A DNA stretch of 64,000 nt, taken from NCBI GenBank assembly GCA_002328165.1, contig DCWS01000077.1:1624-65623 (forward strand). The letters are read 5' to 3'. The notes below the pieces were generated by a model that was not told the origin of the DNA, did no database searches, and saw nothing but the letters and a program-made list of their open reading frames with translations. This DNA comes from Desulfobacteraceae bacterium UBA2156 (GTDB taxonomy: Bacteria > Desulfobacterota > Desulfobacteria > Desulfobacterales > UBA2156). This document shows, one piece after another, positions 1 through 64,000 of the stretch; the first letter of the stretch is position 1; every line of letters starts with the position of its first letter. The translations under genes and the position numbers were made by a program.

Positions 1-81
1 ATCCGACCCGGGGGGAAACAGACCTCGGTGGGGGAGCGAAACTCGACCCATAACCTTTAAATGAAAGTGGAGTAATATACC

Positions 82-981
82 ATGTGCGGAATAGCTGGGT
101 TGATAACCCGGAATAACGAATCCCTTGGAACCGACTTGATCAACATGCTCAAGGAGCTGGTCCACCGAGGTAAAGATGCTACCGGGGTGGCGATTTATGA
201 AAAGCGTAATGATGTTCAGCTCAGGGCCTCGATGACCAGTGCGACCCATGAAAAAAGTCTCTTGGACATCATCCAGACTTATGGCAGGGTCACCCATTCA
301 AGAAGCTATCCCGGTTCCGGGATTTATACCTTTTTTGAAGGGTCCCTCGACATGGACCCGAACCAGGTGAGTCAAATGCATTGGGACATCGACTCCCATC
401 CCGAGCTTTGTGTCCATTCCATCGGCCGACAGCTCAAAGTATATAAGGATCAAGGATCAGCCGAGGACCTTCAAAAGTCTCACGAAATCCAGGTTGGCAG
501 GGGTACTCATGGCATCGGTCATGTACGGCTGGCCACGGAAAGCGTAGAGAACGTCAATTTTTCCCACCCGTATGTGTCATATCTTTACCCGGAGCTCTCC
601 CTTGTTCACAATGGCCAATTCACCAATTACTTCAACATGAGAAGGCGTCTTGAAAACAAGGGCATCCGGTTCAAAACTGCCAATGACACGGAAGTGGCCG
701 CCCACTTCATCGCATACGAGATGAAGGAGAATGGATATGACCTGGAGGGGGCGATTCATCTGGCGCTGGATACCTTTGATGGGATTTTTACCATTCTGGT
801 TGCTACGACCGACCGGATCGGGGCGTTTCGGGATCGGTTGGCGTTCAAGCCGGTTGTGGTTTATGAAAAAGAGGACGGCACTGTTCTCTTCGGGTCGGAG
901 CAGATCGCTTTAACCCCCATTGTTTCCGATGTCTATGCCACGGAGATGGAGCCAGGAGGAGTGAAGGTATGGTCCGTTTAG
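82..981 (+). CDS. Class-II (Ntn) glutamine amidotransferase subunit, glutamate-synthase domain-1-like (GlxB/MgsA type)
   Basis: 299-aa ORF beginning MCGIAGL (nucleophile Cys directly after Met). HGIGHVRLAT and VHNGQFTNY motifs are typical of PurF/GltB-type amidotransferases. Overlaps the next ORF by 13 nt. Confidence 0.8.
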   Translation: MCGIAGLITRNNESLGTDLINMLKELVHRGKDATGVAIYEKRNDVQLRASMTSATHEKSLLDIIQTYGRVTHSRSYPGSGIYTFFEGSLDMDPNQVSQMHWDIDSHPELCVHSIGRQLKVYKDQGSAEDLQKSHEIQVGRGTHGIGHVRLATESVENVNFSHPYVSYLYPELSLVHNGQFTNYFNMRRRLENKGIRFKTANDTEVAAHFIAYEMKENGYDLEGAIHLALDTFDGIFTILVATTDRIGAFRDRLAFKPVVVYEKEDGTVLFGSEQIALTPIVSDVYATEMEPGGVKVWSV

Positions 982-1673
982 ATATAAATGAGATGAGTAC
1001 ACGGGATGTGAATCAAAAGCTGAGGGAGTTGATCCTGCAAGATGATGAAATTGTGGTCGAAAACCCCCATTCGGTTCATAACTTTGCCACAGCTCTAAAA
1101 GGAAAAGGGACGATTACGGTGGAGGGAAGCACCGGTTTTTACACCGGCGGATTTTTACAGGGCCCCACCGCTATCATCAAAGGGAATACCGGTTGGTATA
1201 CGGGGGACAACATGGGTGACGGAGAGCTCATTGTTGGGATGAACACCGGCAGCAATTGCGCACCCTCCATGGGGGGCGGTACCATTTTGGTTAAAGGGCA
1301 CAGCGGCAGCCGGGCCGGTTGGGGAATGAAAGGCGGCAACCTGATCATCTGCGGCAACGCCGGTTTGTGGAGCGGTAAAATGACCATGGGAGGACGCATC
1401 ATCATTTTGGGCACTGTGGGCCGGGGGATCGGCGAATCGATGTACAGAGGAATTATCCATGTCCTCGATCCAGAAGTCGAAGATAAACTCGGCGGCAATG
1501 TCATGGTCGTACCGATCGAGGATAAGGAGAAGAGAGAAGTAGAAACTCTTTTCAAAAAATACGGCATCGAACAAGCTGTAGATGGTTTTAGAAGCATCGT
1601 TCCGAAGGTTTATGGGCGACATGAGTACTTTTTGTTTAAACCAACCCATCAGCAGACAGGAGCGCAATCATGA
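969..1673 (+). CDS. GXGXG-repeat subunit, glutamate-synthase domain-3-like (GlxC/MgsB type)
   Basis: 234 aa with repeated G-x-G-x-G beta-helix motifs (GSTGFYTGG, GNTGWYTGD, GHSGSRAGW, GNAGLWSGK). ATGA overlap with the next ORF. Confidence 0.8.
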   Translation: MVRLDINEMSTRDVNQKLRELILQDDEIVVENPHSVHNFATALKGKGTITVEGSTGFYTGGFLQGPTAIIKGNTGWYTGDNMGDGELIVGMNTGSNCAPSMGGGTILVKGHSGSRAGWGMKGGNLIICGNAGLWSGKMTMGGRIIILGTVGRGIGESMYRGIIHVLDPEVEDKLGGNVMVVPIEDKEKREVETLFKKYGIEQAVDGFRSIVPKVYGRHEYFLFKPTHQQTGAQS

Positions 1674-2962
1674 CGGAAAAAGAAAGGAAACCAAGGGCAA
1701 AGGATGTCCAAAGGGGTATCTGGAATCAAGAGGCCATCGCCGAGGTCAAATATAAAGCCGATATGGGCAAGCATCGTATCCGTGGCTGTGGGTCTACAAA
1801 AAAATATCCCACCTTTGACGATCTTTTAATCCTGCCTTCCCAGCTATCGCGTCTGTCCATCGATACATATCGTGAGGATTGTAAAACTCAGACGGTTCTC
1901 GGTGCAAGATATGCAAAAAAACCGCTGGTTGTTGAAACACCCATTCTGATTTCAGGCATGTCCTACGGTGCCTTGAGCAAAGAAGCCAAAACCGCCCTGG
2001 CCAAGTCGACCCAGACTGTCGGGACCTCAATTAATAATGGTGAGGGTGGTCTATTGCCCGGGGAAAGTGAGAACTCTTATAAACAGGTCGTTCAAATAAC
2101 GCCTAGCCGAATGGGATTTTCTTTGCGAAACATTGAGGCCGCCGATGCCCTGGAACTGGTAACCGGCATCGGTGCAAAACCCGGTCTTGCCGGTCATCTG
2201 ATGGGAAACAAAATTACAAAGGAAATTGCGGAATTCAGACAGCTGCCCGAAGGTATCGATCTTCACAGCCACCCCCGGCATGGGGACATCTTTGGCGCGG
2301 ACGATATGGTGCTCAAGGTCGAGGAACTCAGAGACGTCACCGACTATGAAATCCCCATTTTTGTAAAGATTGCTGCAGGCCGTGTCAGAGAGGATGTCAA
2401 AATCGCCGTGAAGACCGGCGTGGATGGGATCGTCATCGATGGTGCTGAAGCAGGTACAGGAGCTGCGCCGGTGGTTGCTTCAACTCACCTGGGCATTCCG
2501 ATCCTGCCGGGGTTGGTCCAAGGCGCTCGCGCCCTGGAAGAGATGGGGGTAAAGGAAGAAGTCAGCCTGATTGTTTCGGGCGGTATCAAGGATGGCGCAG
2601 ACGTTGCAAAGGCGTTGGCCCTGGGAGCGGATGCGGTGGCCATCGGGACTGGGGCTATGGTTGCAATGGGGTGTGTGGTTTGTCTCCGGTGTCACGAAGG
2701 AAAGTGTGCATACGGTATCGGCACCCAGGATTCGGAGCTGCGGAAACGGTTGGATACCGATGCCGCTGCCCAACGGGTGGCCAACTATATCCAGGGCATG
2801 ACCTATGAAGCCGTAATCCTTGCGAAGGCTGCGGGCAAAACCGCTTTGGCGAATATGGAGAGGGAAGATCTGCGTTCTCTGACCCTGGAGGCCTGCGCAA
2901 TGACCGGAACGCCCCTGGCCGGAACAAACTTCGCATTTACCGAACCGTTTGGTTTTTTTTGA
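1670..2962 (+). CDS. FMN-dependent glutamate-synthase domain-2-like subunit (GlxD/MgsC type)
   Basis: 430 aa. SGMSYGALSKEAK...NNGEGG and IVIDGAEAGTGAAP motifs of the GltB FMN domain, plus a Cys-rich CVVCLRCHEGKC segment. Confidence 0.8.
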   Translation: MTEKERKPRAKDVQRGIWNQEAIAEVKYKADMGKHRIRGCGSTKKYPTFDDLLILPSQLSRLSIDTYREDCKTQTVLGARYAKKPLVVETPILISGMSYGALSKEAKTALAKSTQTVGTSINNGEGGLLPGESENSYKQVVQITPSRMGFSLRNIEAADALELVTGIGAKPGLAGHLMGNKITKEIAEFRQLPEGIDLHSHPRHGDIFGADDMVLKVEELRDVTDYEIPIFVKIAAGRVREDVKIAVKTGVDGIVIDGAEAGTGAAPVVASTHLGIPILPGLVQGARALEEMGVKEEVSLIVSGGIKDGADVAKALALGADAVAIGTGAMVAMGCVVCLRCHEGKCAYGIGTQDSELRKRLDTDAAAQRVANYIQGMTYEAVILAKAAGKTALANMEREDLRSLTLEACAMTGTPLAGTNFAFTEPFGFF

Positions 2963-2974
2963 GAGTGAACTGAA

Positions 2975-3301
2975 GTGTTGAGCATGCGGATAGACGATCA
3001 TCCCATATTGGGAACGTTTGAAAAAGGCCAGAAGGTTTCCTTCGTATTTGATGATAAAGCGATGGAAGGTTTTGAAGGGGAGCCGATTGCCGTTGCCCTC
3101 CGAAGCAACGGTGTGAAGATCCATCGTTACACGATGAGGAGAAATCAGCCCCGGGGCATTTTCTGTGCCATCGGACGTTGCACAGATTGTATCATGGTCG
3201 TCGACGGCACGCCGAATGTGCGAACCTGTGTGGAGCCGTTGCAGAAAGGGTCGGTGATCCAGACTCAAGTTGGCGCCGGTCCGGAAGTCACGAGGAAGTA
3301 A
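2975..3301 (+). CDS. Small [2Fe-2S] subunit (HcnA / opine-oxidase / sarcosine-oxidase-alpha N-terminal type)
   Basis: 108 aa. GEPIAVAL..NG and CAIGRCTDCIMVVDGTPNVRTC are characteristic of the 2Fe-2S domain that partners HcnB/OoxA-type flavoproteins. The start could also be ATG 2984. Confidence 0.7.
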   Translation: MLSMRIDDHPILGTFEKGQKVSFVFDDKAMEGFEGEPIAVALRSNGVKIHRYTMRRNQPRGIFCAIGRCTDCIMVVDGTPNVRTCVEPLQKGSVIQTQVGAGPEVTRK

Positions 3302-3304
3302 ATC

Positions 3305-4393
3305 GTGCGCAGATGTGAAATGATAAGTGTCGGAGCCGGTCCTGCGGGTTTGGCCGCTGCCACCGAAGCTGCCAGAAACGGTGTTGAAGTTTTAGTTTTT
3401 GACGAAAATGACCGGCCCGGTGGACAGCTTTTTAAACAGATTCATAAATTCTTTGGGTCAGAAGAACATCATGCCAAGGAGCGGGGTTTTGATATCGGAT
3501 ACGGTTTTCTAGAGGAGGCTGAGAAGCTGGGGGTCGAAGTCTCTTTGAGCTCTGTGGTCATGGGAATCTATGAGAACCGGACGATGAATGTCCTGATCAG
3601 AGATCGGATTGAGCAGGTAAGGGCGGAAAAGATTTTGGTTGCCACCGGTGCGTCAGAAAACATGATTCCATTTCCAGGCTGGACTCTGCCGGGCATAATC
3701 GGCGCTGGAGCGGCCCAGACCATTGCCAACATTCATGGAATAAAACCGGGCGAGAATCTGCTTATGGTCGGGTCGGGGAATGTCGGGCTCGTGGTGGCTT
3801 ATCAGATGCTTCAAGCGGGTTGTCAGGTTTCAGCCATCATAGACGCTGCTCCCCGCATCGGTGGATACGAGGTTCATGCGGCCAAGGTGGCTCGATATGG
3901 TGTCCCGTTTTTCATGTCCCATACCATCACGGAGGCGGGCGGAGAAAAATGGATTGAAAGTGCGACGATCAGCCAGGTCGATAAAGAATGGAAGCCGATT
4001 CCAGGGACCGAAAAAAAATTTGAACTCGATACGGTCTGTATTGCAGTGGGTCTCAACCCAATGACGCAGCTCCTGGATATGTTAAGCTGCAAAATGGTAC
4101 CTGTCCCGTCTCTGGGCGGAAGGGTTCCTGCGCATGACCTGGGCCAGGAAACGTCTATTCCGGGTATTTATGTAGCCGGCGATTCGTCCGGTATTGAGGA
4201 GGCCAGCACAGCCATCATCGAGGGCCGGATTGCGGGATTGGCGATTGCGCACAGCTTGGGATATATAGATGACTCGTCCTTTCTGGAACAACGTGATCGG
4301 CAATTCAAAAGCATGGTGGGGCTGCGGAGCGGTTCCCACGGAGAGGCGCGGAAAATAGCAAAAGAATATATAAATGCAGTGATGAAAGGATAG
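3305..4393 (+). CDS. FAD/NAD(P)-binding pyridine-nucleotide-disulfide oxidoreductase subunit (HcnB/OoxA/LhpF-like alpha subunit)
   Basis: 362 aa. Two Rossmann motifs (VGAGPAGLAAA..E and MVGSGNVGLVVA) and a C-terminal GIYVAGD FAD motif. Confidence 0.75.
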   Translation: MRRCEMISVGAGPAGLAAATEAARNGVEVLVFDENDRPGGQLFKQIHKFFGSEEHHAKERGFDIGYGFLEEAEKLGVEVSLSSVVMGIYENRTMNVLIRDRIEQVRAEKILVATGASENMIPFPGWTLPGIIGAGAAQTIANIHGIKPGENLLMVGSGNVGLVVAYQMLQAGCQVSAIIDAAPRIGGYEVHAAKVARYGVPFFMSHTITEAGGEKWIESATISQVDKEWKPIPGTEKKFELDTVCIAVGLNPMTQLLDMLSCKMVPVPSLGGRVPAHDLGQETSIPGIYVAGDSSGIEEASTAIIEGRIAGLAIAHSLGYIDDSSFLEQRDRQFKSMVGLRSGSHGEARKIAKEYINAVMKG

Positions 4394-4397
4394 TTTC

Positions 4398-4901
4398 ATG
4401 TCCAAGGGGATGTCAGAAACAGGATATCTCTCAGATGAAGAGCTGGATAACGGTCCTGGTATCCCTTCCGAGGGGAGACGGCGTAGAGGCCCGGTGGCGG
4501 TGCTTGAATGCATTCAGGATATCCCCTGTAACCCCTGCGAAGCGAGTTGTCCGGAAGGTGCTATCCAGGTGGGTGAGGACATCACCAATCTTCCCCATCT
4601 GTTGGAAGAGAAATGTATCGGATGTCAATCCTGCTTACCCGTTTGCCCTGGACAGGCTATTTTTTTAGTCGATGAAAGTTCGACGGAAGACGTTTCCAGG
4701 GTAACAATGCCATACGAATTTTTGCCATTACCGGAAAAGGAAGAGACTGTCATCGCATTGGATCGTGCCGGGCAGGAATTGGGCGATACAACGGTCATAA
4801 GAGTTCGGAAAACAGATAAAATGGACCATACTGCTTTGGTCACCATTGAGGTGCCGAAAGAATGGTCCATGAGAACCAGAGCGTTTAAATTAAAACGATA
4901 A
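4398..4901 (+). CDS. Ferredoxin-domain protein (2x[4Fe-4S]-type motifs) with extra C-terminal domain
   Basis: 167 aa. CNPCEASCPEGAI and CIGCQSCLPVCPGQAI motifs. Lies directly between the flavoprotein gene and the first shell gene. Confidence 0.7.
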   Translation: MSKGMSETGYLSDEELDNGPGIPSEGRRRRGPVAVLECIQDIPCNPCEASCPEGAIQVGEDITNLPHLLEEKCIGCQSCLPVCPGQAIFLVDESSTEDVSRVTMPYEFLPLPEKEETVIALDRAGQELGDTTVIRVRKTDKMDHTALVTIEVPKEWSMRTRAFKLKR

Positions 4902-4924
4902 CTCAAACCAGGAGGAAATGAAAA

Positions 4925-5206
4925 ATGAACGAACAAGCGCTGGGTATGGTAGAGACCCGAGGACTGGTAGGTGCCATTGAGGCTGCCGATGCCATGGTCA
5001 AAGCCGCAAAAGTGAGATTTGTGGGAAGGGAATTTGTAGGTGGCGGTCTTGTGACGGTTTTCGTCCGCGGGGATGTTGGTGCGGTTAAAGCGGCAACAGA
5101 TGCCGGCGGTGCGGCGGCCGGAAGGGTGGGCGAACTCATCTCAGTACATGTCATCCCAAGGCCTCACGGAGACGTTGAGTTTACTATTCCCAAGGCGGAA
5201 GAATAA
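4925..5206 (+). CDS. BMC-H shell protein (PduA/EutM-type hexamer)
   Basis: 93 aa. [24 protein letters not shown]...[11 protein letters not shown]...VHVIPRP is a canonical single BMC domain. Good RBS (aggagga) upstream. Confidence 0.9.
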
Positions 5207-5334
5207 CCGTTTCACATTGTGTTGAACCGAAACAGCGAGTGCATTCCCCGCAGCTTGTCGAAGTGCAGCGTAGATTTATTCGCCTATGGAGTATCCTTAC
5301 ATTTAAGGTTGCGGAGTTCTTCAATCTTGATTTT

Positions 5335-5355
5335 GAGAGGGGTTCCTCTCTTTTT
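5335..5355 (+). terminator. Hairpin plus T-run inside the BMC operon (possible partial terminator/attenuator after the first BMC-H gene)
   Basis: gagagg-ggtt-cctctc followed by ttttt, within the unusually long 190-bp gap between 5206 and 5398. Confidence 0.4.
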
Positions 5356-5397
5356 CAGGGAAGATTTGCGTTCGGTATTTTGTGAATTCTCAGAGAT

Positions 5398-5700
5398 ATG
5401 GCTCTAAACATTCAGTTTATAACCCACCCCGGACCCGGTGTCATCAGCATCTTGATGACCCGGATGAGCACATCCGGTCGAAAAACGGTTGAAATGATCG
5501 ATTTGAGCGCCGTTGGGCTCGTCCAGGGTCGTTTGATAGATATGATCTACGCGTCTGATATCGCAGAGAAGTCTGCAAACGTTCAGGTTTTTGATCTCAA
5601 AGGAACCTGTCCGCAACATCTGACGATGATCGGTATTTTTGGCGAGATTGCGGCTGTGAAAGCCGCGCTGGATGCCATATCCGCTGAGGAGGGATTGTAG
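5398..5700 (+). CDS. Circularly permuted single-domain BMC shell protein (EutS/PduU-like)
   Basis: 100 aa. AVGLVQGRLIDMIYASDIAEKSANVQV...GEIAAVKAALDAI aligns by eye to the permuted PduU/EutS order. Confidence 0.65.
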   Translation: MALNIQFITHPGPGVISILMTRMSTSGRKTVEMIDLSAVGLVQGRLIDMIYASDIAEKSANVQVFDLKGTCPQHLTMIGIFGEIAAVKAALDAISAEEGL

Positions 5701-5762
5701 CAGTGGATTTCATCGATTTGGTGTAATCCGATCATTGTAAACAAGCGTAAAGGTAGTTGGGT

Positions 5763-6053
5763 ATGATACTCGGTAAAATTGTCGGAGATGTCTGGTCGAC
5801 CAAAAAGAATGACAAAATCCATGCGTTAAGACTTCTCTTTGTCCAGCCCCTGGGGAAGGATTTAACCCCGTGCGGAGAAATGCTGATTGCTGCAGATGAG
5901 ATTGGGGCAGGGATGGGGGAGATGGTAATTGTCACTCAAGGCGCACCGGCCATGCAGGCATTTAACAAAGATTCGTTGATTCCTGTGGATGCCGTGGTGG
6001 TCGGTATTGTCGATAACCTTGAAATACCGGAAAAGCCAGACGCCGACGGATAA
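5763..6053 (+). CDS. BMC-P vertex pentamer (EutN/CcmL family)
   Basis: MILGKIVGDVWSTKK...LLFVQP...IAADEIGAGMGEMVIV..G...VDAVVVGIVD is a typical EutN/CcmL pattern. ATG 5763 is preferred over the TTG at 5757. Confidence 0.85.
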   Translation: MILGKIVGDVWSTKKNDKIHALRLLFVQPLGKDLTPCGEMLIAADEIGAGMGEMVIVTQGAPAMQAFNKDSLIPVDAVVVGIVDNLEIPEKPDADG

Positions 6054-7391
6054 ATGATAAAACAGGAGATTGTAGAAAAAGTCAGGGCCGCAGGCGTCGT
6101 AGGGGCAGGTGGCGCCGGTTTTCCCACCCACGTCAAACTCGAAGCGGATGTTGAAAGGGTGCTCGGGAACGGGGCATCCTGCGAACCGCTTCTGATGAGC
6201 GACCTTTTTTTGGTGGAGAACGAGTCAGAAGATATTCTCAGCGGCCTTTCCATGGTGATGCAGAGCACTGGGGCCGGACGTGGAACCCTCTGTCTCAAAG
6301 AGAAACATTTCGAAGCCTTTGGCACACTGGAAAAAATGATCTCAAAGCACAAAATAAAAGATATCGATATTTTTAGACTGGGTGATTTTTATCCGGCAGG
6401 CGACGAAATGGTTTTGGTCTATGAAGTAATGAATCGGGTGGTGCCTGAGGGTGGCTTCCCGCTACAGGTGGGGGTTGTGGTAAATAATGTTGAATCTCTT
6501 CTCAACATTGCCCGGGCTGTAAAAACCGATAAACCCGTTACCGAGAGATATCTGACCGTTGCCGGGGAGGTGCAAAAAAACTTGGTTGTGAAAGTGCCGG
6601 TCGGTATTTCTGTGGGTGAAGTCATAAACCTTGCCGGCGGTGCAACCATTAGTGATTTTAAAGTTATTGTCGGGGGACCGATGATGGGGCAGGTTGTCAC
6701 CGATCTTTCCACGTCGGTGGACAAGACCACAAGTGGAGTAATTGTTCTACCCATCAATCATAATGTCATTGCCGGCAAAACAGATGATCCGGAAAGAATC
6801 AGACAGATTACCCGTTTGTTTTGTTGCCAGTGTTCGCGGTGCACGGATCTGTGCCCAAGGACACTGCTGGGTCATTCCCTTGAATCCCATAAAATTATGC
6901 GGCAACTAGGGGTCGGGTCCCAGCTGGTCTCCGAGGCGTTGTTAGAGGATGCGCTCATCTGTTCAGAATGCGGCATATGTGAAAAGTTTGCATGTCCGAT
7001 GATGATTTCTCCACGGGAGGTCAATGCACAGATCAAGAGAGAAATGATGGAAAAAGGTGTCGACAGATCTCCCAAAAAGATCGACTATCAACCCTCGGCT
7101 TTCAGAGATGTTCGTAAGATCCCAACCAAAAGGCTTATGGAACGTTTGCAGGTGAGCCGGTACGACCAACACCCTGAAATTTTTACAGGGAAAATAGAGG
7201 TAAAAAAAGCAACGATTCCGTTAAAGCAGCACATTGGAGCACCGGCAATACCTGTGGTTAAAACCGGAGACCGTGTCGATAAGGGAGATCTCGTCGGGGA
7301 GATTCCGAATAAGACATTGGGTGCCAGGGTCCACGCCAGCATCTCCGGTGTGGTGGAATCCGTGGGAACGGACGTTGTAATCCGACAATAA
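6054..7391 (+). CDS. PduS/RnfC-like Fe-S flavoprotein (NADH-binding SLBB-type, two 4Fe-4S motifs)
   Basis: 445 aa. N-terminal GVVGAGGAGFPTHVKL, then CCQCSRCTDLCP and CSECGICEKFACP cluster motifs. Located inside the shell gene block. Confidence 0.8.
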   Translation: MIKQEIVEKVRAAGVVGAGGAGFPTHVKLEADVERVLGNGASCEPLLMSDLFLVENESEDILSGLSMVMQSTGAGRGTLCLKEKHFEAFGTLEKMISKHKIKDIDIFRLGDFYPAGDEMVLVYEVMNRVVPEGGFPLQVGVVVNNVESLLNIARAVKTDKPVTERYLTVAGEVQKNLVVKVPVGISVGEVINLAGGATISDFKVIVGGPMMGQVVTDLSTSVDKTTSGVIVLPINHNVIAGKTDDPERIRQITRLFCCQCSRCTDLCPRTLLGHSLESHKIMRQLGVGSQLVSEALLEDALICSECGICEKFACPMMISPREVNAQIKREMMEKGVDRSPKKIDYQPSAFRDVRKIPTKRLMERLQVSRYDQHPEIFTGKIEVKKATIPLKQHIGAPAIPVVKTGDRVDKGDLVGEIPNKTLGARVHASISGVVESVGTDVVIRQ

Positions 7392-7469
7392 AAGGTGGAA
7401 CCTTTGAAAAACATCGCTTTTTGCCCAAAATAAAAATCAGCATTTTTCAAAGATCTCTAGGTGTAACGA

Positions 7470-8021
7470 ATGGATTATAAGGCCATCGGGCTCATTGAAA
7501 CAAATAGTGTTGCCAAAGGAATTGAGTGCGCCGATGAAATGATCAAGGCAGCTGCCGTGGAGCTTTTGATGGCCCGCAGCGCATGTCCGGGCAGATATTT
7601 GGCGATGATCTCAGGTGATGTAGATTCAGTCGAAAATTCCGTCGATGTTGGAAGCGAAGTGGCCGGCGAGTTTCTTGTTGGAATATTTATCATTCCCAAT
7701 GTGCATTCAACGGTCTTTCCGGCTTTGGGCTGTGTCACCCCGATGCCTTCGATGAATGCCCTGGGTATCATCGAAACATTTTCCACTGTTTCTTGTATTG
7801 TTGCGGCCGATGCCGCGGCAAAAGCAGGGGATGTTGAACTGATTGAGATTCGCTGTGCCACAGGTCTGGCCGGGAAATCCTATGTCACACTGACCGGCGA
7901 CGTCGGATCGGTTAATGCTGCTGTTGATGCCGGTATCGCTGAAGTGGCGGAAGAAGGGATGATACAGAGCCATGTGGTTATCCCTTCCCCAAGCAAGGAG
8001 CTTTTTTCAAGACTGGCATAA
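7470..8021 (+). CDS. BMC-T tandem-domain shell protein, PduT-like with conserved pore cysteine
   Basis: 183 aa with two BMC domains (AIGLIETNS..., ALGIIETFS...). ARSACPGRYLAMISGDV aligns with the PduT segment TICPGKFLLMLGGDI that carries the [4Fe-4S]-ligating Cys. Confidence 0.8.
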   Translation: MDYKAIGLIETNSVAKGIECADEMIKAAAVELLMARSACPGRYLAMISGDVDSVENSVDVGSEVAGEFLVGIFIIPNVHSTVFPALGCVTPMPSMNALGIIETFSTVSCIVAADAAAKAGDVELIEIRCATGLAGKSYVTLTGDVGSVNAAVDAGIAEVAEEGMIQSHVVIPSPSKELFSRLA

Positions 8022-8872
8022 TGGAAACAATTGAAAAAATTGGCTGGATGCTAAATCAACCCGAACGGTGGGATTTTTCAGGAACGGAAAATCTGTACGC
8101 GGGTGTTGATCTTGGTACCTACAAAACCATCGTTATTGTGGTCGATGAGAAGGGAACGCCGCGTGCAGCAAACCTGCGTAAGGCTGAAGTGGTGCGGAGC
8201 GGGCTGATCGTCGATTATATAAGTGCCCTGGATATTGTCCGAGAGCTGATGGATGAGATCAGAAACTGCAGCCCCCAGAAGATAAATAAAGGAGCCACCT
8301 CATTTCCACCGCAAACCGAAACCGCCAATATCAACACTACAAAATATATACTCGAAAGTGTTGATCTAGAGGTCCTCAGGGTACTGGATGAACCGACAGC
8401 CGCAAGATTCGCACTCAATATGAGGGATGGGGCCATAGTCGATGTGGGTGGTGGCACAACCGGAGTGGCGGTCATAAGGGATGGTGAAGTCATTTATACC
8501 AATGACGAGGCGACCGGAGGAGAGCATCTGTCGCTGGTTTTGGCCGGACATCTGAATATCAGTTATGAGGAGGCCGATCAGATCAAGTTGAAAAAGGAAA
8601 ATACGCAACAGATACTTTCCATCGTTCAACCGGTCATCGATAAAATATCAAGCATTGTCGGGTCCTTTTTGAATAATTTTACCGGAATCGACACAATTTA
8701 TCTGGCAGGTGGAACATGCGAGCTTGATGGGCTAGCTGAAATTGTTTCTAAAAACCTAAACCTTGTGACCTTCCGGCCAAAGGCGCCGCAATTCATTACC
8801 CCTTTCGGCATTGCCCTTTCATGTCTTAAAACAAATGGACATGATGCTGAGGTAGGAAAATGGCCAATCTGA
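8021..8872 (+). CDS. EutJ-like actin/Hsp70-fold chaperone
   Basis: 283 aa. GVDLGTYKT, VLDEPTAA and IVDVGGGTTGVAV sugar-kinase/Hsp70 ATPase motifs. TAATG overlap with the BMC-T gene. Confidence 0.75.
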   Translation: METIEKIGWMLNQPERWDFSGTENLYAGVDLGTYKTIVIVVDEKGTPRAANLRKAEVVRSGLIVDYISALDIVRELMDEIRNCSPQKINKGATSFPPQTETANINTTKYILESVDLEVLRVLDEPTAARFALNMRDGAIVDVGGGTTGVAVIRDGEVIYTNDEATGGEHLSLVLAGHLNISYEEADQIKLKKENTQQILSIVQPVIDKISSIVGSFLNNFTGIDTIYLAGGTCELDGLAEIVSKNLNLVTFRPKAPQFITPFGIALSCLKTNGHDAEVGKWPI

Positions 8873-9663
8873 AAAAAGAAGAAATCAGACGATTTGTCCT
8901 TGATGTCTTAAAAGAGATGGGATCAACCGGAAAGAAGGAAACAAAATCGGTTTCAACGTATTCAAAGGGACCCTATGTATTCTGCATCTTCCACGCCGGT
9001 GTTCGTAAACTGGACACGGCGTTGAAACAGGTCCAACTGATTGGAGAACAGGCGGTTAAGTGTGGAATATACACGGGTGAGTCTGCTCGGGGTCGGGTTT
9101 GCGGGGGTGATGTCAGGGAGAAAGCAGGGACGCGCTGTATTCTTGATAATGTAAAGACAGACGGGTTGAATAAGGTTTTGGAAAGGGCGGATCTATTGGT
9201 ACTTCCCACCTTTTGTCTCAGGGTGGCTGCAAAAGTGGCCAATCTGATATGTGATGATCCTGAATCGAGTCTCGTTCTTTCTGCTCTGCTGCAGGGGAAA
9301 AGGATTTTGGCGACCCGAGACAGCTTCCTGGTCTGTGACATTCTGGTCAATGCGAGGCTAAAAAAAGAAATAGACAATATTTTGGAGAAACTGCAAAGTT
9401 TTGGAATGGTTTTCTGTGAAACCGGGCAGTTGAACGAGATGTTCCAGCAGTTGATCGTTGAACAGAAAAATACCGAGGGCGCTGAAGATAAAGCACCTCT
9501 AACGGAAGTGGCTGCTTCTACGGTAAAATTTATCAACGCAAAAGATGTTTACGCAGCTGTCGATCAAAAGAAGCATACCCTTGCGCTTTCTCCCGGCGGC
9601 ATTGTAACCCCCTTGGCGAAAGATCTGGCAAAGGAGTATTCAATCAAGATTGTTAAGACCTGA
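8860..9663 (+). CDS. BMC-associated protein with flavoprotein-like (CoaC/EpiD-fold-like) core, an N-terminal amphipathic helix and a C-terminal ~45-aa domain shared with the 10741 ORF
   Basis: 267 aa. ADLLVLPTFCLRVAAKVANLICDD...LLQGKRIL resembles the Flavoprotein family. The N-terminus EEIRRFVLDVLKEM is encapsulation-peptide-like. Function unknown. Confidence 0.45.
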   Translation: MANLKKEEIRRFVLDVLKEMGSTGKKETKSVSTYSKGPYVFCIFHAGVRKLDTALKQVQLIGEQAVKCGIYTGESARGRVCGGDVREKAGTRCILDNVKTDGLNKVLERADLLVLPTFCLRVAAKVANLICDDPESSLVLSALLQGKRILATRDSFLVCDILVNARLKKEIDNILEKLQSFGMVFCETGQLNEMFQQLIVEQKNTEGAEDKAPLTEVAASTVKFINAKDVYAAVDQKKHTLALSPGGIVTPLAKDLAKEYSIKIVKT

Positions 9664-9749
9664 TCAATCATGCGATCGGTATTTCCCATCAAAAAAGAAG
9701 CATTAGAAAAAAACCTTTGGTTAAAATTTCACATCAGGGAGACATATTT

Positions 9750-10367
9750 ATGGCTGAACTGAGGGCCTTTTGTCATTTGGATCGGATGCAACCACAGTTT
9801 GCATCTTTATTTGCGTCCCGCTGCCGCGGTTTCCTCTCCGTGGAGGGTATGGCCTCTTTATTTGTGGAGGTGGTCCCCGGCATTGAAATCAATCGCTTAA
9901 CTGATATTGCCCTAAAAATTACAGGTTCTCTCCCGGGTGAGATGATTGTTGAGCGTCGTTACGGGATGCTGGAAATCCATTCCTTTGAGCAGGAAGAAGT
10001 GCTTCACGCCGGTCAGATGATTTTGGATGAACTGGATTTAAAAGTAGAAAATCGACTGGCGCCGGCTATTTTAACAACCAGCGTAATCAACAAGGTTGAT
10101 CCGTATCAGGCGGTGATTATCAACCGCAACAGCAGTGGAATGCTCATTTTAGGGGGTGATGATGTTTACCTTCTAGAAGTTACACCGGCTGCCTATTCTT
10201 CCATCGCAGCCAACGAAGCGGAAAAACACTGCAATATACGACTGGTTGATATCCGGTTCTTTGGAGCTGCCGGGCGGGTCTACATGGCAGGAAGCGAATC
10301 CGAAATTCAGGCAGCGGCAAAAAAAGTGGTTGACACCTTAACCGGTCTTGAGGGGAGAAACCAATGA
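9750..10367 (+). CDS. BMC-T tandem permuted shell protein, CcmP/CsoS1D-like (double-stacking type), paralog 1
   Basis: MAELRAFCHLDRMQPQF...VEVVPGIEINRLTDIALK...VERRYGMLEIH...AANEAEK...FGAAGRVYMAG matches the remembered CcmP sequence pattern along its whole length. ATG 9750 with RBS agggaga. Confidence 0.7.
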   Translation: MAELRAFCHLDRMQPQFASLFASRCRGFLSVEGMASLFVEVVPGIEINRLTDIALKITGSLPGEMIVERRYGMLEIHSFEQEEVLHAGQMILDELDLKVENRLAPAILTTSVINKVDPYQAVIINRNSSGMLILGGDDVYLLEVTPAAYSSIAANEAEKHCNIRLVDIRFFGAAGRVYMAGSESEIQAAAKKVVDTLTGLEGRNQ

Positions 10368-10383
10368 TTGGAGGATTTAACCG

Positions 10384-10740
10384 ATGCAACAGGCTTTGGG
10401 ATTGATTGAAACAAGAGGGCTGGTGGCTGCCATTGAGGCTGCAGACGCGATGGTTAAAGCTGCCAACGTCAAACTGTTGGGCCGTCAGAAAGTCAAAGGC
10501 GGATTGGTATCTGTCATGATTTCCGGGGATGTGGGTGCTGTTAAAGCAGCTGTCGATGCAGGCTCGGCAGCATGCGGGAAGGTGGGTGAGCTTGTTTCTA
10601 TCCATGTCATCCCCAGGCCGAGAGACGATATTGAGCATATTATTCCTAAAGGACCGCCAGAGGAAAAGCCGGCGGATAAGAAAAAAACACCAGCTCGGAA
10701 GCGGAAACCAAAAAAACATCATAAAAGTCAGGGGAAGTAA
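10384..10740 (+). CDS. BMC-H shell protein with ~30-aa lysine/arginine-rich C-terminal tail
   Basis: 118 aa. Canonical BMC domain ([24 protein letters not shown]...[11 protein letters not shown]...IHVIPRP), then [28 protein letters not shown]. Confidence 0.9.
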
Positions 10741-11331
10741 GTGGCACCTGTTTTTATATTCATCGAAGATATCCAGAAGGCTCTAGATTCGGACAAAAAG
10801 GAAATCATGATCCCCCGGGAGACGAGAATTTCAGCGGCAGCCTTCGATCTGATTAAGGGCAATGACATCCGGATTCGTTTTGTTGGCGATCAAAAGGATG
10901 ATGCTTTAAAAGCGCCTGTCGATCCGACGCAGGAGACGCAGGCATCTCCTGCTGTTGGCCGGATATCAGATGGAGAACTGGAAAAAGTTGTCGACCTAGT
11001 TATCAGCCGAATCAAAGGGGCCAAGAGTCAAGAATCCTCTGAAACCGTGAAAAAAGAAAACGGACCTACGGATGACGACCTGGTGATTTGCCGGTGCGAG
11101 GAGATTACCAAGGGAGAGATCAAGGAAGTGATCAAAAATGGGATAAAGACCCCAAATGGTATCAAGCGTATTACCCGGGCGGGGATGGGGCTTTGTCAAG
11201 GACAGACATGCCAGCGGTTGGTGACGCAGATTCTGGCCACCGGGCTCGGTATCAATCCGACTGAGATTAAACCGACGACAGGACGGGCGCCGGTCAGACC
11301 GGTTTCTTTTTCGGCTTTTTCGACTGGATAA
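10741..11331 (+). CDS. BFD-like [2Fe-2S] protein with N-terminal ~45-aa domain and an internal amphipathic helix
   Basis: 196 aa. C-terminal ICRCEEITKGEI...GMGLCQGQTCQ is the Fer2_BFD motif found in HcnB/OoxA-type enzymes. The N-terminus aligns to the C-terminus of the 8860 ORF. GTG start directly after the preceding stop. Confidence 0.6.
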   Translation: MAPVFIFIEDIQKALDSDKKEIMIPRETRISAAAFDLIKGNDIRIRFVGDQKDDALKAPVDPTQETQASPAVGRISDGELEKVVDLVISRIKGAKSQESSETVKKENGPTDDDLVICRCEEITKGEIKEVIKNGIKTPNGIKRITRAGMGLCQGQTCQRLVTQILATGLGINPTEIKPTTGRAPVRPVSFSAFSTG

Positions 11332-11375
11332 TGCAAAAGATATTTCAACATTCCCCATAAACAACGGGAGAACAG

Positions 11376-12581
11376 ATGCCCAATAAAGCAGATGTGGTCA
11401 TTATCGGCGGTGGTGTTACGGGGAACGCCATTGCATATAACTTGGCCAAAGAAGGACTAAAACCAGTCGTTATCGAGAAGTCGGACATCGGAGGAGAAGC
11501 CTCCGGTAGCACTGGTGGCGGTGTCCGCCAGTCGGCTCGAAATCTGAAAGAGATGCCTATGGCCATGGAAAGCATTCGCTTATATGGCCAACTCCATGAA
11601 GAATTGGGCATGGATGTTGAGTATGTCAGGGAAGGGAACCTTCGATTATGTACCAGTGAAGAAGAATTAGAGACCATGCGCACCTCTGTTGAAAATCAGA
11701 AATCGGTCGGGCTCAATCTTGAGATGATAGACCGAAAACAGATTCTGAAAATCAACCCCTTTGTGGGCGAAAAAGTAATCGGTGCCGGCTACTGCCCCAC
11801 AGATGGCCATGTGAACCCCTTCCTAGTCACCTATGCTTTTTTTAAAAAAGCAAAAAGTCTTGGCGCATTGTACCACACCCATGAGGAAGTGACCGACATA
11901 AGACTGAGGAGGGGTAAAGTGGTTGCGGTCATTACCGATAAACAGGAGGTTGAAACTGATCTGGTGGTCAACGCCGCAGGGATAACCGGGCGAAAGGTCG
12001 CAAATATGGTTGGGATCGATCTGCCGATGCGGCCGGTTTTTACCGAGGCTTTGATAACCGAACCTTACCCACCTTTTTTTAAACAGATGATCGGACATGC
12101 CAAAGGACTTTTTTACGGCCGCCAAACGGTTCATGGCCCCTTTCTTTGGGGTGGCTTTGTTGGCACCGAAACGTTTATCCACCAGGGAGGCAAGCCACTC
12201 TTCCACTTTATCGGTCCCGCCATTTCCCGGATGGTGATTGACTTTTTTCCCATTCTTAAAGATTTCCATGTCATTCGCACATGGTCCGGACTCATCGCTC
12301 AGATGTCTGACGGAATACCGGTTCTTGGCCTGGTTGATGAAGTCCCCGGGTTTGTGTTTGCGACAGGATTCAGCGGGCACGGTTTTGGACTGGCTCCTGT
12401 AATCGGCCGGCTCATTTCAGAATTAATTATGGATTGCGAAGCTTCTATTCCGATAAATGACTTCTGTTATTCACGGTTTTACAGAGGCGGTGATCACGAA
12501 TGCGCTTGTAAAGGAAACGCGGCCTGTACAACAGTTACCGCCATCTGTCCCAACAAAAGGGAATGGCTGAAAAGTATATGA
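11376..12581 (+). CDS. FAD-dependent oxidoreductase, DAO family (SoxB/HcnC/OoxB/LhpB/proline-dehydrogenase beta-like catalytic subunit)
   Basis: 401 aa. DVVIIGGGVTGNAIAYNLAK dinucleotide fold, GYCPTDGHVNP, and the GFSGHGFGLAPVIG C-terminal motif typical of sarcosine-oxidase-beta-like enzymes. Cys-rich C-terminal tail. Confidence 0.8.
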   Translation: MPNKADVVIIGGGVTGNAIAYNLAKEGLKPVVIEKSDIGGEASGSTGGGVRQSARNLKEMPMAMESIRLYGQLHEELGMDVEYVREGNLRLCTSEEELETMRTSVENQKSVGLNLEMIDRKQILKINPFVGEKVIGAGYCPTDGHVNPFLVTYAFFKKAKSLGALYHTHEEVTDIRLRRGKVVAVITDKQEVETDLVVNAAGITGRKVANMVGIDLPMRPVFTEALITEPYPPFFKQMIGHAKGLFYGRQTVHGPFLWGGFVGTETFIHQGGKPLFHFIGPAISRMVIDFFPILKDFHVIRTWSGLIAQMSDGIPVLGLVDEVPGFVFATGFSGHGFGLAPVIGRLISELIMDCEASIPINDFCYSRFYRGGDHECACKGNAACTTVTAICPNKREWLKSI

Positions 12582-12595
12582 AAAGATGAGGGATT

Positions 12596-13207
12596 ATGGT
12601 CGAACTCAGGGCTTTTTCCTATATGGATGAATTGCAAAAACAGTTTGTCGGTTACATCAGCACAACTGCCCGTGGGTATTATCCGGTTGCCGGCCAGGCG
12701 GCATTATTTTTAGAAATTGCCCCTGGAATCGAGATCAATTCACTTACGGATGTACTCATGAAAAAAGCGAACGTTCGACCCGGTGCCATGGTCGTGGAAA
12801 GGATCTTTGGCATGTTGGAAGTGCATGCGGATTCCCCGGCGGACGTTCATATGGCAGGTGAAGTGGCATTGGATTACTTGGGACTAAAGGAAGGCGACAG
12901 GCTAAAACCAAAAATATTGGCGACCGAAACCATAGAAAGAATAGAGCCCTATATGAGTCAGATCGTCAACCGCTTTCGGGACGCCAGCATGGTTTTATCA
13001 GATGAAACTCTTTATATCTTAGAATGTGTTCCAGCCGGGTATGCTGGATATGCGGCCAATGAGGCTGAAAAAAAAGCCGATATCAAGTTGATCCACCTCA
13101 CTGTCTTTGGTGCCACCGGCCGGGTCTATTTGGCCGGAACCACCTCCAACATTCAAGCAGCGAAAGAGGTGGCAGAAAGTTCTTTATTGGCATTGGATGG
13201 CAGGTGA
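12596..13207 (+). CDS. BMC-T tandem permuted shell protein, CcmP/CsoS1D-like, paralog 2
   Basis: 203 aa. ELRAFSYMDELQKQF...LEIAPGIEINSLTD...VERIFGMLEVH...DRLKPKI...AANEAEKKA...FGATGRVYLAG. Clear paralog of 9750-10367. Confidence 0.7.
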   Translation: MVELRAFSYMDELQKQFVGYISTTARGYYPVAGQAALFLEIAPGIEINSLTDVLMKKANVRPGAMVVERIFGMLEVHADSPADVHMAGEVALDYLGLKEGDRLKPKILATETIERIEPYMSQIVNRFRDASMVLSDETLYILECVPAGYAGYAANEAEKKADIKLIHLTVFGATGRVYLAGTTSNIQAAKEVAESSLLALDGR

Positions 13208-13231
13208 AACCGATAAACTCTTTTTGATTTT

Positions 13232-14188
13232 TTGCTTATGAATTCAGCTAAAAAAGATTTATTTGATAAAATTGTCAGGGTCTACCCCAATCTTTCTCCC
13301 AAAAAGAAACGGGTAGCGGATTACATTATCAAAGATCATAAAAAGCTTTTTCTGATGACTGCCAGAGAGATTGCTCAGGAATGCCGGGTCAGTGAGCCAA
13401 CCATTATTCGGTTCACAAACGACCTCGGGTTTTCAGGATATCAGGGGTTTGTTCAGTACATGAAGGGACTCCTCCATATCGAATTGACGGCGGTTGAAAG
13501 ACTGATAAAGGCCAGCCAGCAGTCAGACCAAGCGGATACCCTCGACAAATATTGTCAAAATGCAATACGCAATCTTGAAAATTTACGAAGTTCGATCTCT
13601 AAAAAGGAGCTGAAAAGAGTTGCCAGGGTCATTCATAATGCTGAACAGGTATATGTTGTCGGGTATCGGGCATCGACCACATTGGCTTTTTATTTCGGTT
13701 ATCTCCTCGGTAAAATTCTCGAAAATGTCTTCCTGGATACATCCCTATCCTGGAAACTCATGGATAAAATCGCGCGAAATGGCAAATCAAGCGTTATGTT
13801 TGTTATCGCTTTCCCCAGATATCCGCTGAAAGTTATTCGCCTTCTGGAATATGCCAAAAGATATCGGGTAAAAATCATCGGTCTCAGCGATACACCAAAA
13901 TCCCCCATCATCGCGCTTTCTGATCAATATATTCTTATCGACCTTGAATCGGTGTCATTTATAGATCCTTTTGCCCATATAATTACATATCTTGGCGCCC
14001 TGATTCATGAAATTACTTTTTTAGATCAGCAGCAGGCCATGAAATATCTTTCCAGGTTTGACCATGCTGCAAAATCAGGGAAAGAATTCTTCACGGAAGA
14101 AAACGCTGATTTGGAAAAGAAGCAAAAATTCGATCATTCATATCTCACATCATTTTGGCCCGGTGATCACACACATCAACCGGGTTAG
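13232..14188 (+). CDS. RpiR/MurR-family transcriptional regulator (HTH + SIS domain)
   Basis: 318 aa. N-terminal LSPKKKRVADYIIKD...TAREIAQECRVSEPTIIRF HTH_6 pattern, followed by a SIS-like region (VYVVGYRAS...). Confidence 0.8.
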   Translation: MLMNSAKKDLFDKIVRVYPNLSPKKKRVADYIIKDHKKLFLMTAREIAQECRVSEPTIIRFTNDLGFSGYQGFVQYMKGLLHIELTAVERLIKASQQSDQADTLDKYCQNAIRNLENLRSSISKKELKRVARVIHNAEQVYVVGYRASTTLAFYFGYLLGKILENVFLDTSLSWKLMDKIARNGKSSVMFVIAFPRYPLKVIRLLEYAKRYRVKIIGLSDTPKSPIIALSDQYILIDLESVSFIDPFAHIITYLGALIHEITFLDQQQAMKYLSRFDHAAKSGKEFFTEENADLEKKQKFDHSYLTSFWPGDHTHQPG

Positions 14189-14218
14189 GAACAAGTGCTG
14201 AAACCCCGGGAGATCGGC

Positions 14219-15694
14219 ATGCGTCTTGATAAAGGACAAATCGAACAAATAGTTGAACAAGTCGTTAGATGTCTTCAGGCAGAAGGCCCCAAACGGTTGG
14301 ATTCTTTGAGAAACTCTACGGGATATAGCGGGATAGCAGATGGTGTCTTCCAGGACATGGAAGATTGTATCCAAGCCGCTTCCACCGCTCAAAAAAGACT
14401 GTTGGCTCTGCCGTTAACCGTTCGTCAGGAAATCATCCGAGCATTGCGCAGGGTTGGTATCTCCAATGCCGAAACGTATGCCCGACTGGAATTTGAAGAG
14501 ACGAGATTGGGCAAGCTTGAAGATAACGCGAAAAAAAATCTATCCGCATGCGAAGTCCCGGGCATGGAGGATCTTTCCCCTGAGGTCTATACCGGTGATA
14601 AAGGGGTAACCATAATTGAACGAATTCCTTTTGGTGTGATCGCTTCGATAAATCCAATAACCAACGGCTCACCGACGATCCTGCATAATGCTATCATGAT
14701 GTTATCTGGCGGCAACACAGTAGTGAATAACCCCCATCCCAAAACGTGGGGCGTGGCATCCAGGGTGATCAAGGATCTGAACAAAGCGGTCGTTGAGGCC
14801 GGTGGGCCACCGAACTCTATTTGCAGTCTTGAGGAACCATCGGTCGAGTCGGCCCAAAAGTTGATGACACATCCCGGTATAAGAATGATTGCGGTTACCG
14901 GCGGGCACGGGGTTGTGGCATTTGCCACCCAGACCGGAAAACGGGTTATTGCGGGCGGACCTGGGAATCCACCGGTGGTGGTCGATGAAACCGCTGACCT
15001 GAAACGGGCTGCAAAGTCTATCATCGAAGGAGCATCCTTCTCCAACTGTATTGCCTGCTCAAGTGAAAAAGAGATTTTTGTCGTTGAACCGGTGGCTGAC
15101 CGGCTGAAGGAACTGCTGAAGGATTACGGCGCCTTCGAGATCACAGCGGCACAGGGTGAAGAATTGATCAAACATATATTTACGGAAATCAAAGCACCCG
15201 GAGAACCGGGGCTCATCAACATGGATTTTATCGGCCGGTCACCCCGAACGATTTTAAAATCGATCGGTCTGGAAGTGGGTCCTGCCGTAAAGATAGCCAT
15301 TTTGGAAACCGATCGAAACCACCCCCTTGTTTGGACCGAACAGATCATGCCGGTTTTGCCGTTTATCCGTTGCCAGGATGCTGATGACGCCATAGGAGCA
15401 GCGATCGCCGCTGAACAGGGATACGGCCACACAATGGCCATTCATTCCAACAACCTGGAAAACATAAAAAAAATGGCCGGTATGGCCAAATGTGCCGCAT
15501 TTGTTAAAAATGGGTCCTGCGGTCTGGCAAGCGTTGGTGTTTCCGGAGAGGGGTATATCTCAATGCATATTGCGACCAACGGCGAAGGACAGACTCGACC
15601 AAGGACTTTTACCTTGATTAGACGCTGTGTCCTCTCAAACGATTTTCGATATCGTTTTGGGGCGGAGGTCCAGGGCCAATCGAAAACGGAATAG
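14219..15694 (+). CDS. CoA-acylating aldehyde dehydrogenase (PduP/EutE type) with N-terminal encapsulation-peptide-like helix, copy 1
   Basis: GGPGNPPVVVDETAD, catalytic-Cys region SFSNCIACSSEKE, and N-terminus MRLDKGQIEQIVEQVVRCL. ATG 14219 has a GGGAGA RBS and is preferred over GTG 14195. Confidence 0.85.
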   Translation: MRLDKGQIEQIVEQVVRCLQAEGPKRLDSLRNSTGYSGIADGVFQDMEDCIQAASTAQKRLLALPLTVRQEIIRALRRVGISNAETYARLEFEETRLGKLEDNAKKNLSACEVPGMEDLSPEVYTGDKGVTIIERIPFGVIASINPITNGSPTILHNAIMMLSGGNTVVNNPHPKTWGVASRVIKDLNKAVVEAGGPPNSICSLEEPSVESAQKLMTHPGIRMIAVTGGHGVVAFATQTGKRVIAGGPGNPPVVVDETADLKRAAKSIIEGASFSNCIACSSEKEIFVVEPVADRLKELLKDYGAFEITAAQGEELIKHIFTEIKAPGEPGLINMDFIGRSPRTILKSIGLEVGPAVKIAILETDRNHPLVWTEQIMPVLPFIRCQDADDAIGAAIAAEQGYGHTMAIHSNNLENIKKMAGMAKCAAFVKNGSCGLASVGVSGEGYISMHIATNGEGQTRPRTFTLIRRCVLSNDFRYRFGAEVQGQSKTE

Positions 15695-15704
15695 ATGGTA
15701 TGTT

Positions 15705-17141
15705 ATGGATATTGATGAAAAACAGATAGAACAGATCGTAGGGATGGTTCTGGAAAGATTATCTCCATCTGATCAGAAAATTTCTCCTGATCGATCTTTT
15801 GAAAAAGGAGATGGTGTTTTTAGAGAAATGGAGGATGCGATCCATGCGGCGGTGACTGCGCAAAAGCAATTGGTCGGTCTGCCCTTGGCCACACGTGAAA
15901 AAATTGTTCAGGGCATTCGAGATGTTTGCTGGAACAATCGTAAAGAATATGGTCGCATGGAGTTAGAGGAGACCGATATCGGAGCGAAGGAAGGAACTGT
16001 CCTGAAATTGGAAGTGGCGTGCGGTGTTCCGGGTCTTGAAGACTTGACGCCAGAGGTCTTTACGGGGGACCGGGGAATTACCGTTATAGAGAGCATCCCC
16101 GTCGGAGTCATTGCTTCTATCAACGCGGTGACTAATGCTGCGCCGAGCATCGTCAGTAACGCTATCCTGATGCTGGCTGGTGGCAACACTGTGGTCAACA
16201 ACCCCCACCCCAAAACCAAAGTTATTTCCGCCTGCGTGGTTCGTGATATCAATCAAGCCGTCGCCGATTGTGGCGGGCCGCCCAACTGTGTGAGCACCGT
16301 CGAAAACCCGGACATCCCCTCTGCGCAGCATCTGATGACCCACCCCCAGATCAATTTGATTGCGGTAACAGGCGGGCATCGGGTGGTTGAATTTGCCACT
16401 CAAACCGGCAAACGTGTCATCGCAGGCGGGCCTGGAAATCCACCGGTGGTGGTCGATGAAACCGCCGATTTAGATAATGCCGCCCAGTGTATTGTTCGGG
16501 GTGCTTCTTTGAGCAACTGTACCCCTTGTTCCAGTGAAAAAGAAATTTTTGTGGTAAAAACTGTTGCCAACCAATTAAAGGATCTCCTCAAGAAACACGG
16601 TGCATTCGAACTTACTGCTGAACAGGGCAGCGATCTGATTAAAGAGATATTCAAAGAAATTCGACCCGGCAGAGGCCCCAGTGTGATCAATATGGATTAT
16701 ATCGGCAAGCCCCCTCAGGTAATTTTGAAAAGGGCGATCGGACTGGAGATCCCGCCTGACACAAAAATTGCCATTTTGGAAACCGACAAGGAACACCCGC
16801 TCATTTGGACCGAGCAGATCATGCCGATTCTCCCGTTTGTCAGATGCCAGGATGCAGATGAAGCCATGGACATGGGGATTGCGGCTGAACAGGGGATGCG
16901 TCACACCATTGTTTTTCACTCCAATGATTTAAAAAACATCGCACGGATGGCGAGCATAGCCGATGCCTCTCAGTTTATCAAAAACGGGTCATCCATTGCA
17001 GGCCTCGGCGTTGAGGGAGAGGGATTCAAATCTCTGCACATCGCCACCGGCGGGGAAGGATTGACCCGGCCAAGGACATTCACGCTGGTCAGACGGTGTA
17101 TCCTCACCGATGATTTTCGATATCGGTTTGGGTCATTATGA
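15705..17141 (+). CDS. CoA-acylating aldehyde dehydrogenase (PduP/EutE type) with N-terminal encapsulation-peptide-like helix, copy 2
   Basis: Tandem paralog, roughly 60 percent identical by eye. GGPGNPPVVVDETAD, SLSNCTPCSSEKE, and N-terminus MDIDEKQIEQIVGMVLERL. ATG 15705 lies just after the copy-1 stop. Confidence 0.85.
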   Translation: MDIDEKQIEQIVGMVLERLSPSDQKISPDRSFEKGDGVFREMEDAIHAAVTAQKQLVGLPLATREKIVQGIRDVCWNNRKEYGRMELEETDIGAKEGTVLKLEVACGVPGLEDLTPEVFTGDRGITVIESIPVGVIASINAVTNAAPSIVSNAILMLAGGNTVVNNPHPKTKVISACVVRDINQAVADCGGPPNCVSTVENPDIPSAQHLMTHPQINLIAVTGGHRVVEFATQTGKRVIAGGPGNPPVVVDETADLDNAAQCIVRGASLSNCTPCSSEKEIFVVKTVANQLKDLLKKHGAFELTAEQGSDLIKEIFKEIRPGRGPSVINMDYIGKPPQVILKRAIGLEIPPDTKIAILETDKEHPLIWTEQIMPILPFVRCQDADEAMDMGIAAEQGMRHTIVFHSNDLKNIARMASIADASQFIKNGSSIAGLGVEGEGFKSLHIATGGEGLTRPRTFTLVRRCILTDDFRYRFGSL

Positions 17142-17154
17142 CCGTTACCTCCAA

Positions 17155-17586
17155 ATGGGGAACCGCATGGCTATGGACTTAATGAAGAGAGAAAATTTTT
17201 CATCCGGTGCACCTTTGGAAGAAAAAATCGGATACAGCCGGACGGTAAAAATTGGAAATCTTGTATTTATAGGCGGTACAACCACCACCAATTCAAAAGG
17301 GATAGTGGAGGGTGAAGGGGATGCCTACCTTCAGACCAGGATCATACTCGAGAAGATCGAAAAGGCACTGAAAAAGGCAGGAGCCAGACTTTCAGAAGTA
17401 TACCGGGTCCGCATATATGTTACCGATATCAGTCGTTCAGAGGAATACATGCGGGCTTATTCCGAATTTTTCAAAAAGGTTAAGCCAGTTACCATTTTGG
17501 CAGAAGTGAAAGCCTTGGTTCGACCCGCTCATCTGGTGGAGATCGAAGCCGATGCCATTATCGGCTCATATCTTGTGCGCAAATAA
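17155..17586 (+). CDS. RidA/YjgF/L-PSP-family enamine/imine deaminase
   Basis: ~143 aa. GYSRTVKIGNLVFIGGTT...RIYVTD...ILAEVKAL..P..LVEIEADA is the RidA-family pattern. The start among the 17155-17182 ATGs is uncertain. Confidence 0.75.
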   Translation: MGNRMAMDLMKRENFSSGAPLEEKIGYSRTVKIGNLVFIGGTTTTNSKGIVEGEGDAYLQTRIILEKIEKALKKAGARLSEVYRVRIYVTDISRSEEYMRAYSEFFKKVKPVTILAEVKALVRPAHLVEIEADAIIGSYLVRK

Positions 17587-17650
17587 GAACTCAAGTTTCG
17601 CATCTGATATTTTGAGAAAAGCCGCATCAGGCGTATACCTTGGAAGGCCG

Positions 17651-18778
17651 ATGAAACTCCTTGAGCCTACAGAAATAAAGGGTTTACACTTGCCCAATCG
17701 TTTTATCCGTTCTGCCACATGGGAGGGATTGGCCGACGGGGATGGCGCTTGTACACCTGAGCTTGTGGATTTGATGCTCAAACTTGTCAAAGGGGGTGTT
17801 GGCTTGATCATTACCGGTCACACCTATGTCTCTTCAGCCGGGCAGGCCACGCCCTGGCAACTGGGCCTTTACAAAGACAGCCTCATTGAGGGTCTAAAAG
17901 AAATGACCGAGGCGGTTCATCGCGAAGGCGGCAAAATCATTCTCCAGCTGGCCCACGGCGGTCTCATGGCCAGATCCGAATTAACCGGCACCGCCCCTCA
18001 AGGGCCCTCTTCTGAAAAAGGTCAGGATAATGATCCGGGTCGGGGAATGGCCATAGATGAAATTGAGGAAACGATAGCGGCATTTGGCCAGGCGGCCAGA
18101 AGGGCAAAAACAGCAGGCTTTGACGGTGTTCAGATCCATTCAGCCCATGGATATCTTCTCAATCAGTTTCTTTCACTGGCCTTCAACCTACGGGAGGACA
18201 AATACGGGGGATCCATAGAGAATCGCGCCAGAGCGCTTTTGGAAGTCTACCATAGCATCCGGCGGGCGGTGGGCCGTTATTATCCGATCTTGGTCAAGAT
18301 CAACTCCGAAGATTTTATGGAGAGGGGTCTAATCTTAAGCGATGTTATTCGTATTGCTGCCTTGCTGGACCATGCGGGTGTGGATGCAATCGAAGTGAGC
18401 GGCGGAACCTTTGTGTCGGGGCAACTGGGTCCCTGTCGGAACAAAATCATCTTTGAACGGGATCAGGCTTACTTTCGGAAGGCAGCCCGATTGCTAAGGG
18501 CGGCAATTAAGGCGCCGGTGATCCTGGTTGGGGGTATCCGTTCGTATCTTTTGGCGGAACGGCTGATGGTTGAAGGAGTAGCCGATTATATTTCCTTGTG
18601 CCGGCCGTTTATTCGCGAACCCTGGTTAATCAAACGGTGGGTGTCGGGTGATCTTCGAAATGCCACATGTATTTCATGTAACGCGTGTTTCGGTCCGGCC
18701 ATGTCCGGTAAAGGCATTTATTGTGTGGAGGATAGAAAAATCGAGATGCGTGGCAAAAGAAAAGCTTCACCTTATTAA
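17651..18778 (+). CDS. Old-Yellow-Enzyme-family NADH:flavin oxidoreductase with Cys-rich C-terminus (FadH/TMADH N-terminal-module-like)
   Basis: 375 aa. NRFIRSATWEG, IILQLAHGG, GFDGVQIHSAHGYLLNQFLS...R.D.YGGS. C-terminal CISCNACFGPAMSGKGIYC. Confidence 0.8.
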   Translation: MKLLEPTEIKGLHLPNRFIRSATWEGLADGDGACTPELVDLMLKLVKGGVGLIITGHTYVSSAGQATPWQLGLYKDSLIEGLKEMTEAVHREGGKIILQLAHGGLMARSELTGTAPQGPSSEKGQDNDPGRGMAIDEIEETIAAFGQAARRAKTAGFDGVQIHSAHGYLLNQFLSLAFNLREDKYGGSIENRARALLEVYHSIRRAVGRYYPILVKINSEDFMERGLILSDVIRIAALLDHAGVDAIEVSGGTFVSGQLGPCRNKIIFERDQAYFRKAARLLRAAIKAPVILVGGIRSYLLAERLMVEGVADYISLCRPFIREPWLIKRWVSGDLRNATCISCNACFGPAMSGKGIYCVEDRKIEMRGKRKASPY

Positions 18779-18858
18779 TTTTCTTGCCCTGGCGGGTCCC
18801 GGTGATAAACTGATTCCAGAAGATCGGGGCCCTGGATATCAAACGGAGGATAACCCTA

Positions 18859-18886
18859 TTGACACATTTCTTATAACTGCTAATAT
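18859..18886 (+). promoter_or_regulatory. Sigma70-like promoter candidate upstream of the TRAP genes
   Basis: TTGACA (18859-18864), a 16-nt spacer, then TAATAT (18881-18886), ~120 nt upstream of the dctP-like start. Confidence 0.35.
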
Positions 18887-19006
18887 GGCCGTGAGTTAAG
18901 TCAAAAGGAGGTGATGCATTCGAATCATTTTTGCCGTGCTAAAATCGATGCATGATAGGTTTGAAAAGACCGTCCTGTCATAACCATCTAACAAAGGAGA
19001 AGACTC

Positions 19007-20065
19007 ATGATAAGAAAAAAAAGCTTTTTAATAAGTGTTGGCGTGTTGGTCATTTTGTTTGCCGCTTCTCTGTGCATTGGTCATTTAACCGCCGAAGCAG
19101 CTCAGAAGGTTTACCGGATGAAGATACAATCGGCATGGCCGCGTGCGGACATATCGATGCAAATGCTTGAAAAGTTTGCAGCCGCCGCAGACAAAAGGAG
19201 TAACGGGCAGATAAAAATCCAGGTGTTTGCCGCACCGGAGATCGTCCCGGGTGAACAGACCCTTGAGGCGACAAAGAAGGGGACCCTGGATATGCTCCAC
19301 AGTATCGGGGCATATTGGGGCGGAACCACACCTATCGGTGAAATCGAGTTCGGTTTGCCCCTAATGTGGGCCATGCCGCTTGGAAAAACAGTCAAGGAGA
19401 ATTCGGAGATTGTTCGAGATTTCTTCCTTAACAGTGGGTTCGCAGAGCTGCTCCGCAAGGAATACGCCAAACAGGGTGTCTACTGGCTGGATATGCACTC
19501 TTATGGTGAGCTTTTTACTCTTGCCAGGGAACCGATCACCAGTTGTGCAGATATGCAAGGGAAAAAGTTCAGGGCAGAAGGCGCCTGGACAGACTTTTAC
19601 AATAATATGGGAGCCCGCGGTACGTTTGTGGATGGCGGGGAGGCCTATATGGCTTTGAGCAAGGGCGTTATCGATACAACTCAGTGGGATGTCAGTGCCG
19701 TTACAGGTATGAATATACATGAAGTGGCTCCGTATCGAATTATGGGTGGAGGGAATGATGTGGTCCCCGGACACATACTGATCAACCTGAAAAAGTGGGA
19801 GGCTCTACCTGATAACCTTAAAGAGGCTCTAAAGGGTGCCGCTAAGGACTATTTTGATACTCTTAACGAAATTTATATGGAAGAAATGAAGAAAGTTGAT
19901 GGGTTGGTGAAGCAAGGCAAAGTCAAACTAAGCTATTTTGATGATGCTTGCCTAAAAAAACATGAAGAAGTCGCCGCTAAATTGTGGGATGAAATCGCTA
20001 AAAGAGACCCGTCGGCTGTAAAGGCTGTCGAATTGGTCAAAGCGTGGAGAAAAACACTGAAATAG
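19007..20065 (+). CDS. TRAP transporter substrate-binding protein (DctP family; resembles the mannitol/chloroaromatic FcbT1-like subgroup)
   Basis: 352 aa. Signal peptide (LISVGVLVILFAASL), then YRMKIQSAWPR...QIKIQVFAAPEIVPG...LDMLHS..AYWGG. Confidence 0.8.
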   Translation: MIRKKSFLISVGVLVILFAASLCIGHLTAEAAQKVYRMKIQSAWPRADISMQMLEKFAAAADKRSNGQIKIQVFAAPEIVPGEQTLEATKKGTLDMLHSIGAYWGGTTPIGEIEFGLPLMWAMPLGKTVKENSEIVRDFFLNSGFAELLRKEYAKQGVYWLDMHSYGELFTLAREPITSCADMQGKKFRAEGAWTDFYNNMGARGTFVDGGEAYMALSKGVIDTTQWDVSAVTGMNIHEVAPYRIMGGGNDVVPGHILINLKKWEALPDNLKEALKGAAKDYFDTLNEIYMEEMKKVDGLVKQGKVKLSYFDDACLKKHEEVAAKLWDEIAKRDPSAVKAVELVKAWRKTLK

Positions 20066-20284
20066 GATAAAAAGCGGTGCTTTTTATTGAAGGCTTTTTT
20101 GCTTTTCGCTTTTCAGCAGAGAGCAAAAAAGTAAAGCGCAGAGGGGGTGGGTTGTTGGTTCCCCGGTTAACAACGTTAGTACTCTTCTTTTTTGTGAAAA
20201 ATCTTATTATTCGCCCCACACCGGATGCGGGTCTTTGTTAAATAAAAGGTGTGAAACTTAAGTTATTGATTCGTAAAGGGGGCT

Positions 20285-20779
20285 TTGGAATTGACCAAAG
20301 GGATTAAGGTTCTTTGTAATCTAGTTGATATTTTTACTCAAAAAACCAGCAAGCCGGCCAGCCTTTTGGTTTTTTTTATGATGGCCGTCACCGCAACGGA
20401 GGTTGTCGCGCGGTATGTGTTTAACAACCCAACCACCTGGGCTTGGCCGGTCAACAAGCAGCTTTTTGGTTTATTTATACTCTTCGCGGGCGTTTATACC
20501 ACCTCTAAAAGCGGTCATATCCGGATCGAAATTTTATATGATAATTTCCCTCCCAAGATTCAATACATCGTAAGATTGATTACCCTGGCAGCATTGATCT
20601 GCTTTATGGGTGTTCTTGTTTGGCAGGGGGCATGGATGGGCTGGAACGCATGGGTGGTTAAAGAGGTGTCTGCACGCGCATTTCGTATCCCTCTGTATCC
20701 TTTTAAATTGCTCATTCCGGTATTTGCCTTTCTTTTCCTGGTTCAGGGAATCGCTGTTTTTATCAAAAGCGAGGATTGA
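20285..20779 (+). CDS. TRAP transporter small permease (DctQ)
   Basis: 164 aa, four hydrophobic segments, positioned between the DctP and DctM genes. TTG start with a GGGGG RBS. Confidence 0.7.
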   Translation: MELTKGIKVLCNLVDIFTQKTSKPASLLVFFMMAVTATEVVARYVFNNPTTWAWPVNKQLFGLFILFAGVYTTSKSGHIRIEILYDNFPPKIQYIVRLITLAALICFMGVLVWQGAWMGWNAWVVKEVSARAFRIPLYPFKLLIPVFAFLFLVQGIAVFIKSED

Positions 20780-20911
20780 TCTTCTTTTAAAAAGTCTTTT
20801 ATGAGCGGCATTGAGTCCCGCCAGCAGCGGGAGAAATAGCGGAATGAAATGCTGAATCTTAAAAATTGTAAATTGTTCGATCCATCCTCAAATGGTTTTT
20901 AGCGGAGGCCC

Positions 20912-22213
20912 ATGAGCACCGAACTGGTGACCGTCATACTGTTTGGAGGACTTATATGTCTTTTAACCCTCGGTGTGCCGGTTGTTTTTGCCCTTGCCAG
21001 CATCAGCATATTAGTTGCCTATATACTGGGGGGCGCCAATGACCTCTTTATAGTCGCCACGACAACCTACCGGCAAATAACCGAATACAGTTTAATGAGT
21101 ATTCCCTTGTTCCTCCTTATGGGGAATTTTTTACTTCACTCCGGCATATCCGATCGTCTTTTCAAGGCTCTCAACTACTGGCTGTCTGGGGTAAGGGGGG
21201 GGTTAGCAATCGTTTCGGTCGGTGTATGTGTTGCCCTGGCCATGTGCGGGGGCTTTGGCCCCGGTATCCTAATGATGGGTCTGATTGCCGTACCTGCCAT
21301 GCTCAAAAGCGGTTATGACAAATCCCTGGCCCTGGGAAGTGTTATGGCCGGCGGGGTGCTTGGAGAAATTATCCCTCCCAGCATCATCATGATTGTTTTT
21401 GCTTTTATTGCACGACTCTCAATTGGCAGGCTTTTTTTTGGGGGGGCGATCCCAGGCTTTATCACCGCATCTCTTTATATTTTTTACATTTCCATGAGGT
21501 GTTATTTCCAACCACAACTGGCCCCCAGGGTCGCCGAGGATGCTACCTGGAAGCTGAGGATGATTTCACTCAAGGAAATTATCCTTCCGGCAATGTTAAT
21601 TTTTATGGTGCTGGGGGCGATTTTCTTCGGAGTTGCAACTCCCTCGGAGGCAGCCGGTGTAGGCGCATCGGGTGCTTTTTTAATCTGTATTATTTATCGC
21701 AGTTTTACGATAAAGGTGGTGCTTGATTCATGTGTTGAGACCATGAAGATCAGCGGTATGGCGCTGTGGATTCTGGTGGCGGCCACTCTTTTCGGAGTTG
21801 TTTATACGATGGCAGGCGCACAATCACTCATCATGGAAATTGTGGAGAGCCTCCATGTGAACCGTTGGTTCATACTTGTGGCGATGCAAATCATCCTCCT
21901 CATATTTGGCGCATTCATGGATGATTATGCCGTCATCACCATATGTGCCCCAATCTTCCTCCCCATTGCCCGCCATCTGGGTTTTAACCCCATATGGTTT
22001 GCAATTGTCTTTATCCTCAACATGCAGGCGGCTTACCTGACCCCTCCGTTTGGTTGGGCCCTCATTTTGATGAAAGGGGTTGCGCCACCGGAAATACACA
22101 CCAAGGACATATGGCGATCAATACCGCCATTTGTTGCCATTCAATTGCTTGTATTGATATTGACCATGCTATTTCCCCAGTTAGCGCTTTGGCTTCCTGA
22201 CAAAATGCTGTAA
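20912..22213 (+). CDS. TRAP transporter large permease (DctM)
   Basis: 433-aa polytopic membrane protein with typical DctM length and motifs (IPLFLLMG, GELIPPSI-like GEIIPPSI). Confidence 0.85.
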   Translation: MSTELVTVILFGGLICLLTLGVPVVFALASISILVAYILGGANDLFIVATTTYRQITEYSLMSIPLFLLMGNFLLHSGISDRLFKALNYWLSGVRGGLAIVSVGVCVALAMCGGFGPGILMMGLIAVPAMLKSGYDKSLALGSVMAGGVLGEIIPPSIIMIVFAFIARLSIGRLFFGGAIPGFITASLYIFYISMRCYFQPQLAPRVAEDATWKLRMISLKEIILPAMLIFMVLGAIFFGVATPSEAAGVGASGAFLICIIYRSFTIKVVLDSCVETMKISGMALWILVAATLFGVVYTMAGAQSLIMEIVESLHVNRWFILVAMQIILLIFGAFMDDYAVITICAPIFLPIARHLGFNPIWFAIVFILNMQAAYLTPPFGWALILMKGVAPPEIHTKDIWRSIPPFVAIQLLVLILTMLFPQLALWLPDKML

Positions 22214-22313
22214 CCCGTAAAGAATTAAAGTGTCGCAAGGAAAGGAGACGGACATGGCGGTACCATTCGTGTACCCATACATATCGAATTCAGTACCTGA
22301 GGTGATGAAGTAA

Positions 22314-22673
22314 ATGATGCAGGAAGTCGGTATCGATGATCTTTTTAAGGATCTTCTCTTCAGATCAGATCCAATCAATCTGCCAGACCCCATGAGCGAG
22401 TATGAGCTCAGGCGGTATGTCGCAGAGATCCTTTCGAAAAACAATGACCAGTTGCTGGTGTTTTGCGGGGCCGGCTGCTGGCCCCACTATGTACCGGCAG
22501 TTGTGGATGAAATCATCAACCGAACAGAATTCAAAACCGCTTACCTCGGCCTACCTGAACCGGAAAAAGGTAAGATGCAGGCCCCTTTGGAAAGACGATT
22601 TATCCAAGGCGCTAAGGTTGCTTCCGTCACAGGCGATCATGAGATCTTCGCAATGCAATCCATCGCGGAGTAG
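22314..22673 (+). pseudogene. Relic of a glycine-dehydrogenase subunit-1 (GcvPA)-like gene; only the N-terminal ~80 aa are recognisable
   Basis: MMQEVGIDDLFKD...LPDPMSEYELRRYV..ILSKN...FCGAGCWPHYVPAVVDEIINRTEFKTAY matches the GcvPA N-terminus. The ORF stops after 119 aa instead of ~440. Confidence 0.55.
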
Positions 22674-22675
22674 AT

Positions 22676-23113
22676 CGTAGAAGCCATGGATGCTGGCTGT
22701 CTGTATATCATCGGCTCAGGTACAACGCCACGGGCCATCATGGAACGGCTCGGTTTAAAAACACCCTCTTGGGTGTTGATGCCGTCTTGAATGGCAAACT
22801 GGTGGCGTTTGATCTGAACGAAGCCCAACTTATGGAACTAATTGAAGAGGAAATGGCCAAGATCATCATCACGCCTATCGGTGGACAAGGCTACGTATTT
22901 GGAAGAGGAAATCAGCAATTGAGCCCCGGTGTCATCAAAAAAATTGGAGCAGAAAACATTATCGTTGTGGCACTCCGAAACAAGCTTACTTCGCTGGAGC
23001 GAAGACCGCTTCTGGTGGACACAGGTGATAAAGAGGTAGATAAGATGCTGAAAGGGTACGTGAAGGTCGTCACCGGATATAGGGAAGAAATGGTCTATAA
23101 AATCTCTCACTAG
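22676..23113 (+). pseudogene. Relic of an ATP-NAD-kinase-like (COG3199/AcoX-like) gene: C-terminal third only, with a frameshift
   Basis: IIGSGTTPRAIMERLGLKTP (one frame) continues as LLGVDAVLNGKLVAFD...IITPIGGQGYVFGRGNQQLSP...VDTGD in another frame, with the shift near 22760. The N-terminal two-thirds are absent. Confidence 0.5.
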
Positions 23114-23148
23114 GTACATATGTTCAAGAATTTATCAGGAGGAACTCG

Positions 23149-24354
23149 ATGCCTAAAAAGAAGAAAAAACCGGTAGCCCCATATATGGCCGTGGGCCTAT
23201 CCACAGTCGTCTATGGGATTGCTGAGCGAAAACATATCAAAATCAATTTGGCTACCATTGAAGAAAATATTCACGCAGCGGTGTCGATGGTAAACATCAA
23301 TATGCCGGTCAGGCTGATCGCATTGGCAGAAGGTGCGATGACCGGTTTTACCGATGAAGCCTTTGATTTGTCCCATACCGCTGCGGCAAACGACCTGTTT
23401 ATCGACATTCCAGGTGAAGAAACTGAATTCCTCGGGGTGCTGGCCAAGCTCTATGACACTTATATTGTTGTTCAGTGTAAAGCTCGCTGGCCCGAAATAA
23501 TGCCCAATCGTTACTTTAATACCCTGTTTATCCTTTCACCTACCGGTGAAATCGTACACAAGGCCGCCAAAAACCACATATGGTGCCGGGAGCGATCCTG
23601 TACGCCCCACGATGTTTATGATCGGTGGGTTGAACTTTTCGGGGATGGTATCGATGCGTTTTATCCGGTATTAAAGACCGATGACATCGGAAATATCGGC
23701 ACCATTTGCTGCAGCGACGGTGAATACCCTGAGGCGGTTCGAGCGTTGGCACTAAATGGTGCTGAAGTGGTTTATCGCCCAAGTGAAGCAATGCCGATGA
23801 CCGGAAACTCATACCCCGGCGGGGGCGGCTGGATGATCCAGAACCGAGGCCATGCGCAGTTTAACAGCCTGTATATGATTTGTCCGAATGTCGGACCTGT
23901 GTTCCTCCATCCAAAGATGAAACATCCCATTGATATTGCCGGCGGAAATTCCCACATCGTCAATTATTATGGTAACATCATTTCGTATTCCGCTTCTGGC
24001 TATAACACCATGGTGGCGGCAGTTATTGACATTGAAGCGCTTCGGCAGTTTAGGGTCATGAATCTCAACAGCAACTGGATGAAGGATTTAAGAACTGAGA
24101 TATTCAAAAAAATGTATGAACGACCGATTCATCCAAAGAATCTGTGGATGGACCAAAATCCGCAGCCCCATGAAAAGGTGGACGAAATTTACAGGGATAA
24201 CATCCGCTGTCTGATTAAACGGGGTTCATTTACAGAGCCCGGCACTCATTTTCGCGGGGCTTATTATCAATCCGGCGCTTCTTCTCCGGAGGAGGAAAAT
24301 TGGGAAAACATAAAACTGCTCTGGGACGGATGGATGGAAGATGAAGATCAATAA
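23149..24354 (+). CDS. Carbon-nitrogen hydrolase (nitrilase/amidase superfamily)
   Basis: 401 aa. Putative Glu-Lys-Cys triad in LIALAEGAM, HKAAKNH and GTICCSDGEYPE. RBS aggagga. Confidence 0.75.
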   Translation: MPKKKKKPVAPYMAVGLSTVVYGIAERKHIKINLATIEENIHAAVSMVNINMPVRLIALAEGAMTGFTDEAFDLSHTAAANDLFIDIPGEETEFLGVLAKLYDTYIVVQCKARWPEIMPNRYFNTLFILSPTGEIVHKAAKNHIWCRERSCTPHDVYDRWVELFGDGIDAFYPVLKTDDIGNIGTICCSDGEYPEAVRALALNGAEVVYRPSEAMPMTGNSYPGGGGWMIQNRGHAQFNSLYMICPNVGPVFLHPKMKHPIDIAGGNSHIVNYYGNIISYSASGYNTMVAAVIDIEALRQFRVMNLNSNWMKDLRTEIFKKMYERPIHPKNLWMDQNPQPHEKVDEIYRDNIRCLIKRGSFTEPGTHFRGAYYQSGASSPEEENWENIKLLWDGWMEDEDQ

Positions 24355-24438
24355 AAAATTCAAGATCCAATTGCCTTTATCACCGGTACGTCGGCGGCGG
24401 TTGAGCGTGGGAAACCGGTGAAATAGAAAGGAGACAAC

Positions 24439-24531
24439 ATGAAAAAAGTAAAGAATACCGAAATTAAACGTGCCCTCTGCTTCGGTTGCTGGCTTCAGAC
24501 AGGTGCGGGCAAGGAGATAAAAAATCAATGA
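24439..24531 (+). pseudogene. 30-codon ORF that is a relic copy of the N-terminus of a molybdopterin oxidoreductase; its stop overlaps (ATGA) the rdhA-like start
   Basis: MKKVKNTEIKRALCFGCWLQTGAG... versus MQKIETAEVKRAICFGCWLQAGVL... at 25715. Strong RBS aaaggaga 5 nt upstream. Confidence 0.5.
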
Positions 24532-25685
24532 AAGCGCGATTTGTTGATCAGGGAGCCGACCGGTATGTGGTTGGGAATGTGACCCAATTTGATCAAAAGA
24601 ATGAAATGTTCTGCAGACCGCTATGGGATGAAGAGATGCTGGATCTGGGCAAGAAATTCTATATGACAGAAGTGCCGCCCAGGAATAAACCGGGCTATCG
24701 CTTAAAAGATCAGGCCATGGTGAATGCCGCGTGGCACCTTGAAAACACATTTGCTCAGGGTGTGGCCGGCGGCAGGATGGGAATGTACGCCTGGGAATGG
24801 GATCAAATTTTCGAATTTCCGCTGGTGCCGCCGGGATTGAAAATTGATCTCGACAACCCTGCTGAGGTAACGGATGGTATAAAAAGGGTAGCTAAATTCT
24901 TTGGCAGCGCTTTGGTCGGGGTCTGCAAGTTGGATAGACGCTGGGTGTATTCGGCTGCCTTTCCGTTCAGAGATCAAAAGCCAACGCCAAGTGAGCTAGG
25001 CGATCAGTATCAATATGCCATCGCAATTGCCATTGAGATGAATTATCAGGCAATTCGCTGTTCCCCAACAAGTCCATCTTCGGCAGCTACCGGCCTGGGA
25101 TATTCTAAAATGGCGTTTATCGCCGGGTTGCTGGCACATTATATCAGAGGATTGGGATTTAAGGCAATTGCCTGTGGAAATGACACCGCCTGCAGCATTC
25201 CTATCGCCATTGACGCCGGGTTGGGAGAGCTGGCACGCAACGGATTATTGATTACCCAGGCCTTTGGTCCCAGGATTCGATTGGCCAAGGTGCTGACAGA
25301 TATGCCCCTGATCGCGGATAGACCCATTGAATTCGGTGTCTGGGACTTCTGTTTGAAATGTGAAAAATGCGCTGTGAAATGCCCCAGCCAATCTATTGCC
25401 TATGGAGAGCCCACCGACAAACTCAATAATATTTCCAACAGGCAGGGATTATTAAGGTGGCCGATTAATGCGGTAGAGTGCTTGCGTTTCTGGGCGGCGA
25501 ATGGTACAGATTGTGCGAATTGTATCCGGACCTGCCCTTTCAACAAACCCACAGGGTGGCTTCACGATACTGTCCGATGGGGCGTGAGGAATCTTCGCTG
25601 GTTAAACCCATTTTTTCTATGGATGGATGACATCTGCGGCTATGGCAAGCAGACAAATGCAGATAAATTCTGGACCACGCAGTGA
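24528..25685 (+). CDS. Reductive-dehalogenase-family (RdhA-like) corrinoid/Fe-S protein, no Tat leader
   Basis: 385 aa. FGSALVGVCKLDRRWVYS, IPIAIDAGLGELARNGLLIT..FGPRIRL, and two cluster motifs CLKCEKCAVKCP and CANCIRTCP. No RR signal; no rdhB-like neighbour. Confidence 0.75.
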   Translation: MKARFVDQGADRYVVGNVTQFDQKNEMFCRPLWDEEMLDLGKKFYMTEVPPRNKPGYRLKDQAMVNAAWHLENTFAQGVAGGRMGMYAWEWDQIFEFPLVPPGLKIDLDNPAEVTDGIKRVAKFFGSALVGVCKLDRRWVYSAAFPFRDQKPTPSELGDQYQYAIAIAIEMNYQAIRCSPTSPSSAATGLGYSKMAFIAGLLAHYIRGLGFKAIACGNDTACSIPIAIDAGLGELARNGLLITQAFGPRIRLAKVLTDMPLIADRPIEFGVWDFCLKCEKCAVKCPSQSIAYGEPTDKLNNISNRQGLLRWPINAVECLRFWAANGTDCANCIRTCPFNKPTGWLHDTVRWGVRNLRWLNPFFLWMDDICGYGKQTNADKFWTTQ

Positions 25686-25714
25686 GCGGCCAATTCATTC
25701 CGGATGGAGATATA

Positions 25715-27973
25715 ATGCAAAAAATCGAAACAGCCGAAGTAAAGCGCGCTATTTGTTTTGGCTGCTGGCTGCAGGCCGGTGTGCTGGTAACCGTCGAAAA
25801 CGGCAGAGTTGTGAAACTCAGCGGAGAACCCGGACATCCGGTAAACCAGGGCTGGATTTGCGAGCGCTCCAAGGCATTTATCGAACACCTCTATCACGAA
25901 GATCGGCTCAATTATCCCCTCAAGCGTACGGGTCAAAGAGGTGAAGGCCGGTGGGAAAAAATATCATGGGAAAAAGCCCTGGATGAAGTTTCTGAAAAAC
26001 TTGGCCGGATCAAAACCGAGAGCGGTGCCGAAGCCGTGGCCTCGGTTGGCGGTACCGGCAGGGGTTTTTCAGAAATGTTTAAAGTCAGATTTATGAATCT
26101 TTTCGAAAGCCCGAACCACGCCAATGCCGGTCAATGGTGCTCGGTTGTCAGCCGCCAAATTCATGCGGCCGTGTACGGCGCCGGGGCCAGCCGTGCCGTA
26201 AAACCGCCCTGTGAATGTGCCGTCATTTGGGGAGGCAATCCGGCTGAGTCATTAGCGTGCATATTTCCGCAGCACATTAAAGCCAAGCGCAAGGGGGTCA
26301 AGTATATTGTCATTGATCCCAAATATTCGGAAACGGCAGCGCGTCTGGCCGATCACTGGCTAAGGCTCAGGCCCGGTACCGATGCTGCCCTGGCTTTGGG
26401 CTGGTTGAATGTGATTATTGAAGAAGAGCTGTATGATAAAAATTTTGTCGAGCAATGGTGCCACGGCTTCGACGAGCTGAAAGACCGCGTAAAACAGCAT
26501 CCCCCCGGCAAAGTTGCAGAAATTACCGGGGTGCTGAAAGAACAGATTGTACAAACCGCCCGATTGTACGCCGCCAGCAGGCCGGCGTCGATTATCTGGG
26601 GCGTAAAGTCGGACATGCAGGGAATCAACGTCACCAGCATCACCCAGGCCAAATGCATATTGCGGGCAATTACCGGCAATCTGGATGTCATCGGCGGCGA
26701 TATGCTGTCCGGTCCCTGCGAGAAGGCCAACTATGGCGCCCTGATGGAGTACATGGATCGGCTGCCGGCGGGGCAGAGAAAAAAGCAACTCGGTGCCGGA
26801 GAGCACAAGCTGTGGGGCTTCCCGGGATATGAAATGGTTGACGAAGTCGCCAAACCTTACTGGTATGATAAGGGACTGTCGGCCGGCTTTCTTCCCGGTT
26901 GCCACGAACCGGCGATCTGGACGGCCATCCTCGATGGAAATCCGTATCAGGTTCGAGGGCTAATTTGTGGCGCCTGCAATCCTTTGATTGCCTATCCCAA
27001 TACAAAAAGAATTTATGAGGCCTTGAAAAGTTCGAATCTCGAGCTTCTCGTTGTTGCCGAACAGTGGATGACCCCGACGGCCATGCTGGCGGATTATGTA
27101 TTCCCGATCACCAACTGGCTGGAACATCCCCAGCTGTACACCCAGACGTCCCAGGGCAGCGGCAATGTGGCATCTATCGGTCAGCGCGTGGTTGAACCCC
27201 TGTACGAGCGCCGCACGGATTATGAACTCTACCGGGAATTAGGCCTGCGTTTGGGTCAGGAAAAATACTGGCGCCGTAGCCTTGAAGAAGAATGGGATTA
27301 CTGTCTGGAGCCACTACTGGGCGAACTTAATTTGACAAATTCGGAGGAATTTGCCGTAAAACAACGTTTCTGGGCACCCCCGGCAATCGAAAAACGTTAC
27401 GAACAGATTAACCCGTATACGGGCAAACCCAAAGGGTTTGCAACGCCTACGGGCAAGGTCGAACTGTATTCCACCATTCTTGAAAAGCTGGGTTACGATC
27501 CTTTGCCCGGTTATGAAGAGCCGCCGGAAACACCCGTCAGTCAGCCGGAGATTGCCAAAAAATATCCCTTCATCCTGATTACCGGGGCCAGATTCCGTCC
27601 CATGCACCACTCCGAGCATCGACAGATCCGCTCCCTGCGCAAACTTTATCCCTACCCGACCGTTGAAATTAATCCGGATACAGCCCGACAATCAGGGATC
27701 GGTGAAGGCGACTGGACGGTAATAGAGACTTTGAGAGGCAAGATAAAACAAAAGGCCAAGCTCACCTCCAGAATTCTGCCAAGAATGGTTGAATGCCAGC
27801 ACGGGTGGTGGTTGCCGGAGGAAATTGGTGAAGACCCGGTGCTGTTCGGCACTTTTGAATACAACGTGAACGTTCTGACACCGGATTCAGAGAAATTTTG
27901 TGACCCTGCAACAGGGGCGGTCACCTTTGGTCCCTTATTATGTAAAATTTATCCCCTAAAAAAATTTACGTAA
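25715..27973 (+). CDS. Molybdopterin (bis-MGD, DMSO-reductase-family) oxidoreductase, cytoplasmic type
   Basis: 752 aa. N-terminal CFGCWLQAG...GHPVNQGWIC, conserved GTGRG, IVIDPKYSETA and LRPGTDAAL segments, and a C-terminal dinucleotide-binding barrel (ILITGAR...HS). No Tat leader. Confidence 0.8.
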   Translation: MQKIETAEVKRAICFGCWLQAGVLVTVENGRVVKLSGEPGHPVNQGWICERSKAFIEHLYHEDRLNYPLKRTGQRGEGRWEKISWEKALDEVSEKLGRIKTESGAEAVASVGGTGRGFSEMFKVRFMNLFESPNHANAGQWCSVVSRQIHAAVYGAGASRAVKPPCECAVIWGGNPAESLACIFPQHIKAKRKGVKYIVIDPKYSETAARLADHWLRLRPGTDAALALGWLNVIIEEELYDKNFVEQWCHGFDELKDRVKQHPPGKVAEITGVLKEQIVQTARLYAASRPASIIWGVKSDMQGINVTSITQAKCILRAITGNLDVIGGDMLSGPCEKANYGALMEYMDRLPAGQRKKQLGAGEHKLWGFPGYEMVDEVAKPYWYDKGLSAGFLPGCHEPAIWTAILDGNPYQVRGLICGACNPLIAYPNTKRIYEALKSSNLELLVVAEQWMTPTAMLADYVFPITNWLEHPQLYTQTSQGSGNVASIGQRVVEPLYERRTDYELYRELGLRLGQEKYWRRSLEEEWDYCLEPLLGELNLTNSEEFAVKQRFWAPPAIEKRYEQINPYTGKPKGFATPTGKVELYSTILEKLGYDPLPGYEEPPETPVSQPEIAKKYPFILITGARFRPMHHSEHRQIRSLRKLYPYPTVEINPDTARQSGIGEGDWTVIETLRGKIKQKAKLTSRILPRMVECQHGWWLPEEIGEDPVLFGTFEYNVNVLTPDSEKFCDPATGAVTFGPLLCKIYPLKKFT

Positions 27974-28091
27974 TGTACTTAAGTATCACCCCTTTAATTT
28001 TAAGAAGGCCCTTATGCGGCGAGGAGCGAATAAAATTTTTCTTCACCCTGTGCCGGATGTGACGCTCAGGTGGAGTGGGGTGCTAAACATT

Positions 28092-28565
28092 TCAGCGAAC
28101 CTTAAAGCCATGATCCTTTTGCCAATCGGGTCCGAATTTTTTCTCGCAATAGTCCGCCAGCCTGTCAAACCATCTCCACCAGAAGTTTTTTCCTTTTTTT
28201 TTGGCTTCCAAAATATCATTTAAAAACATAGTGATATGGGTCATCTCTTCTTTGGGTACAAACGATGCAGCACCCTCATGATATGACATTTTTATATTTT
28301 CGGGTGTCACTGCATAGGCGGTCAGCATCACACCAATCACCTTGTTCTCGTTGCATATTTTTAATAATTCGTATCCCTCGACCCCCATGATGTCCAGAAT
28401 CGCGATATCAAAATATTGACTTTCGAGGAGCGTCTTGGCTTGATCAAAAGTAGAAGCCGTTTTCACCACACAAATGGTCAATAGATCCGCAAGTGTTTCC
28501 AAAACATCGGGTTCGTCATCGACAATGAGAATTCTTTTTCCCTCTAACAGATGATTTTTTTCCAT
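28092..28565 (-). CDS. Stand-alone response-regulator receiver protein (CheY-like) with short C-terminal extension
   Basis: KRILIVDDEPDVLETL...DIAILDIMG...VIGVMLTAY are receiver-domain motifs. No recognisable output domain. Confidence 0.8.
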   Translation of the reverse strand: MEKNHLLEGKRILIVDDEPDVLETLADLLTICVVKTASTFDQAKTLLESQYFDIAILDIMGVEGYELLKICNENKVIGVMLTAYAVTPENIKMSYHEGAASFVPKEEMTHITMFLNDILEAKKKGKNFWWRWFDRLADYCEKKFGPDWQKDHGFKVR

Positions 28566-28829
28566 GGGTTTGCCCTTAAACACAATTTATTCAGATTTCA
28601 CACTCCCAATCCACAGAAGCGTCGTCTTCGCAAAATCTAAAGTACGAAACATGAGCAATTTAATTTTTTTATCTTTCATTGGTGAACGCCTAAAAATTTT
28701 CTTGCTAAGTGAGTAAAATGACCTTTTAAAATACCGTTATTGGTTAACTTAATGCATTTTGTGGATGAATCAAGGGGAAAGCGGTCTGGAAATTTTACCA
28801 TTTCAATTCAAACACACCCTTTGGCTGCT

Positions 28830-29467
28830 TTATCGAAATGACAGGAAGTATCGTCTCCCATCAATGGTTCTGAAGACCGCTTCGGTTTCCTCGGCTTTGT
28901 TCCAGAAATTGGGGACCAATGGTGCTGCGCCCGACCCACATGCTTTGAGACTCGAGAGATCGTATTGATTCATATTCGGATGGTTCACAATGCCAGCGTA
29001 CAGGGCGGGGACACAGTGCAGAATTGTACCTTTTTGCTTTTGTATCTCCTCTAACAGATCAGACAGTGGTGGGTTTCCAGCCCTTGGTTCCGGGATGCAA
29101 ACGAGTCTGCCCGCCAGATGGGCAGACGCAATCATGGTCAGCGTTATTCCGTAGCAGCATGTAACAGTGGTGGTACCCATCTTAAGTATACCGAAGAAGA
29201 CAGCTGGATAGTGAGGCATGTTGGGCAGAAATATTGCGACCCTGTCGCCTTTTTTGATGCCCTGCTTGAGGAGAAAATCGGCGATCTTGTTGGCACCATC
29301 TCTGATCTCAGAGAAAGTTCGTCCGACCCCACTTCATACAGTGTAGATCGAATCGCCGCACCGGTCAGCTGTTCTATCGATACCCCATAAAGCGGTTCGT
29401 TCGGATAATCGAGCGATTTCATGACATGCTCTGGCCATTTGCGTTTATGCCACAACATTTCTTTCAT
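28830..29467 (-). pseudogene. Heavily decayed AMP-dependent acyl-CoA synthetase/ligase gene
   Basis: N-terminus MLWHKRKWPEHVMKSLDYPNEPLY. After a 1-nt frameshift it continues RTFSEIRDGANKIADFLLKQGIKKGDRVAIFLPNMPHYPAVFFGILKMG. Internal deletions then jump to TILHCVPALY...YDLSSLKACGSGAAPL. About 640 bp remain of an expected ~1.6 kb. Confidence 0.65.
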
Positions 29468-29685
29468 TTATCTATCCCCCTTTTATAGGTTTAAAGAAAT
29501 GAAATTGGTTGACATTTTATCAGGAAGTTGGGAAGTTTGGATGGGTCAGTACTTTAAGAATTTAGATCAAACTGAAAATCGGTCGCAAATACCGTTGCGC
29601 CGATTGAACTGAAGCATCGATCTGTTTCACAACCAGCCAAGGAAATACACTTATTTTTTACCCCAACCTTAGCCCAGGAGGGATT

Positions 29686-30528
29686 TTGCATAACCGCCTA
29701 TCAATTTTATTCTGGACGCTTATCTGGATCGTATCGGCGGCAATGCCTAGTTATTGTGGTGAAGAACAGGAATTGGTAGAAAGGATGGAAGCCGGCAGTA
29801 TAAACTGGTCCAGGTGGGTGGTTCAGACCAAGGGGGTCAGCACGCCGAATGAAAAAGACAAAAAAAGTAAACCCCAAGATGTATTGGTCGTTGCGAAACA
29901 GAAGGCCGTACGTAAAATCCTCGAAGTTGTAAAAAATATAAGGATCGATTCCAACTATACTGTCAGTGATTATGCCAGTGGAAACGATGTTATTTTAAGC
30001 AAAATAGAGAGCCTGATTAAGGATGCACATGTGGTAAAGCAAAATTATTTGTCAGATGGGACGGTAGAGGTTACAATGGAGGTGAGTCTGTTGGGCGGTT
30101 TTTCTCAACTTATTCTTCCTCAAGCCATCAAACAGATTGGATCGATTAAAACCATAGCACCTACCCAAGGGAAACATTCTCCCTTTACAGGATTGATTGT
30201 AGATGCCAGAAAGATTGGTGCGCGTCCGGCCATGACCCTCCAAATCGTCGATGAAAACCAGAAGGAGGTTTATGGGTCCGCATTTGTCAGCCGCGAATGT
30301 GCTGTTCAGCATGGAATCGGGGGGTATACAACAGATATGGCCTTCGCTCAAAACCATCAGCGGGTGACGAATAAGCCGCTAATTGTAAAAGGATTGAAGA
30401 CAAGCGGCGGACCGGGGGTCTCCAGTGTGATCGTCATTAGCAATGCGGATGCCTCAAAGCTCAGGGGCTCTTCGAAACACCTCTCTTTTTTAAAAAAATG
30501 TCGTGTGATGATCGTGGTTGCCCTCTGA
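29686..30528 (+). CDS. Secreted/periplasmic protein of unknown function
   Basis: 280 aa with an N-terminal signal-like segment (LSILFWTLIWIVSAAMP). No family recognised with confidence. Confidence 0.4.
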   Translation: MHNRLSILFWTLIWIVSAAMPSYCGEEQELVERMEAGSINWSRWVVQTKGVSTPNEKDKKSKPQDVLVVAKQKAVRKILEVVKNIRIDSNYTVSDYASGNDVILSKIESLIKDAHVVKQNYLSDGTVEVTMEVSLLGGFSQLILPQAIKQIGSIKTIAPTQGKHSPFTGLIVDARKIGARPAMTLQIVDENQKEVYGSAFVSRECAVQHGIGGYTTDMAFAQNHQRVTNKPLIVKGLKTSGGPGVSSVIVISNADASKLRGSSKHLSFLKKCRVMIVVAL

Positions 30529-30629
30529 ATAGAGACAGCGGGAAAATCCTAAAATAGAACTTAATTCCCGGCAGGCGGAAGGTTCTTTGTGCCTAAATGA
30601 CGGGCGTTTCGATGCGATGTGGAGGAATC

Positions 30630-31228
30630 ATGGCATTTAGAATAAAATGTTTTGCCGTGGCTATGATGAGCGCGTTTTTCTTTTCCGCGTGCGGCCAGAA
30701 GTTGCTTACACCAAAGACCAGACTCGATACGCCTGCTCAACATGTTCGCAACGGGATAAAATTGCTGAAGCTGGACAAGTTTGAAGCCGCTTTTCGAGAA
30801 TTCAGCAGGGCAAATGAACTCGATCCGAAATTATCATCTCCCTATGTGGGAATGGGCCTGGTATATGGTCATAAGGGTCAGTTTGGAAAAGGCTTGGTGT
30901 CCATAAGATGGGCGGATGAATTTGCCAAGGAGACCGAGCAAAAACTCGTAGCCCAAGTCGGGTACATGCGACTTTATATACTTGGCGGAGTGAAGCTTGA
31001 AAACAATGGTTAAGACAGGTAGAGGATGCTTTTCGAAAAGCAAAATCGGCCAGTGGAGATAATCCGAGACCGCATTATTACACGGGGGTGGCTTACAAAA
31101 TATCCCATGATTATGATAAAGCTTTAGAACGGTTTGTTCGAGTATTTGAGCTTGATAACGGTTTCGTCGAAGATGTAAGCAGTGAATATGAAGCGATACA
31201 AAAAATCAAAAGAACAAAGCCCTGATTA
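30630..31228 (+). pseudogene. TPR-repeat lipoprotein interrupted by a frameshift near 31000-31012
   Basis: Lipobox FFFSACG and TPR-like repeats. The frame ends at 31013, but a second frame (31001-31228: KQWLRQVEDAFRKAK...PHYYTGVAYKISHDYDKALERF) continues the TPR pattern. Confidence 0.5.
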
Positions 31229-31273
31229 GCCTCTTTGTAAACCTGCTTGTGACCCGCCTTCCAATCGGGAAGA

Positions 31274-32530
31274 TCAAGTGCCCAAGTCCCAGGAAGCCAA
31301 ATATTTTTTTTGTTCTCCCGTTAGCTTATCAATCGTAATCCCAACGCTCACCAGTTTTTCTTTGGCAATTAGCCTATCTATTTTTTCAGGCACCGGATAA
31401 ACGTCCCTAGCCAATGGTTTTTTTCGTTTGACCATGTGTTCAATGCTGAGTGCCTGATTCGCAAAACTCATGTCCATCACGCTCGAAGGATGGCCTTCGG
31501 CTGAAGCGAGATTTATTAACCGTCCTTCAGCGAGCACATTAACCCGCCGGCCATTTTTCAGAACATGTTCCTGAACATGGGGCCGAAGGGCTTTTGTGGT
31601 GGTGGTAATTTCTCTTAGCCCATCAAGGTCGAGCTCAACGTTAAAATGGCCGGAATTGCATATGATGGCGCCATCTTTCATGAGCATAAAGTGATTTTTC
31701 CGAATAACATTGATATTTCCAGTAACCGTGCAGAAAAAATCGCCAATCCCTGCTGCTTTCCGTATCGGCATTAGGGTAAATCCGTCCATGGCCGCTTCGA
31801 GGGCGGCCACCGGATTCACCTCGGTGACAATCACATTGGCCCCCATTCCACGGGCTCTCATTGCAAGGCCTTTTCCACACCAGCCATAGCCGCAAACAAC
31901 AAATCTAGAACCTGCTAAAAGACGGTTTGTTGACCGGATGATGCCGTCGATCGTGCTTTGTCCCGTGCCATAGCGATTGTCAAAAAAGTGTTTGGTCTGG
32001 GCGTCATTCACCGCAATGATCGGGTACTGTAGAATCCCTTCTCCTGCCATGCTTTTGAGTCGTATAATACCGGTGGTGGTTTCTTCCGTACCCCCCCGAA
32101 CATCTTTGATTAATTCATTTCTCTCCGAATGGAGAATAGAAACCAGATCAGCTCCATCGTCCATCGTATAATGGGGACCGGCATCCAGAACCGTGTGGAT
32201 ATGTTTGTAGTATGTTTTGTTGTTTTCACCCTTTATGGCGAAAACGGGGATTTTGTTATTTTTTACCAAGGACGCGGCAACATCATCCTGGGTGCTTAAC
32301 GGATTGGATGCGCAAAGAAAAACTTTAGCGCCACCGGTCTTCAGTGTTTGCATCAGAGAGGCGGTTTCAGTGGTGACATGAAGACAGGCGCCGATTCGAA
32401 TTCCTTTCAATGGCTTTTCATTTTTAAATCTGTCACGGATTCGATTTAAAACCGGCATGCTCTGATTGGCCCATTCGATGCGTCGTGCACCGTCATTTGC
32501 TAGTTTTATATCTTTGATATCATATTTCAT
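31274..32530 (-). CDS. ahcY: Adenosylhomocysteinase
   Basis: 418 aa. [15 protein letters not shown]...[11 protein letters not shown], and [14 protein letters not shown]-binding motif. Confidence 0.9.
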
Positions 32531-32592
32531 TCTATTATCATCTCCATCAAATTAACGTTAATAATCATGGTTAAAGGTTTTCGGAGTTCTGT

Positions 32593-33762
32593 CTACAAAC
32601 CTGCTTTTTCGCGGATTGTTTCCGCCATGTTTGTTTTTTCCCATGTAAATTCAGCTTCACTTCGTCCAAAATGTCCATAGGCGGAAGTCTTGTGATAGAT
32701 AGGTCTCAAAAGATCAAGATATTCAATAATGGCTGCAGGCCTCAAATCAAATAGCTCCGTAACAATCTCTTCAACTTTTTGTTTTGGGACAATGCCGGTC
32801 CCCACGAGGTCTACCAGAACAGAGACCGGTTGGGCCAGACCGATGGCATAGGCGATCTGAATTTCACATTTTCCAGCAAGACCCGCTGCAACAATATTTT
32901 TTGCGATATGCCGGGCCATGTAGGATCCGCTGCGGTCAACCTTGGACGGATCTTTTCCGGAAAAACAACCGCCGCCATGGCTTCCCTGCCCGCCGTAAGT
33001 GTCAACAATGATCTTTCGGCCGGTAAGGCCGCAATCTCCCATAGGGCCTCCGATCACAAATTTCCCTGTGGAGTTGACGAGGTAGCGGGTGCCCCCATCG
33101 GTCATCTCCTTAGGAATTACCTTCTTAATCACTTCTTCGATGATCGCCTCTTTTAAATCCTCATAGGCGATATCCGGTTTGTGTTGGGAAGCGATTACAA
33201 CGGTATCCACCCGTTTTGGATTTCCGTTTTCATATTCTATGGTGACCTGTGATTTACCGTCCGGTCTTAAAAAATCGAGGGATCCATTCTTTCTCACGGT
33301 AGCGAGACGATGGCACAACTTATGGGCATAGGTAATCGGCATTGGCATAAGCTCGGGCGTTTCATTCGTGGCAAATCCGAACATAAGGCCCTGGTCGCCG
33401 GCGCCCTGTTCTTTGTATAGCCCCACACCCTTGTTAACACCCTGGGCAATGTCGGGCGATTGACGGTCGATACTGGTGATGACAGAGCAGGTCTGCCAAT
33501 CAAAACCCATCTGGGATGAATTGTATCCGATATCCCGGATGGTACTCCGAACAATCCGCGGGATATCAGCATAGCAGGTGGTCGTAATTTCACCCGCAAC
33601 AATGGCCATTCCGGTGGTTACAAGTGTTTCACAAGCCACTCTACAATTTTGATCTTCCTTGATAATGAAATCCAATATGGAATCTGATATCGAATCGGCA
33701 ACCTTGTCCGGGTGGCCTTCACATACCGATTCGGATGTAAAAAAGAATTCTTCTTTGTTCAT
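32593..33762 (-). CDS. metK: S-adenosylmethionine synthetase
   Basis: 389 aa. [47 protein letters not shown]. Confidence 0.95.
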
Positions 33763-34058
33763 GAAATAGCTCCTTTGGCTTAGGGTTTCGTTTTTTCTGG
33801 GGTCAATCGAACGCTTCTGCGGTCGACATTACGTAAAAGATGTTCGGAAAAGGATTCCATAGAACAACCCTGGAACAATGTCAACCGAAGGGGTGGATGA
33901 ATGACAGGTTCGATCATGCAAGCCAAGCGGATTCTCCATATTTAGTGTGGCTTCCATCCATGAAAACCGGGCGGTATGAAAAATTTTTGATTTCTTGAAG
34001 TAAAACTGTTGAAAAGGAGGCTTACGGGGTCTTTCAATCCCGGATGGGATCAAACGTA

Positions 34059-34538
34059 TCATTCCAGAAGAACGTCCATATCCGGATGGTTTTTTACCGC
34101 CCTTAAAAATTGCTCTGTGCGGCGATCCAGGCGGCTTTTAACTTCCCTGAGGAATCTTTGGAACAACATATATCCCATGTGATGATCATTTTCAAAAAGG
34201 GGTACAATATGTTCTTTTTTTATTGAAAAAATTTCACTTGTTTCGGCACTCACTGGATCGGACGTATACGATCCTTCGCCGAGTAGGGCAGACCACCCGA
34301 AGGAATATCCCGGTTTGATTGCACCCAGGGAAACGGTGACATGATCCGATATTCTCTTCTCAAGGAGAATTTTTCCTCTTTTTAGCATATAAAACCGATC
34401 CGCCAAATTGCCTTCTCTGAATATGACTTCCCCTTTTTCAAACGTAAGCAATTCTGTTACAGGGATTAGTTTATCAAACATCTCATCCGTAAGATATCCC
34501 AAAATAACGATTGATCTTAAATCCTTTTTGGATACCAT
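34059..34538 (-). CDS. Cyclic-nucleotide-binding-domain protein
   Basis: 159 aa. FEKGEVIFREGNLADRFYMLKRGKILL...FGWSAL is a cNMP-binding beta-barrel pattern. Last gene of the mrp-like transcription unit. Confidence 0.7.
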   Translation of the reverse strand: MVSKKDLRSIVILGYLTDEMFDKLIPVTELLTFEKGEVIFREGNLADRFYMLKRGKILLEKRISDHVTVSLGAIKPGYSFGWSALLGEGSYTSDPVSAETSEIFSIKKEHIVPLFENDHHMGYMLFQRFLREVKSRLDRRTEQFLRAVKNHPDMDVLLE

Positions 34539-34565
34539 AATTAACTCCTCTCACACGCTCTTGAA

Positions 34566-36047
34566 CTATTGCCCCGAAAAGATACCGACCGATACTATTT
34601 TTGCCAGAGAAAAAAAAGGTTCAGGATAAAAAAAGAGAAAAATTGAACAAATGGCGGTAATTGTCAAGGGGACCAGGCACCAGGGCGGTGCTTCATCGAT
34701 TTTATTTTCAAACAACGATTCTTCTGGTGTACAAAAAAACGCTTTATAAATTATGGGCAAAAAATATGCTGCATTGAGAAGCGAACTTGAGAGGAGGATA
34801 AACAACATAAACCTTTGATCCGCCTCCAGTGTACCGAGAATCAGATACCATTTGCTGATAAAACCACCTCCCGGTGGAATCCCGATGACACTTAAAGATC
34901 CAATGAAAAAACAGCTAAGTGTCACTGGCATTCTCTTCCCAATCCCCACCATCTGGCTGATATTTTTGGTTCCGGTTGCCACAAATATGGCACCTGCACA
35001 GAAAAAGAGTGTGATCTTGCCGAAAGCATGCATGGCAATGTGCATCATTCCTCCGATCATCCCTTTAGGGGAGAGGAGTGCAGCGCCCAGTATAATATAG
35101 GAAAGCTGTCCGATGGTGGAATAGGCCAGACGACTTTTCAAACTGTCCTGGGAAAGAGCAACCAAAGAAGCGGCGATGATGGTAAACGATGCGAGATATA
35201 AGACAACGGTGTCCATCTGAGAGGAAAAAAGCAGTTGGGTTCCGAAGACACCAGTAAGTACCCGCAGTATGCAAAAAACCCCAACTTTTACCACTGCAAC
35301 CGCATGCAGCAAAGCACTCACAGGCGTGGGAGCCACCATGGCAGCAGGGAGCCATGAGTGGAATGGCATAACGGCAGCCTTAGCAAATCCAAATACAAAG
35401 AGAAGAACAAGGATCCAAATCAGTTTCGGCGGTACTATCCCTGCAATAAATCCCTGCTGCGTAAATTCAAGGGTGCCGGTCATGTGATATATAAAAAGCA
35501 TTGCAGGAAGAACCAACCCTATGGAAGACCCTACAATAAACAATAGGTACTTTCGTCCTGAGCTTCGTCCCTCCATATCCTGGTGATGGGTGACCAGGGG
35601 ATAGGTGGCAAATGAAAGCATTTCATAAAAAAGGTAAAGCGTCAGAAGATTTGCTGAGAAGGCAACCCCGATGGTAGCTGACAGGGAAAGAGCAAAGTAG
35701 CAAAAATAGCGGGTTTGGCTATGTTCCTTTAACCTCCTCATATACCCGATGGAATATGCGGACGTAACAATCCAGAGAAAGGATGAGACAAGGGCAAACA
35801 ACATACCAAAAGCGTCAACTTTTAATTTAATGGCAACCGAGGGTAACACCTGGGCGATAGTATATTCGATCTCAACACCATCTAGGATCACAGGGGTCAT
35901 GGAAGCAATGATCGAAAACTTGGCAAAGGCCGCGAAAAAGGTCCACCCCTCGCGAAAATTTGTCCTGCGGGTTGAAACGATCAGCGGCACAGCCAATATA
36001 GACACCAGTACCGCGAGAAAAGGTCTGATAGATACGATAGTTTCCAT
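34566..36047 (-). CDS. Mrp/Mnh antiporter subunit D-like (NuoM/N-type proton-conducting membrane subunit)
   Basis: 493-aa polytopic protein with NuoM/N/MrpD hallmark segments (FHSWLPAAMVAPTPVSALLHA). Confidence 0.8.
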   Translation of the reverse strand: METIVSIRPFLAVLVSILAVPLIVSTRRTNFREGWTFFAAFAKFSIIASMTPVILDGVEIEYTIAQVLPSVAIKLKVDAFGMLFALVSSFLWIVTSAYSIGYMRRLKEHSQTRYFCYFALSLSATIGVAFSANLLTLYLFYEMLSFATYPLVTHHQDMEGRSSGRKYLLFIVGSSIGLVLPAMLFIYHMTGTLEFTQQGFIAGIVPPKLIWILVLLFVFGFAKAAVMPFHSWLPAAMVAPTPVSALLHAVAVVKVGVFCILRVLTGVFGTQLLFSSQMDTVVLYLASFTIIAASLVALSQDSLKSRLAYSTIGQLSYIILGAALLSPKGMIGGMMHIAMHAFGKITLFFCAGAIFVATGTKNISQMVGIGKRMPVTLSCFFIGSLSVIGIPPGGGFISKWYLILGTLEADQRFMLFILLSSSLLNAAYFLPIIYKAFFCTPEESLFENKIDEAPPWCLVPLTITAICSIFLFFYPEPFFSLAKIVSVGIFSGQ

Positions 36048-36097
36048 TTATGGTTTTTTCATCCGAATCAGCAGACACAGTGATTTAGTGTTAGATG

Positions 36098-37597
36098 TCA
36101 GCTTATCCCTCCTGGTATGGCAAACTGAATTACCTTTGTCACTAGGGTATCTGTATAGATCCCAAGGGCAATAAGACCAGCAGCAACAATCATCAGTGGA
36201 ACCAGCATCCCCAAGGGCGCATCGTCGAACGTTTTCTCCTCTTCATCCATGCTGCCGGAAATGTGAAGGTCACCGAAGGGTTCAAAATATCCGATCTCGA
36301 AAATTCTGAAAAAGAGAACCACATTCACGAGGCTACTGAACAACAAGGCAGCCACAAAACCGTAATGGCCAGCAGCAATACCCCCGGTAATCAGATACCA
36401 CTTGCTGAAAAATCCACAGGTTGGGGGTACCCCGATAATGGAAAGGGCACCAACAACAAATGCACCCATGGAAAATGGCATTTTTCGAAAAAGACCCTTA
36501 AGATTGTCGAAGGAATCCCCCGGCACCCGGTATAAAATATTTCCTGCGACTAGAAACACGCACAGGGTCATGGCCGCATCGTTGATGATATGAAGAATCG
36601 CTCCGGTTATCCCAGCCCGGTTTGCGAGCCAAAACCCTCCAACCATATAACCGATCTCGGCAATCATGACATAGGACAACATCCGTTTTAAGCTCTGTTG
36701 GGAAAGGGCAAGGATGGATCCCACAACAATGGCGATAACCGCCAGCCATACGAAAGAGGTGTTGACCGCCATGCTTTTAAAAGAAAAAGAAGGGGTAAAA
36801 ACCGAAAGGAGAATACGGATCATTACATATACCATCACCTTGGTTGTCAAAGGTGCAATAAGGCTGATGGCTGGTGAGGGAGAATAGGTATACGCATTGG
36901 GAAGCCAGGTATGCATCGGGAAAAGCGCCATTTTAATGAATAGTCCGGTCAGGCAGATCACAAATGCGAATAAAACGACATTTGATTGAAAAATATTTGG
37001 AAGGATCGATGCAATGTCAAACATGTTTAACGATCCGGTTGCGATGTAAAGATAGCCGATCCCTAAAAGATAAAAACTGGCGCCGATCGTCCCCATAAAG
37101 ACATAATTCAGGCTTGCTAGGGCCGCGTGTTCCGTTCCCATGCCGATCAAGGCATAACCGGTCAGGGAGGCAATTTCTAGGAGCACATATAGATTAAATG
37201 CATCTCCGGTAACCACGATGCCCATAGTGCCGGTCACGAAAAGCACATAAAGGGCGTAAAAAGGGCCGACCCTCTCAATGAATTCTTTTTCAACACTCTT
37301 TTTAGTAGCAATGAGATTGAGAAAGGCAATGGCAGCAGAAACAACAAGTACAATACCGTTTAAATAGTCTACTCGGTATGCAATGCCCCAGGGAGGCGAC
37401 CATCCGCCAAAGTGGTAAACGACCACCTTATTTTGGAGTACTTGCAGAAGCAGACCAAAAGATGAAAAAAGTGATATTGCAAGGGCCACGGCTGCGATAT
37501 AAAAACAGTAGGTTCTTTTCAGCCAACCTGCAGTAAAAATAAAAAATGCTGCTATTAGCGGTATGACAATAATGAAGGCAGGGAAATGTTGGCTCAT
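36098..37597 (-). CDS. Mrp/Mnh antiporter subunit D-like, second copy
   Basis: 499 aa. MHTWLPNAYTYSPSPAISLIAPLTTK and overall NuoN/MrpD topology. Confidence 0.8.
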   Translation of the reverse strand: MSQHFPAFIIVIPLIAAFFIFTAGWLKRTYCFYIAAVALAISLFSSFGLLLQVLQNKVVVYHFGGWSPPWGIAYRVDYLNGIVLVVSAAIAFLNLIATKKSVEKEFIERVGPFYALYVLFVTGTMGIVVTGDAFNLYVLLEIASLTGYALIGMGTEHAALASLNYVFMGTIGASFYLLGIGYLYIATGSLNMFDIASILPNIFQSNVVLFAFVICLTGLFIKMALFPMHTWLPNAYTYSPSPAISLIAPLTTKVMVYVMIRILLSVFTPSFSFKSMAVNTSFVWLAVIAIVVGSILALSQQSLKRMLSYVMIAEIGYMVGGFWLANRAGITGAILHIINDAAMTLCVFLVAGNILYRVPGDSFDNLKGLFRKMPFSMGAFVVGALSIIGVPPTCGFFSKWYLITGGIAAGHYGFVAALLFSSLVNVVLFFRIFEIGYFEPFGDLHISGSMDEEEKTFDDAPLGMLVPLMIVAAGLIALGIYTDTLVTKVIQFAIPGGIS

Positions 37598-37989
37598 TTT
37601 ACTTTTATCTGCGAATCAATTTCATCTTCTTCAAGGGAGTTGTACTGTTGATAGACTTTTATGGCCAGCGCCAGAGCTACACCGAGGGTTGCCACTGACA
37701 CAACGATAGCCGTGAGCATAAGCACATGGGGCAACGGGTTGATAAAGTCAACCGCATGCACGGCGTGTTCACCACCATCATGGCCGTGACTTATAATCGG
37801 GATGGTCGCATTTTTTTTCATACCGATGGAGACATAAAAAAAGATAATGGCTGTTTGAAAAATACTCATGCCGATAATCTTCTTCACCAGATTCTTTTTA
37901 ACGATCATGGCATAGAGGCCGATCATCATCAGGACGATGTAGCCCCAGTAATTGTATTTTGAAATGATGATCGTGAGAAGATCAACCAT
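37594..37989 (-). CDS. Mrp subunit C-like (NuoK-like)
   Basis: 131 aa, three hydrophobic helices. Its position between the B-like and D-like genes matches mrp/mbh order. Confidence 0.7.
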   Translation of the reverse strand: MVDLLTIIISKYNYWGYIVLMMIGLYAMIVKKNLVKKIIGMSIFQTAIIFFYVSIGMKKNATIPIISHGHDGGEHAVHAVDFINPLPHVLMLTAIVVSVATLGVALALAIKVYQQYNSLEEDEIDSQIKVK

Positions 37990-37991
37990 GC

Positions 37992-38822
37992 TTATAGACC
38001 TTCATCAAACTTTCCGGCAGAGACCAGATTGTAATAAAGGATAACCATGACTGCCATCACAGCGATACCAACGCCGATTTCTACGATAAGGATACCGTGG
38101 GATCGTGCCGTGACTGGATCAACGAAAAGGATGGTTGCAAGTGCGCTGTAATCTAGAAAATTGGCTCCTAAAAGGATACAAAGAGCGCCTGTGCCAGCAT
38201 AAATATACACACCTAGGGTATAAAAAAAAGCGGTCAACTTTTCACTCATCCTATTAAGTGCCGAACGAAGATCGTGGGATATGGCAAACAGTACGAAGGA
38301 CGCTCCGAGGATCACGCCGCCTTGAAATCCCCCTCCAGGGCTGTGATGCCCGTGGGCAATAACATACAGGGCAAAGATCTGAATAAACGGAATGATGAAT
38401 CGGCCGGTGGTTTTTATTATCAGATCGTATGGAGTCCATAATCCATCTATCCGTTCAAATTCTTTGGCGGTAGGTGGCAGTTTTCCCCCCTTTTCAATGC
38501 GAAAAGTTATTCCGGTTGCCGTATGGCGATAAAGTCTGAAATCTGTTTTTTTTCGTTTCATCTGCCGCAACAGGAATAGACAAGCAATACCGGCCGAGAA
38601 TATCACCGCGGTTTCAAACATGGTATCGTATCCCCGATAGTCGGCGAGGACAGCGGTGACGATATTGGGTACGGAGGTATCCTCCATGGTCTTTTCAATA
38701 TAGTATGGAGACACATGGGTGCTGGTTGGAGATAGAGGATCACCCCACCCGGGGAACTCCACAGTTCCATAAATGAAGAGGCTTCCGCATAAAAATACAG
38801 CGATGAAACCGAACCATTTCAA
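37992..38822 (-). CDS. MnhB-domain membrane protein (MrpA-C-terminal/MrpB-like; MbhE/F-equivalent)
   Basis: 276 aa. GYDTMFETAVIFSAGIA and HHSPGGGFQGGVILGASF are typical of the MnhB domain. Confidence 0.65.
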   Translation of the reverse strand: MKWFGFIAVFLCGSLFIYGTVEFPGWGDPLSPTSTHVSPYYIEKTMEDTSVPNIVTAVLADYRGYDTMFETAVIFSAGIACLFLLRQMKRKKTDFRLYRHTATGITFRIEKGGKLPPTAKEFERIDGLWTPYDLIIKTTGRFIIPFIQIFALYVIAHGHHSPGGGFQGGVILGASFVLFAISHDLRSALNRMSEKLTAFFYTLGVYIYAGTGALCILLGANFLDYSALATILFVDPVTARSHGILIVEIGVGIAVMAVMVILYYNLVSAGKFDEGL

Positions 38823-39064
38823 TCTTTGGTCCTCCTAGTGGTGCGAAACACTGCCGAAACAAAAAATACGGTACTGACGCCAGCGCCCACCGAGGCCTCG
38901 GTAAATGACACATCCACCGCCCCCATAATGGCCCAGAGGAGGCTCATCATGAAGCTGTATGCGCCAAAAAGGATTGCAGCGCCCAGAAGGTCCTTGATTG
39001 TGATAGCACCGATTCCACAGAAAATCACAAAAGTCAGAATGATAAGATCGAGCTGCCAGATCAT
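38819..39064 (-). CDS. Small membrane subunit, MbhD/MrpA-C-terminal-like
   Basis: 81 aa, three helices, ending in FTEASVGAGVSTV-type sequence. Assignment rests on position in the cluster. Confidence 0.5.
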   Translation of the reverse strand: MIWQLDLIILTFVIFCGIGAITIKDLLGAAILFGAYSFMMSLLWAIMGAVDVSFTEASVGAGVSTVFFVSAVFRTTRRTKD

Positions 39065-39067
39065 ATG

Positions 39068-39391
39068 TTAATCAGCTTTCTCCTTTTTTGTCCATGGCCG
39101 AAGCCCTGCCCTGATTCCGGCGTCCACGATGGCATGGGTGGCCGTGGGACCGGTAATAAACACAAATACGACAATGAGCATGATTTTTAAACCGGTCAAC
39201 AGGGACTCTGTCGAAAAGTCCTGGATCGTATACAAGGCCGCGGCCAGCATCGTCATCAGCAGACCGGTCGTGTCAAGCTTACCGGCAGGATGAAGGCGTG
39301 AGTAGAAATCCGGAAACCTGATGATACCCACTGATCCGCCGGTAAAAAATATGAGTCCGAGGACCAGAAAGATAATCACAATGATATTCAT
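39068..39391 (-). CDS. Mrp subunit G-like
   Basis: 107 aa. GIIRFPDFYSRLHPAGK..T is the MnhG signature. Confidence 0.65.
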   Translation of the reverse strand: MNIIVIIFLVLGLIFFTGGSVGIIRFPDFYSRLHPAGKLDTTGLLMTMLAAALYTIQDFSTESLLTGLKIMLIVVFVFITGPTATHAIVDAGIRAGLRPWTKKEKAD

Positions 39392-39679
39392 TTATTTTCT
39401 TCCTATTTCTTCATGTAAGTTCTTTTTCTTTTGAAAGTATCTTGAAGAAGCCAGGACCGCGATAAAGTTTAACATGGCGTAAGCCAGAGCGATGTCCACA
39501 AACATGTTCACCCGGTGGTATAACAAACCGATGACCACCAAAAGGGCCGTTGTTTTGCTTCCAATGGCATTCACTCCGACCATTCGATCCAGGACCGTAG
39601 GGCCAAAGAGCGCTCTATAAAGAGACAAGCCCATGATCAGGCTCAGAAATATTCCAAAATATAGAAAAAGGTTGTCCAT
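39392..39679 (-). CDS. Mrp subunit F-like
   Basis: 95 aa. LYRALFGPTVLDRMV..NAIG pattern of MnhF. Confidence 0.65.
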   Translation of the reverse strand: MDNLFLYFGIFLSLIMGLSLYRALFGPTVLDRMVGVNAIGSKTTALLVVIGLLYHRVNMFVDIALAYAMLNFIAVLASSRYFQKKKNLHEEIGRK

Positions 39680-39686
39680 TATTCAC

Positions 39687-40226
39687 CTATTCACTAAAAA
39701 TTCTTCCCACCCTTTCCTCCATCTCACCTGGAAGAGGTCGCCCGGATGGCTTATCGATGGCATGGACCTGAAAGTCACCGTAGACGGAAACATAAACGGT
39801 GATTGTACCCGGGGTAAGCGTGATGGAATTGGCAAAGGTGAGCAAAGAAATGTTGCTTTTAAGCTTGCTCCTGAATCGGATAATTTCCGGGTCAATCAGA
39901 TCCATCATTCTTGGGTGAAAGGTCAAATAGAGCACATGAATATTTGCGAGAAATACTTGATGAAGTAACCACGGGATATACCGAAGAAATCGGAGCCATG
40001 TCACCGTCATCCCCTTTGTTTCAGATGAAGTGAATAGAAGATCACTAGATAAAAATGCAACAATTAAACAGGAAATGACACCAAGGGAGATGTGGAGTCC
40101 ATCGAACCTTCCGGATAAAAGAAGCCATATGCCGAACAGGATAAAAAACGTAAGAAGAAAGGGGGCGATGGAACGGGTTTGCCGGGGAGATTTAGGCGAA
40201 TTGTGTTTTAAAGCGGATGAACCCAT
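39687..40226 (-). CDS. Mrp subunit E-like
   Basis: ~179 aa from ATG 40226, which has a GGAAG RBS and avoids overlap with the upstream gene. Two N-terminal helices plus the ITLTPGT motif typical of MnhE. Confidence 0.6.
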   Translation of the reverse strand: MGSSALKHNSPKSPRQTRSIAPFLLTFFILFGIWLLLSGRFDGLHISLGVISCLIVAFLSSDLLFTSSETKGMTVTWLRFLRYIPWLLHQVFLANIHVLYLTFHPRMMDLIDPEIIRFRSKLKSNISLLTFANSITLTPGTITVYVSVYGDFQVHAIDKPSGRPLPGEMEERVGRIFSE

Positions 40227-40239
40227 TTCAATAGCTTCC

Positions 40240-42027
40240 TCATACCAACCACAGATAAACCAACCCATAAATGAGAAAAAAAACAAGTGACATGCAAATG
40301 CCCACCCCGATCGGCAACCGGTAGATGTGCGGACTGTAGGCCTGATTGACCGAATCTTTAAGCGGCAATGTCTTGCCTTGAACTATATGCCAAAACATTT
40401 CCAGCGGAACATACGGATTTTGACTCAGTCTGCTCAAAAAGGCCACTTTTTGCGACGAGAGGGTCTGTATTTTCAGCCGGATCTGATTTAAGGGTTCATT
40501 GCAAAATCGGAGCAAAGCTCGGCCGAAATTTCGATAGAACCAATCGGTATCCAGACTGATAGCCGCTTCCCCGCCCAGTTTATCAATGTAGATCCAGAAA
40601 GCAGATAGGGTCAGTAAAAGGAGTTGCATCATAGCGACCACTTTCCCGGCTTCATACGGATGAAAGTGAACCTGGTAGGGTAGAAGATCGTAAAGTAGCT
40701 TGGGATAGATCCCGGTCAGGATACAGAGAAATGAGCCGATTCCCATGGCCAGAAGCATATTTAACGGTGGTTCCTTGGCGTCAGGGATTTTATCGGAGCC
40801 TTTTTGAGAGCCAAACCATATTCCCTGGGGGAGTTTCAAACTAATACTGAGAAAAGTTCCGATGGATGCCAGGTGCAGCATCAACTCAATGACCGGTCGG
40901 TTCAATTCGCCTGCCGCAGCCACCACCATGTTTTTACTGATGAATCCATTAAAAAGGGGTACCGCTGATATGGAAAAAGCACCGACCATGTAAAGGGTGA
41001 GGGTGACAGGCATTTTCTTATACAGTTCATGCCCATGCAGCTCCGTCGATTTTCTGCGACCTGTGACATGGATGACGGCTCCTGCTCCCATGAATAGAAT
41101 TGCTTTATAAAGAATATGGGAGAATGCATGGGCACCGGCGCCGTTGATGGCCAGTTCACTCCCAAGTCCAACGCCGCAGACCATGAACCCGACCTGGCTG
41201 ATGATATGATAGGAGAGAAGCCTTCTGATATCGTTTTCCATGACTGCATAGACCACACCGTAAAGTGCCATAATCGCACCCAGCCAGACCAGAAGCTCAA
41301 CTCCCGGAAAAGAACGAGCCAGCACATAAACAGCACTTTTGGTTGTAAATGCGGTCATGAAAACACTCCCGGTGACCGTCCCTTCAGGGTAGGCATCGGA
41401 GAGCCACGCATGCAATGGGGGAACCGCAGCATTGACCAGAAAGCCGATCAGAATTAATTTTGTGGACAGTTCATGGATGTCAAAAAGGACAAACGCGATC
41501 GATCCTGTGGTAGTAGCGTGAATAACAATTCCTGCCAATAGAAAAGTCCCTCCGGCAAGGTGGACCAGAATATATCGAAAACCCGCACTCATTGCAGATT
41601 TGGTTCTTTGGTACCAGATGAGAAATACCGAAGAAGCGGCCATGATTTCCCAAAAGATAAACAGGGTGAGTAAATCGCCGGCAAACACCACACCGAGGGT
41701 GCTTCCAACGTAAAGGCAGGCGGCCACATGTTGGCCGTATTCTTTGATATGAATCGCATAAACCATACCGATAAAGGACATGATGACAAAAACATAGGCA
41801 AAAAGCATACTGAGTTTGTCCACCTTACCCAGAACGAGGTCAAAGCCGAGAAAGTTATACACCCAGTAATTACCGTATGGCATATGAATCAGGTTAACAA
41901 AAGCGATGACCGGTAACAAAAGGACAAAGGCCTGCTGAGCCCTTCTATTTTTGATTATTGGAAGGATGAACGCACCGATGAGGTAGATGAAAGCGGGCGG
42001 GATGATGTCAATCATAATAATGTTCAT
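40240..42027 (-). CDS. NuoL/MrpA-N-terminal-like or MrpD-like large antiporter subunit with C-terminal extension
   Basis: 595 aa. LHAWLSDAYPEGTVTGSVFMTAFTTKSAVY and a NuoL/M/N-type fold. Third large subunit of the cluster. Confidence 0.75.
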   Translation of the reverse strand: MNIIMIDIIPPAFIYLIGAFILPIIKNRRAQQAFVLLLPVIAFVNLIHMPYGNYWVYNFLGFDLVLGKVDKLSMLFAYVFVIMSFIGMVYAIHIKEYGQHVAACLYVGSTLGVVFAGDLLTLFIFWEIMAASSVFLIWYQRTKSAMSAGFRYILVHLAGGTFLLAGIVIHATTTGSIAFVLFDIHELSTKLILIGFLVNAAVPPLHAWLSDAYPEGTVTGSVFMTAFTTKSAVYVLARSFPGVELLVWLGAIMALYGVVYAVMENDIRRLLSYHIISQVGFMVCGVGLGSELAINGAGAHAFSHILYKAILFMGAGAVIHVTGRRKSTELHGHELYKKMPVTLTLYMVGAFSISAVPLFNGFISKNMVVAAAGELNRPVIELMLHLASIGTFLSISLKLPQGIWFGSQKGSDKIPDAKEPPLNMLLAMGIGSFLCILTGIYPKLLYDLLPYQVHFHPYEAGKVVAMMQLLLLTLSAFWIYIDKLGGEAAISLDTDWFYRNFGRALLRFCNEPLNQIRLKIQTLSSQKVAFLSRLSQNPYVPLEMFWHIVQGKTLPLKDSVNQAYSPHIYRLPIGVGICMSLVFFLIYGLVYLWLV

Positions 42028-42220
42028 CCTTCATCAACCAATGGTGGCCGAGCCATTTTGAGAATATGATAATGATTATACAGCCGATAAAGCCAAAAAT
42101 CGCATCAAAAACAGGAATTTTTTGCCACCAGAAGTGGGGATGTTTGTAAGGAAAGACAAAACCCAATAAACTGGTTATGGTGATGGCGATATATAAAATG
42201 AAGCGTAATTTTTTTAGCAT
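42008..42220 (-). CDS. Small two-helix membrane protein, first ORF of the mrp-like cluster
   Basis: 70-aa hydrophobic ORF that overlaps the next gene by 20 nt. No family recognised. Confidence 0.3.
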   Translation of the reverse strand: MLKKLRFILYIAITITSLLGFVFPYKHPHFWWQKIPVFDAIFGFIGCIIIIIFSKWLGHHWLMKDEHYYD

Positions 42221-42406
42221 TGGCGATCAATTCCTTCGGGGCTACAAGCCTGTCATACCTCAAGCGCAACTCGGATGAAAAATTATTATGAGGTATAAAC
42301 AAAAAAAATATTTCTGGTCAAGCATTAAAGAAAAAAATAATCGAGGCTTCACGAACACGGCCAAATATTTAAGTTTATTTCTGTTTTAAGATTTGACAGT
42401 CTCGTA

Positions 42407-42550
42407 TTGGGATAAAGCGTTTTGATAGGTGGTACGTTAAGAGTTTGGAGGTTACGACGAATTCTTGAAATTTAGTATCACCTACTCTAAACGCCCCAAA
42501 ATGGCCATTTAGAGAGCAATATGATCTTTTTACGAGTTCATCAAGACTTG
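42407..42550. repeat. Interspersed ~145-155-bp repeat, copy A
   Basis: Aligns along its whole length, in the same orientation, with 49841-49996. Shared blocks: gggataaag.gttttgataggtggt.cgttaaga, ttacgacga.ttcttgaaatttagtatcaccta, catttagagagcaa, tttttacgagttcat. Confidence 0.7.
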
Positions 42551-42674
42551 GATTTTCAGAAAAGGGCAGGGAATCAGGATCTTCGCCTTCGACATTTGAC
42601 AAAGGCAGGTCCTCTGGAAGTTTGCGGTGAGAAACTTGAGTATTTATTTACACTGGTATAAAAAGCGCGACCGG

Positions 42675-45083
42675 TTACATCTCTGATTTGAAAAATTCTT
42701 CCGGCTCGGCCATTGCACCTGGCTGTTTGGCATACTCCGTGGGTGCAGTTCCCTCCTTGAAACATTCAAATATCGTTTTTTTTGATTCGGGAATCGGCAA
42801 AAGGCCGGTTTTAGCATCGATTTTGGAAAAGACAATGCCCTCGGGAACCTGAAAAACCCTTATGGGTCTGTCGGCAACCACTTTCTTCATAAAACCGAGC
42901 CATATGGGACTCGCCGCCCTGGATCCGGTTTCGTTCTTTCCGAGGGAACGCCCGTCATCAAAACCGACCCAAGTCCCGGTGATATAACGGGGGGTATAGC
43001 CGACAAACCAGGCGTCATAAAGATTATTTGTTGTGCCGGTTTTACCGGCCACAGGCCGGCCCAACGCCCGTACTCTCCAGCCGGTTCCATTTTTGACTGC
43101 GCCTTCAAGGAGGCTCGTCATGATGTACGCGGTACTTTTATCGATAGCTTTTTCTCGCACAGGAGTGATTTCCTCAAGAATATTCCCATTCCGATCGATG
43201 ATTTTTGTTATAAAAATAGACTCAACGCGAAAACCTCCGTTGGCAAAAACCGAATAGGCATTAAGCAATTCAAGCAATGATACACCCGATGATCCCAAAG
43301 CAATGGAAAGATTTCTGCTCAGGTTGGAAGTGATGCCAAGTTTCTTGGCATAATCGATGATATAGTCAATCCCAATATCTTTTAAAATCTTAATTGTAAC
43401 CACATTTCGCGACTTGGCCAGGGCCTGGCGAAGCAGGGTCGGACCGAAAAATTTTTCCTTGTAGTTTTTGGGTTTCCATCTGAAGTCACGCCCGGCATCA
43501 TGAAATACGATCGGTGAATCGATGATCATGGTTGCAGGGGTATATCCCTTGTCGAGGGCAGCTGCATAAATGATCGGTTTAAAAGCGGAGCCAGGCTGCC
43601 GTCTTGACTGGATTGCCCGGTTAAACTGGCTTTCTCTGAAATCCCTCCCTCCAATCATTACCTTGACCCTGCCGGTTTCCGACTCGATGGCCAGCAGTGC
43701 CCCCTGAACCTTCGGTACCTGTTCCAGGGCGAGTGTCCATAGATCCGAATCTTTTTTCTTGCCTTTCAACTTTACGAGGATAACATCGCCGATCCTTAAA
43801 ATATCACCCACATGTTTGATGAATGATTCATAGGAGGCGACCTCGGGGTTTGGCTCTCTCGCCCATTTCATATTCGTAATACCGATAATCCCCTTGGCAT
43901 TTCCCATGCGGATTGTGATCTCATTTTTTCGGTCGTTTACATCAATCACCACGCCTTTTACGGTCTTTCCCTTTTCCAGTGGGGTCTTATCGAACTCGAT
44001 TTGGAGTTTTTTTGAAAATGTTTCGATTGCTTCCGGTGAAAAATGGTTTAGAGGGCCTCGGTATCCCTGTCGTTTATCCAGTTCTTTTAACCCCTTTTTT
44101 ATTTCCGTGCGTGCAATTTGCTGCATCTCGATATTTGCCGCAGTATAAATCTTGAGCCCTTCATTGTACAGCATGGCCGGACCATATTTTTTTTCAACGT
44201 AGCGCCTGACCTGTTCTGTATAAAAAGGGACCTCTTCAATATACCAGTTCCGTCTGGGTTTTATATCGAGCTTGACATTTATGGCCTCGGTCGCTTGGAT
44301 GTTGTCGATATATCCCTCAGCAACCATCCGATTTAATACGTAAATCTGGCGCTCCTTTGCTTTTTCCGGAAATTTAAAAGGAGAATATTTACTGGGTGCC
44401 TGGGGCAGGCCGGCCAAGATGGCGCATTCGGTCAAGTTTAGCTCCCTGACGGATTTTCTAAAATAATTCTCGGCAGCCGCTTCCACACCGTAGGCGCCAT
44501 GCCCTAAATATATTTGGTTTAAGTATAATAAAAGAATTTCATCTTTACTAAATGTTCGATCAATCCGATGCGCGAGGATGGCTTCTTTTATCTTTCGTGT
44601 ATAGCTTTTTTCCGGGGTTAATAAGAACGACTTGGTAACCTGCTGGGTTATGGTGCTCCCTCCCTGAACGATTGCGCCGGCTTCAATATTCTTGAAAAAA
44701 GCCCTTATAATAGAAAGAAAATCGATTCCTTCGTGTTTATAAAATCTTGCATCCTCGGCAGCGACAAAGGCATCGATCAGCGTTTTGGGAATCTCGGACA
44801 TCGGAATAACAATTCTTCTTTCGTTGTAAAATTCAGCGATTTTTCTGTTATCATCTGAATAGACAGTTGTAATGATGGGCGGATGGTAATCTTTAAGGGA
44901 TGAAATTTTAGGGAGATCTTTGCTGAGATAAAGATAGATACCGGCGCTGCCCAACACGCCAAGGACAGACAAAACAACCGCAGACCAGATGAACCAGCGG
45001 ATCGTGGTGGTAATGTATTTCCGTTTTTGGGTCAGGGCCCTTTTTTTTAAGATCTGCGAAGCGCTCTTTTTTTTCGATCTCAT
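42675..45083 (-). CDS. mrcA: Bifunctional class-A penicillin-binding protein 1A (transglycosylase/transpeptidase)
   Basis: 802 aa. EDARFYKHEGID, GGSTITQQ and RKIKE glycosyltransferase motifs. SAFKP and KTGTTN transpeptidase motifs. Confidence 0.9.
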   Translation of the reverse strand: MRSKKKSASQILKKRALTQKRKYITTTIRWFIWSAVVLSVLGVLGSAGIYLYLSKDLPKISSLKDYHPPIITTVYSDDNRKIAEFYNERRIVIPMSEIPKTLIDAFVAAEDARFYKHEGIDFLSIIRAFFKNIEAGAIVQGGSTITQQVTKSFLLTPEKSYTRKIKEAILAHRIDRTFSKDEILLLYLNQIYLGHGAYGVEAAAENYFRKSVRELNLTECAILAGLPQAPSKYSPFKFPEKAKERQIYVLNRMVAEGYIDNIQATEAINVKLDIKPRRNWYIEEVPFYTEQVRRYVEKKYGPAMLYNEGLKIYTAANIEMQQIARTEIKKGLKELDKRQGYRGPLNHFSPEAIETFSKKLQIEFDKTPLEKGKTVKGVVIDVNDRKNEITIRMGNAKGIIGITNMKWAREPNPEVASYESFIKHVGDILRIGDVILVKLKGKKKDSDLWTLALEQVPKVQGALLAIESETGRVKVMIGGRDFRESQFNRAIQSRRQPGSAFKPIIYAAALDKGYTPATMIIDSPIVFHDAGRDFRWKPKNYKEKFFGPTLLRQALAKSRNVVTIKILKDIGIDYIIDYAKKLGITSNLSRNLSIALGSSGVSLLELLNAYSVFANGGFRVESIFITKIIDRNGNILEEITPVREKAIDKSTAYIMTSLLEGAVKNGTGWRVRALGRPVAGKTGTTNNLYDAWFVGYTPRYITGTWVGFDDGRSLGKNETGSRAASPIWLGFMKKVVADRPIRVFQVPEGIVFSKIDAKTGLLPIPESKKTIFECFKEGTAPTEYAKQPGAMAEPEEFFKSEM

Positions 45084-45344
45084 ATAATCACGGATAGCTT
45101 TTTAAAAAGGTTAGATTTGAATCGCCTGGCCCCGTGAACTTTACACTTCAGGGCCCTATGACCTTCAGGTCTCGCGGTTCGAATGAGGTCTAAAGACATT
45201 TTATCAAACATCGTGCCGCTTATCAAGGATCTATGTAAATCTTAAAAAAAAATTGACTTTGTTTCGAGTTATGTTTACTCAACGGATTCGAATCGACTGT
45301 TTGCAATTTAAAAGGTAAAAACTTCTCAAAAGGATTAAAATAAA

Positions 45345-45740
45345 GTGGAGAATCTAAGTCGGATGATAAAACTTGATTTTGATAAGATGAACGGTCTATT
45401 ACCTGCGATTGTTCAAGATTATAAAACCGATGAAATCCTGATGCTGGGTTTTATGAACGAAGAGGCATGGAAATCGACCCTTTCGACAGGCCGGGCGACA
45501 TTTTTCAGCCGCGGTCGACAGACACTTTGGGTAAAGGGGGAGACTTCCGGCAATATACAGATCGTAAAAGAGATTCGTGTTGATTGCGATAATGATACGG
45601 TTCTTCTGATAGTCGAGCAGATCGGTGGGGCAACATGTCATACCGGCTATAGAAGCTGTTTTTTCAAAAGAGTGAAAGAGGGGGCTGTCGAGGTCATCGG
45701 AACGCCGGCAATTGACCCAAGGGAGGTGTATCCTATATGA
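45345..45740 (+). CDS. hisI: Phosphoribosyl-AMP cyclohydrolase
   Basis: [25 protein letters not shown]...WVKGETSGN...DCDNDTVLL...G.ATCHTG.RSCF. Confidence 0.85.
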
Positions 45741-46612
45741 AAAATAAAATAAAACTGGGCATTCCAAAGGGGAGTCTGCAAAATGCAACCATTGCACTCT
45801 TCAAACGTTCCGGATGGATGATTCGTGCCGAAGGGAGAAGCTATTACCCCGAGATCAACGACGAAGAAATCGAGTGCGCCATCTGTAGGGCCCAGGAGAT
45901 GTCACGTTATGTTGAAGGCGGTACCCTGGATGCCGGGCTTACCGGCAAAGACTGGATTGTTGAAAACAACTCGGACGTACAAGTTGTTGCCGACCTTGTT
46001 TATTCCAAGGTAAGCTCTCGCCCCGCGCGATGGGTTCTTGCCGTCCCTTTTGAATCCCCCATTAACAAACCGGAAGAACTCCAGGGAAAAAAAGTGGCCA
46101 CGGAGTTGGTTCAATATACAAAGAAATATTTTTCAGATCGGAACATTGAAGCAACGGTTGAATTCTCATGGGGAGCTACCGAGGCGAAAGTAAGTTCCGG
46201 GCTTGCAGATGCGGTTGTGGAGATTACTGAAACCGAAAGGACCATAAATGCCCATGGACTTCGTATTATAGAAGAGTTAATGCAGACCAACACCCAGTTT
46301 ATTGCCAACCACGATACCTGGAAGGATCAGGGCAAAAGAAAAAAAATTGAACAGATCTCACTCTTATTAAAAGGCGCCCTCTTAGGTGAACAACTCGTGG
46401 GTCTTAAAATGAATGTTCCCAACACACACCTTGAAAAGGTAATATTGCTGCTCCCAAGTCTCAATGCCCCCACCGTTGCACCGCTGTATCAGTCCGACTG
46501 GTTTTCGGTGGAGACAGTGGTCAACTCCCATAAAGTGCGAGAGCTCATACCCCTGCTTTTGAAACACGGTGCAGAAGGGATCATAGAATACCCATTGAAT
46601 AAGGTGGTTTAG
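45737..46612 (+). CDS. hisG: ATP phosphoribosyltransferase (long form)
   Basis: 291 aa. [18 protein letters not shown], and a C-terminal regulatory domain. ATGA overlap with hisI. Confidence 0.85.
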
Positions 46613-46693
46613 TGTCTTTAACCCGAAACACGGGATAGAAAGGGGATTGGGAAGATTTCAGCTCGGATCCGAGAAATTACTTCGTTCATCGTC

Positions 46694-47806
46694 ATGGATG
46701 TTCTAGAAAGGGCTCAGGAATTGGAACGTGATGGGATTGATATTATTCATTTGGAGGTGGGTGAGCCGGATTTTGATACCCCTTTGTGTATCAAGGAGGC
46801 TCTCTACAAGGCCTTGGAGGATGGCCATACGCACTACACCCACAGCCTTGGCATGCCGGCCTTGAGGGAAGTGATTTGCAGGCACTATTTTTCTAAATAC
46901 CGTGTTTCGCTAAGTCCTGACCAGATTGTTATTACTTCAGGAACTTCCCCTGCCATGTTCCTTCTTTTTTCTGTGCTTCTTGAGAAAGGGGACCAGGTCA
47001 TCATCTCAGATCCGCATTATGCCTGCTACCCCAATTTTATCATTTTCTCGGAAGGGGAACCGGTTATTGTACCGGTCTACGAAGAGGACGGGTTTCAATA
47101 CAGACCCGAAGCCATTCAGGAGAAGATTACAAATAGAACCCGGGGAATTTTGATCAATTCTCCATCCAATCCTACCGGGAATCTACTTTCAGCGGACCGT
47201 ATGGGGGCGATTGCCGAATTTTCGCCCTATATCATTTCAGATGAAATCTATCATGGCTTGGTGTACGAGGGGGAGGCGCATTCTATTCTTGAATTCACCG
47301 ATAATGCGTTTGTTTTCAACGGGTTTTCCAAACTCTATGCCATGACAGGGTTAAGACTCGGATACCTGGTGGCGCCAAAATCGTTCATCCGCCCCCTGCA
47401 AAAACTTCATCAAAATTTTTTTATTTCAGCCAATTCGGTTGTTCAGATGGCAGGTATGGCCGCGCTGGAAAATGCTGGTGAAGATACCGCCCGTATGATA
47501 CAGATTTACGATGAGCGTCGACGTTACATGATCCACCGTCTAAAGAAAATAGGATTTGGAATTACCGTTGAACCGACAGGCGCCTTCTATGTATTTGCAA
47601 ATGCAAAACACATTTCAACCGATTCGTATACCTTGGCCTTTGACATGCTTGAAAAAGCACATGTGGGTGTAGGGCCGGGAATCGATTTTGGGAAAAACGG
47701 CGAGGGTTATCTCAGATTTTCCTATGCAAACTCTATGGAGAATATTGAGGCCGGGTTGGACCGGATAGAGAAATATTTGCAAGGGGAGTCGTTGCTTGGG
47801 AAATAG
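46694..47806 (+). CDS. Class I/II PLP-dependent aminotransferase (aspartate/aromatic-type)
   Basis: HLEVGEPDFDTP, INSPSNPTG, FNGFSKLYAMTGLRLGY (PLP lysine). The frame is open for 24 codons upstream of the first ATG without a canonical start. Confidence 0.8.
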   Translation: MDVLERAQELERDGIDIIHLEVGEPDFDTPLCIKEALYKALEDGHTHYTHSLGMPALREVICRHYFSKYRVSLSPDQIVITSGTSPAMFLLFSVLLEKGDQVIISDPHYACYPNFIIFSEGEPVIVPVYEEDGFQYRPEAIQEKITNRTRGILINSPSNPTGNLLSADRMGAIAEFSPYIISDEIYHGLVYEGEAHSILEFTDNAFVFNGFSKLYAMTGLRLGYLVAPKSFIRPLQKLHQNFFISANSVVQMAGMAALENAGEDTARMIQIYDERRRYMIHRLKKIGFGITVEPTGAFYVFANAKHISTDSYTLAFDMLEKAHVGVGPGIDFGKNGEGYLRFSYANSMENIEAGLDRIEKYLQGESLLGK

Positions 47807-47851
47807 ATGTTATATGTGACAAACCAGGGATTGTTCCGAAGCTGATTTGGT

Positions 47852-48439
47852 ATGATTATCACCTCCGCCCATTTTGTTACCAGTGCTGTACAATCGCCAC
47901 AATACCCATCCGGAAATCTACCGGAAATTGCCTTTTCCGGCCGGTCAAATGTGGGGAAATCTTCTCTAATCAATACACTCCTCAATCGCAAGCATCTGGT
48001 AAAGACCAGCTCCACCCCCGGGCGAACCCGCCTGATTAACTTCTTTGAAATCAATGCGTCCTTTTTATTTGTTGATCTTCCAGGGTATGGGTATGCAAAG
48101 GTTCCAATCTCCGAGAAAAAAAAATGGCGGCCGATGATCGAAACATATCTGTCAACAAGAAAGACATTAAAAGGGGTTATCCTGGTCCTTGATATCCGCC
48201 GTGTTCCCGGACAAAAAGAGCATCAGTTTATCGATTGGCTTTGCCACTTCAATATCCCAAAGATGTTGGTAATTACGAAATCTGACAAACTCTCAAAGCC
48301 TAACCGGATAAAAAATCGAAAATCTATTGCTGAATCTCTCTCGGTTGACGAAAATGAATTGACGCTTTTTTCGGCCAAGTCCCGGTTGGGAAAGGATGAT
48401 GTTTGGGAGGGAATAACAAATTTGATCGCAAGCGGGTGA
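47852..48439 (+). CDS. engB: Ribosome-biogenesis GTPase EngB/YsxC (YihA)
   Basis: PEIAFSGRSNVGKSSLINTL, DLPGYGYAKV, TKSDKL. Confidence 0.85.
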   Translation: MIITSAHFVTSAVQSPQYPSGNLPEIAFSGRSNVGKSSLINTLLNRKHLVKTSSTPGRTRLINFFEINASFLFVDLPGYGYAKVPISEKKKWRPMIETYLSTRKTLKGVILVLDIRRVPGQKEHQFIDWLCHFNIPKMLVITKSDKLSKPNRIKNRKSIAESLSVDENELTLFSAKSRLGKDDVWEGITNLIASG

Positions 48440-49351
48440 ATGGAAAAAAAGAGGAAGATGAAGCCGATGGACTTTAAATCTGGTTTTATCGGTATTGTCG
48501 GTGCGCCCAACGTGGGGAAATCGACCCTTTTGAACCGGCTGCTCGGTGGTAAAATTTCAATCACCTCAAAAAAACCGCAGACCACGCGCAACCGCATACT
48601 TGGAATCGTCCAACGGCCGGCATCCCAGATCATCTTCATCGATACCCCAGGCATTTTTAGTACTTCAAACAGGTTCAATATCAGAATGGTCGAAACCGCC
48701 CTTTCGGTTTTGGGTGATGTTGATATAGCGCTTTTGATGATCGACGCCTCAAAACCGGACCCATGTTCAGAACAGCTGGTGGTTAAAAAGCTGAGAAACC
48801 AAAAAAAACCGGTGATTCTTGCATTTAATAAAATAGATATTATCGAAAGATCGACACTTCTATCCAAAATAGATGCATGGACAAAACAGTTTTCCTTTGC
48901 AGCAATCATCCCGATTTCAGCCAAACATGGAACTCAGATGGAGGCACTGCTTCGTGCCATGGAGGTGGCCCTCCCAAAAGGTCCGCAATACTTTCCCAGA
49001 GATCTCATTACCGATATGCCAGAAAAGTTTATTGCTGCAGAAATGGTGCGTGAGAAAGTATTCCGTTTCACCGGGCAGGAAATTCCATATGCGACCGCAG
49101 TTACCGTTGAATCTTTTGCAGAGGATAAAAAGCGATCACTAGTAAAAATCTATGCCAGCATCCATGTAGAGCGGGATTCACAGAAAGGGATTGTCATTGG
49201 AAAAAACGGGGTCAAGCTTAAAAAGATCGGCGAGGCCGCCCGAATAGAAATTGAACGAATGATGGGGTGTAGGGTGTTTTTAAAACTGTTTGTCAGAGTC
49301 CAGAAAAACTGGAGCAAGGATATGAAGACCTTGAGGGGATTAGGTTACTGA
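48440..49351 (+). CDS. era: GTPase Era
   Basis: GFIGIVGAPNVGKSTLLN, DTPGI, NKIDI, and a C-terminal KH domain (VERDSQKGIVIGKNG). Confidence 0.9.
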   Translation: MEKKRKMKPMDFKSGFIGIVGAPNVGKSTLLNRLLGGKISITSKKPQTTRNRILGIVQRPASQIIFIDTPGIFSTSNRFNIRMVETALSVLGDVDIALLMIDASKPDPCSEQLVVKKLRNQKKPVILAFNKIDIIERSTLLSKIDAWTKQFSFAAIIPISAKHGTQMEALLRAMEVALPKGPQYFPRDLITDMPEKFIAAEMVREKVFRFTGQEIPYATAVTVESFAEDKKRSLVKIYASIHVERDSQKGIVIGKNGVKLKKIGEAARIEIERMMGCRVFLKLFVRVQKNWSKDMKTLRGLGY

Positions 49352-49503
49352 TGATTCTTTATCTTTACCCGGACAAAAGCGGGCAGATTCATCTGTTTCG
49401 TGAATTGAATATAACTCATCCCCATACCGAAATATATTCCAATGTCGACGCCCTGCGGCGTCATTCCCATGATCTAGAGAAGGTGTCGGGAAGTTAAAAT
49501 CGC

Positions 49504-49800
49504 ATGGAAACATTTTCAATCGATTTTGATGAAGGTCATATAAAAAGGGAACGCCAGAAAGCTAGGGAGCTGAGGGAATCTCAATGGTGGAAACGCCGTT
49601 TGGCAAAGGGCCTATGCCATTATTGCCAAAGGGCCTATTCTCCCGCAGAACTTACCATGGACCATATCGTCCCGATATCCAGGGGAGGGAGGAGTACAAA
49701 AGGGAATGTGGTTCCTTCCTGTAAGGCGTGCAACAATAAAAAAAAATATCTTCTCCCCATGGAATGGGATGCCTATTTAAAATCCGGCGATAAAGATTGA
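49504..49800 (+). CDS. Small stand-alone HNH endonuclease
   Basis: 98 aa. CHYCQ...DHIVPISRGG....NVVPSCKACNNKK. Confidence 0.7.
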   Translation: METFSIDFDEGHIKRERQKARELRESQWWKRRLAKGLCHYCQRAYSPAELTMDHIVPISRGGRSTKGNVVPSCKACNNKKKYLLPMEWDAYLKSGDKD

Positions 49801-49840
49801 CAACCTCGTAAAAAGTCATTTGAGAACGACTTTGAGCATT

Positions 49841-49996
49841 TTGGGATAAAGTGTTTTGATAGGTGGTGCGTTAAGAATTTCAAGCTGTTTGAGGAGTTTA
49901 CGACGACTTCTTGAAATTTAGTATCACCTATCTGAACGCCCCTAAACGGTCATTTAGAGAGCAAAATGGTTTTTTTACGAGTTCATTAAGATTAGG
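49841..49996. repeat. Interspersed ~145-155-bp repeat, copy B
   Basis: Second copy of the element at 42407-42550. Carries ~12 extra nt (aatttcaagctg) that create a 9-bp inverted repeat, aatttcaag...cttgaaatt. Confidence 0.7.
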
Positions 49997-50053
49997 CCGG
50001 ACAATCCATTCGATTGCGCTATTCCCCTTCTCTGTTACAACGCTTCATCCGGT

Positions 50054-50082
50054 TTGACATCATTTGGTAAGTGTTTATTTTA
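50054..50082 (+). promoter_or_regulatory. Sigma70-like promoter candidate upstream of clpB
   Basis: TTGACA at 50054-50059, a 16-17-nt spacer, then a TATTTT/ATTTTA -10-like element, ~65 nt upstream of the start codon. Confidence 0.3.
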
Positions 50083-50143
50083 ACGAAGAAAAGAGATTTT
50101 CTTTCTTAAATCTTAGGTAGATAAAAACAAAACAACAGGAGCC

Positions 50144-52729
50144 ATGATGCGTTTGGATAAATTCACTTTAAAATCACAGGAATTGATTCAAAATGCCCAG
50201 GGTTTGGCATCACAACAAACCCATCAACAGATTGAACCGGAACATTTGCTCAGCGTCATGCTGATGGAACCCGAGGGAGTGGCAAGAGCCATCCTCCTTA
50301 AACTGGGCATCTCTCCTGATAGTGTTTTCAAGGAGGTCTCCATTTTTATTGAAAAACAGCCGAAAGTGAGCGGTGCGAGGGATGTTTATATTTCCCCGAG
50401 GACAAAAAATGTCCTTGATGCGGCATTTTCGGAAGCCTCTAACATGAAGGATGAGTATGTGAGCATCGAACATGTTCTTCTGGCTGTTTCCGGTGAAACC
50501 GCTGGAGAAGCATCAAGAATTCTGAACCGATATGGAATAACCAGAGAATCAATTTTAAAGGTCCTTATCGATATTCGTGGTGCTCAACGGATAACCGATC
50601 CTAATCCGGAAGAAAAATATCAGGCCCTGGATAAGTTCAGCCGGGATCTGACCGATCTGGCCCGTTTGGGTAAACTCGATCCGATAATCGGTCGCGATGA
50701 TGAAATCAGGCGTATTGTTCAGGTGCTTTCCAGACGGACAAAAAACAATCCTGTGCTCATCGGCGAGCCGGGTGTCGGGAAAACAGCCATCGTTGACGGT
50801 CTCGCCCAACGCATTGTCGCAGGAGATGTTTCAGAAACATTAAAAAACCGACGGGTTGTGGCGCTGGATATGGGAGCCCTCATTGCAGGGGCCAAATACA
50901 GGGGCGAATTTGAAGATCGGTTAAAAGCGGTTCTAAAGGAAATTGAAAAAGCAAAGGGTGAGATCATCCTTTTCATAGATGAGCTGCATACGCTGGTCGG
51001 TGCCGGAGCCGCTGAAGGGGCCATGGATGCGTCCAATATGCTGAAACCCGCCCTCGCTCGCGGGACCCTTCGGTGCGTTGGTGCCACTACACTCGATGAA
51101 TATCGAAAATATATTGAAAAAGACGCAGCTTTTGAACGGCGATTTCAGCCGATAATGACACTAGAACCGAGTGTAGAGGATACCATTTCCATTCTTCGTG
51201 GGCTCAAAGAAAAATACGAGGTTCATCATGGGGTCAGGATCAAGGATTCAGCGATAGTTGCTGCGGCAACCCTTTCAAATCGTTATATCTCTGATCGCTT
51301 TCTTCCGGATAAAGCAATCGATCTTATCGACGAGTGTGCCTCAAAGCTGAGAATTGAAATTGACAGCATGCCGACGGAGATAGATGAAATCCAGCGTAGA
51401 ATTACACAATCGGAGATCGAAAGAGAAGCCCTCAAAAAAGAGTCTGATCCTGCATCTCAGGAACGGTTGCAAAAATTGGAAGCGGAGCTGGGGGCGATGA
51501 AGGAAGAGATAACTTCGATGAAGGTCCATTGGCAAAGTGAAAAAGATGTTATCCAGACGATAAGATCAATCAAAGAAGCATATGAACAACTCAACATTGA
51601 AGAGCAGCAAGCGGAAAGGGAAGGCGATTTGTCCAGGGTAGCCGAAATCAGGTACGGAAAGGTGGTGGAGTTGCAAAATCGTCTGGAAGAGGCCAACGAA
51701 AACCTCTCTCAACTCCAAAAAGACCGAAAAATGCTCAAAGAGGAAGTCGACGACGAGGATATTGCCGAAGTCGTATCTAGGTGGACTGGGATTCCGGTTA
51801 AAAAAATGCTCGAAGGTGAGCGGGAAAGACTGGTCCGCATGGAAGACCATCTGTCCCTTCGGGTTGTCGGACAAATCGAGGCGATATCCGCCATTTCGAA
51901 TGCGGTTCGTCGAGCAAGATCAGGATTGCAGGATCCGGACCGGCCGATCGGCTCATTCATTTTCATGGGGCCGACCGGGGTGGGCAAAACCGAACTCGCC
52001 AAAGCGTTGGCTGAATTCATTTTTGATACCGAACAGGCCATCGTTCGGGTCGATATGTCAGAATATATGGAGAGACATGCGGTTTCAAGACTGATCGGGG
52101 CTCCACCCGGGTATGTTGGCTACGAGGAAGGCGGGTATCTGACAGAAGCGGTCCGAAGGCGGCCGTATTCAGTGATCCTGTTCGATGAAATCGAAAAAGC
52201 ACATCCAGAAGTTTTCAATGTATTGCTGCAGATTTTAGACGACGGCCGTATGACCGATGGACAGGGAAGAACCGTCGATTTTAAAAATACGATCATCATC
52301 ATGACCTCCAATGTGGGGACTCGCTGGATCCAGGAGATGGAAGCAACAAATCGTCTGGGGATGGAAGAAAAGATAACGGAATCTTTAAGGGCACATTTTA
52401 AACCCGAATTTTTAAACCGGATAGATGAAACCATCATATTCCAGAATCTAACACCCGAACAAATCAGTAAAATCGTTGACATACAAATGAAAATGCTCAG
52501 TAAACGGCTTTCTGATCAGCATATTGAGCTCGACCTGTCGGATCGTGCAATTTCATTGCTTGCAAAATTGGGGTATGATCCCATCTACGGTGCGCGACCT
52601 CTAAAGCGAGCCATTCAAAAGTATATCGAAAATCCGCTGGCAACTGAAATGTTAAAGGGAACCTTTACGGAAGGAACCCGCATCAGAGCAGATGTGGAAG
52701 GGAATCAAATTGTCTTTAAGGCGATATAA
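50144..52729 (+). CDS. clpB: Disaggregase chaperone ClpB
   Basis: 861 aa. Clp-N repeats, two AAA+ modules ([11 protein letters not shown]; [14 protein letters not shown]), and a long coiled-coil middle domain. Confidence 0.95.
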
Positions 52730-52842
52730 AGGTGAAAATTGCCACAATTGACCCACCTCCTTTGTCGGTGCGTTAGGCGATAGTTGATTTTCCTTGACAG
52801 AAAAAAAAGGGAGTGATATCGCCTCCTTGTTCAGAGCAATAA

Positions 52843-52917
52843 AGGCACGTAGCTCAGGGGGAGAGCGCTACCCTGACACGGTAGAAGTCACGAGTTCAAA
52901 TCTCGTCGTGCCTACCA
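52843..52917 (+). tRNA. tRNA-Val (anticodon GAC), CCA encoded
   Basis: Manual cloverleaf. Acceptor AGGCACG/CGUGCCU; D arm GCUC-AGGGGGA-GAGC; anticodon stem CUACC/GGUAG with loop CUGACAC; T arm ACGAG-UUCAAAU-CUCGU; discriminator A plus CCA. Confidence 0.85.
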
Positions 52918-52928
52918 TGTATATCAAG

Positions 52929-52962
52929 GGTTTACGGTGATCAGTTGCTGTAAACCTTTTTT
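52929..52962 (+). terminator. Rho-independent terminator after tRNA-Val
   Basis: ggtttac...gtaaacc stem followed by tttttt. Confidence 0.5.
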
Positions 52963-53082
52963 ATTGGTGGTTTGTGGGTAGCTATCTCTATAGAACATTG
53001 AAAAATAAGAGTTTCTATGACGTGGCGATCGAAGTTTTTTCAGCATTGGTCTCCATTTGTCTCAAAAACCGCCTTTTCGAGC

Positions 53083-53364
53083 CTACAAGCTGCCTCCTGA
53101 TTGACTGGTTTCATCAGGTTGATCATAAGCATTTAAAGTCACCGTTGGGCTTGAATGACCCAGTTGGGATTGGATGTGTTTAATGTTTTCACCTTGAGCA
53201 ATTAAAAGACTCGCATATGTGTGTCTTAAATCGTGAAATCTGATTTCCGGTAATTTTGCCGATTCCAATACGGGATAAAAATAGCGCCTGATAAGATTGT
53301 TGTGGTCTATTGGGCGACCTTTGCCATTTGGAAATACGAGGTGAAGCTTACAGGGCGGCCACAC
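53083..53364 (-). pseudogene. Tyrosine recombinase/integrase, C-terminal fragment only
   Basis: 93 aa with FHDLRHTYASLLI, LGHSS..VTLNAY (R-H-R-Y catalytic region). The N-terminal ~250 aa are missing. Confidence 0.7.
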
Positions 53365-53499
53365 CTTTTTCCAATTGATAAGAACTCGCTTTTTGAGATC
53401 GGGTAGATTGAAATTTTATAATTGTGTATGGAAAGCATGCAAACCGCGACAATGCAATGGCAATGTGCATTCTGTCGAATTTGTATTTAAATGATCAAA

Positions 53500-54111
53500 T
53501 TATCCATCGCTTCGTGAACGCACCGCGAAACCCCGGTCGCCGTAGAAGTAGCCGCGGTAGCCCCAGAGATCGCGGCCGCGGCTGACGTAGAAGCCGAAGT
53601 ACCAGGCGCCCGACGAACCCTTTCCCTCTCCTGACCAGACGTACCAGCCGGTGGTTTTCAAAAGTCGCGTCATATTCCTGCTTCCGGCCCCCTTTTGATA
53701 AAGTGATCGCAACTCGTTTCTGGCGGGCATCCGCCAGCCGCCGCCAGCAACAGATAGACTGCTAACCCAGGACTTAGCCTCATCCCAGGTCGTATTCCTG
53801 TCCGGGCCGGCCACCCATTCAAGGCTGGTTTGCGTATCGTACACGACGTCATTGGCATACCCGCAGTATTGGCCGTCGCGTTCCACACAGTCCTGCTTTT
53901 TAATATCATCCTTGAGCGGTTTTTCCCGTTTCTCTTTTCTTATCATTTCCAAAATTACTTCTTCACTTACTCCTGCCTTTTTTAGTTTTATGATTTCTTC
54001 AATAGTCAATGCCGCTGCGGTGTTGATTAGCCAGATTGACGAAAATGATAACAGAAATAAGATGGAACAAAGCAGAATAAATCTTGCTTTAAAACGATCA
54101 GTAAAGGACAT
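53500..54111 (-). CDS. Membrane-anchored/secreted DUF1566 (Lcl C-terminal-like) domain protein
   Basis: 203 aa. Hydrophobic N-terminus. TSLEWVAGPD..TTWDEAKSWV..L...GGGWRMPARNELRSLY matches the DUF1566 pattern. Confidence 0.55.
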   Translation of the reverse strand: MSFTDRFKARFILLCSILFLLSFSSIWLINTAAALTIEEIIKLKKAGVSEEVILEMIRKEKREKPLKDDIKKQDCVERDGQYCGYANDVVYDTQTSLEWVAGPDRNTTWDEAKSWVSSLSVAGGGWRMPARNELRSLYQKGAGSRNMTRLLKTTGWYVWSGEGKGSSGAWYFGFYVSRGRDLWGYRGYFYGDRGFAVRSRSDG

Positions 54112-55242
54112 GGTATCCTCCCCCTTATCTTAAATTAGAATTTTTATTCAATCACTGTTAGTTTTGTTTCCCAACCCACAAATACTAGCTTTGAAACATC
54201 TATTTCAATATTTTTTTTGCCCATAATCGACATGCACAGTAATATCACGCATGCCGACATAATTGTTTGCGGTGTCAATTGAGACTCTGGTACCAACGGA
54301 GAGGCTCCAATAATTTCCAGCAGTTTTTCAGATGTGGTGTTTTTCGAGTTGATATTCATATCGCCTGATAAACCATAGAAATATTCAAATGTAATAGGCC
54401 AGATGTGATTTTACATCCCCTAAAACAACAAAACCCCATCTCTCTATTCAAGAAACGGGGTTTTACATTCAATCCATGGCATCCTCTTCTTTAAACTGTA
54501 AGAATATCGACCATGTTTTTATGAGCTTGGTAATTTGTATATCAGGATCGACAGATAGCTTATCAAAAGAATTATAAATTGCAACATTAAATTTTAGCTA
54601 ATATTCCAATAATTAGAGGAGACTATACGCTAAAATTCAAGAACGTAGAAAGTCCTTAAAATCAGTCATCCTTTCAGGATAACGGACTCCAATCAGGCAA
54701 GGCCAGCTTTTATTTTCATTTCCTCAATATCCTTTGCTGTCAAATAGCTGACAGAAGATGACTTGAGCCTGGTTGAATCGAATCTGTTCAGGATTTCGTT
54801 CTGCAATGCCGGGGGACCCGAGCTTACCGTCGAGTTCGGATTGGAGGCTGACGTGGTCAGTGCCGTCGCTGGTGATTGTGAAACTGCTCCTTGGCAATTG
54901 CTTGCCGACCAACCTTACCCAGAGTTGAGGGTGGGGCGCGCGCGTAAGGCATGTAGCAAGCCGACAGCCCGGATTGCGGACGGGGGATAGTGGGAAAGGC
55001 AATCTGCCGTTATTCTGCCGTCTGACCGCAGCAATAAGGGGGGGGCAGGTCAGTCAGACTCAAGGTCTGACATTAATTTATTGCTACTAAATATCCAATC
55101 TGCAGCGGGACCAATCCATATATCTTTTGCGATGAGAAATCGGATTCGATTCTGTAAATAGAGGACCGCTTCAGGTCGCGTGGAATAGGGGAATCAAAAT
55201 AATTTGTATACATTTATACCCAAATCGATGAGATTTAGTCAA

Positions 55243-55286
55243 ACACGGTAGAAGTCACGAGTTCAAATCTCGTCGTGCCTACCATG
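55243..55286 (+). repeat. Partial tRNA-Val copy (3' half from anticodon loop to CCA), attR-like
   Basis: Exact 44-nt match to 52876-52919. Confidence 0.8.
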
Positions 55287-55430
55287 GATGTGAAGGGTTT
55301 GCATCGGTTAAACTTTGTAAACCCTTTTTATTTTCTGGCTACTGGCCACGTTGGCCAAGCTCCTACCAGTATAGAAAAGGGCACCCCGTCATCATTCGAT
55401 GGAACGCCCTTTTCCCCTCAGAACAATTGA

Positions 55431-55631
55431 TTAAACTACAGTAACATTTACCGCTGAAGAACCTTTTTCCCCTTGCTCTATGTCAAAGGCAACTCGGTCG
55501 CCTTCATTAAGAGATTTAAAACCGGCCGCATTGATTCCTGAATGATGGACGAATACATCATCGCCATCTTCTCGTTCAATAAAACCATAGCCTTTTCGAT
55601 CGTCGAACCATTTCACGACTCCATTTGTCAT
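55431..55631 (-). CDS. cspA: Cold-shock protein (CspA family)
   Basis: 66 aa. [15 protein letters not shown]...DVFVHHS (RNP1/RNP2). Confidence 0.9.
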
Positions 55632-55815
55632 TTGGGCATCCTCCTTTTAAAAAAAATTCATGGTTCCATACTTCAGGTTACCACTCTTGACAAATGAGTT
55701 CTCCCTTTAGAACGAAACCGACCTGTCCACTAAACAGGCTTTCTTGATTACCTCCGATAATAAACTATTTTTTGGAGAAATCAAGTCATTAAAAAATTAA
55801 ATGAAAATTCTGAAT

Positions 55816-56877
55816 TCAAGGCATCCTGTAAACCATTGAATTAATGTTCATACCGGCTCCAACAGAGGCAAAGACCACGACATCCTCTGAACGCAATTTA
55901 TGATTTTTCAGCTTTCCTCTTTGAATTAGGTCCAACAGCGTCGGTAGGGTCGCAACCGAACTGTTGCCCAGCCATGAAATTGTCATTGGCATGATGTGTT
56001 CAGGGATTTTTTTTATGTTGTACAACTTAAACAATCTTTCTAAAATTGCATTATCCATCTTTTCATTGGCCTGGTGGATCAGTACCTTCTTTACATCGGT
56101 TAAAGAAAACCCCGCTGTATCAAGGCTTTGTTTTACCGTTTTCGGAACCATCCTGACAGAATACTTATATATCTCGTGACCATGCATTTTGATAAACAGT
56201 TCATTGCCCCCATGATTTGAGTTATATGATTTACCAATCCATAACAAATAAGCGGATTCAAAAGTATCAGATCTTGTAGTATGTGACAGAATGCCGGCAT
56301 CCTCTTCTGTTGCTTCCAACACGGCCGCTCCGGCTCCGTCCGAATATATCATGCTGTCCACATCGTGGGGATCTGTGACCCGGGAAAGTGTTTCGGCCCC
56401 AATTACAAGAACCCGCTTTGCTCCACCCGATCTGATATGAAGGTTCGCCAGACCCATCCCATGAAGCCATCCCGGACAGCCAAAGGGGATATCATAAGCA
56501 ACGGTATAGGGATTTTTTATTCTCAATTTGTGTTTCACACGGGCGGCGATGGTTGGAATCATATCAGATCTTATGTTATCGGGTTCCACATCACCTAAAT
56601 TCTGGGCGACAATTATATAATCAAGGCTTTCCCGATCTATACCTTCCAATGCCGATTTTGCTGATTCATATGCTATATCAGATGTGTTCAAACTATCGAT
56701 TACATATCTCCGTTCGTTGATACATGTGATTTCCTTGAACTTTTTAATGATATCACTATTTGACCTTTCAAGTTTTTTTCCGTTCTCATCGTAAAAATCA
56801 TTATTCAAAAAATGTCGGTTGGGTACCTTTAAGGTCGGTATATAGCTGCCGGTACCGGTTATAATAGAATTTGTCAT
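55816..56877 (-). CDS. 3-oxoacyl-ACP synthase III-like (KAS III/FabH family)
   Basis: 353 aa. Cys in IPFGCPGW, His in LIHQAN, Asn in LGNSSVAT. Confidence 0.8.
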   Translation of the reverse strand: MTNSIITGTGSYIPTLKVPNRHFLNNDFYDENGKKLERSNSDIIKKFKEITCINERRYVIDSLNTSDIAYESAKSALEGIDRESLDYIIVAQNLGDVEPDNIRSDMIPTIAARVKHKLRIKNPYTVAYDIPFGCPGWLHGMGLANLHIRSGGAKRVLVIGAETLSRVTDPHDVDSMIYSDGAGAAVLEATEEDAGILSHTTRSDTFESAYLLWIGKSYNSNHGGNELFIKMHGHEIYKYSVRMVPKTVKQSLDTAGFSLTDVKKVLIHQANEKMDNAILERLFKLYNIKKIPEHIMPMTISWLGNSSVATLPTLLDLIQRGKLKNHKLRSEDVVVFASVGAGMNINSMVYRMP

Positions 56878-56943
56878 GTTTAAATCACCTTAATCTTCAT
56901 CTTCCTAAACGTATGGCTATCATTGGTTTTAATATCCGGTTTT

Positions 56944-58200
56944 TCAGGACATGGGGAGTATTTTCCCTTTCGGGTCAAATTCCATGGGAATCGGATTTTG
57001 ATCAATTATGATTTCAGGTTTTGCTTCAAGCTCCGGCAACAGGGCTTTGGTTATCCAAAGGTTTTCCAACTTTAAAGTATTCTTAATTCTGGCCATGCGA
57101 ACCCGGCTTGGATCGCGGACCCTGGATAGGGCCATTAAAACAGTTGTTTCATCATTTTCCAGGGCGATCGGCATACGGGCGCTGGCCCATATTCCGGTTG
57201 TCAATGCATTGGTACATGTGGTGTTGAGATCGATTTTATTAACGACACGACGTGTGGTTAAATCAGCCATTCCGATTCCCAATGCATTGCCCTGGGATTT
57301 TTCGGTTATATCGAGCACAACCAGGGTACGGTAATCAGGGATTCGCTCTCCACCGTCCCTTCGCCAGGATCCGATAACATTGGTATCCATGCCGGTGCCA
57401 CTGATATTTTTGCCCATTTCATCCACAATCAAAATATCCAGATCGTCCAATGGAATCCGCGGCAGCAATTGGCATGCATGGGTCAGCAATCTTCGGTCAG
57501 TCTCCACAAACTCTGCAGGCAGCGCCAAGCACGCGGTTTGAATTTGTTCTAGGGAATTTTCGACCAGGGCCAGACCGCCCAACACTGGAGCCTGTTGAAG
57601 TATCATCTCGGCAGCCGGTACGATGCTTGCCCCAAGACCGAATTTATGAATATTTTTGGCGCCCTCATGTTTACCGGATCCAACCGCCAGCATTTTGCAC
57701 AGGCCCGATTCAACATCGGAATGAAAGGCGGTATGGGGCTTGACCCGGTTGACGACAACAAGGTGATCAACCGCCATGGCATCCTTTGAAAAGTGCGCGC
57801 TGGCACCGGAAGTTAGATTGCCGAGTGAAACCACATCCATACTGGAAATGATCGGCGACTTTACCGAGGTTTCGGTTACCCCAAGGCCTTTCAATATTTT
57901 GATCTGTCCCGCTGCGGTCGCCCCGCCGTGGGCCCCCATGGCAGGGATAATACAGGGTTTCAACCCCAAATTCTTAAGACAGGCCACCACCGTAGCGATA
58001 ACATCGGTCAACCTGTCGATCCCGCGTGACCCCACAGTGATCCCTGCCAGTTGTCCGGGTTTTACTCGGCGCTTTAGGTTTATCCGTTGAAATTCTTCTC
58101 GGATGGCGGTTTCTATGTCCGTAATGGATGTCTTGTCAAACTTCTGGTGGACACGATACATTGACGGACAGGGATTTTTCGTGAATTTCGATCCCATCAT
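56944..58200 (-). CDS. Conserved protein of uncertain function (possibly LarA-N/DUF2088-like)
   Basis: 418 aa. GITVGSRGI...PAMGAHGGATAAGQ...NRVKPHT.F...ESGL.KM...GSGKHEGA. Family assignment is from memory only. Confidence 0.4.
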   Translation of the reverse strand: MMGSKFTKNPCPSMYRVHQKFDKTSITDIETAIREEFQRINLKRRVKPGQLAGITVGSRGIDRLTDVIATVVACLKNLGLKPCIIPAMGAHGGATAAGQIKILKGLGVTETSVKSPIISSMDVVSLGNLTSGASAHFSKDAMAVDHLVVVNRVKPHTAFHSDVESGLCKMLAVGSGKHEGAKNIHKFGLGASIVPAAEMILQQAPVLGGLALVENSLEQIQTACLALPAEFVETDRRLLTHACQLLPRIPLDDLDILIVDEMGKNISGTGMDTNVIGSWRRDGGERIPDYRTLVVLDITEKSQGNALGIGMADLTTRRVVNKIDLNTTCTNALTTGIWASARMPIALENDETTVLMALSRVRDPSRVRMARIKNTLKLENLWITKALLPELEAKPEIIIDQNPIPMEFDPKGKILPMS

Positions 58201-58484
58201 TTAATATTTTTCCTCTCGGTGCAAGATAAAAATCAAAGAACGAGTCTGTAATATATCTTCATACGCTAAAATTCTAAAATCATTGTCCTGCTTCAAAGTC
58301 AACCCTTTGGGTTTTCATCACCAAACTCTTCTTGCACCATAGGGGCCTTGTTTGATATAATTATATTTACATTGAGTTTGAGTGTCGCTACCTATCAGGG
58401 GCAGAAAAAATGGCGCACAATTTAGATCTCATAGAAAGAAGAGACCCAAATGAAAACCGATTTTTTAATGTAGGATAAGTTCAG

Positions 58485-59447
58485 ATGGATAGTCAGACAC
58501 CCAGAAACCTGGGACCTGAGCGGTCCATGACCGCCCCTCGATACATGGAAATTCCCACATTTATGCGATCGTCGCTCATCACCGATCTGGATGCATTTGA
58601 CATCGCCATGGTCGGCATACCCTATGACGGAGCGGTGACAAATCGACCAGGTGCACGGCATGGCCCGCGCGAGATCCGCAATGCATCCACCATGATGCGA
58701 TCTATTCACCCCGTGACCCGGATCAACCCTTACCGGCTTTGTCGAGTAGGCGATGCAGGCGATGTCCCTTTCACCAGGGCTTATGAGGTGGAAGAGACGC
58801 TTAACGACATTACCCGTTTTTTCACACAACTTTACGAAGCCGATGTCGTGCCGTTGGCCGCTGGAGGCGATCACTCCGTTACCTTGGCGATTTTAAGGGC
58901 GATGATTGTTGATGGCCCTATCGGTATGGTTCATATCGACGCGCATACCGATACCTGGGATGAATTCATGGGGTGCAAATTCATGCATGGCACACCATTT
59001 CGCCGGGCGGTGGAGAAGAATCTGATCGACCCGGGGCGCACCGTGCAGATCGGCATTCGTGGCGCGCAGAACAAAACAGAAGGGTGGGATTACTCCCTCG
59101 ACAGCGGTATGCGCGTCATTTTCATGGACGAGTTTACGAAAATCGGTGTGGCTGCGGTGATCGACGAAATCCATCGGGTCATAGGTGATGGTCGGGCATA
59201 TATTTCTTTTGATATAGACGTTCTGGACCCCGCTTTTGCCCCCGGCACCGGCACGCCGGAGGTCGGCGGTCTCACCACCATTGAGGCCCTAACCCTGCTG
59301 CGGGGCTTGAATCCATTGAACTTGATCGGGGCCGATGTAGTGGAGGTTTCACCTCCCTATGATCCAAGCGGGAACACCGCTCTGGTTGGTGCCACGATCA
59401 TGTATGAACTTCTCTGCCTTCTGGCAGAAGCAGTTTCCCGTGGTTGA
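58485..59447 (+). CDS. speB: Agmatinase/ureohydrolase (arginase family)
   Basis: GIPYDG..TNRPGAR.GP, GGDHSVT, HIDAHTD, SFDIDVLDPAFAPGTGTPE.GG. The true start may be ATG 58527. Confidence 0.8.
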   Translation: MDSQTPRNLGPERSMTAPRYMEIPTFMRSSLITDLDAFDIAMVGIPYDGAVTNRPGARHGPREIRNASTMMRSIHPVTRINPYRLCRVGDAGDVPFTRAYEVEETLNDITRFFTQLYEADVVPLAAGGDHSVTLAILRAMIVDGPIGMVHIDAHTDTWDEFMGCKFMHGTPFRRAVEKNLIDPGRTVQIGIRGAQNKTEGWDYSLDSGMRVIFMDEFTKIGVAAVIDEIHRVIGDGRAYISFDIDVLDPAFAPGTGTPEVGGLTTIEALTLLRGLNPLNLIGADVVEVSPPYDPSGNTALVGATIMYELLCLLAEAVSRG

Positions 59448-59720
59448 CCCTGCCGATTTTTCAAGATACCCTAACTCGAATAAACCGGAAACAAAAAAAT
59501 CTCTCGCGCACAATGAACGCCAAGAATTTTTTCTCTTTTTCCTTTACGGCTTTGCGCGAGAAAAATAAAATTTAGAAATATTTTGCCACAAAAGACACAA
59601 ATTCCAGAACCAAGAAACAATTGCTACCAATAAAAAATGGCCAATGCCTCGACAGCCGATCCTTAAAGATGGCCCAAATCAGTAGGAGGCGTGAAACTTG
59701 AGTTATAGCTTACAGATGGT

Positions 59721-61037
59721 ATGAAACTTCACCTAGTCAGCCTCGGCTGTTCAAAAAATCTCGTTGACAGTGAAATAATGCTGGGCCGTCTCAAGAGGGT
59801 TGGATGGCAAACAACCCCGGATCCCGCAAAAGCGGATATGATCATTGTAAACACTTGCAGCTTTATAAAGACCGCCGTCAATGAATCGATCGATATGATT
59901 CTCGAACTGGTAAACTTTAAAAAGACCGGTGCCTGCCGACGGCTGGTCGTTACCGGATGCCTTCCTGAACGTTTCCGAGAGGATATCGTCCAAAGTCTCC
60001 CGGAGGTCGATCTCTTCCTCGGTACCGGAGGCTATGATAAAATTGAGTCGATTCTAAAACCTTCCCGGGATATTTCGGGCTGCATCTTACCGGACCCTGA
60101 TTTAATCTTCCCCCAGGGTAAAGATGACCCAAGGGTGCGCAGCACGCCCCATATAGCCTATCTTAAAATAGCGGAAGGCTGCAACAGACGTTGCACCTAT
60201 TGTATTATTCCAAAACTGAGGGGAAAACAAAAAAGCCGATCCTTGGAAGATATTGTTCCAGAAGCACGCTCATTGATTTCATCGGGCGTAAAGGAACTGA
60301 TACTGGTGGCCCAGGAAACGACCGCATACGGATCAGACCTTTCCCCGACGGTCGATTTCGCAGAGCTGCTCAAACAGATTTCTGATCACTCCGATAAAAT
60401 ATGGATGAGAGCCCTTTACGGTCATCCTGAAAGTTTGAGCGAATCTGCCATCGAAACCATTGCAGAACGCCGGAATATATGCTCTTATTTTGACATACCA
60501 ATCCAGCATGTGAGCAACCGGGTATTGAAACAGATGGGCAGAAACTACTCGTGTAATACCCTGTATCGATTGTTTGACAAAATCCGATCCTCCGATCCCG
60601 AGGCGGCGTTGCGGACAACCCTTTTGGTCGGTTTTCCAGGCGAAACAGACAAAGACTTTGAAGCGCTTTTAACCTTTGTCCAGACGATCTGTTTTCAGCA
60701 CCTCGGTGTTTTTATCTACTCCGATATGGACGATCTTCCCTCCTACGGCCTCTCCGCCCCTGTCCCGGAAACGGTTGCAAAAGAACGGTATGAGCAGGTA
60801 ATGGCCGTTCAGGCCGGAATATCTTTAAAAAACAACCAAAAACAGATCGGCAGGACATACCAAACCCTGGTGGAGGGCAGGCAAGATGATAATACCTTTT
60901 CAGGACGAACACAATTTCAGGCACCGGAAATAGACGGGGTGACATACATTCATTCCAGCCGGTTGCTGGTCGGCTCTTTTACAACTGTAAGGATTATTGG
61001 CGCACTTGAATATGATCTCATTGGAGAAACGGTATGA
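59721..61037 (+). CDS. rimO: Ribosomal protein S12 methylthiotransferase
   Basis: 438 aa. UPF0004 N-domain (LGCSKNLVDSE), radical-SAM CNRRCTYC, and a C-terminal TRAM domain. Confidence 0.85.
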   Translation: MKLHLVSLGCSKNLVDSEIMLGRLKRVGWQTTPDPAKADMIIVNTCSFIKTAVNESIDMILELVNFKKTGACRRLVVTGCLPERFREDIVQSLPEVDLFLGTGGYDKIESILKPSRDISGCILPDPDLIFPQGKDDPRVRSTPHIAYLKIAEGCNRRCTYCIIPKLRGKQKSRSLEDIVPEARSLISSGVKELILVAQETTAYGSDLSPTVDFAELLKQISDHSDKIWMRALYGHPESLSESAIETIAERRNICSYFDIPIQHVSNRVLKQMGRNYSCNTLYRLFDKIRSSDPEAALRTTLLVGFPGETDKDFEALLTFVQTICFQHLGVFIYSDMDDLPSYGLSAPVPETVAKERYEQVMAVQAGISLKNNQKQIGRTYQTLVEGRQDDNTFSGRTQFQAPEIDGVTYIHSSRLLVGSFTTVRIIGALEYDLIGETV

Positions 61038-62014
61038 GTGATCTGAAACAAAAGATTCTTACAATGGTAAAGGATGACCTGGCAGAAATCGAAACGGCAC
61101 TTACCCAAAATCTGAACCCGTATCTCGATCTGGTTTCCCAGACCGCAAAACACATACTCTTCAGCGGCGGAAAACGGTTGAGACCCCTGCTGATGGTCAT
61201 TTCTGCAAAAATTTGCGGTTATCATGAACCTGCTGCTAAAACGTTTTCAATTATTTTCGAATATCTCCATGCCGCCACTCTCTTGCATGACGATCTGGTG
61301 GATGAGGCGACCCTGCGGAGGGGCAAACCTGTGGCTCATTCTATATGGGGAAATTCGACTGCTGTTCTGGTTGGAGACTTTCTCCTCGCACGGTCCCTTA
61401 TCATTGCCGCTGAGACAGAAAATCCGAAGGTCATTAAGATCATAGCGAAAATTACAGAAAACATGTCTCAGGGTGAGATACATCAGTTATTAAATAAAGG
61501 AGATTTTAACCTGTCTGAATCCGAGTACATGGAAATTATCCGGCGAAAGACCGCTGTCCTGATCCAAGGCGCATGCCGGGTGGGCGCCATTATCGCAAAG
61601 GCTGATGAAGAACGGGAAATAGCCCTTTCCAGATACGGACTCAATCTTGGCATAGCGTTTCAGATGGTGGACGACCTGCTCGATTATACATCAGATACTT
61701 CTGTCATCGGAAAAACAATCGGTGCGGATCTCAGAGAGGGCAAACTGACACTTCCGGTCATATATTCCCTGAAGGCAGCGAGCACAAAGGATCGAACCCA
61801 AATGGAAAATATCATAAAAAGCAAAAATTTTTCTGTTCATGGTTTTGAAAAATTGATAGGATTGTTAAAAAAATACAAAGGGATTGCCTATACCCAACAA
61901 TTTGCCGAAGCACACATTCGCCAAGCAAAGGAAGCCATCTCGCTCTTTGGGCCGACAGAACATAGGCAGCTTCTTGAAAATATTGCCGATTATGCAATTA
62001 CGAGAAAACTTTAG
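61034..62014 (+). CDS. Long-chain polyprenyl-diphosphate synthase (IspB-like)
   Basis: 326 aa. LLHDDLVDE (first DDxxD) and FQMVDDLLD (second DDxxD). ATGA overlap with rimO. Confidence 0.85.
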   Translation: MSDLKQKILTMVKDDLAEIETALTQNLNPYLDLVSQTAKHILFSGGKRLRPLLMVISAKICGYHEPAAKTFSIIFEYLHAATLLHDDLVDEATLRRGKPVAHSIWGNSTAVLVGDFLLARSLIIAAETENPKVIKIIAKITENMSQGEIHQLLNKGDFNLSESEYMEIIRRKTAVLIQGACRVGAIIAKADEEREIALSRYGLNLGIAFQMVDDLLDYTSDTSVIGKTIGADLREGKLTLPVIYSLKAASTKDRTQMENIIKSKNFSVHGFEKLIGLLKKYKGIAYTQQFAEAHIRQAKEAISLFGPTEHRQLLENIADYAITRKL

Positions 62015-62042
62015 AAAAATCGTAAGCCGATCATCTGCCATG

Positions 62043-63287
62043 CGGGTGGGAACAACCGATCCACAGGTAAAAAGAAAGCGCCCCAGCACCGCGACCGGCA
62101 TAATCGATGGTGTTCTATTTTCAGTCGGTCTCCTTTTGATGGTTGTGACCCTTTCAAATCCTGCCCGATCTGAAAAAACGCCTCTTATAAAACGAGTGGA
62201 GGTGATGGGAAGCGGAGCCATTTACAAACAGGATATCGCATCCGCAAGGAGCCGGGCGATCGCAAACAGCCTGGCGACAGCGGTTGACCTGGTGGCCATC
62301 GAGCTGATCACCCTCGAAACACTGATCAGTGAATTTAAGGGCGTTAACGATATTCTCTATAATCATACCAGTGAATTTATTCAGGATTATAAAGTGCTCA
62401 CCGAGTATCTTTCCGGAAAGATTTACAAAGTAATGGTGCAGGCCACCGTTTCAGTCAACAAAGTGGAAGCGGCACTAACCACCGCAGGTGTCGAAACCGG
62501 CAATAAAGAACTGCCGAAAATTTTGTTTTTAATTGCAGAACAAAACCTTGAAGACATCTTACCCAAATACTGGTGGGGTGAAGATCTCTCTTTTTCAAAG
62601 GGGGTAGCGGAAACCGCCTTAACCGATGCCATGGAAGCCAAAGGCTTTGTAATCCTTGATCGTCAGGACGATTTCACTAGTATGGGGGATGAGGAAATTC
62701 TCGGCAAACCAACGCTAACCGACACGGAAGCTGTCCTCCTTGGGATTAGGTTTGAGGCTGATGTAGTAATTGTCGGCAAGTCGACGGCCCATCGTATACC
62801 CAATACAATGGGGGGTACCATCAAGTCGTTCGATGGAAGTGTTGCCCTCCGGGCCATAAGGACAGACACCAGTGACAAGATCGCATCCACAACTGAAAAC
62901 TATGTCACGACAAATACAGATGAAGCCAAAGGGGGGAAGGAAGCGATTGCAGGTGCCGGATCCCTTGCCGGTGCCGAGCTCGCTTTACAAATCGCTGCGG
63001 GTTGGAAAAAAGCGGTTCAGAAACCTGTTGAGGTCGAAATTGTAGTAAAAGGTACCAGGAACCTCGGAAATTTTGTCAATTTCCGAAGAGCGCTTAAGAA
63101 TATCCCCGATGTAAAGGGAATACAGTTAAAAGAGATGCAATCAAATGAAGCGGTGATCGTTGTAGATTACGTGGGAAACGCCAAGAAACTTGCCGAGGCA
63201 TTGATGTTGAAAACCTTTGAATCGTTCGGCATCAGCATCACCGAGGTGCTGGAGCAGCGCTTAAGTGTCGAGCTGACACAAGGATAG
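62043..63287 (+). CDS. Membrane-anchored periplasmic protein of unknown function
   Basis: ATG 62043 is chosen because the longer ORF overlaps the preceding gene. One N-terminal helix (GVLFSVGLLLMVV). No confident family. Confidence 0.35.
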   Translation, partial: RVGTTDPQVKRKRPSTATGIIDGVLFSVGLLLMVVTLSNPARSEKTPLIKRVEVMGSGAIYKQDIASARSRAIANSLATAVDLVAIELITLETLISEFKGVNDILYNHTSEFIQDYKVLTEYLSGKIYKVMVQATVSVNKVEAALTTAGVETGNKELPKILFLIAEQNLEDILPKYWWGEDLSFSKGVAETALTDAMEAKGFVILDRQDDFTSMGDEEILGKPTLTDTEAVLLGIRFEADVVIVGKSTAHRIPNTMGGTIKSFDGSVALRAIRTDTSDKIASTTENYVTTNTDEAKGGKEAIAGAGSLAGAELALQIAAGWKKAVQKPVEVEIVVKGTRNLGNFVNFRRALKNIPDVKGIQLKEMQSNEAVIVVDYVGNAKKLAEALMLKTFESFGISITEVLEQRLSVELTQG

Positions 63288-63342
63288 GCCTTACCGGCCA
63301 TTTAGCCCCATATCATTTAAACATAGGGCACGTACCGAGAAA

Positions 63343-63902
63343 TTGTCGATTAATATCCCAAATATCCTGACGGTCCTCCGGATACACATTGCGCCGTTGT
63401 TTGTTATTTTCTCCTTAACGGAATGGCTCAACTTGCTCTATTGGCGTTCGAGCTTGCCGGCATCAGTGATGGGCTGGATGGTCTGATTGCCAGATACTTT
63501 GACCAGCGGACAACATTGGGGTCTTATCTGGATCCGATCGCAGATAAGCTGCTGTGAACATCTGCGTTTGTGAGCCTGGCAGTTTTCAAATTCATTCCCG
63601 GCTGGCTTGCGGTTATCGTTATCAGCCGTGATGTGGTGATCATGGTCGGTTTCGCTATTTTTTCTATCAACAATATTGTCGTGAAAAGAAAGCCGAGTCT
63701 GGTCAGCAAATGCACCACAGTGATCCAGTTGGTGACCGCCCTCCTGGTTTTACTTAATCCAAAGATAATTGGTGCATTTTATATGAAATGGCCCCTGTTT
63801 TGGTCTGTTGCTGTTTTGACGATTCTGTCAGGTTTGCACTACATGTACATCTGTCTGAATATCTTCCAGGAAGATGCAAAAAATAATCAGGGGAGAAAAT
63901 AA
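63343..63902 (+). pseudogene. pgsA: CDP-alcohol phosphatidyltransferase (pgsA-like) interrupted by a frameshift (~63415-63430) and an in-frame TGA (63555-63557)
   Basis: NIPNILTVLRI..PLFVI (frame 1), then AGISDGLDGLIARYFDQRTTLGSYLDPIADKLL-stop-TSAFVSLAVFKFIPGWLAVIVISRDV (frame 2). The D-G-x2-A-R...D-x3-D motif is intact. Confidence 0.6.
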
Positions 63903-64000
63903 TACCCGCTTGCGCATATTCCGCTTTGAAACCACATCACACCCTTTTCATTTTCAAAATAATCAACAAATAAATCGCTTGAACATCACCACCAAGTCTG

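Follow-up and report, generated by a model that had tools for sequence, protein, structure and literature searches.

Gene content and limits of the operon

Nearly the whole of a MIC6-type BMC operon from an uncultured marine Desulfobacterales bacterium lies in the window, the full stretch of 64,000 nucleotides that was analysed. From 82 to 18778 all genes are on the forward strand, with no intergenic gap wider than 191 bp (5206-5398), and seven of them encode shell proteins (Table 1). ORF listing and scans with Pfam and NCBIfam models reproduced the gene map of an earlier sequence-only reading, including its seven shell genes, its PduS- and EutJ-like genes and its two acylating aldehyde dehydrogenases. 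The region is a genuine operon for a protein-shelled organelle among marine relatives of sulfate reducers. That reading had placed the operon start at or beyond the left edge; the start lies beyond it and not at 82, as a 445-aa Gln-synt_C gene (the GS-like gene below) is located directly upstream of the window. Its description of a metabolosome-type operon lacking a canonical signature enzyme holds on both sides of that edge: neither the scanned ORFs of the window nor the 10 kb upstream contain a B12 dehydratase, ethanolamine ammonia-lyase, glycyl-radical enzyme, RuBisCO or class II aldolase.

Table 1. Features encoded between positions 82 and 22213 of the window
Feature	Position	Strand	Supporting match
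Ntn (class II) amidotransferase subunit, MgsA/GlxB-like	82-981	+	Pfam GATase_6/7
GXGXG subunit, MgsB/GlxC-like	969-1673	+	Pfam GXGXG
FMN subunit, MgsC/GlxD-like	1670-2962	+	Pfam Glu_synthase 338 bits
2Fe-2S protein (Fer2_4)	2975-3301	+	Pfam Fer2_4
FAD/NAD-type Pyr_redox_2 protein	3305-4393	+	soxA model 168-497, 138 bits
2x[4Fe-4S] ferredoxin-like protein	4398-4901	+	Pfam Fer4_7 and related models
BMC-H	4925-5206	+	Pfam BMC 97 bits
Permuted BMC-H	5398-5700	+	partial Pfam BMC match, residues 38-96 to model 1-59
BMC-P vertex protein	5757(5763)-6053	+	Pfam EutN_CcmL 91.5 bits
PduS-like NADH/FMN/Fe-S electron-transfer protein	6054-7391	+	Pfam Complex1_51K, SLBB, Fer4_17, RnfC_N
PduT-type tandem-domain shell protein (BMC-Ts)	7470-8021	+	two BMC domains, 160 bits
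EutJ	8021-8872	+	NF011660 312 bits, cutoff 182
TIGR02536-like BMC-associated protein	8860-9663	+	NCBIfam eut_hyp 53 bits, under cutoff
CcmP-like double-stacking shell protein (BMC-Tdp)	9750-10367	+	NF053796 223 bits; Pfam CsoS1D_N
BMC-H, Lys/Pro-rich basic C-terminal tail	10384-10740	+	Pfam BMC 103 bits
2Fe-2S BFD + SO_alpha_A3 piece of alpha subunit	10741-11331	+	Pfam (Fer2_BFD, SO_alpha_A3)
DAO-family catalytic (beta) subunit	11376-12581	+	Pfam DAO 242 bits; top PDB 1y56_B 191 bits
Second CcmP-like BMC-Tdp	12596-13207	+	NF053796 226 bits
RpiR-family regulator (HTH_6 + SIS)	13232-14188	+	Pfam
CoA-acylating aldehyde dehydrogenase 1, PduP/EutE type	14195/14219-15694	+	NF011927 527 bits, cutoff 403
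CoA-acylating aldehyde dehydrogenase 2, paralog	15627/15702-17141	+	NF011927 516 bits, cutoff 403
Rid-family protein	17110/17167-17586	+	Pfam Ribonuc_L-PSP; top PDB 3i7t
OYE-type FMN protein, C-terminal CxxCxxCx11C	17552/17648-18778	+	Pfam Oxidored_FMN 219 bits
TRAP transporter DctP, DctQ, DctM	19007-22213	+	Pfam

The permuted BMC-H is of the GrpU type according to the MIC6 description and carries CPQH at its presumed pore, while the PduT-type protein, whose top NCBIfam model is eut_PduT, has the length of the MIC6 representative (183 aa). The PduS-like protein also matches the RnfC subfamily (247 bits). Aldehyde dehydrogenase 1 has an N-terminal amphipathic helix (LDKGQIEQIVEQVVRCL) and its paralog an N-terminal helix (IDEKQIEQIVGMVLERL). 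The RpiR-family regulator is found in every related locus covering that position, and the TIGR02536-like protein is kept in related loci; the genes for the tailed BMC-H and for aldehyde dehydrogenase 2 are missing in some.

A catalogued locus type and its shell-less relatives

Comparison with the published catalogue, as the sequence-only reading had proposed, identifies the locus as an already listed type, MIC6, for which the catalogue gives three loci from anaerobic Deltaproteobacteria and assigns no function (Sutter et al. 2021). Besides the shell set and the host clade, the match includes the PF04324 protein and the PF01266 protein, the latter with its four-Cys tail. The catalogue had flagged the DAO and 2Fe-2S proteins and also describes an N-terminal EP on the MIC6 AldDh. 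The locus type is thus known, and functionally uncharacterised.

The proposed co-conservation of flavoenzyme and shell genes is borne out, the DAO/Fe-S flavoenzyme being tightly co-conserved with the shell in nine loci from genomes and dozens from metagenomes. The three glutamate-synthase-like genes at 82-2962 (the trio) follow the GS-like gene in 48 of the 51 related loci with at least 3.2 kb of sequence downstream of it, and shell genes lie downstream of it in 29 of the 36 with at least 6.2 kb. In two loci, L038 and L039, ligase and trio are embedded in the shell cluster: the trio is flanked by BMC-H and BMC-P, and the GS-like gene by a BMC-T gene on one side and aldehyde dehydrogenase genes on the other. 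These comparative data support the view that ligase, trio and shell would form a single system.

In two operons lacking a shell, L091 and L067, the GS-like gene is accompanied by Fer2_4, by an alpha subunit in fused form and by a fusion of DAO with ferredoxin, after which comes an aldehyde:ferredoxin oxidoreductase; the module is thus linked to two different aldehyde-oxidising enzymes. Since the dehydrogenase subunits of BMC and shell-less loci share only 33-39% identity, however, this second link may not apply to the BMC operons. The trio is present in L091 and absent from L067, and it may therefore lie off the direct path to the aldehyde.

Ligase, trio and split dehydrogenase

In alignment, the GS-like protein has Ala at the position of GS Asp50' and Phe at that of the flap Glu, where glutamate-methylamine ligase has Ala and Trp; the two ammonium-specific residues, which are missing from GmaS (PMC7948447), are thus absent both from gamma-glutamylmethylamide synthetases and from the GS-like protein. 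By its sequence the latter is nevertheless not a close GmaS ortholog: it shares 32-34% identity with GlnT, scores under the cutoff of TIGR03105, and has Asn in place of the strictly conserved catalytic Asp177 of GmaS.

Together with the trio it matches, over full lengths, the glnT-glxB-glxC-glxD methylamine clusters of Rhizobium etli and Cupriavidus plasmids, with agreeing subunit sizes and the gene order of Cupriavidus; in these respects the trio resembles N-methylglutamate synthase MgsABC. The amidotransferase begins MCGI and thus has the nucleophile Cys; it aligns full-length with GlxB/MgsA of equal length (29-33%); the GXGXG subunit aligns with GlxC over its full length (25-26%), and the FMN subunit shares 47-49% identity with GlxD of the two organisms. 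The glutamate-synthase Fe-S cysteines, which are absent from proteobacterial GlxD/MgsC, are present in this FMN subunit (CvvClrChegkC), where they align with the C-x5-C-x4-C of glutamate synthases 7mfm and 2vdc. The trio had earlier been considered an alternative aldehyde generator, a role we abandon; with the upstream ligase it constitutes a gmaS-mgsABC-like module, which is no less conserved than the shell.

The C-N dehydrogenase repertoire recognised earlier is supported, with Fer2_4, Pyr_redox_2 and BFD/A3 proteins covering consecutive parts of the soxA model and the DAO subunit matching soxB/ThiO models. Fer2_4 is the counterpart of the N-terminal end in SoxA-type alpha subunits (model positions 10-99). 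The Pyr_redox_2 protein (top PDB 2gag_A) represents the first two thirds of a SoxA/HcnB/OoxA-type alpha subunit; in the fused subunit of L091 it aligns with residues 7-366, and the BFD/A3 protein, by its residues 112-194, with residues 382-464. The position of the ferredoxin-like gene at 4398 is kept in all related loci. The BFD/A3 protein combines a conserved module, a variable linker, a conserved amphipathic helix and a further linker, its N-terminal extension, with an encapsulation-peptide-like helix between linkers, being missing from the fused shell-less form. The DAO subunit carries a four-Cys C-terminal extension (ECxCxGNAxCxTxTAxCPxKREWLK) kept in 10 of 10 orthologs. With these BMC-specific extensions, both proteins are probably inside the shell; compared with their shell-less versions, the GS-like protein and the trio have no BMC-specific terminal extensions.

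A proposed route from amine to acyl-CoA

We put at about even odds (roughly 0.5) that the operon's signature chemistry converts an amine to an aldehyde by way of a gamma-glutamyl intermediate. What the sequences show is the gene content, the match to the catalogue, the co-conservation, the residue patterns and a version without a shell that is linked to another aldehyde-oxidising enzyme; the catalytic steps, all of them, the order of the second and third, the encapsulated proteins, the electron routes and the substrate are what we infer. The GS-like ligase would use ATP to join the amine to the gamma-carboxyl of glutamate, and the trio would process the resulting amide with 2-oxoglutarate, either forming an N-alkylglutamate in the manner of N-methylglutamate synthase or regenerating glutamate in that of glutamate synthase, probably receiving electrons via its Fe-S site, unlike proteobacterial N-methylglutamate synthase. 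The split SoxA/SoxB-type dehydrogenase (2975-4901 with 10741-12581) would then oxidise the C-N bond on the alkyl side, releasing the aldehyde and glutamate or glutamine. The aldehyde, trapped in the shell, would be turned into acyl-CoA by the two encapsulated PduP/EutE-type dehydrogenases, and the electrons of NADH and flavin would exit via PduS and the Fe-S-bearing PduT- and GrpU-type shell proteins, possibly returning to the Fe-S site of the trio. The predicted balance is amine + 2-oxoglutarate + ATP to aldehyde + glutamate, and aldehyde + CoA + NAD+ to acyl-CoA + NADH.

Besides the differences from GmaS, the lack of BMC-specific extensions on ligase and trio, the trio-free L067 and the low identity to the shell-less dehydrogenase subunits, further observations count against this proposal: no phosphotransacylase for CoA recycling is present, and the nearest relative of known structure for the DAO subunit, 1y56_B, is an L-proline dehydrogenase subunit. 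The co-conserved TRAP transporter, whose genes are syntenic in L005, L006, L008, L009 and L037, would also fit a substrate that is anionic and needs no gamma-glutamylation, for instance an N-substituted amino acid; the sequence-only reading had put forward the direct oxidation of a carboxylated amine imported by this system. The shell-less relatives have an ABC transporter instead. PDB comparison assigns no ligand to the TRAP binding protein, its closest solved relatives scoring at most 100 bits.

The Rid gene is kept in related loci. The help in imine or enamine hydrolysis once ascribed to its product is doubtful because Thr replaces the carboxylate-binding Arg (kpVT for the kpAR of canonical PH0854). 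Both the Rid and the OYE-type ORF have N-terminal extensions that are probably artefacts of in-frame start codons upstream. The OYE-type protein matches BaiCD/FadH-type N-terminal domains, and its gene is a variable accessory, not detected in L005 or L009 and present in L004, L006 and L008.

The locus and its catalogue type

On every point that can be checked, the shell proteins and signature domains encoded here agree with MIC6, and by this comparison the locus is a member of that type; the organelle type itself is already known and catalogued. MIC6 was described from 3 loci of anaerobic Deltaproteobacteria, with a shell composed of two BMC-H, one BMC-P, two CcmP-clade BMC-Tdp, a PduT-type BMC-Ts and a GrpU-type BMC-Hp protein, together with a pfam04324 2Fe-2S protein and a pfam01266 oxidoreductase bearing a BMC-specific 30-aa C-terminal extension with a conserved 4xCys motif; "MIC" stands for metabolosome with incomplete core, and the catalogue gives the type no function (Sutter et al. 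2021, Nat Commun 12:3809, Supplementary Data 2, PMC8217296). The same shell set is encoded in the window (Pfam and NCBIfam assignments compared with the catalogue text and tree labels), and the Ts and Tdp proteins have the same lengths (183 and 205 aa) in the window and in the MIC6 representative Desulfobacteraceae 4484_190.3. The PF04324 (Fer2_BFD) protein is the BFD/A3 subunit of the flavoenzyme, and in the DAO subunit the conserved domain stops at residue 350 of 401, leaving a C-terminus that reads ...ECACKGNAACTTVTAICPNKREWLKSI; the four cysteines of this tail (ECxCx5Cx6CP) are invariant in the window protein and its nine orthologs (L001-L009). The hosts are likewise anaerobic Deltaproteobacteria/Desulfobacterota. 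The catalogue text is silent on several other genes (a glutamine-synthetase-like ligase, an MgsABC-like trio, Fer2_4, Pyr_redox_2, Fer4, Rid and TRAP), which does not conflict with membership. Whether the gene set matched a catalogued but functionally uncharacterised type, a question left by the sequence-only reading, is thereby answered; in the searchable literature no functional study was found of MIC6, of microcompartments with methylglutamate or sarcosine oxidase enzymes, or of microcompartments in Desulfobacter.

The gene map drawn from the sequence alone is borne out by an ORF list and by Pfam and NCBIfam scans: all credible genes at 82-18778 lie on the + strand, the largest gap between them is 191 bp, and the seven shell genes are real. 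The EutJ protein scores 312 bits against an NCBIfam cutoff of 182, and the PduS-like protein carries Complex1_51K, SLBB, Fe-S and RnfC_N domains. Neither the scanned window ORFs nor the 10 kb upstream yielded a canonical signature enzyme, whose absence from the window had been claimed; the remainder of the window is housekeeping (AdoHcy hydrolase, MetK, Mrp/Nuo-type antiporter subunits, PBP1, an aminotransferase and ClpB). Searched with Rfam, the window and the upstream stretch (locus L018) showed no riboswitch or leader ahead of the operon; a tRNA gene is the sole match in the window. Counts from a promoter and terminator consensus scan of 12500-23200 were within shuffle expectation, so operon boundaries could not be set in this way. 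The second BMC-H protein, whose gene is absent from some loci, has a strongly basic, Lys/Pro-rich C-terminal tail (residues ~88-118), which is poorly conserved, since tblastn matches in related loci span only ~75-80% of the protein.

Features of the locus and its 3' flank
Feature	Position	Strand	Match
Amidotransferase (GATase), trio	82-981	+	
GXGXG subunit, trio	969-1673	+	
FMN subunit, trio	1670-2962	+	
Fer2_4, dehydrogenase	2975-3301	+	
Pyr_redox_2, dehydrogenase	3305-4393	+	
Fer4, dehydrogenase	4398-4901	+	
BMC-H	4925-5206	+	Pfam
Partial, permuted BMC domain	5398-5700	+	Pfam
EutN/CcmL	5763-6053	+	Pfam
Tandem BMC protein	7470-8021	+	best model PduT
CcmP-like tandem BMC protein	9750-10367	+	NCBIfam
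BMC-H, second	10384-10740	+	Pfam
BFD/A3, dehydrogenase	10741-11331	+	
DAO, dehydrogenase	11376-12581	+	
CcmP-like tandem BMC protein	12596-13207	+	NCBIfam
CoA-acylating aldehyde dehydrogenase (AldDh)	14219-15694	+	
CoA-acylating aldehyde dehydrogenase (AldDh)	15702-17141	+	
OYE-type flavoprotein	17648-18778	+	
TRAP system	19007-22213		
Glycine-cleavage P fragment	22314-22673		model 38-114 of 429
NAD-kinase fragment	22769-23113		C-terminal domain
Reductive-dehalogenase-family protein	24486-25685		TIGR02486, 214 bits, cutoff 160
Molybdopterin oxidoreductase, 763 aa	25682-27973		best models Fdh-alpha and PhsA, both under cutoff
tRNA gene	52843-52914		Rfam

The association of flavoenzyme and shell genes that the sequence-only reading proposed holds in related genomes. 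A genome scan for the DAO protein revealed nine related loci (74-98% identity) in MAGs of Desulfobacter, Desulfobacterales and Syntrophobacteraceae, and over the stretch covered all nine share one gene order, variable genes aside: GXGXG, FMN subunit, Fer2_4, Pyr_redox_2, Fer4, BMC-H, Hp, P, PduS, Ts, EutJ, TIGR02536-like, Tdp, (BMC-H), BFD/A3, DAO, Tdp, RpiR, AldDh, (AldDh), Rid, (OYE), TRAP. The genes that vary are those for the OYE protein, the second AldDh and the second BMC-H. The 17 genome hits include no cultured organism that carries the locus, and 9/9 true relatives are MAGs, in a pattern-based scan that can miss relatives. More than 120 DAO protein clusters are at least 81% identical to the window protein, and dozens of metagenome loci are syntenic; in all, loci with shell genes number 9 in genomes and at least 29 in metagenomes, against 3 in the catalogue.

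The putative ligase and the glutamate-synthase-like trio

The operon extends beyond the left edge of the window. In sequence taken from the same contig in Tara Oceans assemblies, a 445-aa Gln-synt_C gene at 8556-9893 of L018, here called the GS-like ligase, directly precedes the gene at 82 on the same strand; before it lie ~1 kb holding only a 58-codon ORF with no Rfam match and then divergently oriented, unrelated genes, from which we place the start of the operon at the GS-like gene. The opposite strand of L018 (1-7600) carries genes for a dynamin-like GTPase, URO-D, FmdE and molybdenum-cofactor biosynthesis, and a MoaA-like radical SAM gene.

The GS-like protein falls under the cutoff of all GS-family NCBIfam models, with 316 bits against 470 for type III (TIGR03105), 293 against 429 for GlnA, and 267 against 650 for gamma-glutamylputrescine synthetase. 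Aligned by HMMER to solved structures, the protein shows Ala at the position of Asp50', the glutamine synthetase residue of ammonium binding and deprotonation, and Phe at that of the catalytic flap Glu (Glu327, S. typhimurium numbering), the motifs being 'nfAqai' and 'vpdsFap' where glutamine synthetase has 'mfDgss' and 'vpgyEap'; of the two residues characteristic of the ammonia-dependent enzyme it thus keeps neither. The same two residues are absent from gamma-glutamylmethylamide synthetase (GmaS), which has Ala48' and Trp300 in their place (PMC7948447), and the glutamate-methylamine ligase 9qur has Ala and Trp at the two aligned ammonium positions. The GS-like protein therefore shares with GmaS the loss of the ammonium residues, with Ala at one position and an aromatic residue at the flap Glu, but it departs from GmaS elsewhere (RhGmaS numbering, mapped by eye onto the 9qur alignment): among the strictly conserved catalytic residues Asp177, Glu186 and Arg312, Asp177 is replaced by Asn; Tyr174 and Gln175 of the polar methylamine pocket are replaced by Leu and Cys; and Glu186 and Asn188 are kept. 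By these residues the protein is neither a normal glutamine synthetase nor an orthodox GmaS, and we conclude that it probably acts like a gamma-glutamyl-amine ligase, whose amine substrate is possibly less polar.

The three genes that follow it encode an amidotransferase, a GXGXG protein and an FMN subunit, a trio that the sequence-only reading had called a split glutamate-synthase-like enzyme. Full-length identity of the FMN subunit to plasmid-encoded GlxD of Rhizobium etli and Cupriavidus metallidurans is 47-49%. The neighbourhood of the former comprises glxB, glxC, glxD, glnT, purU and soxBDAG; the latter stands in the order glnT, amidotransferase, glxC, FMN subunit and adjoins dimethylamine monooxygenase genes, purU and an ammonium transporter. 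We take both to be gmaS-mgsABC-mgd clusters of the N-methylglutamate pathway. The amidotransferase (N-terminal MCGI) and GXGXG proteins align end to end with GlxB and GlxC at 25-33% identity, and the trio's sizes (299/234/430 aa) are close to those of GlxB/C/D-type proteins (301-303/228-234/442-451 aa), all matches being full length. As in MgsABC, three separate subunits are thus encoded beside a GS-like ligase, in the gene order of Cupriavidus p1.

A feature shared with glutamate synthase sets the trio apart from its proteobacterial relatives. The FMN subunits of the window, of L039 (a metagenome locus with shell genes) and of L091 (a shell-less locus) contain C-x2-C-x2-C-x4-C, three cysteines of which align with the C-x5-C-x4-C of glutamate synthases 7mfm and 2vdc, a motif that ligates the 3Fe-4S cluster; in the two proteobacterial examples, GlxD of R. 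etli and Cupriavidus, a Cys-free insertion occupies this position. Because the Fe-S cysteines are retained, the trio is probably coupled to electrons as glutamate synthase is, and not redox-neutral as N-methylglutamate synthase is. Like glutamate synthase (GltS/GOGAT), it combines an Ntn amidotransferase with Cys1, an FMN domain, a GXGXG domain and the aligned Fe-S cysteines; it differs in being three separate small proteins where glutamate synthase is one 1500-aa chain, in having no GltD partner here (the adjacent Pyr_redox_2 protein scores 138 bits on the soxA model and 65 on the GltD model), and in being paired with a GS-like enzyme instead of an ammonia-using glutamine synthetase. The FMN subunit scores 336-341 bits over its full length against GlxD/MgsC and 174 bits, as a partial match, on the GltB model, the two scoring methods being different.

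A metagenome scan with the GS-like protein yielded 80 loci at 47-94% identity. The full trio is present in 48 of the 51 loci with at least 3.2 kb of downstream sequence, and shell genes are present in 29/36 of those with at least 6.2 kb. In two loci (L038 and L039) the trio lies between the BMC-H and BMC-P genes, and the GS-like gene between a BMC-T gene and the AldDh genes; this interleaving with shell genes argues strongly that ligase and trio are part of the organelle system. A further locus, L037 (1-11593), carries TRAP genes on the opposite strand followed by the GS-like gene, the trio, two AldDh genes and Rid; shell and dehydrogenase genes are absent in between.

The dehydrogenase and accessory proteins

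Three proteins of the dehydrogenase fall on successive segments of the soxA model: Fer2_4 (108 aa) on positions 10-99, Pyr_redox_2 (362 aa) on 168-497, and BFD+A3 on 521-596. Matches to the model end near position 600 of 996, the folate-binding C-terminal third being missing, and Pfam scans found no GCV_T, SoxD or SoxG domain in any locus protein. The DAO protein scores 160 bits on ThiO and 128 on soxB (NCBIfam); its best solved relative is 1y56_B (191 bits), which we take to be the subunit with the catalytic role in the L-proline dehydrogenase complex of Pyrococcus, followed in the PDB by glycine oxidase, dimethylglycine dehydrogenase and SoxB. At the domain level, these matches make the earlier assignment to the HcnABC, OoxAB, LhpBEF, PDH and Sox class a sound one: the full repertoire of HcnABC/OoxAB/LhpBEF/1Y56 is present, with Fer2_4, Pyr_redox_2 with BFD 2Fe-2S and A3, and a DAO catalytic subunit. 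The window enzyme departs from these relatives in that its alpha subunit is split into two genes ~6 kb apart, and in its additional 2x[4Fe-4S] protein, the four-Cys tail of DAO and an encapsulation-peptide-like extension of BFD/A3.

In the shell-less locus L091 related genes occur in another setting. Genes for TetR, the GS-like protein (57% identical), the amidotransferase (58%), the GXGXG protein (62%) and the FMN subunit (73%) are joined there by a dehydrogenase made of Fer2_4, a fused alpha subunit (Pyr_redox_2+BFD+A3, 489 aa) and DAO fused to a 2x[4Fe-4S] domain (572 aa), after which come an aldehyde:ferredoxin oxidoreductase and an ABC-type binding protein; L067 has the same shell-less arrangement minus the trio. 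The module is thus tied to two unrelated aldehyde-oxidising enzymes, one per context, which is the best available evidence for aldehyde production. Compared with the fused alpha subunit, the window Pyr_redox_2 protein corresponds to residues 7-366 and residues 112-194 of BFD/A3 correspond to 382-464. BFD/A3 has gained ~110 residues at its N-terminus: a conserved module comes first, then an amphipathic helix (ISDEELEAIVxRVIxRF), also conserved, with a variable, Ala/Pro-rich linker before it and another linker after it. Encapsulation peptides are usually recognised by such a helix flanked by linkers of low conservation. BLASTP revealed no similarity between the N-terminus of BFD/A3 and the C-terminus of the TIGR02536-like protein, considered as a shared module, and no match (E<=1e-3, >35 bits) for the 167-aa Fer4 protein as the detached ferredoxin domain of the shell-less DAO-ferredoxin fusion.

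Both AldDh proteins exceed the cutoff of the PduP/EutE subfamily model NF011927 (527 and 516 bits against 403) and, by inspection, begin with amphipathic helices (QIEQIVEQVV and QIEQIVGMVL). For the Rid protein, which had been thought to assist imine hydrolysis, that role is doubtful: RidA Arg105 binds the substrate carboxylate, and the protein has Thr at this position (aligned to PH0854), as has its closest structure, 3i7t ('pVT'), and scores 56 bits against the TIGR00004 cutoff of 106. Lacking the canonical Arg, it is left out of every model below. The best PDB matches of the TRAP binding protein DctP, encoded at 19007-20065, are 2zzv, 4pe3 and 2hzk; they reach at most 100 bits, so that no ligand can be assigned. 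The operon's regulator is of the RpiR/SIS type, and such regulators usually sense sugar phosphates. The OYE-type flavoprotein has no C-terminal Pyr_redox domain, varies in presence among MIC6 loci, and bears a C-terminal CxxCxxCx11C, a spacing we assume to be typical of the 4Fe-4S site in FadH/BaiCD/TMADH-type enzymes. Source annotations of the locus are generic ('glutamine synthetase', 'glutamate synthase domain-containing protein', 'thioredoxin reductase', 'sarcosine oxidase subunit beta') and hold no KO-level hint.

The genes 3' of TRAP (glycine-cleavage P and NAD-kinase fragments, CN_hydrolase, a reductive-dehalogenase homolog and a molybdopterin oxidoreductase) share no synteny with the BMC genes in related loci, the exception being the glycine-cleavage P fragment, which is conserved at 93% in the near-identical L008, and we therefore exclude them from the system. 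The two fragment ORFs have fragment matches only and may be gene remnants or small stand-alone domains. The reductive-dehalogenase-family gene is translationally coupled to that of the oxidoreductase, a 77%-identical homolog of which lies ~3.4 kb from a TRAP system (DctM 76% identical) in L096, a locus without shell genes.

The candidate pathway and its alternatives

To our knowledge, the aldehyde of every characterised metabolosome comes from a lyase, a radical enzyme or an aldolase. For MIC6 we hypothesize, with a probability of about 0.5 and with catalytic steps that we infer, a route in which an amine would be gamma-glutamylated by the GS-like ligase, the conjugate would be processed with 2-oxoglutarate by the glutamate-synthase-like trio, and the C-N bond would be oxidised by the SoxAB-type dehydrogenase to yield an aldehyde plus glutamate or glutamine; inside the shell the aldehyde would become acyl-CoA, and electrons would exit via PduS and the Fe-S shell proteins. 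Two orders of the steps fit the data. The trio might make an N-alkylglutamate that the dehydrogenase then oxidises, as in the N-methylglutamate pathway, an order favoured by the trio's similarity to MgsABC; or the dehydrogenase might turn the gamma-glutamyl amide into glutamine and aldehyde, with the trio then serving as GOGAT, an order favoured by L067, which lacks the trio. In either order the two electrons of the dehydrogenase could be used at the Fe-S/FMN site of the trio, and such a return of electrons would amount to a net ATP-driven transfer of the amino group from amine to 2-oxoglutarate.

Two known pathways provide precedents. The N-methylglutamate pathway of proteobacterial methylotrophs (gmaS, mgsABC, mgdABCD) likewise combines a GS-like ligase without ammonium residues, a GATase/GXGXG/FMN enzyme with the same subunit sizes and a co-encoded SoxA/SoxB-related dehydrogenase, with aldehyde and glutamate as the expected products. 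Identities to it are modest, at 32-34% (ligase), 25-33% (A and B subunits) and 47-49% (C subunit), and there are further differences: the catalytic Asp177 of GmaS is Asn here; the FMN subunit retains the Fe-S cysteines that proteobacterial MgsC lacks; MgdABCD/SoxABDG has a folate-binding GCV_T domain and delta and gamma subunits, whereas the window dehydrogenase has none of these and is split into five Fe-S-rich polypeptides; and the host is anaerobic, with a linked shell, CoA-acylating AldDh and a TRAP transporter. In the Puu putrescine pathway, with the ligase PuuA, the DAO-family oxidase PuuB and the aldehyde dehydrogenase PuuC, the logic is the same, from GS-like ligation through DAO-family oxidation to an aldehyde and its dehydrogenase. 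The GS-like protein scores far under the cutoff for the corresponding synthetase, however, a PuuD-type hydrolase is absent from the locus, the oxidase is a multi-subunit Fe-S dehydrogenase, the AldDh is CoA-acylating and encapsulation is predicted.

In the model of the sequence-only reading, an N-substituted or cyclic amino acid (proline, hydroxyproline, sarcosine, an opine or similar) would enter through TRAP and be oxidised directly in the shell by an enzyme of the HcnABC/OoxAB/LhpBEF/PDH type to an imine and then an aldehyde or semialdehyde, the GS-like and glutamate-synthase-like genes merely handling released amine or ammonia or recycling glutamate. The amino-acid-oxidising relatives of DAO, the SoxA/SoxB-class subunits, the co-conserved TRAP system and the persistence of dehydrogenase and ligase in L067 are all in keeping with this model. 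We nevertheless consider it somewhat unlikely, chiefly because it leaves unexplained a strictly conserved ligase that, without the ammonium-handling Asp and Glu, is ill-suited to ammonia capture; conservation of ligase and trio is no less strict than that of the shell genes, among which both are interspersed in L038 and L039. The TRAP binding protein, moreover, shows no sign of an amino-acid ligand in the PDB comparison, the shell-less relatives use another transporter class, and the Arg required for 2-imino acids is missing from the Rid protein.

Two further explanations seek the aldehyde's source elsewhere. That the dehydrogenase is a GlpA-like or ETF-like redox-recycling module which, with PduS, moves electrons across the shell, the aldehyde arising from another reaction such as one involving the OYE-type Fe-S flavoprotein, would suit the secondary NCBIfam matches to the anaerobic glycerol-3-phosphate dehydrogenase GlpA (DAO 92 bits, BFD 46 bits), the wealth of Fe-S carriers and Fe-S-type shell proteins and the RpiR/SIS regulator; yet the best matches of DAO are to oxidisers of amines and amino acids, the shell-less operons retain the dehydrogenase beside an aldehyde-oxidising enzyme, and the OYE gene, absent from several related loci, cannot encode the signature enzyme. 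We regard this as quite improbable. Still less credence goes to ordinary GS-GOGAT nitrogen assimilation beside BMC genes, with the aldehyde source encoded elsewhere, as the catalogue's name for a metabolosome without a local signature enzyme implies. The source annotations read glutamine synthetase and glutamate synthase, and the Fe-S cysteines of the FMN subunit and the N-terminal Cys of the amidotransferase are retained; against this, neither Asp50' nor the flap Glu of a true glutamine synthetase is kept, GlxD/MgsC gives the FMN subunit a higher score than GltB does (by differing methods), and the ligase-trio unit is conserved with shell genes across a GS-like identity range of 52-94%, lies in their midst in L038 and L039, and recurs beside a SoxAB-like dehydrogenase and aldehyde:ferredoxin oxidoreductase in shell-less operons.

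Within the gamma-glutamylation route, a more specific and decidedly speculative reading would make MIC6 an anaerobic, shell-enclosed counterpart of the N-methylglutamate pathway, in which methylamine or another small primary amine is oxidised, the aldehyde confined and the electrons cycled. Sulfate-reducing Desulfobacterales of oxygen-minimum waters and sediments would then be amine oxidisers; formaldehyde or acetaldehyde would be set free only within the compartment, the Fe-S shell proteins would cycle electrons between the dehydrogenase and the glutamate-synthase-like enzyme, and the whole would constitute an ATP-driven, PLP-independent 'transamination' divided across a protein shell.

If the gamma-glutamylation route is correct, the combination of a gamma-glutamyl ligase, a glutamate-synthase-like enzyme and a SoxAB-type Fe-S flavoprotein would be a new class of encapsulated chemistry, and the orphan catalogue type MIC6 would gain a function, one that is now directly testable. 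In marine and sediment metagenomes the MIC6 locus is frequent. By tradition, sulfate reducers are not regarded as competitors for small amines, methylamines above all, and a dedicated amine organelle in Desulfobacterales would bear on this assumption and on amine turnover; with its split alpha subunit and two Fe-S-type shell proteins, the locus would also lend itself well to work on how electrons cross a protein shell. To judge from the searchable literature, the proposed signature pathway, the glutamate-synthase-like Fe-S feature of the trio and the split alpha subunit are undescribed, as are the shell-less sister operons with aldehyde:ferredoxin oxidoreductase and the abundance of the MIC6 type.

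One of the more distant metagenome loci, L099 (1-11341), has a GS-like gene (47% identical) beside an RpiR regulator, an Octopine_DH-family gene and, on the opposite strand, a different microcompartment cluster (AldDh, Tdp, EutJ, BMC-H, Ts, PduS and BMC-P); it may represent a second BMC type with a GS-like ligase.

Follow-up and report, generated by a model that had tools for sequence, protein, structure and literature searches.

A conserved enzyme set at a MIC6-type microcompartment locus with a probable role in coupling an amine to glutamate and oxidising it to an aldehyde

A 64,000-nucleotide stretch of DNA from Desulfobacteraceae bacterium UBA2156 (GCA_002328165.1 DCWS01000077.1:1624-65623; hereafter the window) begins with three overlapping genes that resemble the large subunit of glutamate synthase and stand in front of the genes of a bacterial microcompartment (BMC). 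The question raised by this locus is what such a trio does beside a microcompartment shell. The initial annotation had noted its likeness to the N-methylglutamate synthase MgsABC and proposed that an amine is first loaded onto glutamate and then oxidised to an aldehyde inside the shell. By comparison of its domain matches with the catalog of Sutter et al. (2021), the locus belongs to the MIC6 type, for which the catalog holds three loci and gives no function (PMC8217296, Supplementary Data 2). The catalog is silent on the ligase, the trio and the SoxA-like subunits that are found here upstream of the shell genes. The MIC6-type locus is widespread, with more than 120 protein clusters each for the FMN subunit of the trio and for the catalytic DAO-family subunit of the dehydrogenase. 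We conclude that the conserved enzyme set probably couples an amine with glutamate before oxidising it to an aldehyde; this points to a role of the MIC6 microcompartment that can be tested.

Operon layout and the ligase upstream of the trio

The features of the locus are collected in Table 1. The genes between positions 82 and 18778 are separated by -68 to 191 nt, consistent with a single operon. The initial annotation had placed the trio at the operon head; on the source contig, however, it is preceded at a distance of 108 nt by a glutamine-synthetase-like gene, and no terminator-like site or Rfam match was found between the two. The GmaS-like gene that had been suspected upstream of the window is thus present.

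Table 1. Genes and other features of the locus, with the evidence for each assignment
Feature	Position	Strand	Evidence or remark
Glutamine-synthetase-like ligase, 445 aa	L005 6968-8305		upstream of window; ends 27 nt before window position 1
Leader, intergenic	1-81	+	81 nt identical to source contig L005; window position 82 = L005 8413
Subunit A, class II (Ntn) amidotransferase, GlxB/MgsA-like	82-981	+	299 aa; GATase_6/GATase_7 Pfam match
Subunit B, GXGXG beta-helix protein, GlxC/MgsB-like	969-1673	+	234 aa; PF01493 E 9e-21
Subunit C, FMN subunit with four-cysteine Fe-S motif GCVVCLRCHEGKC	1670-2962	+	430 aa; PF01645 Glu_synthase E 9.2e-101
2Fe-2S subunit, Fer2_4; HcnA/OdhC/SoxA-N-terminus-like	2975-3301	+	PF13510 E 3e-26; matches SoxA residues 10-99
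FAD subunit, pyridine-nucleotide-disulphide-type, HcnB/OdhA/archaeal PDH alpha-like	3305-4393	+	TIGR01372, SoxA residues 168-497, E 2.1e-40
2x[4Fe-4S] ferredoxin	4398-4901	+	Fer4_7
BMC-H shell protein	4925-5206	+	PF00936 E 5e-28
GrpU-type permuted BMC-H, GTCPQ motif (Fe-S at pore)	5398-5700	+	PF00936; MIC6 description in PMC8217296 Suppl. Data 2
BMC-P pentamer	5757-6053	+	PF03319 E 5e-26
PduS/RnfC-like flavin Fe-S protein	6054-7391	+	Complex1_51K, RnfC_N, Fer4_17
PduT-type BMC-T, pore cysteine (SACPG)	7470-8021	+	two BMC domains
EutJ-like actin-fold protein	8021-8872	+	profile match
TIGR02536-family protein	8860-9663	+	profile match
CsoS1D/CcmP-like BMC-T	9717-10367	+	PF27545 in identical contig L005
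Second BMC-H	10384-10740	+	PF00936
BFD-type 2Fe-2S and SoxA A3 domain protein (BFD/A3)	10741-11331	+	Fer2_BFD, SO_alpha_A3
Catalytic DAO-family subunit, SoxB/archaeal PDH beta-like	11376-12581	+	PF01266 E 2e-71
Second CsoS1D-like BMC-T	12596-13207	+	profile match
RpiR-family regulator, HTH_6 + SIS	13232-14188	+	same position kept in L046, L047
EutE/PduP-type acylating aldehyde dehydrogenase 1	14195-15694	+	PRK15398
EutE/PduP-type acylating aldehyde dehydrogenase 2	15627-17141; probable true start 15705	+	PRK15398
RidA-family imine/enamine deaminase	17110-17586	+	retained in L046, L047
Old Yellow Enzyme-family flavoprotein	17552-18778	+	retained in L046, L047

Residue comparison indicates that the ligase retains the residues of glutamine synthetases for metal, ATP and glutamate and carries Ala in place of Asp50' and Phe in place of the flap Glu327, the two residues by which true glutamine synthetases bind and deprotonate ammonium (PMC7948447). 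The ammonia-site positions are altered in GmaS (Ala48', Trp300) and likewise in PuuA (PMC7948447). At the methylamine-site positions of GmaS, the ligase has Cys for Gln175, Asn for Asp177 and Phe-Phe for Asp180-Ala181, and with such a different amine pocket methylamine is not implied. The ligase scores below all NCBIfam cutoffs and was rejected as a GmaS orthologue on its TIGR03105 score (316 bits, with the cutoff at 470).

The trio and its position among split glutamate-synthase-like proteins

The reading of the three overlapping frames (13 nt between A and B, 4 nt between B and C) as separately encoded GltB-type domains is borne out by their coordinates, Pfam matches and catalytic residues, and the three-polypeptide architecture is that of MgsABC: a Cys1-bearing class II amidotransferase together with GXGXG and FMN subunits. 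Subunit A starts with MCGIAG, matches GATase_6 (E 2.5e-18) and GATase_7 (E 1.6e-16), and has intact class II residues, namely Cys1, the Arg of HVRLATES, the Asn-Gly of VHNG and the Asp of NDTE. It is 33-35% identical to Rhizobium etli GlxB and its Ponticoccus homologue, and subunit B is 27% identical to GlxC. As had also been claimed, no GltD-like subunit follows; the next genes encode the Fer2_4 protein, the flavoprotein and the ferredoxin, and the match of GltD models to the flavoprotein is confined to its N-terminal FAD motif.

In subunit C, the motif G-C-x2-C-x2-C-x4-C lies where GltB has its 3Fe-4S ligands, with four cysteines against the three of GltB. At the same site, four bona fide MgsC proteins of alpha-proteobacterial, gamma-proteobacterial and actinobacterial origin (from R. 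etli, Ponticoccus, Acinetobacter and Mycobacterium) carry the cysteine-free insertion GDN.P...AAG.YDD, so the redox chemistry of subunit C, which keeps the motif lost in MgsC, may differ. Across the split family as a whole, however, four cysteines are the usual condition, and the motif is thus no marker of glutamate synthases. Subunit C is 44-46% identical to MgsC, about 50% to ferredoxin-fused archaeal-type enzymes and about 32% to GltB.

In a tree of FMN subunits with GltB as the outgroup, the FMN subunit of the window fell into a clade of its own with 100% bootstrap and never grouped with GltB. This clade was sister to the wider MgsC-containing group in approximately 67% of replicates and joined the six MgsC-clade sequences alone in 6%. 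The phylogeny thus sets the trio apart from GltB, as the initial annotation expected, but also places it outside the MgsC clade. The trio was rejected as an MgsABC orthologue because of the separate clade, the four-cysteine motif and the equal similarity to archaeal-type proteins.

Dehydrogenase, shell and related loci

Four pieces of the dehydrogenase, on both sides of the shell genes, together correspond to the N-terminal half of SoxA plus SoxB. The FAD subunit has a second GxGxxG motif and the SoxA alpha subunit (2gag_A) as its best PDB match; the best PDB match of the DAO subunit is the beta subunit of the Pyrococcus horikoshii proline dehydrogenase complex (1y56_B, E 4e-55). The predicted subunits (DAO, FAD, 2Fe-2S and BFD/A3) match the make-up of HcnABC, OdhABC and archaeal PDH-type enzymes, a heteromeric class whose substrates are secondary amines, among them nopaline and other N-substituted glutamates (PMC4575208). 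A folate-binding GcvT domain is absent from all proteins of the locus, which fits the release of a free aldehyde.

The two aldehyde dehydrogenases score 527 and 516 bits with PRK15398 (cutoff 403) and bear the N-terminal encapsulation peptides QIEQIVEQVV and QIEQIVGMVLERL. Besides these enzymes, only two proteins have microcompartment-specific extensions. BFD/A3 carries an N-terminal extension of approximately 100 aa with a candidate encapsulation peptide, in the window the encapsulation-peptide-like helix DGELEKVVDLVISRIKGA; the extension occurs in all shell-containing loci and in none of the shell-less loci, where the protein has 113-127 aa. The DAO subunit has a C-terminal four-cysteine extension that is restricted to shell-containing loci. 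No encapsulation extension was found on the trio or the ligase, so the trio probably acts outside the shell, and a cytosolic place is probable for both. The earlier proposal that the amine is handled inside the shell would therefore hold for the dehydrogenase, of which two parts carry extensions, but probably not for the trio.

Ligase, trio and Sox/Hcn/Oox-like dehydrogenase genes stay together in 31 related loci, in all of which, where length suffices, the order ligase-A-B-C-Fer2_4-FAD subunit-ferredoxin-BFD/A3-DAO is kept. The insertion point of the shell genes in Desulfobacterales lies between the ferredoxin and BFD/A3. Shell genes are missing from five of the 31 loci (Acetobacterium carbinolicum, another Acetobacterium, the Lachnospiraceae Lachnoclostridium and Anaeromicropila, and one Desulfobacter MAG), and in all five RidA immediately follows the DAO subunit. 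The ferredoxin and the FAD subunit form a single 528-aa fusion protein in the shell-less loci L034-L038. The ligase, the trio, the split SoxA/SoxB-like dehydrogenase and RidA are thus one inherited module. The initial annotation had counted the presence of the trio in relatives without BMC genes, combined with firm clustering with GltS, as evidence against itself. Such relatives do exist, yet their trio is still joined to the same ligase and dehydrogenase, which supports the pathway reading and shows the shell to be an add-on.

The operons of the shell-less loci contain no aldehyde dehydrogenase, a point against the pathway reading. These loci have an amino acid/polyamine-type permease with CN-hydrolase genes close by, and an Acetobacterium locus has a GGACT-like gene. 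Some related loci encode TRAP or ABC transporters for carboxylate-bearing solutes.

Proposed pathway and alternative readings

We give a probability of roughly one half to the reading in which the trio catalyses the second of three steps from an amine to an aldehyde, without oxygen, in an anaerobic counterpart of the N-methylglutamate pathway that is wired by Fe-S clusters and releases the aldehyde inside the shell. In the first step, as its residues and context suggest, the ligase would spend ATP to join a primary amine, rather than ammonia, to the gamma-carboxyl group of glutamate. By analogy with MgsABC, the Cys1 site of subunit A would then hydrolyse the gamma-glutamyl-amide, and the freed amine would go to the FMN subunit, with the GXGXG subunit as a scaffold. 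There the amine would condense with 2-oxoglutarate and the imine would be reduced to an N-substituted glutamate. Since the FMN subunit, unlike MgsC, keeps an Fe-S cluster, it probably trades electrons with a partner. In the third step, a complex of the Fer2_4 protein, the SoxA-like FAD subunit, the ferredoxin, BFD/A3 and the SoxB/PDH-beta-like DAO subunit, assigned by their domains, is predicted to oxidise the N-alkyl side of this secondary amine, and RidA-assisted hydrolysis would give glutamate and the aldehyde. In Desulfobacterales, the last step would take place inside the MIC6 shell, where the two CoA-acylating aldehyde dehydrogenases would trap the aldehyde.

Two speculative extensions are quite improbable. 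In one, the pathway would be a PLP-free, ATP-driven transaminase-like cycle: electrons of the N-alkylglutamate would leave the lumen through the PduT- and GrpU-type Fe-S pores and PduS and return to the Fe-S/FMN subunit of the trio to reduce the next amine-2-oxoglutarate imine, so that strict anaerobes could oxidise amines without an external electron acceptor. In the other, methylamine or some other small alkylamine would be the substrate, so that the sulfate-reducing Desulfobacterales of marine settings would use amines deemed 'non-competitive' substrates of methanogens and would confine the resulting aldehyde, formaldehyde or a different one, within a protein organelle.

The known N-methylglutamate pathway consists of GmaS (a GlnT-type ligase), MgsABC (the rhizobial GlxBCD) and a dehydrogenase that is SoxBDAG-like or, in Mycobacterium, a single FAD oxidoreductase. 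As in R. etli and Ponticoccus, the three enzyme classes are clustered here, and the order agrees with the ligase-A-B-C-FAD oxidoreductase arrangement of the Mycobacterium plasmid cluster. An intact Cys1 site and a ligase without Asp50' and Glu327 are further shared with MgsABC and GmaS. In contrast, the identities are low (31% to GlnT/GmaS for the ligase, with the values given above for the trio), the dehydrogenase has no counterpart of the GcvT half of SoxA and consists of five separate Fe-S/flavin polypeptides, and the hosts are strict anaerobes in which the pathway is linked to a microcompartment. Of the BMC-linked analogue first proposed, the three-polypeptide architecture, the upstream ligase and the co-inheritance of ligase, trio and dehydrogenase are supported, whereas MgsABC orthology and an implied methylamine substrate are not.

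An anaerobic relative of the Escherichia coli Puu pathway (PuuA, PuuB, PuuC, PuuD) shares with the window a predicted ATP-dependent gamma-glutamylation by a glutamine-synthetase-like ligase, DAO-family oxidation and an aldehyde dehydrogenase. Here the ligase would gamma-glutamylate a diamine or amino alcohol, the dehydrogenase would oxidise its free end to an aldehyde in the shell, and after the aldehyde dehydrogenases a class I amidotransferase-like hydrolase would remove the glutamyl group, leaving the trio an accessory that salvages or recycles gamma-glutamyl amides. With 32% identity to PuuA, the ligase is as near to that enzyme as to GlnT/GmaS (31%), which also weighs against the main reading; it scores 267 bits with the gamma-glutamylputrescine synthetase model, and the permease, CN-hydrolase and GGACT-like genes of the shell-less loci would suit such a route. 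L039, L046 and L047 do have a class I amidotransferase-like gene next to their aldehyde dehydrogenases, as in Puu- and aniline-type pathways, but BLAST gives no match of this gene to PuuD, and neither the window nor the shell-less loci contain it; no PuuD-type gamma-glutamyl hydrolase was found in the window. The dehydrogenase, predicted to be multi-subunit and oxygen-independent, also speaks against this route, with DAO scores of 119 and 103 bits against N-methylglutamate-cluster and Sox-type enzymes and 79 against PuuB, and the aldehyde dehydrogenases are of the acylating EutE/PduP type rather than the PuuC type. The trio, always present and the most conserved part (83-95% identity among the subunit C clusters), would be left without a role, and we regard this route as unlikely.

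Even less probable is a true archaeal-type glutamate synthase that would convert glutamine and 2-oxoglutarate to glutamate through the adjacent ferredoxin and flavoprotein and, with the glutamine-synthetase-like enzyme, recapture ammonia from an amino-acid dehydrogenase and RidA, whose presence implies ammonia-releasing imine hydrolysis. The public annotation is 'FMN-binding glutamate synthase family protein', Cys1 and the glutamine-binding residues are intact, and the window shares with archaeal-type split proteins the separate A, B and C, the C-x2-C-x2-C-x4-C motif at the GltB cluster position and the 50% identity in subunit C. However, that motif is family-wide and non-specific, and the archaeal-type proteins were not sister to the window clade in most bootstrap replicates. 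A dedicated electron-input partner is also absent, with no GltD and, by Pfam, no ferredoxin domain fused to subunit C; the flavoprotein, Fer2_4 and BFD/A3 are SoxA fragments that go with the DAO subunit, not GltD. The trio is always found with the Sox-like dehydrogenase and a non-ammonia ligase, which at this locus lacks the ammonium-site residues Asp50' and Glu327 (PMC7948447), and the operon has the catabolic traits of a dehydrogenase, its own regulator and its own permease or ABC transporter.

Least probable is the catabolism of a pre-formed secondary amine (a proline-like imino acid, an opine or another N-substituted amino acid), in which the dehydrogenase would be the entry and the ligase and trio would act on a product: the archaeal L-proline dehydrogenase beta subunit is the nearest solved DAO homologue, opine and D-hydroxyproline dehydrogenases belong to the same enzyme class (PMC4575208) and some loci have the carboxylate-solute transporters, but accessory genes specific to proline or opines were not found, every locus has the ligase and trio at the start of its operon, and their sole characterised counterparts act upstream of the dehydrogenase. 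The dehydrogenase of the proposed amine-to-aldehyde pathway shares the DAO, FAD and small 2Fe-2S subunits with OdhABC, D-hydroxyproline dehydrogenase, HcnABC and archaeal L-proline dehydrogenase. Unlike these heteromeric dye-linked enzymes, it has BFD/A3 on a polypeptide of its own, a 2x[4Fe-4S] ferredoxin in addition and the four-cysteine tail on the catalytic subunit, and its parts in the window are split by shell genes and carry the candidate encapsulation peptide.

A conserved ligase, trio, and dehydrogenase module

Gene order around the glutamate synthase-like trio (subunits A, amidotransferase; B, GXGXG; C, FMN/Fe-S) was compared among 31 related loci returned by a scan of one genome per species. 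All sufficiently long Desulfobacterales loci carry, in this order, a glutamine synthetase-like ligase, A, B, C, Fer2_4, FAD subunit, ferredoxin (Fd), shell genes, BFD/A3, DAO, and BMC-T, where Fer2_4, FAD subunit, Fd, BFD/A3, and DAO are pieces of a predicted Sox-like amine dehydrogenase. Five loci without shell genes, from Acetobacterium carbinolicum DSM 2925, a second Acetobacterium, Lachnoclostridium UBA1308, Anaeromicropila populeti 743A, and one Desulfobacter MAG, show the order ligase-A-B-C-Fer2_4-(FAD subunit fused to Fd)-BFD/A3-DAO-RidA; in the four Firmicutes, an APC permease and a conserved uncharacterised protein are encoded ahead of the module. Because the same gene set is conserved in shell-containing and shell-less loci, the ligase, trio, and dehydrogenase enzymes form one inherited module, and the Desulfobacterales shell genes lie inside it. 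Downstream in the relatives, BMC-T precedes genes for an RpiR regulator and two aldehyde dehydrogenases; RidA and a homologue of Old Yellow Enzyme come next, often after a class I amidotransferase-like gene, and the hydrolases and transporters beyond them vary. The locus is common among Desulfobacterales sequences in public genomes and metagenomes and, since the FMN subunit and DAO are each found in more than 120 protein clusters at ≥81% identity, far commoner than the three examples catalogued.

We propose, with a probability of roughly 0.5, that the locus leads from the ligase through the trio and an encapsulated dehydrogenase to an aldehyde and acyl-CoA. An organic amine would be gamma-glutamylated by the ligase; the trio would then hydrolyse the amide, channel the amine, and reduce the imine that it forms with 2-oxoglutarate, giving an N-substituted glutamate for the dehydrogenase to oxidise on its alkyl side inside the shell. 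RidA could aid imine hydrolysis to glutamate and an aldehyde, which the acylating aldehyde dehydrogenases would trap as acyl-CoA. Electron transfer among the enzymes and across the shell is suggested by the predicted Fe-S cluster of subunit C together with the ferredoxin, PduS, and the two pore proteins of Fe-S type. The chances are about even that the locus specifies an analogue of the N-methylglutamate pathway that is anaerobic, Fe-S-containing, and in part encapsulated. The scheme was assembled from the observed gene content, co-inheritance, residue patterns, and distribution of encapsulation-type extensions among the proteins.

Coordinates of the module genes and neighbouring features (L005, source contig of the window; other L-numbers, related loci)
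Feature	Location	Product	Remarks
Ligase	L005 6968-8305	445-aa Gln-synt_C protein	108 nt before trio
Subunit A	window 82-981	299 aa, begins MCGIAG	class II amidotransferase, GATase_6/7 (Pfam)
Subunit B	window 969-1673	234 aa	GXGXG domain (Pfam)
Subunit C	window 1670-2962	430 aa	glutamate synthase FMN domain, E 9e-101 (Pfam)
Motif-bearing protein	window 8860-9663		motif at C-terminus
BFD/A3 N-terminus	window 10741-10880		same motif
TRAP transporter	window 19007-22213		
Short ORF	window 22314-22673	119 aa	
CN-hydrolase region	window 23149-27973	401-aa CN-hydrolase, Fe-S protein, 763-aa molybdopterin oxidoreductase	after TRAP transporter
Distal region	window 28000-64000		housekeeping
Region upstream of ligase	L005 1-6000		opposite strand
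Liv-type ABC transporter	L001 1569-6607; L002 1949-6810	five genes	directly 5' of ligase
Class I amidotransferase-like gene	L046 16574-17236; L047 14631-15344; L039 15049-15789	PRK07053-like, below cutoff	beside aldehyde dehydrogenases
Ligase to amidotransferase-like gene	L039 6928-15789		Desulfococcaceae bacterium HSG9

The upstream ligase and the trio

The initial annotation had suggested that a GmaS-like gene could lie upstream of the window, and a ligase gene is indeed present there. Window position 1 corresponds to position 8332 of L005, a 121-kb marine metagenome contig that is identical to the window around its start and encodes an identical subunit C. No terminator-like site was found between ligase and trio, nor any Rfam match (a riboswitch clue to the ligand) upstream of either. 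The ligase scored 316 bits with the NCBIfam model for GlnT/GSIII, 293 for GlnA, and 267 for gamma-glutamylputrescine synthetase, every model remaining below its cutoff, and its distances from GlnT/GmaS (31% identity) and PuuA (32%) are similar. Alignment with E. coli GlnA showed that the metal, ATP, and glutamate residues are retained, with Asp50' replaced by Ala and the flap residue Glu327 by Phe. These two residues bind and deprotonate ammonium in true glutamine synthetases, and the same positions are substituted in GmaS by Ala48' and Trp300 (PMC7948447). Because both are replaced, as in GmaS, the ligase is predicted to be of the gamma-glutamyl-amine ligase type and not a glutamine synthetase. 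Residues of the putative amine pocket depart from those of GmaS (Gln175 to Cys, Asp177 to Asn, Asp180-Ala181 to Phe-Phe), and therefore methylamine is not implied as the substrate. A Puu-like route of gamma-glutamylation in which the trio is an accessory would agree with the PuuA-like score and identity of the ligase and less well with a trio kept in every complete module; we consider it unlikely.

The three trio ORFs were reproduced by ORF coordinates and Pfam domains with their overlaps of 13 and 4 nt, and tight gene spacing extends all along window 82-18778. As had also been noted, no GltD follows; the next three genes encode the Fer2_4 2Fe-2S protein, the flavoprotein, and the 2x[4Fe-4S] ferredoxin. 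The Ntn glutamine site of subunit A retains its Cys1, Arg, Asn-Gly, and Asp residues, and subunit C contains G-C-x2-C-x2-C-x4-C where E. coli GltB has its 3Fe-4S ligands.

Known trios of the N-methylglutamate pathway accompany soxBDAG-like genes and glnT (as glxBCD) in plasmid-borne clusters of Rhizobium etli and Ponticoccus; plasmid-borne clusters of Acinetobacter and of Candidatus Mycobacterium methanotrophicum (glnT-A-glxC-FMN-FAD oxidoreductase) show the pathway arrangement as well. The window trio shares 33-35% (A), 27% (B), and 44-46% (C) identity with the trios of such clusters. A neighbour-joining tree was built from 95 FMN domains (300 replicates, GltB as outgroup); in it, window subunit C, a Desulfobacterales relative, and the shell-less versions formed a clade with 100% support. 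The sister of this clade was a group containing MgsC, the FMN subunit of N-methylglutamate synthase (MgsABC/GlxBCD), in about two thirds of the replicates and a ferredoxin-fused archaeal-type protein (50% identical) in ~17%. In all four bona fide MgsC sequences the cysteine motif is replaced by a cysteine-free insertion, whereas the window clade and most other members of the split family keep the four cysteines. The nearest cysteine-containing MgsC-like group (P0125 type) consists of Gemmataceae proteins, the genes of which are scattered in those genomes.

Because the trio forms its own clade, and the four cysteines are common across the split family and missing from MgsC, we assign it on sequence grounds to a distinct lineage within the GlxBCD/MgsABC/archaeal-type superfamily, and the predicted Fe-S cluster of subunit C would be an ancestral state, not evidence for glutamate synthase function. 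The initial MgsABC-like reading is thus kept in part: the trio does not cluster with GltB, and its orthology to MgsABC was rejected on phylogeny and the Fe-S motif. A true archaeal-type glutamate synthase recapturing ammonia would match the 50% identity of subunit C to the ferredoxin-fused archaeal-type protein, against the loss of both ammonium residues from the ligase, and is less likely still than the Puu-like route. A housekeeping glutamate synthase was rejected, GltB being just ~32% identical and the outgroup, and the partner ligase not a true glutamine synthetase.

The dehydrogenase and the microcompartment

The Fer2_4 protein matches SoxA residues 10-99, the FAD subunit has SoxA residues 168-497 as its best family match (E 2e-40), BFD/A3 matches SoxA residues 521-596, and DAO matches SoxB over its full length. 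Domain searches found no GcvT/folate domain in any protein of the window locus; in sarcosine oxidase and N-methylglutamate dehydrogenase this domain passes formaldehyde to tetrahydrofolate. The closest solved relative of DAO is 1Y56 chain B (E 4e-55), from the L-proline dehydrogenase complex of Pyrococcus horikoshii. For that complex, PMC4575208 cites a crystal structure (ref. 30); flavin opine dehydrogenase, HCN synthase, and D-hydroxyproline dehydrogenase belong to the same heteromeric class (PMC4575208). By analogy, a secondary amine of the N-substituted-glutamate type would be a natural substrate for such a complex, because in nopaline it is the N-substituted glutamate moiety that the opine dehydrogenase recognises (PMC4575208). 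A locus for breaking down a secondary amine that is already formed would accord with this enzyme class and less well with the leading position of the ligase and trio in every locus, and we rate it the least probable explanation.

The window shell genes agree point by point with MIC6, a microcompartment locus type represented in the 2021 catalog by three loci with no function given (PMC8217296, Supplementary Data 2). The MIC6 items found in the window include PduS, a 2Fe-2S protein of pfam04324, an oxidoreductase of pfam01266 whose C-terminal extension contains four cysteines, and aldehyde dehydrogenases bearing encapsulation peptides at their N-termini; the ligase, trio, and SoxA-like genes go unmentioned in the catalog entry (PMC8217296, Supplementary Data 2). 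The two aldehyde dehydrogenases are of the EutE/PduP acylating type (527 and 516 bits against a cutoff of 403). Compared with its shell-less counterparts, BFD/A3 of shell-containing loci has an N-terminal extension of ~100 residues that closes with an amphipathic helix resembling an encapsulation peptide, and DAO has an added four-cysteine tail, whereas the same comparison found no encapsulation-type extension on the ligase, A, B, C, Fer2_4, FAD subunit, or Fd.

MIC6 is among the microcompartment types listed without a recognisable aldehyde-generating signature enzyme, for which the ligase, trio, and multi-subunit amine dehydrogenase, inherited as a unit, provide a concrete candidate. If correct, the proposed amine-to-acyl-CoA pathway would link a microcompartment to gamma-glutamyl or N-alkylglutamate reactions for the first time, would parallel the N-methylglutamate pathway without a need for oxygen, and would bear on organic amine turnover in anoxic sediments. 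A search of the accessible literature returned no paper tying MIC6, Desulfobacterales, or any microcompartment to glutamate synthase-like genes or the N-methylglutamate pathway. Because shell-less versions occur in the cultured A. carbinolicum DSM 2925 and A. populeti 743A, the hypothesis, and with it the function of this orphan type, is directly testable by growth, expression, and enzyme assays.

The motif I(T/S)P.A.DL(A/I)KE..I.I is common to the BFD/A3 N-terminus, where all shell-containing loci conserve it, and the C-terminus of a second window protein; it may be a shared docking or binding element.

Transporters and accessory genes

Transporters and accessory genes vary between loci (Liv-type ABC, APC permease, TRAP, CN-hydrolase, amidohydrolase, class I GATase, GGACT-like), and with family scores all far below cutoffs they gave no confident call of the substrate. 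The Liv-type transporter of two Desulfobacterales relatives, whose Peripla_BP_6 binding protein is weakly similar to urea-binding proteins, is missing from the window's contig, which has a TRAP transporter downstream instead. The short ORF, located after the TRAP transporter and before the CN-hydrolase, aligns with the glycine-cleavage P protein over residues 38-114 only (E 4e-8) and looks like a gene fragment. The Fe-S protein encoded after the CN-hydrolase has a weak reductive-dehalogenase-like region, and a CN-hydrolase also flanks both Acetobacterium shell-less loci (L036, L037).

The class I glutamine-amidotransferase-like gene of three relatives is absent from the window. Its identification as PuuD was rejected for lack of similarity; it recalls the hydrolase partners of glutamine synthetase-like ligases in the Puu and aniline-degradation pathways. 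On L039, ligase-A-B-C are followed directly by two aldehyde dehydrogenase genes flanking one for a LysE exporter, and then by this gene, with no Fer2_4, FAD subunit, shell, or DAO genes on the stretch examined; the contig ends ~7.7 kb downstream. Upstream of the ligase, divergently oriented genes of L005 encode a dynamin-like GTPase, a 244-aa protein of the URO-D family (to which methylcobamide methyltransferases also belong), FmdE, and molybdenum cofactor biosynthesis proteins. The distal housekeeping genes encode S-adenosylhomocysteine hydrolase, SAM synthetase, Mrp-type antiporter subunits, a class A penicillin-binding protein, ClpB, and a MiaB-like radical SAM enzyme.

Follow-up and report, generated by a model that had tools for sequence, protein, structure and literature searches.

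The sequence motifs of one family of iron-sulfur flavoprotein dehydrogenases, and a separately encoded delta subunit within it, have been described (PMC4575208). By sequence comparison, the enzyme considered here is predicted to belong to this family, which comprises the archaeal dye-linked L-proline dehydrogenase, LhpBEF (D-hydroxyproline dehydrogenase), OdhABC (opine dehydrogenase) and HcnABC (HCN synthase), and also the alpha/beta core of heterotetrameric sarcosine oxidase. In the L-proline dehydrogenase of Thermococcus profundus, the delta subunit is a stand-alone BFD/4-Cys protein (PMC4575208, S2 table). The locus that we analyzed is MIC6, a catalogued microcompartment of Desulfobacterales.

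Layout of the locus

We analyzed a window of 64,000 nucleotides from Desulfobacteraceae bacterium UBA2156. Genes were assigned by ORF calls and Pfam/NCBIfam scans, which recovered in place every element of the initial annotation, including its five genes in two blocks around a shell cassette. The ORF calls place all genes on the + strand with short intergenic gaps, and the ~5.8 kb between the blocks is filled by shell and accessory genes.

82..981, +, class-II (Ntn) amidotransferase, MgsA/GlxB-like, 299 aa (Pfam GATase_6/7)
969..1673, +, GXGXG domain protein, MgsB/GlxC-like, 234 aa (Pfam PF01493)
1670..2962, +, glutamate-synthase FMN-domain protein, MgsC/GlxD-like, 430 aa (Pfam Glu_synthase, E 9e-101)
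2975-4901, +, block 1: 2Fe-2S, Pyr_redox_2 flavoprotein and 2x[4Fe-4S] protein genes
2975..3301, +, gamma-like subunit, Fer2_4 [2Fe-2S] protein, 108 aa (Pfam Fer2_4, E 3e-26)
3305..4393, +, alpha-like subunit, two-Rossmann FAD/NAD(P)-type flavoprotein, 362 aa (Pfam Pyr_redox_2)
4398..4901, +, ferredoxin-like subunit, eight-Cys 2x[4Fe-4S], 167 aa (Pfam Fer4_7 and related families)
4925..10740, +, shell and accessory cassette (Pfam, NCBIfam)
4925-5206, +, BMC-H
5398-5700, +, GrpU-like BMC-H
5757-6053, +, BMC-P
6054-7391, +, PduS-like protein
7470-8021, +, PduT-type BMC-T
8021-8872, +, EutJ-like protein
8860-9663, +, TIGR02536-like protein
9717-10367, +, BMC-Tdp
10384-10740, +, BMC-H
10741-12581, +, block 2: BFD/4-Cys and DAO-family (Cys-rich tail) genes
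10741..11331, +, delta-like subunit, 196 aa (Pfam Fer2_BFD/SO_alpha_A3 only in residues 113-196)
11376..12581, +, beta-like catalytic subunit, DAO-family FAD dehydrogenase, 401 aa (Pfam DAO, E 2e-71)
12596..13207, +, second BMC-Tdp shell protein (Pfam BMC; CsoS1D_N called in related loci)
13232..14188, +, RpiR/SIS-family regulator (Pfam HTH_6 + SIS)
14195..17141, +, two PduP/EutE-type CoA-acylating aldehyde dehydrogenases (Pfam Aldedh; NCBIfam PRK15398, 527 bits)
17110..17586, +, RidA-family imine/enamine hydrolase (Pfam Ribonuc_L-PSP)
19007..22213, +, TRAP transporter DctP/Q/M (Pfam)

The order block 1, shell, block 2 was common to nine independent related MIC6 loci, so the arrangement is not due to chance. 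Cassette content and order were identical in L001, L003-L005, L007, L008 and L021-L023, and the regulator gene lies directly 3' of the shell genes in all related loci. The ATG near 15702 is the probable start of the second aldehyde dehydrogenase, as orthologue alignments begin at residue 26 of its ORF. The TRAP transporter, also found in L005, L008, L009, L021 and L022 (L006 and L023 are truncated, with DctP at their ends), probably imports the substrate; it matched zero substrate-specific NCBIfam models.

Evidence for one enzyme

We observed that four of the proteins align colinearly with the two chains of Pyrococcus L-proline dehydrogenase (1Y56). The gamma protein, whose C-x4-C-x2-C-x12-C pattern is invariant across orthologues, aligns with residues 7-58 of 1Y56_A and 10-99 of the NCBIfam family soxA. 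The alpha protein has soxA as its top NCBIfam family (positions 168-497) and matches 1Y56_A at 112-259 and 2GAG_A at 130-445, without the customary C-terminal 4-Cys domain. That domain corresponds in order to delta, which matches 1Y56_A at 410-487 and soxA at 521-596; the Fer2_4, Pyr_redox_2 and BFD modules thus follow one another on 1Y56_A without overlap. Beta residues 1-372 match 1Y56_B (E 4e-55) with the R-T-W (FMN-site) motif aligned.

Natural fusions point the same way. All five modules are joined, in the order of the window, in the 1185-aa protein P0280 (residues 1-97, 129-433, 510-638, 627-761 and 796-1162; 46, 46, 37, 31 and 27% identical to the respective window proteins). P0280 stands for one cluster only, from two contigs, with a DAO part just 27% identical to the window DAO protein. 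Its AF2 model is confident for residues 1-735, with low confidence for the DAO part, and has the whole 1Y56_A chain as top PDB match (target-normalised TM 0.81). Pyr_redox_2, the two-cluster ferredoxin and BFD are fused in P0250, P0249, P0260, P0331 and P0295, and the ferredoxin module sits between the other two in a single chain in P0250, P0249, P0260, P0280 and P0331. Alpha is 46-60% identical to its fused relatives. The ferredoxin subunit also has a conserved C-terminal domain after its 2x[4Fe-4S] domain.

Firmicutes carry the same genes as a contiguous operon with no microcompartment (L026, L028 (Desulfoscipio gibsoniae) and L029 (Clostridium beijerinckii)). The order is GS-like ligase, amidotransferase, GXGXG, glutamate-synthase FMN domain, Fer2_4, Pyr_redox_2 fused to the ferredoxin, BFD, DAO and RidA, and the L026 proteins are 42-72% identical to those of the window. 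Taken together, colinearity on 1Y56, fusions of three to five modules and these operons bear out the initial proposal of one enzyme of the HcnABC/OoxAB/LhpBEF/archaeal proline dehydrogenase type, and the five polypeptides very probably form one iron-sulfur flavoprotein dehydrogenase. The accompanying premise that BFD is normally fused to the HcnB/OoxA-like subunit did not hold throughout: it is stand-alone in the Thermococcus profundus enzyme and in the closest bacterial relatives, and in relatives without microcompartments the separate delta is the BFD domain alone (87-116 aa).

Among the findings that would speak against a single enzyme, the initial annotation had named a GltD-like role of block 1 beside the upstream glutamate-synthase-like trio. 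Block 1 would then be the electron-input module of the trio and block 2 an independent two-subunit dehydrogenase. Only 12 nt separate the FMN-subunit gene from block 1, and the FMN subunit has a glutamate-synthase-type Cys cluster (C-x2-C-x2-C-x4-C, kept in MIC6 and Firmicute copies) that implies an external redox partner. Alpha also contains a further Rossmann motif and matches the GOGAT small subunit weakly, and L027 encodes gamma, alpha/ferredoxin and delta without an adjacent DAO gene, so the redox module may also work with other partners. However, alpha matches soxA over its whole length with 138 bits, versus 65 bits for the GOGAT small subunit, where the best stretch covers the first Rossmann motif only. 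Moreover, relatives carry alpha on one chain with BFD, and in one case with DAO, but with no GltB-like domain; the Firmicute gamma, alpha/ferredoxin, delta and beta genes adjoin one another, with stop codons that overlap the next start; and beta keeps the alpha/beta FMN-site motif. We therefore regard this explanation as very unlikely. The trio is nevertheless no unrelated neighbour, since it and the GS-like ligase are constant members of the same conserved operon, which always carries the ligase, the trio and RidA besides the dehydrogenase genes.

Subunit additions and the shell

Compared with the contiguous Firmicute operon, MIC6 has the shell cassette between the ferredoxin and delta genes and a separate ferredoxin gene; the cassette is not present in the otherwise colinear L026, L028 and L029, where the ferredoxin module is fused to alpha. 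We infer that the contiguous form is ancestral and that the cassette was inserted later. Among the five subunits, microcompartment-specific additions are restricted to delta and beta. MIC6 delta is longer than Firmicute delta by about 110 targeting-like N-terminal residues. Orthologue alignment, hhalign and an AF2 model divide it as follows: residues 1-48 form an N-domain specific to microcompartments, residues 74-96 an amphipathic helix similar to an encapsulation peptide, and residues 113-196 the 4-Cys BFD domain (Cys117, 119, 152 and 157); a disordered linker precedes the helix and another linker follows it. The N-domain matches the C-terminus of the protein encoded at 8860-9663 (hhalign probability 93.9%, E 1.5e-7).

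The beta C-terminus reads ...HECACKGNAACTTVTAICPNKREWLKSI, with Cys376, 378, 384 and 391. This microcompartment-specific tail of about 30 aa (C376-x-C378-x5-C384-x6-C391-PNKREWLKSI) is kept in 10/11 orthologues, in contrast to the 373-aa Firmicute beta proteins, which lack it. The Cys-rich tail reported in the initial annotation is thus real and absent from the Firmicute orthologues, but it is not new, since Sutter et al. 2021 had already remarked on it in MIC6.

The initial annotation proposed that the split may serve to place subunits on different sides of the shell or to tune their stoichiometry. Additions on delta and beta alone fit two arrangements: the whole complex may be encapsulated piggy-back, or the shell may divide the enzyme, with delta and beta in the lumen and gamma, alpha and the ferredoxin protein in the cytosol. 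In a divided enzyme, electrons would pass from the beta-FAD through the Cys tail and the delta cluster to the PduT-type/GrpU-like Fe-S shell proteins, with PduS, and on to the outside module. Such a division would account for extensions on block-2 proteins only and for separate alpha and ferredoxin genes in the MIC6 clade only; the four tail Cys could hold an extra cluster, and PduS, the PduT-type BMC-T and the GrpU-like BMC-H are all encoded in the locus, where two Fe-S-binding shell proteins are expected (Sutter 2021). Against it, the family FMN lies at the alpha/beta interface (PMC4575208) and the R-x-W motif is retained in beta. In 1Y56 and in the fusions, moreover, delta forms part of the alpha chain as an integral domain, and the L021 orthologue has three tail Cys only. 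Multi-subunit Pdu/Eut cargo usually carries a targeting peptide on one subunit per complex, which also argues against division. We consider a divided enzyme distinctly unlikely.

Proposed route and substrate

The trio matches MgsABC (PMC6237917) in sizes and domains. The amidotransferase starts MCGIAG with the catalytic Cys1 kept, an N-terminus conserved in all related operons, and is 47% identical to the Firmicute operon copy and 34% to the copy in L011, one of the gammaproteobacterial loci in which a homologous trio is paired with soxBDAG-like genes. The GXGXG and FMN-domain proteins are 48% and 72% identical to their L026 copies. Unlike the aerobic MgsC-like protein, the FMN subunit keeps the glutamate-synthase-type Fe-S motif (lost from the L011 copy), so the trio may in fact make glutamate reductively, as a genuine glutamate synthase, and not N-alkylglutamate. 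The GS-like ligase gene lies directly upstream, just outside the window; its best family is TIGR03105, at 316 bits below the cut-off of 470 bits. The gene set resembles that of the N-methylglutamate pathway but is without the folate domain: a Pfam scan found no GCV_T, SoxD or SoxG in the whole locus.

Our best explanation overall, which we hold to be somewhat probable, is one five-subunit enzyme in a route from amine through N-alkylglutamate to an aldehyde, which would pass to shell-enclosed aldehyde dehydrogenases. As in the N-methylglutamate pathway, a primary amine would be imported and turned into N-alkylglutamate by the ligase, through gamma-glutamylation, and the trio; the beta-FAD would then oxidise the C-N bond of this N-substituted amino acid. 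With no folate-binding (GCV_T) domain, the imine would hydrolyse, aided by RidA, to glutamate and free aldehyde. The RidA gene follows the dehydrogenase genes in MIC6 and Firmicute operons alike (53% identity to the copy in L026, where it comes right after DAO). The aldehyde would be converted to acyl-CoA by the CoA-acylating enzymes, whose N-terminal helices (QIEQIVEQVV, QIEQIVGMVL) resemble encapsulation peptides; against this route, no aldehyde dehydrogenase gene adjoins the Firmicute operons. Electrons may run from beta to the alpha-FAD by way of the FMN and Fe-S centres in delta, gamma and the ferredoxin module. The alpha-FAD could then pass them to NAD(P)+ or to the Fe-S/FMN subunit of the trio, or they could cross the shell via PduS and the Fe-S shell proteins.

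N-alkylglutamate itself is the leading candidate substrate, held tentatively and at somewhat less than an even chance. A TRAP transporter with an RpiR/SIS regulator is not typical of simple amine use. The same enzyme might instead act on proline/hydroxyproline, glycine/sarcosine, an opine-like amino acid with an N-carboxyalkyl group or, as in the Puu pathway, a gamma-glutamylated diamine at its free amino end, with the ligase and trio just re-assimilating nitrogen or serving as electron sink. The closest solved beta subunit is that of L-proline dehydrogenase, which counts against N-alkylglutamate; the top NCBIfam family of beta is the glycine oxidase ThiO, and the more distant L025 (Fer2_4, a Pyr_redox_2-ferredoxin-BFD fusion and DAO) adjoins a proline racemase gene. 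The ligase also matches gamma-glutamylputrescine synthetase, Peptidase_C26 (PuuD-like) and APC permease genes lie beside the operon in L023, L026 and L029 (the permease in L028), and RidA suits 2-imino acid hydrolysis. However, ligase, trio, dehydrogenase and RidA are co-conserved as a tight operon across Desulfobacterales and Firmicutes, which makes a housekeeping role for two of the three enzymes hard to explain. The amidotransferase keeps Cys1, the ligase is not GlnA-type over its full length, and proline or amino-acid oxidation, glycine to glyoxylate excepted, yields no obvious substrate for a CoA-acylating aldehyde dehydrogenase. We consider this alternative unlikely.

In conclusion, the five-subunit dehydrogenase is probably the missing aldehyde-producing enzyme of MIC6, and we judge it fairly probable that it would be the signature enzyme of the MIC6 lumen.

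The gene array of the dehydrogenase

We observed a single long gene array on the plus strand, running from 82 to ~22 kb, by ORF listing and by Pfam and NCBIfam scans of the window. These confirmed that the enzyme genes form two blocks with shell and accessory genes between them, as the initial annotation had described.

Genes of the array (coordinates, strand, product)
82-981, +, class-II amidotransferase, 299 aa; member of the glutamate-synthase-like trio
969-1673, +, GXGXG protein, 234 aa; trio member
1670-2962, +, glutamate-synthase FMN-domain protein, 430 aa; trio member
2975-3301, +, Fer2_4 [2Fe-2S] protein (gamma); block 1
3305-4393, +, Pyr_redox_2 flavoprotein (alpha); block 1
4398-4901, +, 2x[4Fe-4S] protein (ferredoxin); block 1
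4925-10740, +, nine shell and accessory genes that separate block 1 from block 2 by 5.8 kb, in the order BMC-H, GrpU-like BMC-H, BMC-P, PduS-like, PduT-type BMC-T, EutJ-like, TIGR02536-like, BMC-Tdp, BMC-H
10741-11331, +, BFD/4-Cys protein (delta), 196 aa, with the BFD/SO_alpha_A3 domain as its last 84 residues; block 2
11376-12581, +, DAO-family protein (beta), 401 aa; block 2
After beta, in order: second BMC-Tdp, RpiR/SIS regulator, two PduP-type aldehyde dehydrogenases, RidA, OYE-like flavoprotein, TRAP transporter

Beta is 100% identical to a protein from a Desulfobacterales MAG. The only sizeable intergenic gap separating block 1 and block 2, 191 nt long, lies 3' of the first BMC-H gene and holds a terminator-like hairpin (5335-5350, +; GAGAGGGGTTCCTCTC followed by TTTTT). 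This hairpin might attenuate expression of the genes downstream, on evidence that is weak because the same scan returned 35 such sites against 22 expected. Two ORFs probably start too far upstream: orthologues align with the second aldehyde dehydrogenase (15627-17141) from residue 26 (MDIDEKQIEQIV..., ATG near 15702) and with RidA (17110-17586) from about residue 20-25. When both starts are moved downstream, neither ORF overlaps the gene before it any more.

NCBIfam scans assigned no substrate-specific family to the TRAP binding protein, the regulator, the OYE-like protein or the nitrilase-family protein. Downstream of the TRAP genes, 23149-27973 encodes a nitrilase/amidase-family protein, a reductive-dehalogenase-family protein (TIGR02486 at 214 bits, exceeding the cut-off) and a molybdopterin oxidoreductase. 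Two related loci continue with a molybdopterin oxidoreductase gene (L022) and an amidohydrolase gene (L021 and L022), and the genes past the transporter may be an extension of the pathway. The stretch 31274-45083 on the minus strand appears housekeeping-like, with S-adenosylhomocysteine hydrolase, SAM synthetase, an Mrp/Mbh-type multi-subunit antiporter cluster and a class A penicillin-binding protein; ClpB and a MiaB-like radical SAM enzyme lie beyond it.

Homologues, fusions and contiguous operons of the five subunits

We compared the five proteins with solved complexes. Pfam DAO (PF01266) covers residues 6-350 of beta (E 2e-71), which has the N-terminal GxGxxG of the family's catalytic subunits, and residues 1-372 match 1Y56_B, the beta chain of the Pyrococcus horikoshii L-proline dehydrogenase PDH1 (E 4e-55), far better than they match glycine oxidase, dimethylglycine dehydrogenase or SoxB. 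In this dehydrogenase family, the site of the FMN held between alpha and beta is marked by an Arg-X-Trp motif (PMC4575208). The motif is present in beta, where VIRTWSG aligns with ILRTWAG of 1Y56_B, and it is kept as R-[TM]-W in the beta orthologues and also in the Firmicute copies.

The partner chain, 1Y56_A, is matched consecutively and without overlap by gamma (7-58), alpha (112-259) and delta (410-487). The same order was obtained against the NCBIfam soxA model, with gamma at 10-99, alpha at 168-497 (138 bits) and delta at 521-596. Alpha itself is a Pfam Pyr_redox_2 protein (E 3e-33) with PDB matches to 2GAG_A and 1Y56_A. The Cys motif of gamma, C-x4-C-x2-C-x12-C in FCAIGRCTDCIMVVDGTPNVRTC, is invariant in eight orthologues and agrees with the x11-12 spacing of the family pattern. 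The four-Cys cluster of delta, C-x-C...C-x4-C (Cys117, 119, 152 and 157), is invariant in 20 sequences and sits on its own polypeptide rather than at the alpha C-terminus. A precedent for such a free-standing BFD-like subunit is the Thermococcus profundus enzyme, which, as far as the S2 table of PMC4575208 describes it, is an alpha-beta-gamma-delta complex whose delta is a separately encoded 4-Cys C-terminal domain.

Two other identities were considered. The best NCBIfam hit of the BFD protein is a GlpA C-terminus (46 bits), which prompted a GlpA-like (glycerol-3-phosphate) reading; we rejected it because beta is far better matched to ProDH, ThiO and SoxB and because the module set is SoxA/Hcn-like. 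The initial annotation had also named a GltD-like partner of the trio as what block 1 might be instead. On homology this did not hold: alpha scores 65 and 53 bits with GOGAT small-subunit models, the best matched stretches being confined to residues 8-50, the N-terminal Fe-S domain of a GltD-type subunit is absent, and relatives carry the Fe-S module on the C-terminal side of their flavin domain.

Fused relatives were sought with alpha as query in a full HMMER run over 1.8 billion cluster representatives, followed by Pfam and BLASTP. One protein of 1185 aa (P0280) joins Fer2_4, Pyr_redox_2, 2x4Fe-4S, BFD and DAO modules in the exact gene order of the window, and the five window proteins are colinear on it at 1-97, 129-433, 510-638, 627-761 and 796-1162. 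Five further proteins (P0250, P0249, P0260, P0331 and P0295) fuse alpha, ferredoxin and BFD modules. These fusions show the 4Fe-4S protein, C-terminal domain included, to be an integral module between the flavin and 4-Cys domains. The AF2 model of P0280 is confident over residues 1-735 and has the entire 1Y56_A as its best PDB match (target-normalised TM 0.81 over 761 columns), relative to which the ferredoxin module is inserted. Its DAO part had a pLDDT of about 25-35 and was set aside, which leaves the model silent on alpha/beta docking; in our view, the low pLDDT stems from DAO rows that were misaligned in the underlying alignment, A2.

The subunit genes are adjacent in four related loci, in contrast to the window. 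In L025, a Fer2_4 gene, a [Pyr-Fer4-BFD] fusion and a DAO gene follow one another, with a proline racemase gene adjoining. In L026, L028 (Desulfoscipio gibsoniae, CP003273.1, 2937110-2956702) and L029 (Clostridium beijerinckii), they form a contiguous operon with zero shell genes, in the order glutamine-synthetase-like (GS-like) ligase, amidotransferase, GXGXG, FMN subunit, Fer2_4, fused Pyr_redox_2 and Fer4, BFD, DAO and RidA. The proteins of L026, whose source we judge to be a spore-former from its SASP and SpoVS genes, are 42-72% identical to those of the window. The fused alpha/ferredoxin subunit gave >7,000 protein matches at E <= 1e-30 and also occurs in Acetobacterium and Sporomusa species. 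This shell-less operon is present in cultured anaerobic Firmicutes of several genera, two of which (the genetically accessible D. gibsoniae and C. beijerinckii) were checked directly. A variant at L027:5061-7257 has Fer2_4, alpha/ferredoxin fusion and BFD genes without a neighbouring DAO gene, near amidohydrolase and M20 peptidase genes, and the gamma/alpha-ferredoxin/delta redox module may serve catalytic partners besides DAO.

In conclusion, the reading of the five window proteins as one enzyme is well supported at the level of sequence. The HcnABC/OoxAB/LhpBEF-type family membership that had been proposed for a single enzyme is borne out by the colinearity with 1Y56 and soxA, the fusions and the contiguous operons.

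MIC6 and the additions specific to the shell-bearing loci

The split gene order is identical in nine loci from Desulfobacterales, Syntrophobacteraceae and other Thermodesulfobacteriota (L001, L003, L004, L005, L007, L008, L021, L022 and L023), and beta is 75-98% identical in the first six of these. We rejected chance juxtaposition of the two blocks on this synteny in nine independent loci together with the fusions. More than 1,700 delta homologues were found, and the best 120 of them are all full-length orthologues.

The locus corresponds to a microcompartment type, MIC6, that was catalogued from three loci of anaerobic Deltaproteobacteria with its function not assigned (Sutter et al. 2021 supplement, PMC8217296). 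MIC denotes a "metabolosome with incomplete core", a locus without an obvious aldehyde-generating enzyme (PMC8217296, main text). For the shell, the MIC6 entry gives two BMC-H, a single BMC-P, two BMC-Tdp and Fe-S shell proteins; it also names a [2Fe-2S] protein of pfam04324 and an oxidoreductase of pfam01266 that is extended at its C-terminus by 30 aa with 4xCys (PMC8217296). Every component of that description is present at the window locus, whose host is a Desulfobacterales MAG. The Cys-rich tail of beta, pointed out in the initial annotation as unexpected, is thus present and was already on record as this extension. Neither the GltB-like trio and the GS-like ligase nor the Fer2_4, Pyr_redox_2 and Fer4 genes upstream are mentioned in the catalogue text (PMC8217296). 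The literature searched yielded no paper on MIC6 outside the catalogue, and nothing relevant on microcompartments with N-methylglutamate or gamma-glutamyl pathways or on a GS-like/trio/dehydrogenase/RidA operon in anaerobes.

To define what distinguishes the MIC6 loci, we compared them with the Firmicute operon. The MIC6 loci have a shell cassette between the ferredoxin and BFD genes, separate genes for alpha and the ferredoxin module, ~110 extra N-terminal residues on the BFD protein and ~30 extra C-terminal residues on beta; the Firmicute beta orthologues are 373 aa long and end right past the DAO fold. The additions specific to microcompartment loci are found on delta and beta only. The extra region of delta is modular and conserved (alignment A1 and an AF2 model). 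Residues 1-48 form a small beta-alpha-beta-alpha-beta domain, which is followed by a variable disordered linker and a conserved amphipathic helix. Profile-profile comparison shows this domain to be a homologue of the last 44 residues of the TIGR02536-like protein (8860-9663; probability 93.9%, E 1.5e-7), a likeness that emerged only by this method, as BLASTP of the delta N-terminus against that protein gave no match. The shared module, of about 45 residues with the pattern ..I[TS]P.A.DL.K...I.I, is common to the TIGR02536-like 'eut_hyp' C-terminus and the BFD subunit N-terminus (10741-10884), and it may be a general shell- or partner-binding module of microcompartment loci. The helix, with consensus ISEEELExIVNRVIxR, resembles the N-terminal helices of both aldehyde dehydrogenases. 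The beta tail, C-x-C-x5-C-x6-CPNKREWLKSI, is conserved in 10 of 11 orthologues, and the remaining one has three Cys.

The data fit a history in which the shell cassette was placed within a pre-existing operon. Piggy-back targeting of a whole complex via a single subunit is usual, and we favour encapsulation of the whole dehydrogenase in this way through one of its subunits. The initial annotation had instead suggested, as a possibility, an enzyme divided by the shell, with individual subunits or redox carriers on different sides. That arrangement fits the restriction of the additions to delta and beta too, but both 1Y56 and the fusions have delta built into alpha, and beta keeps the FMN motif of the alpha/beta interface; both points favour piggy-back encapsulation.

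Ligase, trio and a candidate amine route

Tracing the first gene of the window on longer contigs placed a 445-aa glutamine-synthetase-family gene directly 5' of window position 1 (L018:8556-9893). A GS-like gene occupies the same position in L020, L022, L026, L028 and L029, and is kept in the operons checked, both those of microcompartment loci and those of Firmicutes. The protein matches TIGR03105 (type III GS) best, over its full length at 316 bits and below the 470-bit cut-off, and also gamma-glutamylputrescine synthetase at 267 bits.

The trio proteins (299, 234 and 430 aa, with amidotransferase, GXGXG and FMN domains) correspond in size and domain content to MgsABC of the N-methylglutamate pathway, of about 300, 225 and 442 aa (PMC6237917). 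Gammaproteobacterial loci found with the DAO query (L011 and L017) pair a homologous trio with soxB/D/A/G-like genes, and the window trio is 34, 25 and 47% identical to that of L011. The catalytic Cys1 of the amidotransferase (MCGIAG) is kept in all copies. The FMN subunit (1670-2962) keeps C-x2-C-x2-C-x4-C at residues about 333-345, which resembles the 3Fe-4S site that true glutamate synthases have, whereas the MgsC-like protein of L011 has an insertion at this site and two Cys only. The retained cluster suggests electron exchange with a partner. Pfam scans detected no GCV_T, SoxD or SoxG domain in any gene of window 1-28 kb; L011 carries 974-aa SoxA-like, 91-aa and 239-aa genes. With no GCV_T domain and no SoxD or SoxG, the oxidised alkyl group should come off as free aldehyde, and this release would account for why the locus needs a shell together with aldehyde dehydrogenases.

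These components could be arranged in the following route. A primary amine would enter the cell through the TRAP transporter (MIC6 loci) or APC permeases (Firmicutes) and be gamma-glutamylated by the GS-like ligase, and the Fe-S trio, acting reductively, would turn the product into N-alkylglutamate, built in sum from amine and 2-oxoglutarate. Inside the shell, the FAD of beta would oxidise the alkyl C-N bond, imine hydrolysis with RidA would give glutamate and an aldehyde, and the encapsulated CoA-acylating aldehyde dehydrogenases would trap the latter. The two electrons would pass through the FMN/Fe-S centres to the FAD of alpha and leave the alpha/ferredoxin module to NAD(P)+, back to the trio, or across the shell via PduS together with two Fe-S shell proteins, the PduT-type and the GrpU-like one. 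Return to the trio would close the loop and make the whole an ATP-driven amine:2-oxoglutarate "transamination". We put forward tentatively, as one possibility and not the expected outcome, that MIC6 is a compartment for anaerobic primary-amine catabolism through this gamma-glutamyl/N-alkylglutamate route, with electrons returned to the trio or exported.

Alternative substrates include proline or hydroxyproline, glycine (to glyoxylate), opine-like compounds and, in a Puu-like oxidation, gamma-glutamylated diamines. The substrate of the window dehydrogenase is probably not proline. Peptidase_C26 genes in L023, L026 and L029 accord with the Puu-like alternative. In L023, a class-I amidotransferase/Peptidase_C26 (PuuD-like gamma-glutamyl hydrolase) gene lies right 3' of RidA (L023:17378-18106), a further hint of gamma-glutamylated intermediates. 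APC permeases accompany the L028 and L029 operons, with the C26 hydrolase also in L029.

Relation to known systems and significance

Among the archaeal dye-linked L-proline dehydrogenases, P. horikoshii PDH1 (alpha4beta4) has the closest solved relative of beta, with R-T-W kept, and its single alpha chain is matched in order by the gamma, alpha and delta modules of the window. The T. profundus enzyme, within what is reported of it in PMC4575208, resembles the window in its separate 4-Cys delta and [2Fe-2S] gamma subunits. Compared with the archaeal proline dehydrogenases, the window enzyme is bacterial and anaerobic, and has an extra 2x[4Fe-4S] subunit, two gene blocks with shell genes between them, the 110-aa microcompartment-specific extension of delta, the Cys-rich tail of beta, and a co-operonic GS-like ligase and GltB-like trio.

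HcnABC (HCN synthase), LhpBEF (D-hydroxyproline dehydrogenase) and OdhABC/OoxAB/NoxAB (flavin opine dehydrogenases) share three components with the window, namely a Fer2_4 [2Fe-2S] small subunit, a Pyr_redox_2 subunit and a DAO catalytic subunit, and have its Cys and ADP-binding motifs as well; beta subunits are known to be exchanged within the family (PMC4575208). Unlike the window, the HcnABC, LhpBEF and OdhABC types have the BFD/4-Cys domain fused to the Pyr_redox_2 subunit and adjacent genes. They are described as membrane-associated and from aerobes, and none has a 4Fe-4S module or a microcompartment link. The earlier statement that the BFD domain is normally fused holds for the Hcn, Lhp and Oox types and for P0301-type relatives (40% identity, BFD fused to the Pyr_redox_2 subunit), but not for T. 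profundus, as described in that source.

The N-methylglutamate pathway of methylotrophs (GmaS, MgsABC, MgdABCD; PMC6237917) combines, as the window locus appears to, a type-III-GS-like ligase, a split trio and a sarcosine-oxidase-related dehydrogenase. The window differs in lacking the GCV_T folate domain and the SoxD/SoxG subunits, in its anaerobic hosts, in a dehydrogenase of ProDH/Hcn type with extra Fe-S modules, in a GS-like protein below the family cut-off, and in the glutamate-synthase-type Cys cluster of its FMN subunit, absent from the L011 MgsC-like protein. The Puu pathway of putrescine catabolism (PuuA ligase, PuuB oxidase, PuuC aldehyde dehydrogenase, PuuD C26 hydrolase) also brings together a gamma-glutamyl ligase of the GS-like kind, an amine-oxidising enzyme of the DAO family and an aldehyde dehydrogenase, and some of the related loci add a Puu-like Peptidase_C26 hydrolase and APC permease. 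However, PuuB is a single-subunit O2-dependent oxidase, unlike the window dehydrogenase, and that pathway has no GltB-like trio, Fe-S subunits or microcompartment.

The enzyme family and the MIC6 type were already known. What is new is that the enzyme is reconstructed with five subunits and identified as the likely signature enzyme of MIC6, that its shell-specific additions are defined, and that it is linked to a GS-like/GltB-like/RidA operon which is widespread in anaerobes and uncharacterised. Since this operon occurs without a shell in cultured D. gibsoniae and C. beijerinckii, its biochemistry is already testable. The Firmicute comparison pinpoints the N-terminal domain and helix of delta and the Cys tail of beta as additions for life in a shell; these are candidate targeting or wiring elements that could serve engineering.

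Several catalogued microcompartment types, including MIC6, have an aldehyde dehydrogenase for which the aldehyde-producing signature enzyme is not known, and the five-subunit Fe-S flavoprotein dehydrogenase is a concrete candidate for that of MIC6. If confirmed, it would give a microcompartment with a flavin/Fe-S amine dehydrogenase as core enzyme, in which the Fe-S shell proteins and PduS would be explained by electrons moving within the shell or across it. The amine route, if true, would amount to a net ATP-driven, PLP-independent 'transamination' of amine to aldehyde that needs no external electron acceptor.
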